From assembly GCA_951406725.2 (NCBI GenBank), contig OX597824.1, positions 84,506,001-84,570,000 of the forward strand: DNA of 64,000 nt. Direction: 5' to 3'. Position 1 is the first letter of the stretch. Each line of letters begins with the position of its first letter. This document shows, one piece after another, positions 1 through 64,000 of this stretch. The DNA is from Octopus vulgaris (lineage: Eukaryota). Both the position numbers and the translations under genes were made by a program. The notes below the pieces were generated by a model. It ran no database searches. It saw only the letters and a program-made list of their open reading frames with translations, and had not been told where the DNA came from.

Positions 1-18
1 GGGTGATATCATGGCCAA

Positions 19-205
19 AGGCGGCGAGCTGGCAGAGTCGTTAGCACGCCGGGCGAAATGTGTAGCTGTATTTCGTCTGTCGTTACATTCTGAGTTCAAA
101 TTCCACCGAGGTCGACTTTGCCTTTCATCCTTTCGGGGTCGATAAATTAAGTACCAGTTACACACTGGGGTCGATATAATTCAGCCTGGTAGTAAAGAAA
201 TAAGT
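19..205 (+). mobile_element. tRNA-derived SINE, family A (head GGCGGCGAGCTGGCAGAATCGTTAGC). Other copies at about 1912-2140, 10345-10805, 17289-17500, 17905-18290, 25680-25865 and 63432-63623(-)
   Basis: A-box-like TGGCAGAATCG and B-box-like GAGTTCAAATTCC, plus the shared core CTTTCATCCTTTCGGGGTCGATAAA; many dispersed copies in the window. Confidence 0.85.
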
Positions 206-297
206 AATATCATGGCCTCCTTGAAAAGAATGATAGGTCCTTCCTGTGACTAAGCTACAAAAGAAAGTAAAATAACAGAAAGCAAATCTTTGATTTT

Positions 298-685
298 TTT
301 ACTTGTTTCAATCATTTGACTGCAGCCGTGCTGGGGCACTGGCTTGAAGAACTTTTATTAAGCGAACTGACCCCTTTACTTAATTTTTAAAGCCCAGTAC
401 TATCAGTCTCTTTTGCCAAACTGCTAAGTTACAGGGTTTTAACACACCAACATCACACCAACATCAATTGTCAAGAAGCAGTGGCGGTGGTGGGGAACAA
501 AAGTACACAAACACACACACACGTTGGGCTTCTTTCAGTTTCCATCAACCAGATCTACTTAGAAGGCTTTGGTGAGCCCAGGGCTATAGCAGAAGCTACT
601 TGCCCAAGATACCATGCAGTGGGACTGAACTGAGCACCATGTGGTTGGGGAGCAGACTTCTTACCATGCAGCCACATTTGCACCT
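298..685 (-). mobile_element. tRNA-derived SINE, family B (diverged copy)
   Basis: Homologous to the full-length copy at 27105-27505. Confidence 0.8.
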
Positions 686-981
686 AATCCATTACCCAGT
701 TTAACACCACTACCTGGTGTATGTGAAAAATTATTTGTAACACTGTATAGTGCATTAACACACTAACCACTATGGCCTGTTGCTGGAACTCATAACCTTG
801 CTATCGTAAGCTGAATACCCCTAAGCATTAAGCTATGCACTTTTGCACATCAAATATGCCATCAAATACAATAATGTGTAAATATTTTTTTGTTATATTT
901 CAGGATGGTCATTTTATTTTTACAGAGATGTACTTGCATAGCAAGTGACCTGATCTGAGATCGTGTGCTGGAACAAAAACA

Positions 982-1227
982 ATTGCAGCATGGAAGGTGT
1001 TTATAAGCCATTTAAGAAACACACAAAAACCGTTAGATTCACTTCAACATTTAAATTTAATTTGTCAAAATATTTTCATCGCTTTGAGACTGTGACCTGT
1101 TCACTGACAAAATTCGCGGTCTCAAAGCGACGAAAATATTTTGACAAATTAAATTTAAATGTTGAAGTGAATCTAACGGTTTTTGTGTGTTTCTTAAATG
1201 GCTTATAAACACCTTCCACGCTGCAAT
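982..1227. repeat. Near-perfect palindrome (114-bp arms, 18-nt spacer), probably a Penelope-like terminal repeat
   Basis: 982-1095 is the reverse complement of 1114-1227, with 4 mismatches by eye. Confidence 0.95.
1061..1111 (-). ncRNA. Putative minimal type-I hammerhead ribozyme with a G3-C8 variant core
   Basis: Minus strand reads TTTGTCA-GTGAACA-G-stem II-GAAA-ATAT-T-T-TGACAAA: a 7-bp stem I and a palindromic stem III. Stem II is GTCGC/GCGAC once CpG decay is corrected from the other arm. Confidence 0.5.
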
Positions 1228-1518
1228 CATTTTTTTTTCTTTTTGCCAAGAGCTCTTGGTGTTGCATTGATAGGTTCCCCCAACCCTTCTTTTTTTTTCC
1301 TTGTTTTTCTTTTGTAAAATATATTCCTCTTCATATTTTGAATAAAAGATGCTTTATGCAGCCCCCACGCGCGTGCGCGCACTATATATTCGTTCTTCCC
1401 TTCAGGTCTATCCTTGTTCTTATGCTTGTATCCTTTGTCTGAAATATTTTAACCTCTTCAGGAACTCTCCATCCCACGTGTCTCCTCGTGTTCCATTTAC
1501 TCCCTTCAATATTTCTAT

Positions 1519-1826
1519 TGGGTGGAGGCACATGGCCTAGTGGTCAGAGCAGCGGACTCGCGGATGAGGGATCGCCGGTTCGAATCTCAGGCTGGGCAAT
1601 GTGTGTATTTATGAGCGAAACACCTAAGATCCACGCGGCTCCGGCAGAAGGTAATGGCGAAACCTCTGCTGACTCTTTCACCACAACTTTCTCTCACTCT
1701 TTCCTTCTGCATCTTGCAGCTCACCTGCGACGGATCGGCGTCCCGTCCAGGCGGGGATCCTATACGCCAACAAAACTGGGAAAAGGGCCCTTATGAGCCA
1801 GGCATGGTTCGAGAAGGAACAAACAA
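1519..1826 (+). mobile_element. tRNA(Arg)-like SINE with 12-bp target-site duplication
   Basis: Head TGGCCTAGTGGTCAGAGCAGCGGACTCG...GGTTCGAATC; TSD CAATATTTCTAT at 1507-1518 and 1827-1838. Confidence 0.85.
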
Positions 1827-2269
1827 CAATATTTCTATGATGTGTATCTTTATCTGCGCATGCGTGTGTGTGAGAGAGAGGGGGGTTGCTTACTATACTG
1901 TATGTACCCGTAGGCGGCGAGCTGGCAGAATCGTTAGCACGCCGGACGAAATGCGTAGCCGTATTTTGTCTGCCGTTACGTTCTGAGTTCAAATTCCACC
2001 GAGGTCGACTTTGTCTTTCATACTTTCGAGGTCGATAAATTAAGTACCAGTTACGCACTGGGGTCGGTATAATCTACTTAATCCGTTTGTCTGTCCTTGT
2101 TTGTCCCCTGTGTTTAGCCCCTTGTGGGTAGTAAAGAAATATGTATATACCCGTGATTTTTTATTTGATTTTTTAAATTTCTTTTTCATTTATTTACACT
2201 TATTCATTTCTCTATTTGTAACTATTTTCTTTTCTTTCATTGTTTTTCTTTTTCTTCTTCTTCTTCCAG

Positions 2270-2575
2270 GGACTTGCCAATTCTCTGAACCCAAAATTAA
2301 GATCTTGCCGAAATGGAGGCTAAAGAAAGTGAAAGGATCTAACCTGCAGATGAAATGTGTGGTCAACTCAGTTAAAAAACCGCCGATATTTATGAAATGG
2401 TTGTTTATAAGTGTTGATCGCAATGACACGCTGGCATGTAGCAGGGGAAATAACTCTGTTTCCCTCAACATCAAGAAGCTGAAAATATTGGATGCCGGTG
2501 CCTATATATGTGTTGTGAAACTAGCTAACGGCAAGATAGTAAACAAAGATGCTGTAGTTTTCATTCTTGATAAAG
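2270..2575 (+). CDS. Internal coding exon: Ig-like (I-set/C2) domain of an LDLRAD3-like receptor; upstream exons lie outside the window or were not recognised
   Basis: Polypyrimidine tract plus CAG acceptor (2267-2269) and AAG|GTACTG donor, phase 1-1. Translation GTCQFSEPKIKILPKWRLKKVKGSNLQMKCVVNSVKKPPIFMKW...LNIKKLKILDAGAYICVV has the Ig C...W...DAGxYxC pattern. Confidence 0.8.
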
Positions 2576-2674
2576 GTACTGTATAATATATAATATGATA
2601 TAAATATAATATAATATAATATAATATATGATATAACATAATATAATATGGTATATGGTGTAAAAATCTTTTTT

Positions 2675-3070
2675 TTTCTACTCTAGGCACAAGGCCCGAA
2701 ATTTTGGGGGAGGGAACCAGTCGATTAGATCGACCCCAATACGTAACTGGTACTTAATTTATTGAGCCCGAAAGGATGAAAGGCAAAGTCGACCTCGATG
2801 GAATTTGAACTCAGAACGTAAAGTCAAACGAAATACCTATTTCTTTGCTACCCACAAGGGGCTAAACATAGAGGGGACAAACAAGGACAGACAAACGTAT
2901 TAAGTGGATTATATCGACCCCAGTGCGTAACTGGTACTTAATTTAATCGACCCCGAAAGGATGAAAGGCAAAGTCGACCTCGGCGGAAATTGAACTCAGA
3001 ACGTAATGGCAGACGAAATACCTCTCGGCATTTCACCCGACGTGCTAATGATTCTGCCAGCTCGCCGCCT
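2675..3070 (-). mobile_element. Family A SINE, head plus two tandem body units
   Basis: Head at 3070; internal junction AAGAAATA|GGTATTTC on the minus strand near 2837. Confidence 0.85.
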
Positions 3071-4390
3071 TGATATAATGTAAAATAATATAATAATAAT
3101 GTGTTGCCTCCACCCCCCGTAAAAAAAAACAGTCAGCCCAATCTGCAAGGTGGTTGGTGTTAGGAAGGGCATCCAACCATAAAACACCTTGCCAAAACAG
3201 ACACAGAAGTATGGTGTTGGCTTCTGCCTGGCCAGGTCCTGTCAAACCGTCTAACCCATGCCAGCATGGAAGGCGGACGTTAAACAATGATGATATATTT
3301 ATAGATCTCTGTGTGTATATTTGCACTGGCATTTGTTCCCACCACCACTTGACAGCCAAACCTGCCAGTTCGGAAAAGAGACCATTGGAATAAGGATCTG
3401 GCTTGAAACTTAAGTGCTGCAAAAGGGACCAATAGAATAAGTACTGGGGTTGGCATATTTGACTAAACCCTTCCAAGTGATACTCCAGCATGGTCACAGT
3501 CCCAAAGGCTGAAACAAGTTAAAAGATAAAAGTAAAATGACAAGTTGGCAGACTCAGCAGAGTGTCTGTGAGAATGCTTTGAGTTGTTACAAAGAAGAAC
3601 ACTGGTATCCCTTGAGAGCTTTGATAAATAAAAAAATATACATTCTTTTTGTAACCAAAGAAAAATGTTGTTACTCGAATGGCAAAACATCGAATGAGTT
3701 TGGAGATATTTGTTCTTGGACCGATGTGATTGTAGCAGCAGTCAAAATGTGGTTAGCCACTGGTTTGCTACTGTCTTCTGATATCTCTCATTCGCCACTG
3801 GTTCATTGCTTTAACTGTCTCTTTGATGCCTGTCTGCCATCTCATGGTTGTAGCTAAGGTGCACTGAATATATAGTGTGAGTTAGGTTCAGAAAGAAACA
3901 TGCCAAAAGATGAAATCATTACTGGAGCTGGTTCCAGATGAAGTCTTGATCAATCAAATCTTTTCAGTGATGTAGGTTACATTCTAACAAATCATGATAT
4001 TGGATATAGTGATCTAACTGATAAATATTCCCGCTACAGAGGTATTCATTCCAGCTCTCTATACTCTGAGTTCAAATCCCACTGTGGTCAACTTTACTTT
4101 CATCCTTTCAAGGTCAATAAATGATGTAACAGTCCAGTACTGATGCCAATTCTTTCTCTCTTCCTCTTTCTCAGTCTCACTTTCTGAATTTCTCCCCAGA
4201 ACAATTTCAGAATTGGAAAGGGACTCCATCAAGAGTCAAGGGTTTCATCACCATTCCTTATACAGAGATTTAATCAGTCACCCAGTTTAACACCATGTTT
4301 AGATTATTATTGTTTTTATTATTATTGTTGTTGTTGATGTGGTTGTTGTTGTTATTATAATAAATCTATTATTCTTCTCCACCGCAACAG

Positions 4391-4516
4391 AAATGCCTGG
4401 ACCCTGTAGTGAGCATCAGTTTCTGTGCCAGACATCAAGATTGTGTATCGCTAAAAAGTTCCTTTGTAACCGAGTGAATGATTGTACAGATAAATCTGAT
4501 GAGAAGGACTGTGAAG
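4391..4516 (+). CDS. Internal coding exon: LDL-receptor class A module
   Basis: CAG acceptor and AAG|GTAAGT donor, phase 1-1. CSEHQFLCQTSRLCIAKKFLCNRVNDCTDKSDEKDC has six Cys and the DCxDxSDE motif. Confidence 0.93.
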
Positions 4517-4605
4517 GTAAGTCATAAATACCTGGTGTTGTTTGTTGTGTAAGACATTAAGCAGGTCATATGGTCCTTATAGATGCAGACAATACGTAAC
4601 TCTAA

Positions 4606-4997
4606 TCTATATATATAAAGCTGAAGTTGTCTCTGTAAGGCAGATTTGGTAGCCTTCAACTAACACTATCTCCGCCATGACCCTGCAGTGCAAGTTGACC
4701 AAAATTGAGAGTATGATAGAAGAAGGCTTGCTCTTTATTCCGTAGGACATAAAATTCAAATCGGACCATGTTAAGACCAAAAATTATTTACATCAAAAAG
4801 GTGCTTTTTTTTTCTATGAAAAACCCTATTTTTTACGATTTTTTTACTGCTGTGTCGCCATTTTTCGGTGTATTTCAACCAGAAAAATGTTCACTTAAAG
4901 AGAATAACAAGCTACATAATGCAAAATTTTTACTTTTCAAAAATTCCAATAGAAAAGGGTCAAAACAAACCCGAGCAATGCCAGGCGATACTGTTAG
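4606..4997 (+). mobile_element. Non-autonomous Helitron-like element
   Basis: Starts A|TCTATATATATAAAG and ends with a subterminal GC-rich hairpin remnant (CCCGAGCAATGCCAGG) then TTAG|T (degenerate CTAG); A-T target site. Confidence 0.65.
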
Positions 4998-6251
4998 TAT
5001 TTAATATTAATAAACACACACACACATATATATGTGTGTGTATGTATTATATATATTCTTATACAAGAATGTTCTTGATAGTGACTTCAAAGTTTTGATT
5101 AGCTAAGCCATCATTGGACTGTGATGTATTAGAGTTAGTTTTGCCTTTATATAGTCTCTGTTGAGTTTAAATCATCTTTGGGTGTGTGTGTGGTTTGAGT
5201 GAGTTTTTATGGAAAGGTGTTTTGGAAAAATTTTTATTGATTAAATTTGGGAGAATTTATTCATGCATGTAGAACTTTGTAAACAAACTTGCAGGTGTTT
5301 CTCTTTCGTTAGGCTGTCAAAAGGTGTGACTATTGGATTTAATCTTTTTGCATTGACAATATAAAGATCAAAGATACAAAGTCCAGTGTTTAAGCCCTTA
5401 GTAATTAGGTGCGTCAATTTTTTTTTCACAAAAGAATATAGGTTGGTGGTAAGTTTTTGGCTGGTCCTATCTTTACTTGTTGTTATTTAAGGCATTTCCT
5501 GTTTTCAGTGGTGATGTTGGGGTTATTAGTCAGGTATGTCATGGCTTTGTTAGTATGGAAAATTGTTTCTCTTTGATGTTCACAAAAATATTTGAGTAGG
5601 GGGTTGTATGTTAATATGTTTCTCTCTATGTAAACACTACAACACATGAACACCTTTATACAAGGTGTTACTATTACAAATCTTTGAAGTGAATCATATC
5701 CTTGAACATCTATGCAATAGGAATGTTTTAAAGAGAATATAATAAACAAGTTTTGCAGGTGTACAATTCCCCGTCGTTATTTTAAAGTCTTTAAATATAC
5801 ACTCTGTATAATGTATAATAGCCAAAGAAGCAAACTCATTAGGTGGAATACTCTGTAATTGTTTCCCATAAAAAATTTCCTGTAATTCCATATCATTCAA
5901 TGTGATGAGCCAGAACCTGGATTATACTAGAGCAATGCTCCATAACCATTCTTTCACTTGTGGTTTACTTGTAATCTTTTCAAAATTCAGCGTCACACCT
6001 GAACTAAAAACATAACTAAATGTATAGGGAAAAAAATTATACTCAGGTTACACTGCGGCACACTTAGCATTGTCTGTTGACATACCAGTGTGCCATGACA
6101 TACTGGTTTTGGGGCACTATACTAGAGTACTTCTTAAGTACCTGCCCAGATTACAGATCCATATTCATTTATATATAAATTATATATATAGGTGCAGGAG
6201 TGGGTGTGTGGTAAGAAGCTTTGCTTCTCAAGCACATGGTTATGGGGTCAG

Positions 6252-6788
6252 TCCCGAGGTCGACTTTGCCTTTCATCCTTTCGGGGTCGATAAATTAAGT
6301 ACCAGTGAAACACAAGGGTCGATGTAATCGACTTAATCTGTTTGTCTGTCCTTGTTTGTCCCCTGTGTATTTAGCCCCTTGTGGGCAGTAAAGCAATAGG
6401 TATTTCTTCTGTCGTTACGTTCTTAGTTCAAATTCCACCAAGGTCGACTTTGCCTTTCATCCTTTCAGGGTCGATAAATTAAGTACCAGTTATGCATTGG
6501 GGTCGATATAATCGACTTAATCCATTTGTCTGTCCTTGTTTGTCCCCTCTATGTTTAGCCCCTTGTGGGTAGCAAAGAAATAGGTATTTCGTTTGACTTT
6601 ACGTTCTGAGTTCAAATTCCACTGAGGTCGACTTTGCCTTTCATCCTTTCGGGGTCGATAAATTAAGTACCAGTTATGCATTGGGGTCGATGTAATCGAC
6701 TTAATCCGTTTGTCTGTCCTTTCTGTGTTTAACCCTCTCTGTGTTTGTCCTCTTTGTGTTTAGCCCCTTGTGGGTAGTAAAGAAATAT
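6252..6788 (+). repeat. Three head-to-tail family A SINE body units (about 184 bp period), immediately upstream of the terminal exon acceptor
   Basis: Junctions AATA|GGTATTTC at about 6399 and 6583. Confidence 0.9.
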
Positions 6789-6838
6789 ACGTGTGTATAG
6801 TATTCACCCTGTTCCTATTTTTTAATCTCTCTTTTCAG

Positions 6839-7659
6839 CTTCACACCCTACATATGCTGTGACCAAACATCCTGATACTGAACTTGATGGTCAAGCATTC
6901 TTCATGCAAACTGCTGTTTATTCTGTGATTGGATGTGCTATTGGTGTGATACTCCTCATCTCCGTACTCATCATCGCAGTTTTCCGAGTTCGAATGAAGC
7001 GTGCCGCCGTGCGACGTGCCATGGCACCAAACGACTCCGGCATGCGAGGGAATGCAGCAACTTCAGCGGCAGGAGGATCTTCGGCTGCGTCCGGATCAAA
7101 TTCGGTGCCGCCTGAATACGACCCTTTCCTCTCTCCGAGCAGTCAGCAGCAGCAACAGCAGCAGCAGCCCTCGTCGTCGTCGTCGTCACAGTTCGGCAAC
7201 ATCATTGTGAATGTTAACAACGGTGTACAGTACGTTCCTGGCAGTGACTTCCCCCAGTACATTGAACCGCCGCCCCCTTACTCCACGGTGGTCGCAGGCC
7301 GGGAGTGTTCCCCGCCACCGCCGTACAGCACAATCGACCCATCTGCGCCCCCGCTGCCCCCCTTGCCACCGCCACCCCCACCGCCATCATCATCTGCAGC
7401 AGCAGCATCATCGCCGATCCTCAATTTGTCCACGCCAACCCAACAAACCGAACCCCCAGAAAGAATCACCCCTCTCTTACCGCCACCTCGGAGTATGTCT
7501 GCTTTAACGCCACCAATCTTGGCCGACCCCACGCAGACCGGAGAGTTACCACGCACACTCCCTGCACAGTTGTCTGCAGCCACCGCCGATGGCCATGCTC
7601 TTCCAGGACACATTATTGTAAAAGATGGTAAAATTATTCTCACACCAAGGAACTCGTGA
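6839..7659 (+). CDS. LDLRAD3: Terminal coding exon: TM helix and cytoplasmic tail of an LDLRAD3-like protein
   Basis: TTTTCAG acceptor, phase 1, in frame with the LDLa exon. TM segment VYSVIGCAIGVILLISVLIIAVF is followed by basic RVRMKR. IVNVNNGVQYV resembles vertebrate LDLRAD3 NVNNGIQYV (recalled). PPEY and two PPPPY motifs. TGA at 7657-7659. The symbol means 'like'. Confidence 0.85.
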
Positions 7660-7959
7660 CAATGTGGTTTAACATCAAAATTATAATTATAATAGAAATG
7701 ATATTATAACAAAAAAAAACAACAAAAAATGCTGATAAGAAAAATTAAAAAGGTTGTAATTTGTATTTCCACTAATTGTGGTGAAATTTACCTTGGATAT
7801 TTTCTCTAGCAAAGTAAAACTTGTATTAAAAAAAAGAAAAAGGAGATTTTTTTTAACGGTTGCAGTAAGCTACGAAAGAAAACAAAAATTTGGTATTGAT
7901 AATGGAAAGAAATATTTCTGAAAGAGAATCCCTTTAACTCTCTAAGAAGAGAAGATATA

Positions 7960-8074
7960 TTTATAGATATGTATGTAAGTGTCTCTGTGTGTGTATATGT
8001 ATGTACATAAATATATACATATATATATATACACACACATACATATATATATATATATACACACATGCATATAC

Positions 8075-8126
<52 letters not shown>

Positions 8127-8262
8127 ATATATATATATATAATATATATATATATATGTATATATATATATTTGTGTTCACACACACACATATATATATA
8201 TGCATGTGTGTGTGGGTGTATGTAGCTATATATAAATGCATGTAATATGTCTGTGTGTATGT

Positions 8263-8304
<42 letters not shown>

Positions 8305-8441
8305 TGTGTGTATCATGTGTATGTGTATTTAACATACATATAAATATTACATTGCATATATTATAAACATACACACACACATATATACATATATATACAT
8401 GTATATATACATACATACATAAATATATGTGTGTGTGTGTA

Positions 8442-8492
<51 letters not shown>

Positions 8493-8815
8493 ATATTCAT
8501 GCATATAAACATATATATTTATTGATGATGATATATACATACATACATATATATACATGTGTGTGTGTGTATATATATATATATACATACACACATGTAT
8601 GTATGAAATAGAGATAATTTATATGTATATTTTATATAAATTTATATATATATTATATATTTATATATAAATATATATGTATATGCATATACACACATAT
8701 ATCTGTAAATATATATATTTATGTATACGTGTGTGTATATATATATGTATGTATGCATAATATATAGACAATATATGTAGGTTGTATGTATATATGTAAA
8801 TATATATATATACAC

Positions 8816-8862
<47 letters not shown>

Positions 8863-9415
8863 CATACATATATATATATTGTGTATATATGTATATATAT
8901 ATTTCATACATATATATGTGTATATATATATAAAATATACATCTAATATAGAAAACAAAGATGGAATGAATTTGTAATATCACTTCCAGGATGTTACGAC
9001 ATATATTAAACAGTATGGTTTTGTGTGTGTGTGCCTGTGTGTTTGTGTGTGAGAATGAGAGTCGGTGAGTGAGTGTGTGTATGTGTATATGCGTGTGTCG
9101 TATGCGTGAGAATAATTCCACTTTAAATTTAAACCAAAAATAATTTTTGTCCCTTTCATAGATTCCATGTGTTTGTAATATTTCTTAGGCTTGAAGATTT
9201 CAAGAGTTTGGCGTTTCTTGGTGAGTTCAGTGGAAACGACTCATACATTTCACGTTTGGCTGTTAATTTTTTTTTTTTTTTGTTTTCTATTTAATTCATT
9301 GTTATTTGTTTTATTCATTTTTTTTTTTTTTTTTGGCTCATTTTCTTCTGTTTAAACTTTTTATGGGAGACCTTTTCATTCTAAGGCACATCTTGAAAAT
9401 TCAGCTGATATTTTT

Positions 9416-9449
<34 letters not shown>

Positions 9450-9578
9450 ATATTAAATATGCTGTGTATCTTTGTGGAAAAGGTACCAATTTGCAATTTA
9501 ACTGTGGATTCAGATGTTACCTTGGTCACCAAACCATGTCACTTTCTCTCTCTTTTCCTCCTTACCCACCCTGCTCAT

Positions 9579-9616
<38 letters not shown>

Positions 9617-9676
9617 CCATACATATATGTATATATACACACACACATAGATGCAAATATATATACATACATATAC

Positions 9677-9711
<35 letters not shown>

Positions 9712-9883
9712 TACATACACACACATGTACAACTATACACATACACATATATACATATGTATATAAATATATGTACATGTGTATATATGTGTGTATGTAT
9801 ATGTATATATATATACATACATATGTATGTATATATATGTGTGTGTATATATGTATATATACATACATATGTATGTATATATA

Positions 9884-9935
<52 letters not shown>

Positions 9936-9990
9936 CATATGTATGTATATATATGTGTGTGTGTGTGGATATATATATATGTATATACAT
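7960..9990. repeat. Compound (TA)/(CA)/(TG) microsatellite tracts (7960-9110 and 9575-9990)
   Basis: Direct inspection; these tracts are the source of the spurious YI/CV-repeat ORFs. Confidence 0.95.
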
Positions 9991-10309
9991 ATTATCAGAA
10001 TATTGTATATTCTTGCCAACAGCAGTGAAGCTAACTCTTACATTCCTTTATTTGTAATTATCATCATCATGGGGTAATTAGTGGGAGTTTTCAATCTAAT
10101 CAACTTGGCACCCTCTTCCCCTCCACATCCATGGTCTTGTACCTATGATAGTAATTATCATCATCATTATTATTATTATTATTCTGATTTAAAATCTCAA
10201 TGAGGAAGTACCAGTTATGAACTGGGACTGATTTAATCAAGTGTGCTCTCCTCCCTTCCCCTATTCAAAATTCAGGCTCTGTACTTGTTAGAAATCTTTA
10301 TTATTATTA

Positions 10310-10342
<33 letters not shown>

Positions 10343-11371
10343 TATATGAAGATGGTGAACTGGCAGATTGTTAACATGCTGGACAAAATACTCGGCGGCA
10401 TTTTGTCCTGTCCTTACATTCTGAGTTCAAATTCTGCTGAGGTCGATTTTTCCTTTCATCCCTTTGAGGTTGATAAAATAAGTACCAGTGAAACACTGGG
10501 GGTCGATGTAATCAACCATGCCCCTCCCCCAAAAATTTCAGGCCTTGTGCCTATAGTAGTAAGAATTATTATTATTATTATTATCATCATCATTATATAT
10601 AGACGGTCAACTGGCAGAGTCCTTAACATGCTGGGCAAAATGCTTAATTGCATTTCGTCCAGCCCTACATTCTGAGTTCAAATTCCACCGAGGTCGACTT
10701 TGCCTTTCATCCTTTTGGGAGTCGATAAAATAAAGTACCAGTAGAACAATGGGGACCGATGTAATCGACCCCACCACCAAAAAAAAAATTGCTGGCCTTG
10801 TACCATTATCATCATCATCATCATTATTATCATTATTATTATCATCATTATTATTATTATCATTATTGTTATTATTATTGTTTCATTTGATTGCTACTGC
10901 TGTTGCTGTTGTTATTGTATTCCATGATGGTCAGTGGTAACTGTTGATTCATCTTACTTGCAATGCAAGGTGGTTAACAACTGCTTGTTTACTAATGTCA
11001 ACATGGTGGCCACGTGAGGGTCGACACCTTTCACCTACAATGCAATATATTCTTCTTTATTCCCAGTATTTGAAAACAAATTAACCAAAATTATAACTTT
11101 TTTTTAAAATCATGTTTTTTTTACCCCTCCCCCAAGGACATTCCACCAGGTCTAAGGATTTCTCTAGAATTGTAAAAATCTTATCTTGCATGTAGTGACT
11201 ACCATTCAACACCCTTTTACTGTCCACACCTACCTTGTATAGGTGATGTGTGTGTGTGTGTGTGTGTGTGTGATCATATATATATATATAGATTGAGATG
11301 AATATGGTACTTAAGCTGAAGGCACCAGAATTTAGTATATTAGCCATATAATTTAAAATAAGGTGATTATA

Positions 11372-12072
11372 ATCAAAATAAGCAACAAGGATATCCAGAG
11401 GTAATGCAGTACGATCGTTTCATGCGACTCCATTTAATTGAACAATGCAATCATTTCATTGCATCAATTTAAAATGTAGAGCAATTTTCAGCTGCATAAA
11501 AATATAGAATTTAATTGAATTAGGACACATTAGTATAATTTTACCTAAAATCTCCAAGAGGATAAGGAGATAGACAAAGAACATGTTTTGTAACTGAGAT
11601 TTTTTTCAAAAAAGACACTGCTTATCATTGATTATTTCAGTTATTTATTTAGATGTGGGGGGGGGGTTCAATTTTAATTTATAGGCTAGTGTAGTATCAT
11701 TAAACGATACTACACTCTGTCTTCCCTCAGATTTGATAAACTTGCCTATAAATTAAAACTGACCCCCCCCCCTAAAGTAAATCTAAATAACAGAAATAAT
11801 CAGTGATGAGGCAGTATCTGTTTTGAAAAAAATCTGTTACAACTGTGATGTTGGTAAAACATGTTCTTTGTCTATCTATTTATCGTCTTGGTGATTTTGT
11901 ATAAAATTATACAAATGAATCCTTCGAATTTAACTAAATTCTATATTTGTATAAACCTGAAGATTGCTCTACATTTTAAAATTGATGTAATATTTGCATT
12001 GTTCAATTAAATGGAGTCGCATGAAACGATTGTACTGCATTACCTCTGGATATCCTTGTTGCTTATTTTGAT
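11372..12072. repeat. About 700-bp imperfect palindrome of Penelope-like terminal repeats, with a hammerhead fold in each arm
   Basis: Ends ATCAAAATAAGCAACAAGGATATCCAGAGG and its reverse complement; arms about 315 bp; same terminus as the Penelope fragment at 45031. Confidence 0.92.
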
Positions 12073-13049
12073 ATCTATCTATATATATATATACATACAT
12101 ATATATATAAAGTACTGTGTACCGGTTAATTAATGACTAATTAAATAGTCATGTGACAAACCCCTCTCCTCTTTCAAATTATTTAGATATTTTATGTCTT
12201 TGGGAAATGTTTTTTTAGTGTTTGTGTATGTGAGTGTGTGTGTGTGTGTGTGGTGTTGAGTGGTATGTTGTTTAGTCCCACTGACAGAAAATTTGATCAA
12301 AGGCATTCCAGCCATGACCATCCTGTCTTATTCAAACTTAGTATTTTAAGGACTATTAATGAGTGCTTTGTTTTTTCTTTTTGTTTTTTTCCCCCCTTAA
12401 GACTAGGGTGTGATTTGAGAATCATTCAACTGCTATTTCTGGCAAGATGAACTGCTTCGAGGCTCTTTCTTGGCTCATGGGGTCATGTGTTGTACATGAA
12501 AGTTCAGTGTTGTATAGATTTTGTACTCTGTATATACATATATATATATATGTATATATGAGGTGACATTCAAAATCGTTTTGGGTTTGGGTCAATGTTT
12601 TTGAAGATTTCCTCCCACTCCACCCCTCAGTCTTTTGTGCAATATGTTGAAAATGAAAAAAAAAAACCTTCTTAGTCTAGTAACAATTCTACTCACATTC
12701 TCTCTCTCCTTTCCTATTCCCAATACTAATACTTTGTATTGGGGATTTTGAAGTACAATTATAATAATGAAATACAAATCATCTCTCTCTCTCTCTCTCT
12801 CTCACTAATCTGCAGATGTTCAGAAGAAAATTAATGTTAATAATAATAATAATAAAATTCAACTGAACTAAAATAAAATCTATCGTCAACTACAATGAGT
12901 TTGTGTTATTCTAATATTTAATGCTTTTGTCTTTTATTGTAGAGTTGCTGTGGGCTTAAAACATACACTTGCATTTTATTATAGGCCATACTGAAAAGTG
13001 TACCTACCATTAGCTTCCATTTTATTCATCATAACAATAACTCTGAGCA

Positions 13050-13400
13050 CCTTTTCAAACTCCACCTGTCTAACACCCATGGACATGTTTACAAAATCAG
13101 AAACATTTCGGAAACATTTTTTTCACACTAAGAGTTGCTGAAGTATGGAACAAACTGCCGGCATCAGTTGTTAGTTGTCAGAGCACTGCATCCTTCAAAA
13201 CTTCCATGCTTCCTGAGATTCGCCAACACTACACCTGATTTTCTCCCCTCCGTACACACACAAGCATCTATCTGACTCATACACTGCTGACTTCCCAGAC
13301 ATTTGTACATTACTGCATACGCTTTATACACACTTTTGACAAGTTGTGGTGCACCTGAGCACTGTATACAATAATTTCATTATTATTATTATTATTATTA
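13050..13400 (+). mobile_element. 3' end of a CR1/L2-type LINE with (ATT)n tail; second 3'UTR copy at about 60488-60643 (-)
   Basis: FFTLRVAEVWNKLPASVVSCQSTASFK matches the RT C-terminal WNxLP motif; shared 3'UTR and tail. Confidence 0.75.
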
Positions 13401-13699
13401 TTTTCCCATAGTGACATGGAGTGTACTGTTCAACAGGAGCTGGCAAGCCAGAGGACTGTACCAAGTTTTATAGTCTGCTTTAGCATGGTTTCCACCGTCA
13501 GATGTTCTTCCTAATGCCAACCACTTTACCAAGTGAACTGGGTGTTTTTTGTTTTGTTTCTACATGACACCAGCCTTAGTGAGGTCACCAAGTAACATGC
13601 AAGACAAGATCTATCAATAAAGGGAGGGATTTGTATTAACTTTTTCAAGCTGGGTGGTACAAATAAAATACTACTTATTTGTATCAGTTTAATGAGCGG

Positions 13700-14652
13700 T
13701 GGTACATAACTCATACCGACACTTAAAATTCTTTTCAGATAGAAATTTTGACCCCAAAGACGCACTTCGTTCTGGCCGTCCAGTTGAGTTCGATGAAGAG
13801 CGATTAAATCAACTTTTGCACGAAAATTCTCGTCAAATGACAAGGAAACTGGCAGAGAAAATGGAATGCTCCCATACTGCTATAAAGAAGCATCTTCGCT
13901 CGATGGGAAAGTATGGAGCATAGGTTCCACATTCTTTATGTGACAACAAAAATCAATGAGCCATAATCTCCGTTGCTTTGCTTGCTCGTCACGGGACACA
14001 AGCAACAATTTCTTTACTGAATTGTAACTGGCGATGAAAACTGGTGCCTGTACATCAATATGAAGCAGCGTAAAGAATGGCTTAGCCCCGGTAAACAAGC
14101 AACACTGCACGTGAAACAAGATCAAGATCAACATCTGTGTAAAACGATGTTGTGCGTATGGTGGGACTGGGAAGGGATTATCCATTTTGAATTGTTTGAA
14201 TGGAACCAAATGGTCAACGCAGAACTCCATGTTCAACAGATGGAATGACTCAACACGGCCATTCAAGAGAAAAGACCTAATCTTCTGCTGCTGGACAACG
14301 GCCACCCTCATATCGCCAATATGACCAAGGAAGCCATTCAAACACATAGCTGGGAAGTGCTGCCACACCCACCGTACTCTCTTGATTTGGCACCAATGGA
14401 TTTCCACCTCTTTCGAATGCTATGCGCTGAGTTTCATTCAATACTGATGCAGAATTGAGAACTTGGATCAATTTTTCGAGTCGATATCAAGTGATTTCTA
14501 CCAACAAGGTATTGAAAATCTTGTTGAATGTTGGGAAGAAGTTGTAAGCAACAAGGGTGAATACATTATTGATTAATTAGTTGCCATTTTTTATTAAACC
14601 TTTTAAAAAATTAAAATTTTTTAAAATGGCGGGAACTTAGTTGCCAACCCAA
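13700..14652 (+). mobile_element. Degenerate mariner (DD34D) transposon with the right TIR retained
   Basis: Frameshifted motifs RSGRP, (W)VPH, IVTGDENW, MLCVWWDWEGIIHFEL, DNGHPH and HPPYSLDLAPMDFHLFR; ends GGCGGGAACTTAGTTGCCAACCCAA|TA. Confidence 0.92.
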
Positions 14653-14837
14653 TATAATGCACAGCATGCATATTAATGCAAACACATCAACATAATTTAT
14701 TATATACGAAATTATTATTAAATGAAGAGAACTGCAAAACCACTGTCTTCTTAAGGATGATAAGTAAGTAAATAAATATATTCACCTCTCATACCTCCTG
14801 GTTTTTATGGTCTTATATATATATATATATATATATA

Positions 14838-15195
14838 TCATAAGAACGGTCTTCCTACAGACCTAGTGCCCCTAGCAAGCTCTCCGTAGAGTATGTCCTT
14901 GGGGATTCTGCCATCTTCCATACAGCTAACATGTGCAAGCCATCTCATACATCTTTGTGTGAGGAGTGCAAACATGCTTGGTATTCCTGCTTGCTTGAGG
15001 ACATCTTTGTTGGGGGACATGATTCTTACGATACAAGGATGTTTGCAAAAGGGACATGAAGGCCTGCAACATCAATATTAGCAACTGTGAAGCAGTTGCC
15101 AGCAACCGTGGAGATTGGCAACGTACCGTAAAAGAAGGAACACAAAGGAGTGACAGAGAGAGGAGAAATGGAAAGACAAGAAAAGGATGCCAACA
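14838..15195. mobile_element. RTE-type LINE 3' fragment with an inverted 5' half
   Basis: Minus 15020-14838 encodes ...RWLAHVSCMEDGRIPKDILYGELARGTRSVGRPFL; plus from about 15025 continues LRYKDVCKRDMKACNI...; flanked by (TA)n. Confidence 0.85.
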
Positions 15196-15293
15196 ATATA
15201 TATATATATAAGGTCTTGAATTAAACACAATGTCAGAAACGTGCTCAGTGTAATCCACTTAAAACCCAATGTAGTAGAGTATCTAATTTGAAA

Positions 15294-15654
15294 GACTCAA
15301 GGTAACCTCATGAACCAGCCTACCCCACTATAATATTTACTGCTAGAGTATGCTTCTCCAGCAGATTTATGTGTTTCTACAAACAATCCATATTCATGTG
15401 TGTGTATATATCTATTATACAAAATCCGTTCTATCTGTCTGTGTGTGTCTTCTAGGATCTCGAGCATCCTCCATCCGATTGTGCTCAAATTTGATATGTA
15501 GATACTGATGGTATCAGGGCATGTATAGTCTTGAAAAAATTACAAAAATCGATTGTTTGTAGAAATACATAAATCTGCTGGAGAAGCCTACTCTAAGATG
15601 TAGAGCAGTAAATATTATAGTGGGGTAGGCTGGTTCATGAGGTTACCTTGGGTC
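15294..15654. repeat. Inverted repeat with about 95-104-bp arms around a 160-bp spacer
   Basis: 15294-15388 is the reverse complement of 15551-15654, with one small indel. Confidence 0.9.
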
Positions 15655-15985
15655 TTTTGTACTGCTTAAAGGCACGTTCCTTCCTACCAAGCTTACTGTT
15701 TAAACCATGTTTGTGTTCTCCCAGTCAACAGCCTTATCATTACTTTAAACTCTTCGGTTGCATATTTGTGTGAATAAAATCGTTTTTCTTTGGAATAGAA
15801 AAAAAAGTCATCTTTATTTCTTCTTTTGCTGGTGTCTCAAATTTAGGTTAAATCAGTGTTTCTCAAAGGAGAGGCCTATGGATGGCCGGACAAGTTGTTT
15901 TGAGAAAATTTGGTTCAAATGTTTGACAACTCAGCACCGTCCATTGGACAGGGGGCATTTTGCTCATATATATATATATATAGAT

Positions 15986-16160
15986 CGGTAGCCACTACAC
16001 ACATTTTTTTTCTCTCCTTGTTTTTTTCTGTGTCCCTTTCTGTAGAAGAGCATAGGCTCGAAATGTAAAAGACTTTTTTCAATTCCTGAGAGTTATACTA
16101 ATACATCTGTTTGTTTTGTACACCACCTGTCTTCGTCTTGTTTTTTTCGTGAACTCTCCA
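15986..16160 (+). mobile_element. Penelope-like terminal-repeat fragment with a degenerate hammerhead, in (TA)n
   Basis: CTGTAGA-A-GAGC-ATAG-GCTC-GAAA at 16040-16063; its 3' end is shared with the palindrome at 53358-53488. Confidence 0.55.
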
Positions 16161-17010
16161 TATATATATATATATTATAGAGATGTGTGTGTGTATACAT
16201 ATACACATGTATGAGTGAAGGTCAGCGTTAGTATATGTTTGTCTCTCCTTGTCTTGACTTCAGGCAATAGTTGTAAATAACTGTCCTGGTTCTTAATAGC
16301 CAATATTCTGCTTGAATATGTCCGGCCATGAAGGACACAGGTCTTACCTTTCAGTTTACCGTCAGAAGATATTAGAAAGCAACAACAATTAAAACAAAGG
16401 AATAACTTGTACATAATTACGTTTTTTTTTTTTTTTCTCATTTTATTCATTTATTTTAAAAAGACTAGGCTATCTGCTGCTGCTGCTGGTGGAGTTGTAG
16501 TAAATTGTAGTAATGAATTTGGTTAAATTCCTGCTGTTAATCCAGTTAGCCTTTCACCTCTTGAAAGATGGTAAGGCGAAAGAAATAACATTCTCTTTTA
16601 TCATTTGTTATTATTAGTGTTAGTATTAGTAATAATAACTAGGAAATAATAATTTAAAGAAATACCGTTAGGAGATTATCCTTTGTTTTTACAATGGCAG
16701 GATTATAAGAAACAATGGTGTTTTTTTTAATTTATTTCTTTAAATCTTTTCTAAAATATAAGGAAAACTATGTTGTTCTATTGTTAAAGTTTCCACCATG
16801 ACTGAGAAAAATGTAGAAATAATAGTAATAATAATAATAATTATTATTATTATTAACTTCTTTAAGTTTCTTCATCCCAACATAAATGAAAGACAATTAC
16901 AAGATGCGGGCTCTCCAAGAAGAGCCCCCATGAACTGCAGCAGTAGTAGGGTCTTTGATGTCTCACTACCATCCGGGAAGATGGCAGAACAGCGACAGGT
17001 CTTCCTTCTT

Positions 17011-17063
17011 TTAAAATACTTGGATGATGGAAGAACGGGCTTGGCCTACTCCAATCCATTTCA
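17011..17063 (-). CDS. ADSS: Adenylosuccinate synthetase, last coding exon
   Basis: AACAG acceptor; (V)KWIGVGQARSSIIQVF*; TAA at 17013-17011. Confidence 0.93.
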
Positions 17064-18494
17064 CTGTTAGAAAAATATATAAAGAAGAAAATTATTATTA
17101 TTACCATCATTACGTACGTTTCATGGCTATAATTAAATTCGAATTACAATTAAGTTTAAATTCAATTGAAAATTCGAATTAAAAGTATAGTCAATCTTCA
17201 GGTTAATGATAATAGTTAAATAAATAAGCAAATAGAGTTAATATTTTTTAAGAAATAAATAAAATATTATTATTATTAGTAGTAGTAGCAAGGTGGTGAA
17301 CTGGCACAATTGTTAGCATGCTGGGCAAAAGTGCTCAGTGGCATTTCATCTGTCTTTAGTTCTGAGCTCAAATTCCGCCAGGGTCAACTGTCTTTCATCC
17401 TTTCATGGTCAATAAAATAAGGACCAGCTGAGCACTGGGGTTGATGTAATCAACTTTCCCTCGTCCTGAAATTGCTGGTCTTGTGCCAAAATTTGAAATC
17501 ATTATTGTTATTATTATTTAAACCGGCCAAATCAGAGGCAAGGGCCAAGACCATCAGGCATTATGCTGGGCTTCGAGTGTTGGGCCACATGGAAGCAATG
17601 ACCAAGACCATTTGGCATTATGCTATGCTTGAGAAGAAGACCCGTCAAGTCTAGTAAAACTACAGTTGTGGCAGATAGTGGTATCACGCAAATGGCACCC
17701 ATGCCAGTGGTATGTATAGGAAGGGCATCCAGCCATAGAAACCATGCCAAAACAAACTAGAAATTGCAAGAACATCACAGTAAGTAAACAAAAAATATGT
17801 AAATTCTACACATCTCTCTTCAAATAATTCCTTAATTTCAAATCCTGCCTCATTATGAAGAAATGATTATCCCCCTTGTAAGAGTTGCCATCACTAGGGA
17901 AACCACGACTTTGCTTTTCATCCTTTTAGGGTTGATTAAATAAGTACCAGTTATGCACTGGGGTCGATGTAATCGACTTAATCCCTTTGTCTCTCTTTGT
18001 TTGTCCCCTCTATGTTTAGCCCCTTGTGGGTAGTAAAGAAATATATAAATATATCTAGCAGAGCAGCAAGCTGGCAGAATCGTTAGCACCCCGGGCAAAA
18101 TGCTTAGTGGTATTTCGTCTGCTGCTATGTTCTGAGTTCAAATTCTGCTGAGGTCAAGTTTGCTTTTCATCCTTTCGGGGTTGATTAAATAAGTACCAGT
18201 TATGCACTGGGGTCGATGTAATCGACTTAATCCCTTTGTCTGTCCTTGTTTGTCCCCTCTAAGTTCAGCCTTTGGGGACAACAAGGAAATATATTTAGGC
18301 AGCTCATTGTCTGAATATTTATAGATATTTAGTAGTAAATCTTAGACAGTTATCTGCCTGAATATATTTAGGTATTTAGCTGTAAATATTTTCTGCTATA
18401 TTTCTTTTTTAAACTTTACTAAGGAATAGAAAACCAAAAAGACAAAAAAAAAAAAGAAAGAAAGACAGAAACATATCATAATCTGCCATCTTAC

Positions 18495-18644
18495 CTGGTA
18501 CATTTAACAGTTCTTCAATCTTACGGACATATTTTTGTGCATTTTCAGGAAGATCTTCAAACTTGCGAACATTTTCCGTCGAAGTTAACCATCCCGGTAA
18601 TGTCAAATATTCTACTTCTACACGCTTCAGGTCTTCATCAGATG
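18495..18644 (-). CDS. ADSS: Adenylosuccinate synthetase exon
   Basis: AG/GT boundaries, 150 nt; ASDEDLKRVEVEYLTLPGWLTSTENVRKFEDLPENAQKYVRKIEELLNVP. Confidence 0.96.
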
Positions 18645-19069
18645 CTGAGAGAAAATAAAAACAAAAACGTACTAAATATCTTTTAAAGGGAACACCTCAG
18701 ATGAATTATAATCCACTTTAAAAATATGTCTGCCTTTCACTCATTATAAATATCATCTTTCTAGTCAGTCACTATAAATAAAGCTTATAAATAGAACAAT
18801 GAAAAAGAGAATAACAAAGGCTTTTTTTTTATTATTCATTTAATGGCAATTAGCACTCTTGGTGTGCTAAATTGTCTTTGTGATCTCTGGCAGAAAAATA
18901 TAAAAAAATTTTAAAGGGTGGTTGAATGGTAAGAAGTTTGTATGCCAACCACATGATTCCTGATTTGGTCCCACTTCATGGCGCCTTGTGCAAGTATCTT
19001 CTACTACAGCCTTGGGCCAACTAAAGCCTTGAGTGAATTTGGTAGTCAGAAGCTGAAAGAAGGTTATGT

Positions 19070-19457
19070 AAAGGGGGAGCTGGCAAAAACATTAGCACGC
19101 CGGACGAAATGCTTAGCAGTATTTCGTCTGCCACTATGTTCTGAGTTCAAATTCCGTCGAGGTTGACTTTGCCATTCATCCTTTCGGGTTCGATTAAATA
19201 AGTACCAGTTATGCACTGGGGTCGATATAATCGACTTAATCCATTTGTCTGTCCTTGTTTGGCCCCTTGTGGGTAGTAAAGAAATAGGTATTTCGTCTGC
19301 TGCTACGTTCTAAGTTCAAATTTTGCTGAGGTAAACTTTGCCTTTCATCCTTTCGGGGTCGATAAATTAAATACCAGTTACGCACTGGGGTCGATATAAT
19401 CGACTTAATCCGTTTGTCCCCTCTATGTTTAGCCCCTTGTGGGCAATAAAGAAATAA
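19070..19457 (+). mobile_element. Family A SINE (head plus two units) nested in a family B SINE
   Basis: Junction GAAATA|GGTATTTCG at about 19286. Confidence 0.85.
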
Positions 19458-19881
19458 GAAACCAACACTGACTAAAAAATAACAGATGGAGGACAAACAT
19501 AAACACAAAGACAGACATACACATATGATGGACAACCATATAATTTCTATCAACCAAATTCACTCATAGGGCATTGGTTGCCCCAAGGTTCCACGTAGAG
19601 GGACCGAACCTGAAACCATGTGGTTGCAAAGCAAGATTCTTCACCACACAGCAATGGCTGCACCTACAACTGATGAATTTTGATGATATTTTCTATCCAC
19701 AAATCAATCACTGGCCCTGCGCCTTTGAATTCCTCTGGAATTAAAAAAATCTCTTATATAAAAAGCAGGCAAGGATTGGCAATGATAAATGCCACCTACC
19801 CACAACAAAGCTATACTAACACGGCAAAAGAGGCATAAAGCAAAACAAATGAACACAACACATGCATGTATATATATTTAC

Positions 19882-19979
19882 CTGGTATAGACTCTATGGG
19901 TTTACCATCAAGTTTGTAAGTTATTCCGATTTTGACTTCCTTCAGAACATCAAGAATATCCAATTTAGTAATAGCAACA
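19882..19979 (-). CDS. ADSS: Adenylosuccinate synthetase exon (TKLD GTP-specificity motif)
   Basis: AG/GT boundaries, 98 nt; VAITKLDILDVLKEVKIGITYKLDGKPIESIP. Confidence 0.96.
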
Positions 19980-20220
19980 CTGCAAATGGGAGAAATAAGA
20001 AATTGAAAATAAAATAATTCCTTTTGATATAGGCACAGGGCTAGAAATGGGGTAGGAGTGGGGAAGGAGACTTGGTTGATCAAATTGACTCCAGTAGCTT
20101 ACTGGTACTGCCTGTTATTGATCCTAGAAGGATGAAAGACCAAAGTTGATCTCAGCAGGATTTTAACTTAGAGTGTAGAAGGCTGTCTAACGAAATAATG
20201 TTTCTGCCAATCTATCACCC

Positions 20221-20254
<34 letters not shown>

Positions 20255-21466
20255 TTAATAAAATAAAAAAATAAAATGATGATGATAATAATAATAATAA
20301 TAATAAAAAAATAATGCCCTGATGCAGTATCATAATTCCCTGATGCAGTACCAGGCAGTGGCTCTCATGGCTTCTGATCTTAACTGATAGGGAAGTGTTA
20401 TCATGTACATTGTTTTGTCTTGGTATAGAAGATGGGCTACAACAAATATTCTGCTCAATACCACAGATTTGCTTGTCAGTTGTTTGACCGTAACCAGTTG
20501 AGCATGTCCCTTAGTGGCTGACGATATGTGCATCTCTGATCACGAGCAGAAGTAGTGGGGGAGCATCATAGCCATGTGTTGAGAGGCATTCTTAGAGGTT
20601 TGAATACTTCACCTTTGGAAACATGGGTGGTTCGTTCAACATCCTTAAACAATCCTTATTCAGGGACCTTTTGAGCAGGATGGGTTATTCAACCAGAAGA
20701 AAATTCTAACTGGGCCCTACTTGCAAGGCCATGCGCTGTTTATCTTGATATGGGATCACCATGTCGCGCACATTTGGTTGTGATGTATGTGCCTGGTGTA
20801 CCCTTATTAGACAAGTATACTGGGCTTCGTATATTTTACCCCAGTGTTACTTGGTAACAAATCCTGCCAGCTTGCCACAATAATAATAATAATAATAATA
20901 ATAGGGTTGTTGAAATAAGTACCAGCAGAACACTGGGGCCAATGTAATTGGATAGCCCCCTCCCACAAAATTTCATACTTTATGCCTATAGTAGAAAAGA
21001 TCGTTGTCTTCTTCTTCTTCTTCGTCGTCGCTGCTGCCACCGCATAATGTCTCTCTCCCTCACTTTTTCTTTGTTTATATGCGTGAGTATATTTCTTGTC
21101 ATGTATGAGGAGAGTGAAAGTATGTCAATCATGTTAAATTAACAAATTGAAAAGTCTCTCTTCTCACTATTTCTATGTGTATACTTCTGCATGCATATGC
21201 ATGTGTGTGAGAGTGTGTTTGATTCTAGTGACGAAACATACCGTCGCAAAACAGCCGTGCTAAATCGTGAGCATCCAAACCGCTATACTCAGTCATGTCC
21301 TTCCGAGGCAAAAAGAAGTGATGTAGAATAAAGTGTACTGCCCCAGATATGCAATAAAATATCTGCATCAGAAATAAATGCATGATGCAGCTCAATGCTT
21401 TATATACTGGGCCGTCTCACGACAACCATATTGAACGTCCTGAAGTCAAACAGAGAATCAACTTAC

Positions 21467-21591
21467 GCTGAGAATCCATTGATCATGTGAGAATATCGGA
21501 GCATAACCATGTCTATCCAGCCAATTCGGCGCCTCCTTCCAGTGGTCACACCAAACTCAGCACCACGTTTTTGCAACAAGTCACCCAGGTC
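21467..21591 (-). CDS. ADSS: Adenylosuccinate synthetase exon (aspartate-binding loop)
   Basis: AG/GT boundaries, 125 nt; [41 protein letters not shown]. Confidence 0.96.
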
Positions 21592-21801
21592 CTGTGAAGT
21601 AATAATTTTTAGCTCACAAACAGTTGTTCACGTTATATGGCAGGATAATAACAGGGATGTTATCAAATTAGAAATAATAACAAATATCAGACAACGAACA
21701 TATGGCAAGTAACAGAAATGAGAGCAAATGACAACAAAAATAACATCAAATGATAAACAGAAATTATACCAAATGATAAATAATAACAGAAATAACATTA
21801 A

Positions 21802-22022
21802 CCCTTTCGATACCAACCTGCCTGAAACGGCCTCTGACTCTGTAGTCCAAATGTCTTGTTTTCATATGTTTTGAATTAAAATCTTCCACCAAACCTTAGT
21901 CACAATTTATGTTCCTAACACTAGATTAATGATAACCAAGTTATTTTACTAAATTCTTTGTTATATTTAAAGAAATTGAAAGAACAACAGAGCATCTCAA
22001 AATAAATACGGTAATGAAAGGG
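21802..22022. mobile_element. TTAA-flanked MITE (piggyBac-like); copies at about 62272-62493 and a partial copy at 51085-51286
   Basis: TTAA|CCCTTTCGATACC ... GGTAATGAAAGGG|TTAA. Confidence 0.85.
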
Positions 22023-23113
22023 TTAAAGGACAAATAATGACAGAAATAACCATGACAAGTAAACAGGATTAATATTGAAGAATGATTTCAGTGGATTTTT
22101 GAAAATTATTAAAAAATATGATATATATTTTTAATATTTAAAATATCTAAATTGATATGTTTTTTTTAATATTTAAAATGTCCAAAAGATTATAATTATT
22201 CTACAACACCTACGGTCATAAATCTGCTGGATTGGAACTAACTAAATGTTTAAACAAGGAAGGACACATAAGATAATGTAGGCCTAGATACACTGTGTCT
22301 GAATAAAAGAGAGTCACACCCAGAGTCACATCTATGACCATAGGTCAACTGGATTTGAAGTAACCAAGGACTAAACAAGGAAAGACACATTGGATAATAT
22401 AGTCCTAGATACACAATGTCTGAATAGAAAGAGAGAGATATTCAGAGACGCAATATCATTGATCATAAATCTGACATACACCATGCATTTATGAATAAAA
22501 GGCAGGACAGACACCAGATGTAAAATCTTGGATTGTAGGTCTCCAGGATTAAAACTGCTAAAAGATTAAACAACAAGCTGAATCAAAGAACAGGTGGGCC
22601 ATTAATCCTTATTCATTGAGCCCAGAGTCTGTTCCGTTCCAGCAGATAAATGATCAAAAACATTGCAGCTGTGTTCTTTCTTGCTTTATCTTGGGTTCTT
22701 ATCCAGCAAATCTATGTTCCAGATGTGACCATCCTTTCTTTTTTCAGACATATTTGTTCAATATGTTCTTCCATGTTTTAGACAATAGTGTGAGATTTTA
22801 GGCATAACTGGCTGCTATTTCTAGCAAACCAAGTGACCATATAAAGAGATTCCCTTGTTGGCTCGTACTCATTGAATTGTTGTTTAGCAACCAGTCCACG
22901 GTAGTTCCAGTCCTGAATCAAATTTAATATACACACATTTAATATAGGATAAAGTTTTTCGAAAAAAATTTTATCAATGGCCAGCATATAAAAAAATACT
23001 TTTAAAGGTTAAATTTATAAACAACTTATAAGCAAAGGCAAAAGTAAAAAATTTCTAATGCCAAATAATTCCATGGGTAATGAGTAAGTATTTCATTTAT
23101 TTCTTTGCCGCAT

Positions 23114-23174
23114 TTATCACTGATGAAGAGAAGGTTCTTATGAATTAACTCTGAAATCGGGTCCGATATGATAA
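23114..23174 (+). ncRNA. Type-I hammerhead ribozyme (canonical core) in a Penelope-like terminal repeat, copy 1
   Basis: TTATCA-CTGATGA-AGAG...CTCT-GAAA-TCGG-GT-CCGA-T-A^-TGATAA; all three stems pair; predicted cut after 23168. Confidence 0.75.
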
Positions 23175-23305
23175 TAACGGGATTTTTTAGAAATTTCTGT
23201 CAGCTTTCTTCGAGACGCGTGCTTATAGTGATGAATTATATGGTTATGGACGTTGTGTCTAGTTTCGGCATTAGAAATTGTTTTCTTTTGACCTTGTTTA
23301 TAAGT

Positions 23306-23346
<41 letters not shown>

Positions 23347-23598
23347 AATGTAGGATAAAATTTAAAAAAAAAAAAAAAATTTCGAAAAAATTTTATCTTA
23401 CATTAGATGTAAATTTAATAGTGTTCACCTTCCGGACTCTCCCACTCTGTGAGTGCCTCAGTTCAAATCACACATGTCTTGAATGGGCTGGAGTATTTCT
23501 ATTTTGGATTTATTTGGGGTACTTAGTTGTACTCATGACTTAGTGTTTGCTTCTTCCATGGGTATGAGTAAGTATCTCATTTACTTCTTTGCTACATG

Positions 23599-23657
23599 TA
23601 TCACTGACGAAGGGAGGGTTCTTTATGAATTAATCCTGAAATTGGTCCGATATGGTA
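23599..23657 (+). ncRNA. Type-I hammerhead ribozyme, tandem copy 2
   Basis: TATCA-CTGACGA-AGGG...TCCT-GAAA-TTGG-T-CCGA-T-A^-TGGTA; lies in a direct repeat of about 250 bp (23070-23330 vs 23555-23802). Confidence 0.68.
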
Positions 23658-23801
23658 ATAATGGAATTTTTTAGAGATTTCTGTCAACCTTTTTTTGAGT
23701 AGCGTGCGTACTGGGGAAAAAATTACATGGTAAATGGACAATATGTCCAATTTTCGGCATATTTGGCATTAGAAATTTTTTCGTTTGCCCTTATTTATAA
23801 G

Positions 23802-23838
<37 letters not shown>

Positions 23839-23867
23839 CACATTATATACATACACATAATACTCAC

Positions 23868-24022
23868 ATCTAATAACTCTGTAGGAAATCCTCCAGCACC
23901 AACTCGAGTCAAGTATGCTTTCACCACTCCGTAGACATTGCCAATGTTACGAGGTGGGATACCAAGTCCAGTACACACACCACCGACACTACAATTAGAG
24001 CTGGTCACATATGGATAGGGAC
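23868..24022 (-). CDS. ADSS: Adenylosuccinate synthetase exon
   Basis: AG/GT boundaries, 155 nt; [52 protein letters not shown]. Confidence 0.96.
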
Positions 24023-24269
24023 CTAAAACAGAGTCACATAACAACAAGTTACAAATGGAACAGTGGTTTTGGAGACAGTAAAAATATAATAGGTCAGGGG
24101 TTTTGTAAATGACATCTCAAACACATCCGGTTTGGTTTCACAGCATTAAGTTGATCAAGATTAAATCTTGCCCCACCCTGCCATGCAGAGGATACCAGCC
24201 TATCACACACGACATTTCCAGTTGATGTACTGTCCTACAGACAGAATGAAATAAATAGGTTTCACTGGA

Positions 24270-24695
24270 TAAAATACCTATTTCTTTACTACCCACAAGG
24301 GGCTAAACACAGAGAGGACAAAGAAGGACAGACAAACGGATTAAGTCAATTACATTGACCCCAGTGCGTAACTGGTACTTATTTAATTGACCCCAAAAGG
24401 ATGAAAGGCAAAGTTGACCTTGGCAGAATTCGAACTCAGAACGTAGCAGCAGACGAAATACCTATTTCTTTACTACCCACAAGGGGCTAAACACAGAGAA
24501 GAAAACAAGGACAGACAGACGGATTAAGTCGATTACATCAACATCAGTGTGTAACTGGTACTTAATTTATCAACCCCGAAAGGATGAAAGGCAAAGTCGA
24601 CCTCAGCTGAATTTGAACTCAGAACGTAATGGCAGACGAAATACGGCTACGCATTTCGCCTGGCATGCTTAACGTTTCTGCCAGCTCACCGCCTT
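24270..24695 (-). mobile_element. Family A SINE, head plus two units plus the start of a third
   Basis: Junctions at about 24461 and 24278 (183-bp period). Confidence 0.88.
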
Positions 24696-26269
24696 ATGCT
24701 GTCTTATTTACCATGAACACTTGGTTCATGGATGCATTTAGCAGAGTTCACTATGTTGCAAAGTATGACAGTCCGATCAACAAGTCCTTCCCCATCTATA
24801 CAGTCATTGACCTACAAGCTGGACACCAACAACATCGATGTCACTAGTCAAGGAGACATTGGCCAACAGTAATTTGAACTAAACTACATCAGCGTCACCA
24901 GTCAAGGCCGACTTACAGCAGTTTGTCTTGTTTACATTCATTTCCATTCCACAGGACATTGTCATTTACTGTAGTCACACGGTTTTCTACGTCATCTTTG
25001 TTGATAATTAATCAGGGAGTATTTTTCATTCCACATGTTTTACTGTCAAATGTTTCGTTGTAGTCTATAAAACAATATGTAAACATAGGCTTAGAATTCT
25101 TTGACAGATGGCTCTATGTAGGTTAAAATAACTTGTCACCAGCCGCATACCGGAGTTGATGTAATCCACTGCACTTTCAATCTCTTGTAAATTTCTGGTC
25201 TTTGTGCCTTGGTGGATTGGCAGACAAAAAGATTTGTAATATTTGCTCTGGCTATAAGGCAGCGAGTAGGCAGAACTATAACCATATTGGGGGAAATGCT
25301 TAGTGGCTTTTCTTCCCACTTTACGTTCTGAGTTCAAATACCACCAGGGTCAAATTTGCCTTTCATCCTTTCAGGGTTAAAATATAGCCAGAACAAAACC
25401 CTAACCCTAATTTGTAACCAGTATTGGGAAGGTTTTCAAAGAAGTGAGCACATCAGGTAAAATGCTTAGCAGTATTTCATCCATCTTTACATTCCGAGTT
25501 CAAATTCTACCAAGGTCAACTTCATAATTCATTCTTTTGGGGTCAATAAAACAAGTACCAGTTAAGTACTGGGGTTGATGTAATTGACTAATCCCTTGCC
25601 CTAAAATTTCAGGCCTTGTGCCTATAGTGGAAAGGATTATTAGCAGTGGCACTATCACTTCTATATAGAAACTGACTGAAGGCGATGAGCTGGCAGAAAC
25701 GTTCTGAGTTCAAATTCCACCAAGGTCGACTTTGCCTTTCATCCTTTCGGGGTCGATAAATTAAGTACCGGTTACGCACTGGGGTCGATGTAATCGACTT
25801 AATCCCTTTGTCTGTCCTTGTTTGTCCCTTCTGTGTTTAACTCCTTGTGAGCAATAAAGAAAGAAGAAACTGTCTTTTAATTAGTCAATACCATCTTCCT
25901 GGCAGTTAATGTGTGCAAATCTCAATACCAATTCAAATAAATGTTTTATCTGGAGCGGAGATGTAAAGATAGAATAAGGGTCCATGAAAATAAATACAGA
26001 GTTCGTTTGTTTGTTTTGTTACATATCAAATCATGAAAAGATATTGCAAATGAGAGGGGCCGGCTGTCACAAGGGATCAAAAAACTGGAATTGAAAACGA
26101 ATAATATAAATAAAAATTGAAGTTTTAAAATGAAGCTAAAATCACAAAGATGAAAATTTACTGGTTTTAGTCCTTGGACTGTGGCCATGCTGGGGCACCA
26201 CTTTCAGCAGGTTTTAGTTGATTACATCAATATCAACACTTTTGTCAATTTTATATGTATGTGTGTGTG

Positions 26270-26580
26270 TGAAGGTGTGTGGCTTAGTGGTTAGGGTATT
26301 TGGCGTATGATCATAAGGTTGTGAGTTCAATTCCTGGCAATGTGTTGTGTCCTTAAGCAAGACACTTTATTTCACATTGCTCCAGACCACTCAGCTGCCA
26401 AAAATGAGTTGTATCTGTTATTTCAAATGGTCAGCCTTGTCACATAATGTCACACTGAATCTCCCTGAGAACTACGTTAAGGAAAACACGTGTCTGTGGA
26501 GTACTCAGCCACTTGCACGTTAATTTCATGAGCAGGCTGTTCTGTTGATCAGATCAACTGGAACTGAACCCTCATTGTCA
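26270..26580 (+). mobile_element. tRNA-derived SINE sharing its 3' module with the SINE at 61372
   Basis: TGGCTTAGTGG and GAGTTCAATTCC boxes; shared GGCCTTGTCACA...GAGAACTACGTTAAGG...CAGGCTGTTC-type tail. Confidence 0.75.
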
Positions 26581-26600
26581 TATGTGTATATACAGAGTGC

Positions 26601-26663
<63 letters not shown>

Positions 26664-26834
26664 ATTCCAAGAAAGTTAGTGGTTGTGAATCCAACCCACT
26701 AAGGGATAATATCTATCCAATATACTGCTGGTAGAACACCCAATTATTAATACACAAGGGTTTTTTATTGCATTGCAATTACATTACCTAGTGTACTAAA
26801 TGGGTGGAGGTAAAGAGAGATTTTACTATTAATT

Positions 26835-27070
26835 TATATAGCAATAAAAAAATTGGAGGGGACCAATAGGTGGTTCCTCAACTTTTAGACATTATATTAT
26901 GTTATCTTCTTTATTTATTTACTAAACTGATGATTACAATAATATGTAAAGCATAATATGTTATATGTATGTATATTATTGTAATTATCAGTTTAGTAAA
27001 TAAATAAGTTAATATAATATAATGTCTAAAAGTTGATGAACCACTTATTGATCCCCTCCATTGCTATATA
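26835..27070. repeat. Imperfect palindrome, arms about 100-110 bp
   Basis: TGGAGGGGACCAATAGGTGGTTCCTCAACTTTTAGACATT...ACTAAACTGATGATTACAATAATAT is mirrored at 26973-27070; CTGATGA at 26927. Confidence 0.88.
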
Positions 27071-27104
27071 TATAATATATATATATATATATAATATATA
27101 TATA

Positions 27105-27505
27105 GGCGTAGGAGTGGCTGTCTGGTAAGTAGTTTGCTTACCAGCCACATGGTTCCGGGTTCAGTCCCACTGCGTGGCACCTTGGGCAAGTGTCTTCTAC
27201 TATAGCCTCGGGCCGACCAAAGCCTTGCGAGTGGATTTGGTAGACGGAAACTGAAAGAAGCCCGTCGTATATATGTATATATATATATGTGTGTGTGTGC
27301 GTGTGTGTTTGTGTGTCTGTGTTTATCCCCCTAGCATCGCTTGACAACCGATGCTGGTGTGTTTATGTCCCCGTCACTTAGCGGTTCGGCAAAAGAGACC
27401 GATAGAATAAGTACTGGGCTTACAAAGAATAAGTCCCGAGGTAGAGTTGCTCGATTAAAGGCGGTGCACCAGCATGGCCGCAGTCAAAATGACTGAAACA
27501 AGTAA
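27105..27505 (+). mobile_element. Full-length family B tRNA-derived SINE; other copies at about 39195-39575(-), 49175-49570(-), 53820-54228(-) and 63195-63790(-)
   Basis: Head GGCGTAGGAGTGGCTGTCTGGTAAG...GGGTTCAGTCCC, internal (TA)(TG) tract, and end GACTGAAACAAGTAAAA. Confidence 0.9.
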
Positions 27506-27539
27506 AAAACAAAAAAAAAGATATAAATCAAATCAAAAT

Positions 27540-28017
27540 CACTTCGATGACTGGCATCCGTGCTAGCGGGTTGCAAAGAGCACCATGCGAGTGTGATCGT
27601 TGACAGAGCGGCTTTTCGAGTATGCTCATTACCAGTGTCGCCTTACTGGCACTTATGCCTGTGCTAGTAGGGTGCCAAAAACACCAACTGGCTTCCGTAC
27701 CCGTGACACGTAAAAGGGCACACTTCGAGCGTGATTGTTACCAACGTCGCTTCACTGGCACCCGTGCCGGTGGGCACGTGTAAAAAGATTCGAGCGAGGT
27801 CATTGCCAGTACCGCCTAAACTGGCCCCTGTGCAGGTGGCATGTAAAAAGCACCCACTACACTCTCGGAGTGGTTGGCGTTAGGAAGGGCATCCAGCTGT
27901 AGAAACTCTGCTAGATCAAGACTGGAGCCTGGTGCAGCCATCTGGTTGCCAGCCCTCAGTCAAAACCGCCCAACCCATGCTAGTATGGAAAACGGACATT
28001 AAATGATGATGATGATA
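27540..28017 (+). mobile_element. RTE LINE 3'UTR fragment with (GAT)n tail; similar copies at about 3110-3295, 37797-38050, 39640-40182, 57420-57742 and 57970-58137
   Basis: Matches the 3'UTR contiguous with the RTE ORF end at 40912-41740; internal GGTGGCACGTAAAAAGCACC subrepeats. Confidence 0.8.
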
Positions 28018-28607
28018 TATATATATCATACATAGAGAGAAAATTACACCTTTATTATAGATCTCTCCATATAAAGCTGACAAATGCATGAGGATTTAGC
28101 TCGGATTTGTATTTCATTTACATTTACTGGTGTCCAATTATTGAATATTGTTAACCAAATCCTTTTTATACTAAGTGCTTTATTGATTTCTGACAGGATT
28201 TTTTCATCCCTTTGTTTCTTCTAATTATATATATACATATATATATGATACATAAACATACATAAACACACATTCTCTTTTAGGAAAAAGAGTTTTTAGT
28301 ACAGCAAAGGATGTAATATTTAAACGAATCTAGTTGTATATTTACAAAACATAACTAAAGTACTTTAGCTATAGCAGAAAACAATACTGTATCTAAAAAG
28401 CTTGTAATTATAAATGGGGTCAGGCTAAGTAGAAGACATCGTCTGGATTAAAACTAGCCAATAGGAGCTTATGGGAAGATCAACTTTATATATAGGACTT
28501 GAGGTGATTATTTTAGACATTTTTAGGGGGGCTTATTTTTTGCCATTAAATACAGTATATAAAGTAATGAGAGAGAGAAAGATGAATGTAAATAGTGTTT
28601 TACTTAC

Positions 28608-28731
28608 CAAAGTCTATATCTAACATAGTTGATTGAGCACCTTCAATAAGAATCTTGCGTCCATTTTTAATGGCATTATTCAAGTAGAGGACAGAGTCTA
28701 CCACAAAAGGTTTCACCTTTTCTCGTAACAA
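28608..28731 (-). CDS. ADSS: Adenylosuccinate synthetase exon
   Basis: AG/GT boundaries, 124 nt; [41 protein letters not shown]. Confidence 0.95.
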
Positions 28732-31318
28732 CTAAAAGAAGAGAATGAGACCTGTGACGAAGGAGACCAAACTCCTTATCATTTATTGACAGTCTTGTTA
28801 GTTGGCCGAAGAATAAATAAAGGAATTACATTACAAAAAGGCACCAACCCCCTTGGAATGAAGAACTAAAGACTTAAGCAGGGAGTTATTTTGCAAAGGT
28901 GATTCACTAAATGAAAATAAAAGGGTGCTGATTATATGCTTAAATGCCAAATGAGAGAATATAAAGATTTTTGAAACAATTTTATCTTTATATTTAAAAA
29001 AAAATTTTTTTTTTTATTTACAATTCTCTATCTCAGAGATGAAGAATTTATATTTACATTAGTCAGACTGTTACCCTCAATTTGATTGTTGCTCAACAAC
29101 AGAGTTCAACACAAGACACCTGAAGATGGCTGGAGTATACAACAGCCAAGATGTAGTGAAAGTAACTATCAAGTTGAGGACACCAGTTTGGCTAGTGTAA
29201 ATAGTGTACATGAGAAAAATTTATTTACATCTAAGCAACTGTTTAACAGGTTTGATCTCAGATCATTGTCAGGTGTTTTATTCCTGGACATGTGCATTGT
29301 TCAAGACAGGATTTTAACAAGGAATTTTTATTTCTGAATTAAGGGTAGCAATGTCCTTTAAATGGTGATAACATCGGCAGTTGTTAGAAAATCAGACAGA
29401 GTGCCTTGCAGTATTTGTTCAAACTTTGTATTCAAATTCTGTTGTGTCTGGGGAGAGTCATTTTCTTTTTGTGCCTTATAATATAACACACTCACCAGTA
29501 AAATTTCCACTTTTTTTTCTTATTTTTATTTTCCTAAAATTTTTGTTGCGTCTTGCAACCTTTGTATTCAAACCCAATTGAGATCAATTTCACTTTTCAA
29601 GATCAATAGAATGAAAGTACCAAACCAGGGCGATAAATTAATGGAACTGTTAGAGAGGTGGACAAGATGGTTTGTGGCATCGGTTTCAGTTCTTTGCATT
29701 TTGACAGCAAGGCCTGCAATGACGCCAGTGCAAGTTCTATCAGCTGAATCAGAAACCTTTACTTTGGATAAACATCGATGGTGTGAAGAAAGGAAACTTG
29801 CATACAGTGACAGGTGTCAGGTGCCCAAAAATGTTTTACCCAGGATCTTGGACTAGGCTCCACCACAAGGTCCAATCCTTGTTGCAATGCACTGGCCTGT
29901 GTGTCTCAATGGCCATGAGATCTGTGCCAGCAAAGTGCAAGATCCTGATGGAATATCTCATGCTGAATAGGTCAAAGGTCAGAGGCCAGACTAATATGGA
30001 CCACCTCTTCCAAAAAAAATGGCAAAGTTACAGAAGGATCAATGACAATTCAAAACCAAGAAGATCCATGAGAAGGTTTTCCAATTGGAAGGAAGCAGAA
30101 AAGACAACTCAGAGTCAAGAAAGGTAGAGCAAAGTTGTCATGGGCCTGTGCTCCATGGGAAGTAAAGAGATGAAGTAAGTGGATCAGGCTAGGAAGAAGA
30201 GTAATAATGATTTCTGACACACATAAAGGTGGGGGTAGGGAAATAGCATTGATTTAATCAACTTTGTCAGTTTTTGGTATCTATTTTACTGAACCTGGAA
30301 GAATAAAATACAAATTGACCATGGTAAGATTTGAACCCACATGCAGAGCTTGTGAGGAGAGGGGAACAGTTGATGATATTGATTCCCAGTATATAACTGG
30401 CTGACTTCACCTTTCATCTTTTCAGGGTCGATAAAATAACTAGCAACTGAGGACTGGGGTCGATGTAACCAACTTAACTACTCCTGGGTAAGAGTATAGA
30501 AACTCGAACCCCTACTCCACTCTGCCAAGTCACGTTGAGCCAGTGTGGTAGAGTAGGCTCATGAAACCAGTTTGATCACAAGCTCAAATTCATGGCCTCC
30601 ACATCAGAGTGTGGTTGGTGGAGAGAACATGCAGTGGGCTGAACACAGGTAATCCAATCCAATACAATATAATTGGTACTTATTCTATAACCCTGGAAGA
30701 ATAAAATGCCAAGTAAGCCTTAGCAAGATTTGAACTCACATGTAGAAAAATAATGAGGAGTCATAGCATAGGTGCAAGGCCAGAACTTTTGATGGGTGGA
30801 GGTAACGGTTGATTACATCAACCTTAGGATATGACCGGTACTTATTTTATCAACCTGGGAAGGATGATAAGCTAACTTTGGAAAAATTTGAACTTGGAAA
30901 ATAAAGGGCTGTGTTTGAATACGGTAAGGCATTTTGTCTTTCATTCTAACAATTTTGACATATTTATAAAACAAAGAGTTAAGAAATAGATTACGCAAGC
31001 AGAAAATGTGTTAAATAATGCAACACAAAAGATGCAGTTTATACATGCAAGATAAGATGTACCTACACACATTATATAGTGTGCTGAAAGCCAATTGTAA
31101 ATGTATACATTTATACATAAGAGAAAGATGTGGTGCTCAGACTCACCAAGGAGGGCAGTGACAAAGACAAAACAATGATGATGATAGACATCTATATATA
31201 TATATATGTATATAAGTATTTCTATATTGAATTTTTCCCTGTAAGTTTGGAATAATACTCCCTCATATTATCATATATATATATATATATATACTTTATT
31301 TAAAAGCAGCAGAAATTC

Positions 31319-31369
31319 AACAAAACCTGTTACTCGGAGTTTCACGTTCCCGTTCGTCGGACTGTTTTG

Positions 31370-31371
<2 letters not shown>
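31319..31371 (-). ncRNA. Minimal type-I hammerhead (U4C variant) between (TA)n tracts, sense to the ADSS pre-mRNA
   Basis: AACAAAAC-AGT-CCGACGA-ACG-GGAA-CGT-GAAA-CTC-C-GAG-T-A^-AC-AG-GTTTTGTT; GUA cleavage triplet. Confidence 0.65.
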
Positions 31372-31417
<46 letters not shown>

Positions 31418-31734
31418 TGTATGTGTGTGCATGCGTGAATGAAACGAGTGAGTGAGTGAGTGAGTAAATGGATTTATATAAAGCTTTTGAGAGCAGAAAT
31501 GTTATTTTGCATATTTAGGAGAGAAAAATCAGCAACAATTTCTATATCTTATAATTGGTAGCTAGCAAATGATTGAATGAGTGAACCAAGGTCTCACATG
31601 CGAGAATTTTACAATGTAAAGGAAGCTAACAAAAACAGGAAGGAGTAGAGGAACTGTTTAGCTGACAGTGAGTTAATATAGAAGTCTATTAAGAAGTGAG
31701 CTAACCTACATCTCTTGTAGGTTAAGGTTAGGAT

Positions 31735-32650
31735 TTGGTTCTGTGTCAGGGAGAATCACTACTGATGCTATCTTCCTAGAAAGCCAACAGCAGGAGAAGT
31801 ATTTAGCCAAAAATATACTACTGTACTTGGCTTTTATTAATTTAGAGAAAGCCTTTGACAGAGTCCCTCACTTCTTCATCTGGTGGTCACAGCAGAAGCT
31901 AAGGGTAGATGAGTGGCTGGTGAGAGCTGTCCAAGCCATCTACAAGGATGCTGTTAGTAAGGTGAAAGTCAGCAACGAGTAATGAATTTAGTGTGCAGGT
32001 AGGAATTCACCAAGGCTCAGTTCTCAGCCCCACTCTTGATTATCATAGTCCTTCAAGCCACAACAGAGGAATTAAAAACTGGTTACTCATAGGAGCTTCT
32101 CTATGCTGATGACCTTGTTCTTGTAAGTAAAACTATAGTAGAATTAGAAGAGAAATTTTAAGTGTCGAAGCAAGGTCTGGCATGAAAGGTTAATTTTGTT
32201 AAGAATGAAATATTAGTGAACAGGGAAGCAAATAAATTACTAATCCCTTGAGGGAAGTAACCCAATATGACATGTAGAAAAAGTATAGGTAGAAATTCCA
32301 TCCAATGCACCCAGGGCAAACTATGGACACATATGAGGTACTGGAAAATCACAAGAAGGTTGACAGAGAGAGTACTTTTTGTGTGTGGGAATTCCCAGGG
32401 AGATCCTTAGAGGTAGTAGATATTTTCGGTTACCTAGGTGACCAAATTAGCAGTGGAGGAGGATGCTCTGAGAGCATAGTTGGTAAGAGAAAAATTGAGT
32501 ATCAGAGGCATCAGAAGTAGTGTGCAAGAAGGAAAAGTATGCTGGTATGATTATGTGATATGTATGGATGAAGACAGCTGCACTAAGAGGTATCGATACT
32601 TAAATATGGAGGGAATCTGTGGAAGAGGAAAACCCAGGAAAATGTGGATA
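31735..32650 (+). mobile_element. Degenerate RTE LINE reverse transcriptase fragment
   Basis: GRITTDAIF...LYLAFINLEKAFDRVP, HQGSVLSP and LLYADDL motifs, with stops and frameshifts. Confidence 0.9.
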
Positions 32651-33039
32651 TATATATTTGCAAAGGCTTGGCAGGCATCTCAGCTAGCGGGACTCGCTAC
32701 CCTGGACTGATGACGGACAAGACCCAGAAACATGCATGTCTTCAGGTTGCTAGTCCTAGCTGGTGGGGGTGCTTGCCTCCCCTTTGCAAATATAAGGACA
32801 CAGGAAATGTGTCAAAGCCAATAGGAAACGTCGATGCTTTCTAGGGCTATATAGCGGTGGTGTGATTCCCTTTACGGGACTGTCACATTATGTTGACATT
32901 ATACAACCACTCCCGCTCTCTCTCTCTCTCTCTCTATATATATATCTATCTATCTATCTATATATAGTTGAAATTTACAGGAAAACAAGACAAAGACAGG
33001 TGCATAAACAACAAGCAGGTGTATAAGTTTGATGCTTGG

Positions 33040-34010
33040 TCCCCAGTCATTGCCTCTGTGAGGCCCAATGTTTGAAGGTCATGCTTCACCACCTCATCCC
33101 ATAGTTTCCTTCCACAGTTAGGCTGTGGCACTTCCTCACACAGCTGTCCTCATCCATACATAACATATGACCATACCAGCGCAGTCGTCTCTCTTGCACA
33201 CCACATTTGATGCTTCTTATGCCCAAATTTTCTCTCAGGTCACTTAAACTCTGTCATGTATGCACACTGACATTACACATCCAGCAGATCATACTAGCTT
33301 CATTTATTTCAAGCCTACGCATGTCCTCAACAGTCATGGCCCATGTTTCACTACCTTGTAGCACGACAGTTTGCACACATGCATCATACAGTCTACCTTT
33401 CATCCTGAGCGAGAAGACCTTAGTTGCCAGCAGCAGTAGGAGCTCCCTGAATTTTGCCCAGGCTATTCTTATCCCAGCTGCTACACTCTCAGAGCAAACC
33501 ACTCCCACTATAGATTTGGTCACCTAGGTAGCAGAAGCTATCAACTACTTCTAGTTTTTCCTCCTGTCATGTGATGGAATCTGTTTACTGTACATCTTCA
33601 GTGTTTATTGCCCCTGTGCATCTGCCATACACAGAAACTATCTTCCCAGTTAACTTTCCTTTCATATTGCTACACCTTTTGTGTCCATAGCTTACACTGG
33701 GTACATCACAGAGTTTCTACCCATGCCTTTTCTACAGATCGAGTAGGGCCATCTACCTGAAGGGGTTTGTGATTTGTTAGCTACTTACAAAAACCTAGGT
33801 TAACCCTAAGGCCCTTCGATTCTAAACCTTGCTACCACACCCTAAACTTTGTCTCTAGTCCTGTCAGTGACTCAGCTATTAGAGCAAGGTCATCAGCAGA
33901 GAGGAGCTCCCAGGGGCAGCCTGTCTTGAATTCCTTTGTTACTGCCTGGAGGACTATAATGAATAAGAGGGGGCTGAGAACAGATCCTTGGTGAACCCCT
34001 ACTTCTACTA
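33040..34010 (-). mobile_element. Degenerate RTE LINE RT/C-terminal fragment, same family, opposite orientation
   Basis: GVHQGSVLSPLLFIIVLQA, ELLSADDL, and KGRLYDACVQTVVLQGSETWAM. Confidence 0.9.
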
Positions 34011-34823
34011 TATATACATATATATTACATAATCATCATTATTTAACATCCATCTTCCATGCATGCATGGGGAGGACGGTTGAAAGGAGCTAGCCACATA
34101 GAAAATCTACCCAAGGATACCATGTCTATTTTGGCAGGGGTTTTATAACACCAACCACCCTGCAAAGTGGACTCGGTGCTTTTTACGTGGCACTAGCATA
34201 GGCAAAGTTAGTTTTGGCAACATTTTTACAACTGGATGTCCTTCCAGACAGCTACCGCATTAGTGCAGACTGGATACTTTAATGTGGCACCAGCACAGGC
34301 AGGGTAACCAAATAACTCACAAGACAAGGAATTATGAGATGGGCAGAGCATTTGTGTCAGAGGATGAAAGTTAGAGGGTGACTAAGAGACAGAGAGACAG
34401 AAACAGGTGTCTTGCCACAACGGGGGGGGGGGGCGTATTACAGGAGGTGAACCAGTATCGAATGATGAAAGGTTAGAGTGTAACAGAGAAATAGAGGCAG
34501 AAATAGGTGTCTTGATATAGAGGAGGTACATGGTTACTCAGTGAAAGAGAGAGAGAGGAGACAGAGAGTGAGAGAGCAGTACAGAAAGAGGCCAGAAACA
34601 AGTGTGCTACAATAAAGGTGATACTTGGTTACCTAGTCAGAGGGAAAATGAGGGGAGAGAGAGAGTGACCAAAGGGAAAGAGAGAGTACGAAACACCAAA
34701 AATGTAAGAGAGAGCAGAAAAGAAATGGTGTAGTGCTGGGGTATACTCACAAGTAACAAGAATGAGTGTAGAAACTGGTTAGAAAAACAGGGAGTGGGTA
34801 TGGGTAGTGGGGAGCAATCATAC

Positions 34824-34862
<39 letters not shown>

Positions 34863-34885
34863 CATACATATAATATATACTAGAC

Positions 34886-35181
34886 CAGTGCTTCTCAAAC
34901 TATCTGATGTGGCATACCGGTAGCTTTTCCTTTCCAATGTGCCAGGGACCAGTAATATTTCTTAGTAATATTAATTCATACAGGAAACAATATATATATA
35001 ACGAATATAATAAAAGTTGACAAATTTTTTTTCATCTTATATTTATTTTGTAAACAAACAATCCAATAATTACATAAGCATTTTACAGTGTTTCTTTCTT
35101 TTCTGGAAAATCTCCGTGTCCTGGCAGCTCAAGGCTCGTGGACCGGCACTGGTCTGCGGACTACCACTTTGACTAGCACTG
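34886..35181. mobile_element. hAT-type MITE with 8-bp TSD
   Basis: TIRs CAGTGCTTCTCAAA / TTTGACTAGCACTG; TSD TACTAGAC at 34878-34885 and 35182-35189. Confidence 0.9.
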
Positions 35182-35624
35182 TACTAGACTACCCTTGACC
35201 TGCTGGGTCACCAGGAAAGTCTGAGTTTTCCAGCAACAAAGTTTGGTTTTTGTGGGTTCTTTTGTTTTTTAATTTTCCAGGTTATTTCTCATGCTTTCAA
35301 CGAATGTGACATCGAAATCACATGTAAATGGCTCCTTTTCTCAGAAAAGGTAAGATATGGCTGCTATTTCACATATTACCTTTAATAAATTAGCTTTCAT
35401 AAAGTTCACCTTCAAAAGGCCATGACGAGTCAGAGTACGACTGGGTGCTTCTACTTCACAAGCTGCTCTAATGCAACAACAGCGATATCAAGTCAGTTTG
35501 TCATTCATTATGTTTCATATTTACTAAATCAAGCAATTATTCTTCGTCTATTCTAATGCAATATCTAAACAGTTATATACATATTGCTGTAATTAATTTA
35601 CACATTGCATTAATAGACATTTTT

Positions 35625-36285
35625 CAACATCTATGCAATGGCACAAGGATTACCAAAAAATTGATGCAGACAGTGTTGGAGGCAACAATACTGACTGGGA
35701 AAGCAAGTGGTGAAGATGTTTTCATTCCAAAGATTCCTCTGAATCCTTCCAACACACAAATTGATTTCAAAAGGCAACAATTCCCACTGAGATTAAGCTT
35801 TGCAATGAGCATCAACAAAGCACAGGGTCAGACATTGGAAGTGGTAGGCCTTAATCTTGCAGAACCTGCTTTTTCTCATAGACAGCTCTATGTCGGATGC
35901 TCTAGAATTGGGGATCCGGAAAATTTATTTCTCTATGCATGCAATGGCAAAACCAAAAACACTGTATCACGAAACACTGCAAGACTGAAATTTTGGAACA
36001 AAGATGACTCTCCCTGCAACGACCTCTCTTGCCAACTTACGACAACCTCGCCAACCTCTCTCAAATTCTCTTGCCAATCTCCAACAATCTCTCTCACCAA
36101 CCTTTGACAATATTTTTCACCGACCTCCGAAAACCTCTCCCTCCACTAGCCGACAGTTTCTGTACTTTTAAGTGACAGAATATACATATTTTGTGGCAGT
36201 TATAACAAACTTGCCTCCTTATATTGGAGTAATAAGACCTTTCAGTACATTATTACATCAGGGAATTACCAGGCACACCAGCTAG
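35625..36285 (+). mobile_element. Helitron 3' fragment: PIF1-like helicase C-terminus and CTAG end
   Basis: LCNGTR...FKRQQFPLRLSFAMSINKAQGQTL...FSHRQLYVGCSR; ends CCAGCTAG|T at 36285. Confidence 0.88.
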
Positions 36286-36385
36286 TATGGATATATATAT
36301 ACATACATATATCTATATATATATATTTCGTTTTTGGATTTGGTTTGCAAGATTCTTTATATGAGTTCGTGTGTTGAAGCATATT

Positions 36386-36663
36386 CTATTGTGTCTGGGG
36401 AGAGTCTCTTTCTTTTTGTGCCTTATTATGCAACACACTCACCGGTAAAATATCCACGCTATTCTTACTTTCATTGTCCTAAAATTTTCGTTGAGTCTTG
36501 CAACCTGTTCAATAATTTTCAGTAGTCAAAACTATTGAAAAGGTTGCAAGACACAATGAAAATTTAAGGACAATAAAAATAAGAAAAAAGTGGAAATTTT
36601 ACCGGTGAGTGTATGTTACAATATAAGGCACAAAAAGAAAATGACACTCCCCAGACACAATAG
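36386..36663. repeat. Imperfect palindrome, arms about 130 bp; solo arm at about 29441-29563
   Basis: CTATTGTGTCTGGGGAG...CTTGCAACCTGTTCAATA is mirrored by TATTGAAAAGGTTGCAAG...CTCCCCAGACACAATAG. Confidence 0.92.
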
Positions 36664-37017
36664 TGTATATATATATACATACATATATATATATACACAC
36701 ACATATATATATATATATATATACACATATATATATACATATATATAACACATATATATACACACATATATATACATATATACACATATATATACACACA
36801 TATATATACATATATACACATATATATACATATATACACATATATATATATATATATACACACACATATATACATATATACACATATATATACATACACA
36901 TATATATATATACATACACATATATATACATACACATATATATATATACATACACATATATATACATACACATATATATATATACATACACATACAAATA
37001 TACATACATATATACAC

Positions 37018-37050
<33 letters not shown>

Positions 37051-37486
37051 CACATATATACATACACATACATACATATATACATACATATATATACATA
37101 CACATATATATATACACATATATATACATATATAAACACACATATATATACATATATATACACACATATACATACATATATATACACACATATACATATA
37201 TATAAAATATATATATACACATATATATACATATACACACACACACACATATATATATATACATACATATACGTCGTACATATCTATATACATAGACATA
37301 TACATACGTATACATACATATACATACATACACATATATATACATATATAAATATATATATATATATACACACATATAAGTACATATATATATATACACA
37401 CATATACATACATATATATACACATACATACATACATATACACATACATACATACATATATATATATATATACACACACACACATA
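36664..37486. repeat. (TA/CA)n compound microsatellite; similar tracts at 38607-39190, 40185-40910, 41785-42050 and 44541-44930
   Basis: Direct inspection. Confidence 0.95.
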
Positions 37487-38050
37487 CCTGTCATTCAAAA
37501 AAAGTTCGATTTCAATGTTTTTGTTCTTTATGTTTCCGTTTCTCATTTTGCTGATGTTTTTTTGATGTCCTGTAACCATATATGCTTGTATATATACATA
37601 TATATGTAGTTGTGAACAGATATGTATGTATATATGCATATATTTATATATTATAGGATCGAACGACACGCATCCATTTTCAAGTAGTTATTATCTATCT
37701 ATCTATATATATATACATACAAATATATACATATACACACATACCCATGCACACACACACATACACATATATATGTGTGTATATATATATATATACGTGC
37801 AGGTGGCACGTAAAATGCACCAATCCGACCGTGGCCGATGCCAGCCTCGCCTGGCTCCAGTGCAGGTGGCACGTAAAAAGCACCCACTACACTCACGGAG
37901 TGGTTGGCGTTAGGAAGGGCATCCAGCTGTAGAAACATTGCCAGATAAGACCGGAGCCTGGTGCAGCCTTCTGGCTTCCCAGATCCTCGGTCGAACCGTC
38001 CAACCCATGCTAGCATGGAGAACGGGCGTTAAACGATGATGATGATGATG

Positions 38051-38085
<35 letters not shown>

Positions 38086-38088
38086 CTC

Positions 38089-38503
38089 AAAAATAAGCAA
38101 CAAGAATGATTCCGGTAATTTAGTACAATTGTTTCATACTACAGCATTTTATTAAAAGCTGTAAATATTACAGCAGATTTAAGATGCTGATTACTCTTCA
38201 GCTAATTTATATAGGTTTTCCAATAATATAAAAGCTTTCAAATCAAGTAATAACATTTTAGGAAAGGTAAATATACAGATAAAGATGTAGATATAAATTT
38301 TAGGAACATATGAGATTGTGTGGTTCAGATACTAACTGACCAAAACTCTGCTTGTAGCTTTTATATTATTGGAAAACCTATATAAATTAGCTGAAGAGTA
38401 ATCAGCATCTTAAATCTGCTGTAATACTTACAGCTTTTAATAAAATGTTGTAGTATGAAACAATTGTACTAAATTACCGGAATCATTCTTGTTGCTTATT
38501 TTT
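38089..38503. repeat. Near-perfect inverted repeat (148-bp arms, 119-bp spacer) with a hammerhead in each arm
   Basis: 38089-38236 vs 38356-38503, about 2 mismatches by eye. Confidence 0.95.
38387..38472 (+). ncRNA. Type-I hammerhead with long stem II; mirror copy on the minus strand at 38120-38205
   Basis: TTAG-CTGAAGA-GTA...(CAGCAT/ATGTTG, GCTGTAA/TTACAGC)...TAT-GAAA-CAATTG-T-A^-CTAA; palindromic stem III; GUA triplet. Confidence 0.68.
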
Positions 38504-38738
38504 TATTATAATCACTCCGCAAATGTTTATGGGTAACACCATACAAAATTCTGGTGCATCTAAATTAAGTACCATATTCATTTGAATCTAAATTGTTGCT
38601 GATCCTCTATATATATATATATATACACACCATATATATATATATACACATATATGCATACATATATATAAAAATATATACATATATACACAACACATAT
38701 ATGTACACATATATATACATACATACATGTTTACATAC

Positions 38739-38769
<31 letters not shown>

Positions 38770-39574
38770 CAGGTTTACATACGTATATGTATACATATAT
38801 ACATACATATATGTATACATATATACATACATATATGTATACATATATACATACATATATGTATACATATATACATACATATATGTATACATATATACAT
38901 ACATATATGTATACATATATACATACATATATGTATACATATATACATACATATATGTATACATATATACATACATATATGTATACATATATATATACAT
39001 ACATATATACATACATATATACATACATATATGTATACATACATATATACATACATATATGTATACATACATATATACATACATATATGTATACATACAT
39101 ACACATATATATATATATATGTGCATATATGCACTTTCACATATACACATACATATATATATATGCATATATATATATATATATATATATATGCTCTTTT
39201 ACTGGTTTCAGTGATTTGACTGTGGCCATGCTGGAGCACCGCCTTTAGTCAAGCAAATCGACCCCAGGACTTATTCTTTGTTATCCTAGTACTTATTCCC
39301 TTGGTCCCTTTTGCCAAACCGCCAAGTTATGGGGACCTAAACACACCAACATCGGTTGTCAAGCGATGTTGGGGGGGGGGGGGAATGATAAACACAGACA
39401 CACATACATAAGACGGGCTTCTTTCATTCTTTCAGTTTCTGTCTACCAAATCCACTCACAAGGCTTTGGTCAGCCAGCGGCTATAGTAGAAGACACTTGT
39501 CCAAGGTGCCATGCAGTGGGACTGAACCCGGAACCATGTGGTTCGTAAGCAAGCTACTTACCACACAGCCACTC

Positions 39575-39606
<32 letters not shown>

Positions 39607-40185
39607 TTACTCATGGCAGTGGAACATTAACACCACAACGTGGGGTATAACCGGCCCACTTACGAGTACCCCTCAATCACTAGACAATGGACTTTTCTTG
39701 TGAAGGCCTAAAGAGGCAAGTGTTAACACATCAAAATTGCTGATGTGGCCAATGACAGAACCGCCTGATTGGCACTCGTGCCAGTGGAATGTTAAGAGCA
39801 CAACAGAGTGTGATTGTTGCCAGGACCACGGATCGGCTGCCATGCCGATGACAAATGAAAAGCACCATTTGAACACGATCATCACCTTACCGGCAGGTGA
39901 AAGCTATCTTTCTGCGTAGCCATTGCCAGTGCCGCCACACTGGCTGCCGTGCAGGTAGCATGTAACAAACACCTCTTAGAACTGGCTGACCGGCACGCAT
40001 GCTGGTGGCACGTAAAAGCAACCGCTACACTCTCAGAGTGGCTGGCATTAGGAAGGGCATCCAATGGTAGAAACTTTGCCAGATCAGATTGAGTCTGGTG
40101 CAGCCTTCTGGCTCACCAGTCCTCAGTCAAATCATCCAACCCATGCCAGCATGGAAAGCAGATGTTAAACGATGACGATGATTAC

Positions 40186-40218
<33 letters not shown>

Positions 40219-40235
40219 CATACATATATATATAC

Positions 40236-40266
<31 letters not shown>

Positions 40267-40547
40267 CATACATATACATACATACATATATACATACATA
40301 CATATATACATACATATATACATACATACATATATACATACATACATACATACATACATGTATATATATAGATACATACATATATATATAGATACATACA
40401 TACATATATATAGATACATACATACATATATAGATACATACATATATATATATACATACATATATACATACATACATATATATATATACATACATACATA
40501 CATATACATACATACATACATATACATACATATACATATATACATAC

Positions 40548-40586
<39 letters not shown>

Positions 40587-40911
40587 CATACATTTATATA
40601 TAAATATACCCATATATACATATACATTTATATATAAATATACCCATATATACATATACACATACATACACACACATATATATATATATATACACACATA
40701 CATACACACACACACATATATATATACACACATACATATATATATATATATATACACACACATACACATATACACACATATATATACACATACATACACA
40801 AATATATATATATACACATATATATATATACACACATACATACACACATATATATATATACACACATACATACACACACATATATATACACAAATATACA
40901 TACACATACAT

Positions 40912-41740
40912 ATCATCATCATTTAACATCCGCTTTCCATGCTAGCATGGGTTGGACAATTTGACAGAGGACTGGCAAACCAGATGGCTGCACCAGGTCC
41001 AATCTGATCTGGCAGAGTTTCTTCAGCTGGATGCCCTTCCTAATGCCAACCACTCAGACAGTGTAGTGGGTGCTTTTCCATGCCACTGATACGAGGGCCA
41101 GTCAGGTGGTACAGGCAATGGCCACGTTCAAATGGCGTTTTTTATGTGCCACCTGCACAGGAGCCAGTCCAGCGGCACTGACAACGACCTCACTCGAATG
41201 TTTTTTCACGTGCCACCAGCACAAGTGCCAGTAAGGTGACGCTGGTAACGATCACACTCGAAATTAACTATTTACGTGCCACCGGCATGAAAGCCAATTT
41301 GCAGCTCTGGCAATGATCACGCTCGGATGGTGCTCTTAGCACTCGACTAGCACGGATGCCAGTCATTGAATTAGATTTCGATTTCACTTGCCTCAACAGG
41401 TCTTCGCAAGCAGAGTTTAGTGTCCAATGAAGGAAAGGTACGCATAAGTGGGCTGGTTACACCCCTGGCATAGGCCACGCGGTTATGGTCTCACTTGGCT
41501 TGCCGGGTCTTCTCAAGCACAGCATATTTCCAAAGGTCCCGGTCACTAGTCAATGCCTCAATGAGGCCTAATGTTCGAAGGTCATGCTTCACCACCTCAT
41601 CACAGGTCTTCCTGGGTCTACCTCTTCCACAGTTTTCATCAACTGGTAGGGGGTCGTGCTTTTTCACACAGCTATCCTCATCCGTTCTCGCCACATGGCC
41701 ATACCAATTCAGTCATCTCTCTTGCACACCACACCTGATG
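40912..41740 (-). mobile_element. RTE LINE 3' end (ORF end, 3'UTR, (GAT)n tail)
   Basis: LNWYGHVARTDEDSCVKK...GRGRPRKTCDEVVKHDL...* followed by the UTR and tail. Confidence 0.88.
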
Positions 41741-41910
41741 TTTCTACGCTAGCATAGAAAGTGGACGTAAAACGATGATGATGACATACATACATACATA
41801 TATATATATACATACATATATATACACAAATATATACATATTCACATATATACACAAATATATACATATTCACATATATACACAAATATATACATATTCA
41901 CATATATATT

Positions 41911-41948
<38 letters not shown>

Positions 41949-42059
41949 CACAAATATATATACACATATATAGATATATACATATATATACACACATATA
42001 TATATACATACACACATATATACACAAATACATATATATATATATACATATACTTTCCT

Positions 42060-44460
42060 CCTTGTTATACTACCATGCCAGACTACAAATCCTTCCTCCT
42101 CACTCTCCACCAATGCCTAAAACACTACCTTTGCATACTTCCTTCCCACTGCTTTCAGCCTTCTATTCACCTTTTTTTAATCATTTTCAAAAAGTTGCTT
42201 CTTTAGCCACAATTCATATCTCAGTCGCTGCTTACATCACTGCCTCATCCTTAAAGGTTTCTGCCATTTCCACCCCACTCTCCTTCAACCATCCTACCCA
42301 TACTCCGTACTACATCCTACTGCTTTATGCATGCCACCATTCACTCCAATCTCTCTAAAATACATACCATCAACTGCCTTCTCCCTCTGGTTTTTTCCGT
42401 CTTTTTCTCCTCTGTCGCCCTCCAATGCTCACAACACATTGCGTTATATAATTCATTTAAATCATCTCTTTTATCAATTTCTTGCCAACACCAAACTTTG
42501 TAAACTCCACTCACTCCTCCACTACCCTTCTCCCTCCCTAATACGCTCCCCCCCACCCACACCCGAACCCTTGTCCATCCAACCCCCCTCATACATCCCT
42601 ATTCCCTCCCTCCCAGCCTTCCACCAGCCCTACTACCCTTCCTACCTCTACCCCATCCACCCCTCCTCCACTTCAGTCTGCTGTTACCATTCTGCCAGAT
42701 CTTCCCCTCTCCGGGGCAGAGCGCTCCATCCTCAGTAGGGGTCTGCGTTTCATCCCCCTCACTCCATCTTGTAATGAATTTCGGACACATGCTGATATCC
42801 CCAGCTTTTTGCGCCATGTTAGGTTGTGTGTGCTTTTCGATGACACTCCACCCGCATCTAATGAGGAGAACTGCTTCCCTGACCTGGGCCGCCGACCACC
42901 CCAATGGATGCCTGCTCCAGGCCAATTCAAAGCAGTTGATCCTTTTGCGGGCACCTGCCAGCGTGCTGTGGACCGGATTAACTTCTCCAAATATCTTGAC
43001 CGTGTCCATGCCCCCCTAGTGGCTTCTCTCCCTTCTCACATCCATGACACCAACCAAGCGTTTTGTCTGTTCAACTCTTTCTCCTTCCCTCCTGGCCCCT
43101 CTAAACTTCTCTTCATTCTCGACATCCAGAGCCTTTACAGGCTGCGTGCACTGAAACACTTCCTTGACCTCAGACTCAACCCCCAACACAACGCCTTCAC
43201 ACTCGTTCGTCTAGCCGAACTTGTCCTCTCACACAACTGCTTCTCGTTTGCGGGTGATTTCTACCAGCAGATTTCGGGAGTGGCCATGGGAACAAGAATG
43301 GGCCCTAACTATGCGAACCTGTTTGTTGGCTTTGCTGAGGCCCAAATATTCTCAAGTTTCACTGGCCCCACCCCCGAACTATATGGCGATTATATTGATG
43401 ACTGCATCAGTGCAACCTCACTCTCCCGAGAACATCTAGACTCTTTCCTCTCTTTTGTCAAATCTTTCCATCCTGCCCTCCACTATCTCTGACACCTTTG
43501 TCTCCTTTCTTGACATTTTATCACTCCACTCTTACCACCTCCATCCACTACAAACACAGACTCACACTCATACCTCAACTTCTCCTCCTCCCACCCTAAA
43601 CACACCAAGTTTTCCATCCCCTATTCCTCCGTCTACGCAGGCTCTGTAGTGACAACCATGACTCAGTCTCAACTTATGGCTCGCCACTTCCTCCTACGTG
43701 GATATCCCCTCACCACTATCCACACTGCCCTTACCAGAGCACATTCAGTGGACCGTGCATCTGTTCTCCCCCCGAACCCACTTTGCAGTCTCTTGCCTCC
43801 CTTTTCTTCTCACCTACCACCCCACCTCTCCAATGCACCATTCTCCGAGCTTTCTGGCATATCCAGTCCAACCCGTCCACTTCATACATCTTCCCTAACC
43901 GACCCCTCCCCTCCTTCAAATGAGCCCACAGCTACGAGACCTCTTGGTCCACAGCTTCTTCCCCAACCCAACCTCCCAACCTGGCTCATTCCCCTGCTCC
44001 CGCACTTGCCTTTACCCTCCAACACCACCCTCCTCACTGGCACCCATCATCGACTCCTTCACCTGCACTTCTACCAATATCATCTATTGCATCTCCTGCT
44101 CTCTCTGCCATTCTCTGTACATTGGACAAACAGGATGCTAGACTGACTGGTTCACGGAACACCTCCAAGACATCCGACTTGGCAATGATATCTCGGTCTC
44201 ATGCCATTTCCGCTCTACCGGTCACTCTTTGCAACACCTGTCCATGTTCAGATTGTTCTTGCACAGAGGCCATCCGGATTTCCGTTTGCGCCGTGAACAG
44301 GGATTAATCTTCCCTCTTCGCTCCTTTGTGCCACATGGGCTCAACTCTCCTCCCCTCTCTCCTACTTCCTCCCACCCACCTCTCCTCTCTTGCTCTAACT
44401 CCTACTTCTCTTCAGCCCTACTTTCTTCTCTTACTCTTCTCTCATACCCACCTCCCCCCC
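42060..44460 (+). mobile_element. Degenerate Penelope-like element (RT plus GIY-YIG endonuclease)
   Basis: LFILDIQSLY, FYQQISGVAMGTRMGPNYANLFVG and YIDDCI; FTCTSTNIIYCISCSLCHSLYIGQTG; frameshifts. Confidence 0.93.
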
Positions 44461-45030
44461 ATCTGTAAATGTAATATGTGACAATTATTCGGTAGCCATG
44501 ATAAAACTCCAAGTTTCGGATGCTGTGGTGGAAATCCATCCATATATATACATGTATATACATGTATATATATACATACATACATATACATACATATATA
44601 TATATACATGTATATACATGTATATATATATACATACATATATATATATACATACATACATATACATATATATATATATATACATACATACAGACATATA
44701 TATATATACATACATATATATACATAGACATATATATATACATACATATATACATACATACATATATACATACATACATATATTCATACATACATATATT
44801 CATACATATATACATACATACATATATACATACATATATACATACATATATATACACATACATATATATATATACACATACACACACATGTATATATATA
44901 TATATATATCTACACACACACACATATATGAATACATAGAAATAATGGAGATTCAGTGGAATTAGTTACTTAAGTTGAAGCAGCATATCATTGTGATATT
45001 ATCCATACAACTCAAAGTAAGGTGAATAAA

Positions 45031-45722
45031 ATCAAAATAAGCAACAGGATATCAAGAGGTGGTGCAGTATAACCGTTTCAAGTGGCTTCATTTAATTGAA
45101 CAATGCAATCATTACAAAGTTACCAGCTACAGTTGTGAAAGTACACTTATAGATTACGTTTTGGATTAGACATCAGCCTAATAATGGACAGTGGGATTTA
45201 ACTCTACAATTGCAATTAGGAGAATTACTACTATTAATATTATTGATATTCATACCTTTATTATTATGACTATTAATATTAATCCTACTACTACTATTGT
45301 ATATGTTATTTTCATATCTGTATTTATATATATGTATGTATAATCACTCCATCCTTCAATTATACTATCATTTCCATTCATCCCAGCATCAACAGGCGTA
45401 TCAGTAATCCCTGTGCTAGTATAAACCTCAGAGCTACAGTTTATATTGTATATATTAGAAGCATTAATACCACTGTTTCTATTTTCTTTGTCACCATTAA
45501 TATTATTATTCACATTGTAGGGGTTTAAGATAGTGCTGACATTAACATTTTTATTATTATTACTACCTCTTGCTAATTCAATATTCTTTCTATTTAACCT
45601 TGCTATGATGGTACCCCATATATTCGGGAGAGTAGAGTATGAAATTCTGTCTTATTGGAAAAAATCCTGCTGTATCTATGGGAAGCAGGGAAGTGTTTTT
45701 CTAAAATTGTCATAAATTTCCT
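45031..45722 (-). mobile_element. Penelope-like 3' fragment with terminal repeat
   Basis: FMTILEKHFPASHRYSRIF...ISYSTLPN resembles the PLE KHFP...KIFN...SYSCMPN motif; the terminus ATCAAAATAAGCAACAGGAT matches the 11372 and 38089 palindromes. Confidence 0.7.
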
Positions 45723-45744
45723 ATATATTTACTTACCAACTGGA

Positions 45745-47053
45745 AATGCTACCTGGATGACTGTTTCATCCTTTGGCCACATAACATTGAACAACTCACA
45801 GAATTTAAAAACTTAATCAACAGCATTAACCACAGTATCTAATTCACTATGGAATACAACCACCAACAACTACCCTTCCTGGATATCTTAATAATAAAGA
45901 AAGATACTGAGATTGAAACCGACATCTTCTTCAAACCAACAGACTCAAAACAATATCTTCTATTCTCTTACCACCCAAAACATACTAAAATAAATATACC
46001 ATTCAATTATTTATGCGCCCTTTTCAAGCCTAGCTAGGCTCATGGGCCCTGTTTCCCAGTTTCTGTGGCGTATGTGTTCCCCCCAGCTGGACAGGATGCC
46101 AGTCCATCGCAGTGTTACTCAAGAGACAGGAAGAAAGATTGAGAGAAAGTTAGGGCGAAAGAGTACAACAGGGGTCACCACCACCCCCTGCCAGAGCCTC
46201 GTGGAGCTTTTTTCACTCAATAAACACACACAACGCCTGGTCTGGGAATCGAAACCGCGATCCTCTGACCGCGAGTCTGCTGCCCTAACCACTGGGCCAT
46301 TGCACCTCCACAACTTAGCGAGAAGAATTTGCACGATTGCATCAAATCCTGAAACCTCAGAAAATTGACTCCAAGAAATTAAAACTTCATTACTTGATAG
46401 AAAATATCCAGTCTAATCAAAAATGGAATAGAACGTGCAAAAATGATAGACATCCAAGAGTTACGGAAAACAAGAAAACACCATGACACAATCCAAGAAA
46501 CCTGGAAGCATACAACATCATCCACCAAAAAATACCCATCCTTATGAAGGACCCACGAATGAAAAAGGCACTAGAAACACATAGGATTATTAAAAGCAAG
46601 AGACAACTACAATCTCTAAAAATATTACCAACCAGCGCAAAATTACCCACCAAAAATATAACCCCACAAGTCAAAAGATGCAACTGCCCGAACTGCGGAA
46701 CTTGCATCTTTCTCTTAGAGGGCTCAACATACAAATTTAAGTCAGGCCTAACTTTTACCATAAAACATGAATTTACCTGTGCTTCAAAGAACTTAATCTA
46801 TGTTCTTAAATGTGAAGGTTGTGGTGGAGACTACATTGGTCAAACAAGCTTAACTTTGAGGGATAGACTTACAGTGCACAGGCAACAAATCCGGGACCCG
46901 TCAACTAGGAAAATTCCCATCAGCCAGCACCTAGACGAATGCCCCGTAGACAAAAACCCTAAATACCAAATGTTCCCTCTCTATCAATGCACTGGAAACA
47001 CTTCAACCCAATTCCATTTAAATAAGGAAAACTTACTGATTAAAAAAATATAA
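45745..47053 (+). mobile_element. Degenerate Penelope-like element (RT C-terminus plus GIY-YIG), interrupted by a SINE
   Basis: YLDDCFILW, QLPFLDILI...FKPTDSKQYL, IPF/NLARRICTI, and CNCPNCGTC...NLIYVLKCEGCGGDYIGQT. Confidence 0.9.
46008..46311 (-). mobile_element. tRNA(Arg)-like SINE inserted in the Penelope ORF
   Basis: Head GTGGAGGTGCAATGGCCCAGTGGTTAGGGCAGCAGACTCG; splits the coding sequence IPF|NLARR. Confidence 0.85.
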
Positions 47054-47899
47054 ACCACAGCTAAATATCCTTTAGAAAGAAGAAAAAGCAGTATAAAGAT
47101 AAGAAAAAAAACACCCAATTTCAACACAAAATAGTAACAATCTTCCACCCAGGTTTCGAAACCGCAGCTCCAAATCACCACACAAACACAAGATGCTGAT
47201 GTCATCCACCTCCAGTCCAATGAAATTCCACAAACACCAGTTGCTGACGTCACATAATTCCAAACCAATCAAAAGCGAATTTCAACAAATACAATGAAAA
47301 GACCCTTTAACCAACCAACAAGAATGACCTATAACCATATCCTGCAAGGAAACCAACCAAGCAGAACGACAAGCTTGACCACGGAAGAAAAACGTCATCA
47401 ACTTTTTAACGAATCAAAATCAAATCCGCTTGCAGAAAAAAATTTATAAATACATCTTTCCCTAAAACATACCATTACAAGCGAAAGCAACTGTTTACAG
47501 AAGATCTGAGAAACCGTAATTTCCCCTTTTTTTACTATTTTAATTTTCACACTTGTTTTTTTCAGTATGACTTGTCAACCACCACTGAAATTAATGAACC
47601 TTGTACATTCTAACAAATTAATATACAGTTTTAATTTCAAAATTACACCTTCTGTTTTGAACATGAGAATTTAACAACATTGAAACATTTCAGTTTGTCA
47701 ACATTGAAACATTTTGATTTGTCAACATTGAAACTTATAATGATGTTTTTCTAATTTTACACTTTTACCATTGATAAACAAAAAATATTGTTGAAACTAG
47801 TTTGGTATGTATGTAAATAAATGTATTTTAAACATTTATGAGATTTTTGAAATTTAAGTACATTTTCAACAACACATTTTCCCATATATATATATATAT

Positions 47900-48617
47900 G
47901 TGTATGGGTGGTGGGATGGGAATTGGTCAATGCTGGTGTGTGCATGATGGTGTGTTGTGATGTGATGTGTTGTATGGTATGGTGTAGTGTGGTGTGGTGT
48001 GATGGTGTTGGGAGGTGGGGGAGGCGAGAGTGGAGAAAGCACGGGTGGGGTGTGGGTTAGGGTAGTTGGGGTATGTGGGTAGACAGAGGGTGGGGGTAGA
48101 AGAGGGGTATGTTGGAGAGGGTGTAAGGGATGGGGTGGGCTTCTGAGGGAGGGTTGACGATGAAGGGGGAAGGGGAAGGTGAGTATGATTGAAGAGAGAA
48201 AGAGAGAAAAGAGAAAGGGAGTAGGGGTGAAGAGAAGGAGTGAGAAAGAGAGTAAAGAGAAAGAGGGTAGGGGTGAAGAGAAGTAGGAGTCGGAGCAAGA
48301 GAGAAGAGGTGGGTGGGAGAGGCAAGGAGAGGAGAGTTGAGCCCATGTGGTGCAAAGGAGTGAAGAGAGAAGATTAATCTCAGTTCACGGCGCAAACGTG
48401 AGTCCGGATGGCCTCTGTGCAAGGACAATCTGAACACACACAGGTGTTGCAAAGAGTGACCAGTAGAGCGGAAATGGTACGAGACCAGGTTGTCGTTGCT
48501 GAGGCAGATGTCTCAGAGGTGTTCTGTAAACCAGTCAGCCAAGCGGCGTCCCACTTGTCCAATGTACAGAGAATAGCAGAGAGAGCAGGAGATGCAATAG
48601 ATGATATTGGTAGAAGT
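47900..48617 (-). mobile_element. 3' fragment of the same Penelope family as 42060-44460, inverted
   Basis: Shared QHL(C/S)(V/M)FRL.LHRGHPD.RLRRE and GIY-YIG segment. Confidence 0.88.
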
Positions 48618-48732
48618 GTATGTGTATATTGGTGCCCCAGCATGGCCGCGGCCTTCGGGCTAAAACATTTTTAAGGATTTAAAGATATTATATACATACA
48701 TCTATATACATACACATACATACATACATATA

Positions 48733-49107
48733 CACTTGCGTCAGAAATTAATTAGCACTTCTCAAATTTCTACATTAAATAGGTTAAATCAATTAACCTT
48801 ATGAGCTGTTCAAAACGTCTTATGCGATGAGAAAACTTAGTATGGTGTGATTTCGGTCCTTGCGAGGCGCTACCTATATCTATTAAACAAAGGAAGATTT
48901 GTCTGCATCCGCACTCCAAGTTGTTGCAATGCTATGTCAACATCATAAGGCTGTAGACTCTCAAACTGCTCTGCAAACAAAGTTACGTCATCGTTCTGCG
49001 CAACAGTGAACTCGCAACAAAGCAATAGTTCGAGATATGGCCACTAGGTGACAGCACATACCTTGAGTGAAGAGCAAATCAAGGGTGCTAATTAATTTCT
49101 GACGGTA

Positions 49108-49110
<3 letters not shown>
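48733..49110. mobile_element. Tc1/mariner-type MITE
   Basis: TA|CACTTGCGTCAGAAATTAATTAGCAC ... GTGCTAATTAATTTCTGACGGTAGTG|TA. Confidence 0.9.
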
Positions 49111-49146
<36 letters not shown>

Positions 49147-49664
49147 CATACATACATATAGTCTTTACCTTTTTACTCTTTTACTTGTTTCAGTCATTTG
49201 ACTGTGGCCATGCTGGAGCACCGCCTTTAGTCAAGCAAATCAACCCCAGGACTTATTCGTTGTAAGCCTAGTACTTATTCTATCATTCTCTTTTGCCGAA
49301 CCGCTAAGTTACATAGACGTAATCACACCAGCATTGGTTGTCAAGCGATGTTGGAGGGTACAAACAGACACACAATCACACATATTTACATACATATACA
49401 TACATACGATAGGCTTCTTTCAGTTTCCGTCTACCAAATCCACTCACAAGGCTTTGGTTGACTCGAGGAGATAGTAGACGACACTTGCCCAAAGTGCCAC
49501 GCAGTGGGACCGAATCTGGAACTATGTGGTTGATAAGCAAACTACTTACCACACAGCCACTCCTGCGCCTATATTAAATAATATATATATATATATATAT
49601 TTTTTTTAATATTTTATCTAGCTTTAGCTCATGAGCTTTGGCCATGCTGGGGCACCGCCATTTG

Positions 49665-51085
49665 GTGTTGCTACATAATTTTACTTCACGGAATGCCTTT
49701 TAGGAATTGACATTTGGTGCATGAGAGAGTTTGATGCAGCTGCCCTCGTTTGCACCTCCTGCCGTGAAGTTGGTTCATCTGGGAGACTTGACAGGAAGAG
49801 GTCCAGCTTTATTTTGAAGACACCTACATCCACCCTGTGAGGGTCTCTCAGGTCCTTCGGGAGGATATTGAAGAGTTGTGGACCTCTGAAGCCCAGGTTA
49901 TTGCAGTATCTTGTCCTATATCTTGATAGCAAATTTGGAGTTCCCTGTACTATGCAGTGGCGCCCAGTTCTAGTATTTGTGTAACTCTCAATGCCAAAGT
50001 TTGGGACAAGTCCTTCCAGATGTATATTATGGCATAGCTTTCTTGCCTACGCTCTAAGGAATAGAGTCTTAATTTCTTGAGTCCTTCCCAATAGCTTATA
50101 TGCTGCATAGAGGCTATCTTCTTTGTGTAACTTTGTTGGATTGCCTCAAGTTCTGAGATTAATTTGACACTGGTTGGTGACCATAGCTGAGAGCAATAGT
50201 CAGAGTGGCTTAGGACAAGTGTCTTCCAGAGGACCATCATGGTTTCCTGATCTCTTGTTCTAAAAGTTCTAAGAATCCATCCAGTCAGCCGCCTGCATTT
50301 CATTGGCAATTTAGCAACATGCACATGGAAGAATGCATCATAACTCATGTAAATGCCCAGGTCTCGCACTGACTGTGTCTCTGGGACTGCAATCCCTCCA
50401 GGTCCCATGTATTTAATTGGTATTGCATCTAGTTTTGCATGCTGATAGCTCAAAGCTTGAAAGCTTTCAGCATTAAACTGCATGATATTCTTTTCAGCCC
50501 ACTTGTATATTTCATCCAGCTCACATTGCAGGTGCATAGTGTCTCCAGGGTTCTGTATCACCTGTGAGACTTTTGTATCATCTGCGTAACTTCTGATTGT
50601 GGCTCTCTGTGTTGCTAAGGGCATGTCTGGGAGGGTCATTATGGTCAGTAGTGGTCCCAAAACAGCGCCTTGCAGTACACCGCTCACTATTTGCATGTCA
50701 TTGGAGGTGGCTCCATTGGTAACTACCACCTGACTTCTATCCTTCAGAAAGTCATGCAACCATTCCCCCAATTTTCCAACAATACTGAGATCAGGCAGTT
50801 TGTGACATATCATTCCATGATCAACTTTAAGAAATGGTTTTGCAAAGTTGAGATATATCGCATCCACATTTGAGTGGTTGAGCATCTGTTTCAGCACCCA
50901 GTTATAGTGTTATAAGAGCTGAGTCAGACAGCTTCTTCCTGGTCAGAAACCATGTTGGGTGTCAGTCACCAAGTCATTTTCTTCAGACTATTCATTCCAT
51001 GACCTTGCTGATGCATGAGGTCAGAGAGATAGGTCTAGTTTTTGGCCTTTGCTCTCCTACCTCCTTTATGAATAGGGCATATTTA
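49665..51085 (-). mobile_element. Degenerate CR1/Jockey-group LINE reverse transcriptase
   Basis: VDAIYLNFAKPFLKVDH, SGVLQGAVLGPLL, SYADDTK, VRDLGI, DYCSQLWSP and LFNILP. Confidence 0.92.
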
Positions 51086-51679
51086 TTTTGAGATGCTCTG
51101 TGTTTCTTTCAATCAATTTTAAATATAACAAAGAATTTAGTAAAATAACTTAGTTATCATTCAGCTAGTGTTGGGAACATAAATTGTGGCTAAGGTTTGG
51201 TGGAAGATGTTAATTCAAAACTTATGAAAACAAGACATTTGTATTAAGAGACAGAGCCGGTTTTAGCCGGGTTGGTAACGAAAGGGTTAATTGAACACCA
51301 CACATCCATTTCCAAGTAAGTTTATCGTTACATATACATATATACACAAATATATTACATATATACAAAACTTGAAATAAATATGTATCCAAGATAAGAA
51401 AAGTACTTAGGCATGCATATGTAATGTTGACATTCAGTCTATTGTGTGTGTGTGTGTGTGTGTGTATTCATATATACATGCAAGCAAATATATGTACACA
51501 CACAGCATAGTAGGTAAATATATAGAAAGAGAGAAATATCTACAGCTCATACAGTGATTTAATAATCCTATGTATTGTAAAAAAACATTAAGTAGATATG
51601 TATTTACTTATACAAAGAGAAGACACACATAATATGTTGATGATTTAGAGTAAAAGTTTTCAATGATATCACACACACA

Positions 51680-51712
<33 letters not shown>

Positions 51713-53357
51713 GTACAGAGTGTAATATGAAATAAAATAAATAAGAAAGGGAAAACAAAATTATGCTATGAACTTCATTAACTTCTAGCTGTAAATTGAG
51801 TTCTAACATCAGGCTATTAGTATCGTAAGGCCTAAGTGAAATATTAATATGTGTGTGTGTGTGTGCATATGCACACAAACAAACACATGAAGCAGTGGAC
51901 TTGACCCTGGCATAAATGCATCCAATTAAACATTTAAGGAGTGTCACCAGGAACCACATCACAAAACCAATAGACATAGAATGAAACAAAGGCTGGTCGC
52001 TTTCTTCGTTTCTTTTTTTCAATGTCTGTCTTCATACATCATCCAAATTCAAACATCAGCTGACAGTAATTCAAATTAGACATCAACCACATCAAAGCCA
52101 CCAGCCAGGTGACATTTCCTTCAATGGAAAAGAGGCCATTGCAACACTGAAAGAAGTAACTGTATGTTGTTAAGCCAGTGGTTGTAGTTAATTAATGAGT
52201 GAATTTCTACCAAGCAATCAAATGGTTAAATTTGAATTCAGTTTGAGGTGTGTGTGTGGGTGTGCATGCGTGCTTGTGTGTACAGCAGTTCTATAAATGT
52301 GAACTGTACTGTTATGTGGAGGGTCTTATTTGAAGTGTCTTGAAGATCAGTGACTGACCTAAAGTGAAATATTTCCTGACACCAAAGCTGTGTTTCTCAT
52401 AGGAAGTTGAGAAAAGAGTGGGGTTTCAATCTACTGAGAGAAGAGGTTATGAAGATTGCAAAATGGGAGGACAAATAGACATGTTTAATAAAACGAACGT
52501 GTTTTCCCCACTTTTTAAACATATTCAACATCCTGGCAAAGATAGAATTATATAAATGCCAACTCAATTTGTCTTTGCATTAAGAGGGATGCAAAAAAGA
52601 AAAAAAAAAGCAGTATCGTATGGGGAGAGGAGGCCTTAATATTTGCAAATTAGACAACTGCTACTTTAAAGAATCTCAAATGTTTTAGCAATAATATGTG
52701 TGTGTGAGCACACGCATCTGTCCCTGTTATCATGATATTTGTGACAAGAAGGGCATGCAGATGTAAAATTCATACCAAAAATTTACTGTCTGCTTTCCTT
52801 TTCAAGAACACATGCTGTTAAAACTGCTATATTCAAAAGAATGTAGACTGCTTGTCAGTGCCATCTTGAGGTATGAGCACATTGGACAGGTTGCCTGAAG
52901 GCCCCACAGATCTAGGGGGCCAATTCTGGTCTATGTATACTTTGCCTTGCTGTCAAATAAATACCAGAGGGCCCATTACATTAGATTTGCCCAGGGGCCT
53001 ACTATGCTGCTAAGATAGCCTAGATGTTTACAACACAAATTCAGAGCAGTTCTTATTTTTATTACAACCTATGGACCATTCCAAGTGTATGTTATAATAG
53101 TTATAATAAAAGACAGAGCACACATTTGGCTTTATGGATTTCAGCGCTCCTTATCTCAGAATTGAACGCTCTTACATTTCAGATCCTTGCCCCATTCAGA
53201 GGGTCCTTCCTTGACAGCTCTCACTGCAGTGTCCATAAGAGAATCCGTAAAGGGTAGATAGGTCGAAAGCCCAGTGGCAAGGTATGGTGCATAAGGTGAC
53301 ACCTGCGTAGTGAATTGATCAATTACCACAACTATTTCACCAGCCATGATAGAGGAC

Positions 53358-53488
53358 TATTCAGGAAGAGTTCACAAAAAATAACAAAAGACGAAGACAG
53401 GTGCTGTAGAAAACAAACATAATACATCTGTTTGTTTTCTACACCACCTGTCTTCGTCTTTTGTTTTTTCGTGAACTCTTCCTGAATA
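53358..53488. repeat. Palindrome with arms of about 61 bp, inside a larger inverted pair (53230-53278 vs 53551-53599)
   Basis: TATTCAGGAAGAGTTCAC...GACGAAGACAGGTG is mirrored; the arm matches the 3' end of the 15986-16160 element. Confidence 0.9.
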
Positions 53489-55322
53489 TATCACACGCTC
53501 ACGTGGTCACACCAGTTGATCCTGTCGTTTCTTATCACACACGAACTTCTCCACTGGACTTTCTACCTATCTACCCTTTACGGATTCTCTTATGGACACT
53601 TACCCTCCGGCTGCACCTCTCCTACCTATGGATCACTGTGGACTCTACTCTTAATGAAAAAAAAAACTATTCAGGAAGTTACATACCACTTCTTTACACA
53701 CCAGTGTTGTAATCGTGTAAATCTAACTTCTCCACTGAACATGATACGTTGGGAATTCACAGTTTTATTTGTCACAAGCCATTTATAGATTTATCAGCAG
53801 CTACCACAAGCTCTCTTTCTCTCTTTTACTTGTTTCAGTCATTTGACTGCGGCCATGCTGGAGCACTGCTTTTAGTCGAGCAAATTGACCCTGGGACTTA
53901 TTCTTTTGTAAGCCTAGTACTTATTCTATCGGTCTCTTTTGACGAACCGCTAAGTGACGGGGACGTAAACACACCAGCATCGGTTGTCAAGCAATGCTAG
54001 AGGGACAAACACAGACACACAAACACACACGCACACACACACATATATATATATATACATATATACGACGGGCTTCTTTCAGTTTCCGTCTACCAAATCC
54101 ACTCACAAGGCTTTGGTTGGCCCGAGGCTATAGCAGAAGACACCTGCCCAAGGTGCCATGCAGTGGGACTGAACCCGGAACCATGTGGTTGGTAAACAAG
54201 CTACTTACCACACAGCCACTCCTGCGCCTTACATATTTTTTTGTTTTTTAGCATAACTAAGCCAAATTCACACAGGTTGCATGAACAAGGATAGATAAGT
54301 GAATGCACAACTATTAAAGACACAAACCATTGCAGCTTACATAACTGTTACAAACCAATATAAACATTCACAGATTAGCTACACATTCTTTCACATCCGT
54401 AGCATTAACAAAATTTCTACTTCAAGCAAGACTCTTTGTTGTTCATCTCAACATGAGATTTCGTACATGCTTAGCTGAATGAATACAACAAACAGCAACT
54501 CATTTCTGTCAGTTCACTTAAAAACTCTGTTTATTTCTCTCATTTTTACCACAGCAGAATTATCCACTCTAAACATGTGTGGCATTTAAAATGACCTTGC
54601 ATTCACAGTCACATAAAAGCTTGCTCTTAAATGTTGTAATCTTAAAACCTGTCATGTCTTGTTGCTGCACTTAGAAACTTATTTTTATTAATGCATCAAC
54701 TACCATTTTATGTCACTAGGAATTATCCCACTATTTTGGCTGCACAAGATCTACACAAGGGAGAAAAAAACGGAAAATAAAGTAATATATGTGGTGTGTG
54801 TGTGATAATCATCTGGTAGAATGCTCACCTGTCATGTGGGCAGCCCAGGTTTGATTCCTGGCTGATGCAATGGTAGCTATTTATCCAACCCATGCCAGCA
54901 TGGAAAATAGACATAAAAGGATGATGATGATGATGCTTCATGCTGGGATGAGTTTGGCAGTTTGACAAGATCTGATGCCTCCAAGGACGGCATTGTATTC
55001 CAATGCCTGCTTTGGCATGGTTTCTACAACCTGATGCCCTTCCTAATGCCAACCATTTCACAGCATATGCAGTGTCATTTTCTTTTCCTCTTTTTTTTGT
55101 GCCACTGGCACCAGTGAGATTGCCATGCAACTCACAAGACTACAAACCCTGCAAAAGGGTGGGGTTAGTTTTATGCTAAGGGATGAGGGGTTAAAGCATG
55201 AGAGAAGTGGGGAACAGAAAAGGATCTTGTAGAGGAATTGCATGTAATGTTTACACAAAGCTGTTATTACTGTCCAACTTGCCTTTCTGTTATCTACAAA
55301 GAGATCAATATTAAGTGCCAAC

Positions 55323-55404
55323 CTTGTATTTTTCCAGCTCCTCTTCCACATTCAAAGCCAGCTCCGGACATGAGGTGTTGTGATAGTCAATGAGATTCTT
55401 GAAT
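55323..55404 (-). CDS. ADSS: Adenylosuccinate synthetase exon
   Basis: TAG acceptor and AAG|GT donor, 82 nt; (R)FKNLIDYHNTSCPELALNVEEELEKYK; phases match both neighbours. Confidence 0.88.
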
Positions 55405-56491
55405 CTACAATGGAAAATTAACAACGGTTGAAGTTCAGTGTAAATGTTTGTGGAAGAGAGATGAGAGTGGGGCTGAAATACTCACTGTGCACTCCCTGCA
55501 AGAATGATATAAAGGAGTGTATAATATTTAAAAACAAAACTTCAACAAATCAGAACAAAGAATTTATATCTGTCACAATACAGTGAGAAAAAGAAAGAAA
55601 AAAAAATAGTGATTCATATAACAGCATTTGCTACAAACTCATGGATCAAATTTCAGAAAGGACAATAAAAAAAAAAAATAAGGTGAATAAAAATGAAAAT
55701 GGAGAGAAGATAGTTAATCACAGGGACTGTCCATCCCACCAAATATAGATACACACAGATAAGAAAACACTGAATTAAAAGCATGTTAAGACCCTTGCCA
55801 AGCAAGAGAGTTACTAAGTCAGCCAGAGATATACTCACAAGTGGAGAATAAGAGATATTTGAGTAGGGTGTGGTATGTGTGTGTGCATGCAACTTGCTTT
55901 CTTGCAAAAAGCAATGGCCACATGTGAAGCCCCATACTCAAACATGTAGGACTACCCTGAGAAACATGTAAAAATATAGCAACTGGCAAAAACAAATTGA
56001 TTTAACAAAACAACGCTTCCTTTTTTTTCTTTTTTTGTTTGGAGGTAGAAGTCTTCTAAAATAAAATTTGTTCGGTTACAAACTAGATGAGAAAGCTTAC
56101 TCAGATTTTGTGTTGTTTCACAGCAGTGTGTACCAGTAGTAGGCTGTTTATCTGAATCACCAGAGAAATTAATAACGGTACTGATAACATCAAAATATAT
56201 ATATATGTATATACATATATATAATTAAAATGTAATATACTGTACTTACTCATGTATAAGTCATACCCCTAATTTAGTGTTAAATCTTGGTACAAAACAT
56301 TTTCCCTTCATAGTTTTAGCTTTTCTCAGAATCAAGTATGAAATAGTGCAACTTATACACATGTAAAAACAGTGCATATAAAATATACATTCATACATAT
56401 ATATATATATATATATATAAAATGAGCTTATTGTTTACAATACACTACAACATATAACAATATATTCCAACATTCCAACAATATCTATATA

Positions 56492-58360
56492 CCATATATA
56501 CTCAAGTAAAGTCGACCCCATCTGAAAGAAGTTACCTCCACCACTTCCTTTCGTTAAAAATTAATTCTTAAATCACAAGTACAAGTCAACCTTAGCTTTT
56601 CAGAAATAACAGATCAACCTATGAATTTGTACATATAAGGGCAGGATACAGAAATTCCTTTTTATAATGTTCTTAAACAATATTATAAGGTTCACATACT
56701 TTTTGACACATATTATTACAACCTGAAACCAAATCTTTGTCAACTTACCATTTGACGGTGTAACCACTACACTGGTGGCCAATAACAACTGGACATTCAT
56801 TTATATTATATTATATCAACACACAATTTTTCTCAAAGTAAATACTGATTTCTTACTTTACAAGATCTTCCACCAATTTTACATATTTCACACTTTTTGC
56901 AGTCTTTCTCTGTGCACAGATCAGCTGAGATATAGTTTCCTTGGAACACTTATTGAGTACTATTTACCTGGTACATGCAGATGTACTTTATAGTTTTGTC
57001 AAAATAGAGCATGTATCACATTTATGAAGCCATCTGAATTTATGCATAACAGGAATTAAAGAAGACTAGGCTGGACTTTTAGGTTTAAGACAAGTGCTGG
57101 ATGGTAAGTAGCAGGTTTTCACCAGTGAAAAAATCAAAATCAAAAAGTAGACGAAATATTTACCAAGGGTTATGTGACCTGTGATTTTTGAAAATGTTAC
57201 TTATACAGGAGATATATGTCCACCCGCATATAATGTGGGGTAGGCATGCATCTCCTCTATAGTAAGACACCTGTGCTTGTATGTCAGACTTTAACCTCCC
57301 AACTAGTGTAAAGCCAACTCCCTACTCTCAAATACAGGGTGGGCCAAAAGTCACACACCAAAACGTGACGATTCAGTTGAATTATTATTATTATTATTAC
57401 TATTAATGGAATTTGTAGCTGTGATACCATTGCCGGTGGCACGTAAGAGAACCATCCAAACGTTGCCGTAGCCAGTGCCGCCCTGACAAGCCTCCGTGCC
57501 GGTGGCACGTAAAAAGCACCATCCGATTGTGGCCGTTGCCAGCCTTGCCTGGCACCTGTGCCGGTGGCACGTAAAAAGCACCCACTACACTCACGGAGTG
57601 GTTGGCATTAGGAAGGGCATCCAGCTGTAGAAACATTGCCAGATCAGACTGGGCCTGGTGCAGCCTTCTGGCTTCCCAGACCCCAGTTGAACCGTCCAAC
57701 CCATGCCAGCATGGAAAGCGGACGTTAAACGATGATGATGATATTCATTCATCATGTACAAGCATGTGTATTCATCACTATTCTATTTCATTCAATTTTA
57801 GAAAAACTGAAGCATGTCTTTAGCAACTCCAGAGCATTTTGAACATATTTTGTGCGTGACTTTTGGTTCACACTGTACATTCCCCACTTGGTTGAGAAAA
57901 CTATATTATTTATTTTTTTCTTGTTCTTTTCTTCTCTTGCTAGTTACTCAGCAACCTTACTAACCCTGATGGCACCTAGTACACACTGTAAAGTGTGGCA
58001 TTAAGGAATAGGCATCCAGCCATAGAAACCATGCCAAAGCTGACGCAGGAACTCGGTGCAACCTTGCAGCTCACTTGATCCTGTCAATCCATCCAACCCA
58101 TACCAGCATAGAGAATTAATGTTAAACGATGATGATTGTAAGATGTGTTTTTCAATGAACAATCAACACTACAATTCATATACTTTTTAACCATTTACAT
58201 AATAAGAACTTCACCAATGATATATTATGGATTCACATATGAATTTTAGACCCTTTAAAGTTAAGGCTCATGCAATAGTTGACACCTTACTTTTTAAACT
58301 CACCCCCGAAAAGCTGCTTTAAAAAATTTTTTTAATCGACTTTGACTTGAGTGTATATGG
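56492..58360. mobile_element. pogo/Tigger-like non-autonomous element containing nested insertions
   Basis: TA|CCATATATACTCAAGTAAAGTCGA ... TCGACTTTGACTTGAGTGTATATGG|TA. Confidence 0.65.
57335..57875. mobile_element. Tc1-like MITE interrupted by an RTE 3'UTR fragment
   Basis: TA|CAGGGTGGGCCAAAAGTCAC ... GTGACTTTTGGTTCACACTG|TA. Confidence 0.78.
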
Positions 58361-58475
58361 TATATATTAAATATGCTCCACAGAAACAACAATAAAGTGA
58401 AAATATAACAATTCTATTTTAATAAAGTTATAAAGAAAATATCAACAGCAAAATCATTGACATGAAAATACTTAC

Positions 58476-58537
58476 CTTTCTGTAAATAGGTTAAAATCAC
58501 CAACAAGATCACACATACGCAGACCATTCCTTGTTGC
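58476..58537 (-). CDS. ADSS: Adenylosuccinate synthetase exon
   Basis: AG/GT boundaries, 62 nt; ATRNGLRMCDLVGDFNLFTER. Confidence 0.93.
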
Positions 58538-59851
58538 CTAGCAATCATATTAAAACATTATTTAGTTTATGTACATACAATATGTGTATATATACATATA
58601 TTGTATAGAGAAGTCTCAAGATTTCAGGTCAGCATTGGCTGAACAGATATCATGAAAAGGAATTCTAGCTTTGAGAACCCCACCTTTATTATCCTAGGAT
58701 AGTGTTGATAATATATCCAATGCACCCCACTGTTTTATTTTCTCTTTTGAAATAGCAGGGATGTGATTTGAGGGAGAATTGGTGACTGTTTAGCAGGTCA
58801 AACAATCATGTAGAGGCTCCCACAGGAGATATGTTAATATCACCAGGGAATATATTAACTTGGCAACCAACCAGTTAATTTTAAATAAATGCAAAAAAGT
58901 TTGAAAAATTATCAAGAATTTGGAGGATATTTAATAAAATAATTAAGTTTATTGTTCTGAATAAATAACTTTACTGCAATTATGAAACTGGTGTTTAGAA
59001 AATATTTCAACAAAAGACCAATATATATTGGATGCTGGTGTTGTTTAATACCAAGTCATCTCTTGAATCTGCAGACACATTACCAAATTCAAGCCATTAG
59101 TATTTTATATTTTATTTAGAGATATTATCCAATCTCCATCATTTTTCAGACAAAAGAATATGTTTTATGGGAGATTCAGCTGCTATTTCTAGCAGGTTAA
59201 TTGACCATATAGAAGATTACTGGTTGATTAATACTCTTTCATTTTTCATTTTGATTGAAAAAAAATAAAACTTCAGTCAAAATTCTAACGAGAAAACTTT
59301 TCACATACAAACAAGGGATTCTCTACAAGCTCACTCAACCTGCTAAAAATTGCAGCTAAACACCCATAAAAAAAAAGAAAAGTTAAACTGGATATTGGAT
59401 AATATATTATATCTAAATAAAAGACAAGACTGAATGATAGCTTCTCATATAAGATCTCATAAATGGGTTAGCCATAGACCTCTAACATTTATGAGGGGTA
59501 GAGTTATCCCAGACTAGCAGCTTTGGACTAGTCACTGAAGGCTCACACGGGCCAAATGGTGATGTTAGACAGTCTACCACTCAAGAGCAACTCAAGTCTG
59601 TTTGATGGTCATCTACAGTTTCTGTTAACTCTATTGCGCTTTGATGGCTTTAGCCGACCAAAAAATGTTAGACGACATACACACATTCCCAAGATGTTGC
59701 TCAGGGGAATCAAAATGTGAAGAAAGCAATTACAAATTAGACTTCTGGTTAAACTATTCATTTTATGAAACTGTTTTTCTTATATATATAAAAAATCATT
59801 AGAATGCCAGAAGTTACTAGAATTTTAGAATCAACAACAGATTTTGCATAC

Positions 59852-59897
59852 CTTAGAGGCATATGTTGGACCGATTCCTTTCTTAGTGGTTCCAATT
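59852..59897 (-). CDS. ADSS: Adenylosuccinate synthetase exon (IMP-binding GTT motif)
   Basis: AG/GT boundaries, 46 nt; IGTTKKGIGPTYASK. Confidence 0.95.
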
Positions 59898-60685
59898 CTA
59901 AAAGAGAAAAAGGTAAGTAGATAATGAGACACACAACAAAAACATGACAAATAATTTGAATCAAAGGAGAAGACAGCTCAAACCAAAATACTGAAGCAAA
60001 ATAAACATATGATGAGCAGCGGCATGGTCATAAGATTAAGAAATTTTTTAGGCAATCATGTGGTTCCAAGTTCAATCTCACGGTGCAGCACCTTGGGCAA
60101 GCATCTTCTTACCATGGTCCCAAGTTGACCAATGTGATTGATTGAAATTTCATAAGTGGAAACTGTGAAGAAACCCATCATTTAGTTTATACAGGAGTTT
60201 ATATCAGTGTAAGGTTAATTGAAAAAGGAACAACAGATGATAAATTTCTGCAATATTTATGGTCAACTGCATTATCTCCCTTTTCACCAAGTAGGCCTCC
60301 AGTTATTTTTGGATGTAATAAAAGATACAGGGCCATATCTAACACATCCTTGCTTCAGCAGCATGTATTTAGGTAAAATGTTTTTTGTGCATTGAAGCAC
60401 ACAGTATTTAAAGGACCCAAGGTGATTTTTCTCTTTTTTGAGGCATTTTCTTTTCTCTCAAATATGATATCTGTCTTTCGCTAATTACAATAATATAATA
60501 ATGAAATTATTGTATACAGTGCTCAGGTGCACTATAACTTGTCAAAAGTGCATACAAAGCATATGCAGTAATGTACAAATGTCTGGGAAGGGAACAGTGT
60601 ACGAGTCAGATACATGCTTGCGTGTGTATGGAGGGGAGAAAATTACATGAGTTTATATTGTCTTTCAATACCTGAAAGGGTTTAA

Positions 60686-60896
60686 CCCTTTAGTGTTTGC
60701 ATTATTCTGCCAAAATTAATCCTTTTTTATCCACATTGTTTTGAACTAATCATGCATTATCTTGTAGCTATGAGATTTTGATGAGGTAACTGTTAATTTC
60801 TAAAATGATATTGTAGGGTTGGTGTGAGAGACCAGATATGGCCAGTTTGAACATAAAACAAGCAGAATACTTTTGGCCGGTTTAAATGCTAAAAGG
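60686..60896. mobile_element. Second TTAA-flanked MITE family; copies at about 62925-63142 and 61248-61848 (interrupted)
   Basis: TTAA|CCCTTTAG ... CTAAAAGG|TTAA; internal sequence is shared among the three copies. Confidence 0.8.
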
Positions 60897-61371
60897 TTAA
60901 ACAGGACAGTATCTTCTCACATTTTGTCATCTTCCTTTTAAGGTTCAGCTACAGGCCTCCACTACTTTTTCCTATAGCTCAGTTCTTCCCACTTGGATAC
61001 TGCTTTGACAATTCACTACTCAGCCGTCACCTTATGCATTATATGTCCATTATCAGCGCAGTCTTCTCTCTTATACACTACATCTGATCCATCTTCAAAC
61101 TGCTCTTTCTCTCAGCTCATTTGCTTTCCATCCTTCATTCACACTAACATTACATCTCTAGCAGTGCCATGAATGCTTCATTTCTTTCCAAGTTTTACTT
61201 TTTCTCTACATTCTCCACATTGAAGAGCGTTCCATGAGTTATCTTATCCCTTTAGCGTTTAAACAGGCCATATCCGGCCAAAGTATTCTCTCCTGTTTTA
61301 ACCTGTTTTAAATTGGCCAGATCTGGCTTCTCACACCAGCCCTACTATATCATTCTAAAAATGAATAGTTA

Positions 61372-61732
61372 GGGCAGCGGACTCGCGGTCATAGGATCGC
61401 AGTTTTGATTCCCAGACCGGGCGTTGTGAGTGTTTATTGAGAGAAAACACCTAAAGCCTCACGAGGCTCCGGCAGGGGATGGTGGTGATCCCTGCTGTAC
61501 TCTTTCACCACAACTTTCTCACACTCTTACTTCCTGTTTCTGTTGTACCTGTTCTTCAAAGGGCCGGCCTTGTCACACTCTGTGTCACGCTGAATATCCC
61601 CGAGAACTACGTTAAGGGTACACGTGTCTGTGGATTGCTCAGCCACTTACACGTTAATTTCACGAGCAGGCTGTTCCGTTGATTCGGATCAACCGGAACC
61701 CTCATCGTCGTAACCGACGGAGTGCTTCCACC
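61372..61732 (+). mobile_element. 5'-truncated tRNA(Arg)-like SINE with a 28-bp TSD, inside a MITE
   Basis: ACTATATCATTCTAAAAATGAATAGTTA at both 61344-61371 and 61733-61760. Confidence 0.88.
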
Positions 61733-61878
61733 ACTATATCATTCTAAAAATGAATAGTTACTTCATCAAAATCTCAAAGCAGGATTAATTTTAAACAATG
61801 TGAATAAATAAGCATTACTTTTGATAGAATAATGCAAATACTAAAGAGATAATGAGTTAAATGACAATTATTTCTTCC

Positions 61879-62117
61879 TTGAAGAGAGGCGCGGGCATGG
61901 CTGTGTGGTTAGGGAGCTTGCTTCCTAGCTACATGGTTTCAGGTTCGCATGGAACTTTGGGCAAGTGTCTTCTACTATAGCCTCAAGAAAACACGGACAA
62001 GGAAGGAATTTTGAAGAGAGGCGCGGGCATGGCTGTGTGGTTAGGGAGCTTGCCTTCCTAGCTACATGGTTTCAGGTTCGCATGGCACTTTGGGCAAGTG
62101 TCTTCTACTATAGCCTC
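61879..62117 (+). repeat. Tandem duplication of a family B SINE head plus upstream flank
   Basis: TTGAAGAGAGGCGCGGGCATGG...CTACTATAGCCTC is near-identical at 61879-61984 and 62011-62117. Confidence 0.9.
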
Positions 62118-62677
62118 GGGCCGACCGAAGCTTTGTGATTGAATTCGGTAGGCGGAAGTTACTGCCGTGTGTGTATATGTGTGCGTAGGTGCTCAGTGCC
62201 TCTCCGAATGTTCTCGAAAAGAAGGATTATGAATAGCAGTTATGCTTGACAAAAAAGCACTGGAGTTTTAACCCTTTCGTTACCAACCCGGCTGAAACCG
62301 GCTCTGGCTCTTTAGTACAAATGTCTGGTTTTCAAAAGTTCTGAATTAAAACCTTCCACCAAACCTTAGTCTCAATTTATGTCTCTAACTCTAGCTTAAT
62401 GATAACAATGTTATTTTACTTAATTCTTTGTTATATTTAAAATAATTGGAAGAAACACTGAGCATCTCAAACTAAATTAAGTAACGAAAGGGTTATGGAG
62501 TGAAATACAATAAAAAATTTAAAAATTACTGATTCAAATTGATGTACAGCAAAACCTCGTCAATATACATACAGATTTCCAAGTTGGCACCAACAAAGGA
62601 AACAAAATCCAAAAACATCCTCATGTAAATCAAGAGTTGGCTTAGTTTGAAATTTTGTTGTTAAAAAAATTACTCAC

Positions 62678-62735
62678 GAATTTCTTCCTCTTTTCATTTC
62701 TTGCACCCCATCCAACTTCATGTGGAGATCAAACA
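62678..62735 (-). CDS. ADSS: Adenylosuccinate synthetase exon (most 5' exon found in the window)
   Basis: TTTTACAG acceptor and GTGAGT donor, 58 nt; VFDLHMKLDGVQEMKRGRNS; in phase with the next exon. Confidence 0.9.
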
Positions 62736-64000
62736 CTGTAAAATGAATAGAGAAAAATCATCATTTTAAACAGTTGCCATCAATTTAAGAAATATTTTTA
62801 ATATCTTGAAAAATGTTGATAAAATACTTACCTATTAAAATGTTGATAAAATGTTCAATTATACTCTGAATAATTTGCAGGACTAATGAAACTATAATTA
62901 ATTGATTAGTAACTGCTTTATTAACCTTTTAGCATTTATACCATCCATATCTAGTTGAAATATTCCACTTGTTTTATTTTCAAGCTGGCCAGATCCAGCT
63001 CCTGACACCTACCCCACAATGTCATCCTAAAGGTAAACTATGACATCATCAAAATCTTTAAGCTACAAAATAATGCATGATTAATTCGGAACAATGACTA
63101 GATAAGCATTACTTGTGACAGAATAATTTGAATGCTAAAGGGTTAAATTAACCAGAGACATACAAGAACCTCTTGCCAGCTGACAAGGGTTTTATTCTTT
63201 TACTTGTTTCAGTCATTTGACTGCAGCCATTGCAGGGTTTTAGTCAAACAAACCAACACCAGGACTCATTTCGTAAGCCTAGTACTTATTCTATCAGTCT
63301 CCTTTGCTGAACTGCTGAGTTACAGGGATGTAAACATACCAACATCAGTTGTCAAACAATGATGGGGGAGGTGACAAAAACAGATACAAAGACACACACA
63401 CACATATATATGACAGGCTTCTTCAAGTTTCTTATTTCTTTACAGACAGACGGATTAAGTTGATTATATCGACCCCAATGCGTAACTGATACTTACTTAA
63501 TTGACCCCGAAAGGATGAAAGGCAAAGTCGACCTTGGCGGAATTTGAACTCAGAACGTAGTGGCATACGAAATACTGCTAAGCATTTTGCCCAGCGTGCT
63601 AACGTTTCTGCCAGCTCGCCGCCTTTCTTCAAGGCTTCTTCAAGGTTCTGTCTACCAAATCCACTCACAAGTTTTTTGCCGGCCCTGTGCTATAGTAGAA
63701 GACACTTGCTCAAAGTGCCACACAGTGGGACTGAACCCGGAACCGTGTGGTTGAGAAACAAGCTTTTTACCATGCAGCCACACCTGTGCCAACAGGTATG
63801 TATAAACGTAATGAAACAAGAGCAATAAAGAACTGTAAACACGACCCACTTTCAACAAGTACAGGACAAGAACGTTTCAACAGTAATCACTTCCAACCTA
63901 TAATAAAATGGCATAGTTATACAAGCAATAAAAGTCAAGATTGAATTGGTACGACTTCTGTGATGTTATTTCTAATTAGGGCACATATCTTCTGAGAGTG

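What the first reader, a model, noticed from the sequence alone, without database searches (positions are those of the whole stretch)
982..36663. Hammerhead-like folds whose cores covary at the 3:8 tertiary pair (C-G, G-C, U-A)
Seen: several repeat families share the layout stem I / 7-nt core / (1 nt) / stem II / GAAA / palindromic stem III / stem I. The cores are CTGATGA (23120), CTGACGA (23604), CTGAAGA (11957, 29120, 38391), CCGACGA (31360-31354, minus), GTGAACA (1104-1098, minus) and TTGAAAA (36535-36541). Established: hammerheads form a C3-G8 Watson-Crick tertiary pair that tolerates compensatory swaps, and Penelope-like elements carry minimal type-I hammerheads with palindromic stem III. 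Inference: GUGAACA is a G3-C8 swap and UUGAAAA is a U3-A8 swap. These would be non-canonical ribozyme families invisible to CUGANGA motif searches. Caveats: the 1061 copy has a weak UUU triplet, the 36535 family has only about 3 bp of stem I, and its other arm reads TTGAACA.
Basis: partly seen in the sequence, partly recalled or inferred. Interest (0 to 1): 0.78.

Follow-up and report, generated by a model that had tools for sequence, protein, structure and literature searches.

The report
Swapped-core hammerheads in octopus retroelements
Thousands of copies of two related jumping-gene families in this genome carry a small hammerhead-shaped RNA motif whose paired core letters 3 and 8 read G-C or U-A instead of the usual C-G; the G-C form is likely a natural, compensated variant that would still cut RNA, but cutting is untested and sister families tolerate unpaired cores.

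Summary
The odd cores are real family states, not decay. GTGAACA (1104-1098, minus) belongs to family A: 6,079 exact G3-C8 motifs genome-wide, 66 of 73 unselected copies, present in both pseudo-LTRs of full-length Penelope-like elements (RT plus GIY-YIG). TTGAAAA (36535) belongs to related family B (3,658 U3-A8 motifs). Stems I-III covary across 12 subfamily representatives, and no hammerhead column varies among A subfamilies (0 of 38, against 11 of 49 flanking). Sister families carry C3-G8. Against strict covariation: U3•G8 and C3•A8 subfamilies also spread, a young family has A9C, and at most 2 of 99 copies begin at the cut site. The window's two copies are decayed; the other named sites have C3-G8, and 29120 has lost GAAA. 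U3-A8 in Penelope hammerheads is published. I found no natural G3-C8 in print (one key paper unavailable), but this scan noted it before in phage and protist DNA. Laboratory data show G3-C8 rescues cleavage. Verdict: new variant of a known kind; cleavage untested.

The parts
920..1111 (-). Family A short copy (pseudo-LTR end plus ORF start of a Penelope-like element), left arm of the palindrome; ends at the distal tail site
   Evidence: 90% identical to family A copy L087 over 191 nt; arms 972-1095 and 1114-1237
1061..1111 (-). Family A hammerhead fold: stem I 1111-1105 with 1067-1061, stem II 1096-1092 with 1082-1078 (two CpG-type losses in this copy), GAAA 1077-1074, palindrome AATATT, U17 at 1068; predicted cut between 1068 and 1067
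   Evidence: window copy folds at z -0.85, intact copy L249 at z -4.26
1098..1104 (-). G3-C8 core GTGAACA
   Evidence: 66 of 73 unselected family copies
922..1011 (-). First 30 codons of the family A ORF
   Evidence: same peptide begins P0002 and continues into RT and GIY-YIG in L249 and L253
1114..1239 (+). Inverted, 5'-truncated family A copy that starts inside stem II (no core) and ends near the proximal tail site
36521..36663 (+). Family B short copy with U3-A8 core TTGAAAA at 36535-36541; stem II and stem I damaged in this copy
   Evidence: 93% identical to L040; window copy z 0.06, intact L040 z -2.13
36318..36519 (-). Inverted family B copy, core TTGAACA at 36512-36506 (single-copy change), running through the ORF start to the distal tail site
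29433..29563 (-). Third family B fragment, truncated inside the core
31322..31372 (-). Family E hammerhead fold, C3-G8 with U4C (CCGACGA, 31360-31354), palindromic stem III, GUA triplet; one stem I change in this copy
   Evidence: CCGACGA in 20 of 20 best copies, which were chosen by likeness to this one
23114..23174 (+). Canonical C3-G8 hammerhead fold of another repeat family; related copy at 23598-23658
   Evidence: CTGAYGA in 20 of 20 best copies
38387..38466 (+). Canonical C3-G8 hammerhead fold with long loop II; inverted twin with core at 38201 (minus); 11957 looks like a decayed relative
   Evidence: C3-G8 in 12 of the 13 copies printed, of 15 loci fetched; 11957 judged by eye only
29116..29160 (+). 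Decayed canonical hammerhead: CTGAAGA kept, GAAA lost

Best explanation
The GTGAACA and TTGAAAA sites are the hammerhead motifs at the pseudo-LTR/ORF junction of two related Penelope-like retrotransposon families, whose source elements carried G3-C8 and U3-A8; the G3-C8 form is likely a compensated core that would cleave slowly and only with help (a second copy pairing through the stem III palindrome, or the element's own protein). Shown: position in both pseudo-LTRs of full-length family A elements, about 95 nt before the start codon; family-wide fixation; stem covariation; C3-G8 in sister families. Inferred: a capped transcript starts about 22 nt (A) or 16 nt (B) before position 3; the RT starts at one of two sites inside the ORF start and copies uncut RNA back to its 5' end, which gives the 150-220 nt copies and, with an inverted second copy, the palindromes in the window. 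Inferred history: C3-G8 went to U3-A8 through U•G or C•A transitions more than once, whereas G3-C8 needed two transversions on the long branch to A, with no intermediate left in this genome.
For: 6,079 G3-C8 and 3,658 U3-A8 motifs, controls 0. 66 of 73 copies picked on downstream sequence alone read GTGAACA; only 157 A-type copies lack G3 and none of the first 100 listed is C3-G8. L249 has the motif at 1242 and 5503 around an RT/EN frame; L253 has a 1,025-residue frame with GIY-YIG (E 1.8e-5, above cut-off) and motifs in a direct and an inverted repeat. In 12 subfamily representatives U4, G5, A6, G12, A13, A14, A15.1 and G10.1 are invariant, 3:8 pairs in 11 of 12, 12 cells change on both sides, 0 of 500 shuffles reach this; in 9 of them stems I and III also show double changes. 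Among A subfamilies 0 of 38 hammerhead columns vary against 11 of 49 free columns (Fisher p 0.002). A and F proteins are 55% identical in RT-EN while blastn finds no significant match between their untranslated regions (best E 1.0). In a complete double-mutant scan the G:C swap was the only rescue in this region (PMC9901934, passages); C3G/G8C partly restores cleavage of a lizard Penelope hammerhead, which needs the element's protein (PMC11167929, passages). Two 3' ends (38 and 23 of 90 matches) fit the published PLE tail.
Against: Pairing at 3:8 is not strict in the lineage: U3•G8 in 44 of 100 loop-AAGAA motifs (my count) and in 20 of 35 C1 copies; C3•A8 in 6 of 8 copies of one supported clade and 7 of 14 of another. 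The young family F, with intact 1,312-residue frames, has A9C in about 82 of the first 100 of 4,786 matches. At most 2 of 99 family A copies begin at the cut site, and one of these is explained by stem I microhomology. The stem III self-duplex is marginal (-0.2 kcal/mol for A, positive for B and F). The G-C state arose once, so it is a single event; representatives were hand-picked and related, which inflates the shuffle tests. The extra base after position 9 is G here, H in the published consensus. No RNA data were obtained. RT and endonuclease were not found for family B.
Confidence: 0.62

Rival explanations
1. The motif descends from a hammerhead and is kept as a folded signal (protein binding, RT loading, transcript start or translation), but catalysis is relaxed or lost in this lineage; the Watson-Crick look of G3-C8 and U3-A8 is partly luck.
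For: U•G, C•A and A9C masters all spread; copies come from uncut RNA; hammerhead mutants did not affect insertion in vitro and no reads ended at the cut site for the lizard element (PMC11167929).
Against: The unpaired catalytic bases U4, G5, A6, G12-A14 stay fixed across families 55% identical in protein; the two transversions in A landed on the one swap known to rescue; 0 of 38 against 11 of 49. Uncut templates are also expected for a monomer that cannot form stem III.
Confidence: 0.3
2. The motif is not under selection in A or B; each family simply multiplied whatever its source copy carried.
For: High copy number reflects amplification, not selection on each copy; each state is one or few events.
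Against: Loop II and flanks changed among A subfamilies while core and stems did not; double changes in stems I, II and III between families.
Confidence: 0.06
3. Chance look-alikes in the spacers of fold-back DNA transposons (MITEs).
For: Both window sites lie at the centre of long palindromes and fold no better than shuffles.
Against: Many copies have no inverted partner, junctions vary, the sequence runs into a coding frame and into full-length RT/GIY-YIG elements, and canonical CUGANGA homologues exist.
Confidence: 0.02

Closest known systems
Minimal type I hammerheads of metazoan Penelope-like elements (Cervera and De la Pena 2014, PMC4209133)
   Same: In pseudo-LTRs; extra base between 9 and 10.1; G10.1-C11.1; palindromic, almost absent stem III; mostly solo truncated copies; U3-A8 variant reported in Schistosoma Cercyon elements (about 1,300 hits).
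   Different: G3-C8 is not mentioned in the parts read (main text parts 1-2 of 4, supplement part 1 of 3 plus a term search); extra base is G rather than H; UUU triplet; U•G, C•A and A9C families.
Poseidon element of Anolis carolinensis, PAc (Frangieh et al. 2024, PMC11167929)
   Same: Hammerhead at the pLTR-ORF junction; two RT start sites inside the ORF start give the tail; uncut RNA is the template; engineered C3G/G8C partly rescues.
   Different: PAc is naturally C3-G8 and its ORF starts in stem II; here the start codon lies about 95 nt after position 3 and the protein has a CX2-5CxxC linker as in Neptune and Nematis.
Natural hammerhead core variants (Perreault et al. 2011, PMC3088659)
   Same: U3-A8 in several natural ribozymes; U4C (as in family E at 31360) known from a viroid.
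   Different: G3-C8 and A9C are not among the variants named in the section read.
Engineered G3-C8 hammerheads (Roberts et al. 2023, PMC9901934; review PMC8495972)
   Same: Same base swap, active in vitro.
   Different: Made in the laboratory in tertiary-stabilised ribozymes, not a natural minimal motif.

Membership tests
EN+ Penelope-like element (family A) | Single ORF with PLE-type RT motifs | tested here: met
   LPPKFA, TDKSG, MDVVSLYP, GGAIG, YVDD in P0003; Pfam RVT_1 does not hit it directly but hits relatives P0005, P0054, P0058 below cut-off
EN+ Penelope-like element (family A) | C-terminal GIY-YIG endonuclease with two Cys between GIY and YIG | tested here: met
   PF01541 25.4 bits, cut-off 22.6, in L253; motif
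EN+ Penelope-like element (family A) | Direct and inverted pseudo-LTRs, 5'-truncated inverted copy, tail | tested here: met
   L249, L253; both orientations in 38 of 49 loci and two 3' end clusters
EN+ Penelope-like element (family B) | RT and endonuclease downstream of the motif | tested here: inconclusive
   One of 3 extended copies continues for about 220 residues at 38-52% identity to the N-terminus of family F, then stops
Neptune or Nematis clade | CX2-5CxxC linker between RT and EN; placement by RT phylogeny | tested here: inconclusive
   Linker present in A and F; no named reference proteins were on hand for a tree
Minimal type I hammerhead | Literal C3 and G8 of CUGANGA | tested here: not met
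   G3-C8 in A, U3-A8 in B
Minimal type I hammerhead | Watson-Crick pair possible between 3 and 8 | tested here: met
   A and B; but not in some sister subfamilies
Minimal type I hammerhead | U4 G5 A6 A9, G12 A13 A14, A15.1-U16.1, NUH triplet | tested here: met
   Kept in A and B (UUU triplet); A9C in family F
Minimal type I hammerhead | Stem I, stem II with G10.1-C11.1, palindromic stem III | tested here: met
   damaged in the two window copies
Minimal type I hammerhead | Match to an Rfam hammerhead model | tested here: inconclusive
   No hit for A nor for two canonical controls; none among the 150 of 345 rows shown for the window
Minimal type I hammerhead | Self-cleavage 3' of position 17 | not testable with these tools
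   No assay; genomic copies show no pile-up of 5' ends at the cut site

The most novel reading that the evidence does not exclude
One Penelope-like lineage has walked its hammerhead core through C-G, U•G, C•A, U-A, G-C and A9C, and family A is a naturally active G3-C8 ribozyme present in about 6,000 copies: a ready-made natural series that can show whether Penelope hammerheads are kept for cutting, for protein-assisted cutting or only for their fold.
Probability: 0.45. Interest if true: 0.65.

Novelty: new variant of a known kind. Interest (0 to 1): 0.5.

Why it matters
The 3:8 swap is a textbook laboratory proof of the hammerhead's active fold; a large natural G3-C8 family would show evolution crossing the two-transversion valley, and it means motif surveys that demand CUGANGA undercount hammerheads (about 9,700 motifs in this one frame here against 17 canonical, plus some 4,000 A9C). 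The role of hammerheads in Penelope-like elements is still open in the papers read; six natural core states in one lineage, with intact parent elements for two of them, make that question testable side by side. It is not a new ribozyme class or a new element type.

Tried and rejected
Rfam on the window and on three short stretches gave no hammerhead, also for canonical controls: uninformative. PDB sequence search with the A protein: 0 hits. Metagenome scan for relatives with DNA: 1 weak locus of 109 candidates, not used, so no comparison across species was possible; the ENA relatives came without DNA. No RNA reads were obtained, so expression and cleavage in vivo are open. Idea that C3-G8 copies with loop AAGAA form a subfamily ancestral to B: rejected, C3 is no more common with G8 (8 of 53) than with A8 (4 of 46). 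Idea that short copies start at the cut site: rejected. Idea that the 5' boundary is a splice acceptor (branch-point-like AACTAAC, pyrimidines, YAG in L249): not excluded, but no shared upstream exon was seen and a non-templated G precedes the AG in 12 of 23 copies (p 0.005 against 25%), which fits a capped start better. The first subfamily comparison was dropped because of an offset artefact and redone. A full-length B element was not found. Papers not held: Lunse 2017, Przybilski and Hammann 2007, Nelson and Uhlenbeck 2008, Martick and Scott 2006.
Full report
Observation. A scan for the whole layout found 5 sites in the window (23120, 23604, 38391, 38201 minus, 1104 minus) against 0.15 per window in 20 shuffles. 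The GTGAACA and TTGAAAA sites lie at the centres of palindromes (arms 972-1095/1114-1237 and 36424-36519/36528-36623). These two window copies fold no better than shuffles (z -0.85 and 0.06), whereas intact copies from elsewhere do (z -4.26 and -2.13). The genome is an octopus by the names of the closest proteins.

Families A and B. DNA searches gave 2,029 and 1,432 first-look candidates. Intact copies show an unpaired G after position 9, a 5-bp stem II with G10.1-C11.1 (GTCGC/GCGAC in A, GTTGC/GCAAC in B), GAAA, a palindrome (AATATT or AATT), U17 and stem I (7 bp in A; 3+3 bp with a bulge in B). Exact patterns on this frame gave 10,054 matches with positions 3, 7 and 8 free, 6,079 for G3-C8, 3,658 for U3-A8 and 17 for C3-G8; all reversed controls were 0 (the first pattern ends two bases later, so the numbers do not add exactly). 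To avoid selecting on the core I took the first 100 of 8,536 matches to a downstream-only pattern and read 99 distinct copies: 73 reach the core without a gap and 66 of them are GTGAACA. Only 157 A-type copies lack G3, and none of the first 100 listed is C3-G8. G3-C8 is therefore the state of the source elements.

What the repeats are. About 95 nt after position 3 the copies enter a short frame shared by A, B and older families. A profile of it found P0002, which begins with the family A peptide. Its continuation matched 143 places in the genome; 20 were fetched. L249 carries GTGAACA motifs at 1242 and 5503 around an RT/endonuclease frame; L253 has a 1,025-residue frame, a motif in the downstream direct repeat and one in an inverted repeat. 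The protein has PLE-type RT motifs, a CX2-5CxxC linker and GIY-YIG, the layout given for Neptune and Nematis elements (PMC8557442, introduction and section 11 read). Short copies end at two clusters about 125 and 180 nt after position 3 (38 and 23 of 90 matches) and 38 of 49 loci hold both orientations, matching the PLE tail and inverted copy (PMC11167929, PMC8557442, passages). For B, one extended copy runs about 220 residues into a homologous N-terminus but no RT was found.

The 3:8 pair across the lineage. Searches with free core positions uncovered older and younger relatives. A tree of 255 copies with positions 3, 7, 8 and 9 masked (282 found, 27 dropped for lack of downstream homology) separates A (support 1.0, long branch), D and F, C1, and B with its older branches; A and F proteins group together with support 1.0 among 69 relatives. 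States: D and F-old C3-G8; C1 U3•G8 in 20 of 35; one supported clade C3•A8 in 6 of 8; another 7 U3-A8 and 7 C3•A8 of 14 (68 of 76 loci); loop-AAGAA motifs 44 U•G, 40 U-A, 8 C-G, 4 C•A and 4 other of 100 (my count; many of the U-A are young B); B U3-A8; A G3-C8. Family F, with intact 1,312-residue frames, has C at position 9 in about 82 of the first 100 of 4,786 matches. In 12 hand-picked representatives 3:8 pairs in 11 (4 C-G, 3 U•G, 2 G-C, 2 U-A), two stem II pairs change on both sides, and 0 of 500 shuffles reach the observed pairing; in the 9 that align without gaps stems I and III each show a double change. These rows are related, so the shuffles overstate significance. A more independent test: among 42 unselected A copies, no hammerhead column carries a subfamily-level variant (0 of 38) against 11 of 49 free columns (p 0.002).

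How it most likely works. Shown: location, fixation, covariation. From papers: minimal PLE hammerheads do not cut as monomers and cut weakly as dimers (PMC4209133, main text parts 1-2 of 4); the lizard PAc hammerhead cuts only with the element's protein, C3G/G8C partly rescues, and uncut RNA is the insertion template (PMC11167929, passages); the G:C swap was the only rescuing double mutant in the CUGA region (PMC9901934, passages). Inferred: short copies begin about 22 nt (A) or 16 nt (B) before position 3, often with a non-templated G before AG (12 of 23 unselected A copies not extending upstream; GAG in 12 of 35 A and 12 of 44 B), as expected if RT copies a capped, uncut transcript to its end. 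At most 2 of 99 copies begin at the cut site. A transcript spanning both pseudo-LTRs would hold two motifs that could pair through the palindrome, although that duplex is marginal. I put homology to PLE hammerheads above 0.9, and retained cleavage by A at about 0.55-0.6.

The other sites. 23120 and 23604: one canonical family (20 of 20 best copies). 38391 and 38201: canonical, long loop II (12 of 13 printed); 11957 looks like a decayed relative and was not searched. 29120: canonical core, GAAA lost in this copy. 31360: CCGACGA in 20 of 20 best copies, a C3-G8 core with U4C, a change known from a viroid (PMC3088659, passages and one section part). These samples were chosen by likeness to the window copy. 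None is a partner in the 3:8 swap.

Novelty. U3-A8 is in print for PLEs and for other natural hammerheads. For natural G3-C8, ten searches of the library returned only engineered cases in the papers I opened (also PMC3884650, PMC8495972, PMC6765202, PMC13725137, PMC7229834 as passages; the bioRxiv retrozyme preprint, part 1 of 5). A term search of the Craig 2021 supplement found no GTGAACAGG; of the Cervera supplement I saw part 1 of 3 and a term search, one file was not searchable. Lunse 2017, with many PLE hammerhead variants, was not held and could contain it. Earlier notes of this scan report G3-C8 in phage hammerheads and, with an extra base, in protist PLEs; nothing was noted for this sequence or genome. 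I did not test those notes.

Verdict. Observation partly confirmed, interpretation partly supported. A real, abundant and apparently constrained G3-C8 hammerhead variant in a Penelope-like family with intact parents, beside a known U3-A8 variant, within a lineage whose core is unusually tolerant. New variant of a known kind; interest 0.5.

Noticed in passing
L254-L256, L260-L262 (G000, family F): Young Penelope-like family with intact 1,312-residue frames whose hammerhead has C at position 9 (CTGATGC) while stems I and II keep pairing through compensated changes; about 4,000 copies; an older branch has the canonical A9.
   Followed up: partly
L249:1200-1241 and short copies genome-wide: Short A and B copies start sharply at a YAG, often with an extra G in front; could be a cap-templated G at a transcript start, or a splice acceptor (A has a branch-point-like sequence and pyrimidine run).
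   Followed up: partly
window 31322-31372 (minus), L198-L217: Young short family with U4C core (CCGACGA), two 3' ends, inverted pairs and TA-repeat targets; parent element not sought.
   Followed up: partly
window 42542-44400 (+): Broken PLE-like RT and endonuclease frames (motifs seen by eye; no Pfam hit); no match to the A or F proteins.
   Followed up: partly
window 46487-47053 (+): GIY-YIG fragment (E 0.002, below cut-off) preceded by a Cys-rich linker; no hammerhead found behind it by the scan.
   Followed up: partly
window 35472-36107 (+): Helitron-like helicase C-terminal fragment (weak UvrD_C_2 and Herpes_Helicase hits) next to the family B palindrome.
   Followed up: no
window 17201 (minus): Another CTGAAGA ... 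GAAACGTACGTA site with a long AT-rich loop II, resembling the 38391/11957 type.
   Followed up: no
window 2250-2575, 4496 and 6826-7659 (+): Likely exons of a host membrane protein (Ig-like frame, Cys-rich piece, transmembrane segment and proline-rich tail); the repeats would lie in or around its introns.
   Followed up: no
window 49681-50909 (minus): LINE-type RT fragment with a long open frame.
   Followed up: no
P0002: A public octopus gene model fuses the family A ORF start to a methyltransferase domain, probably a misjoined model.
   Followed up: no
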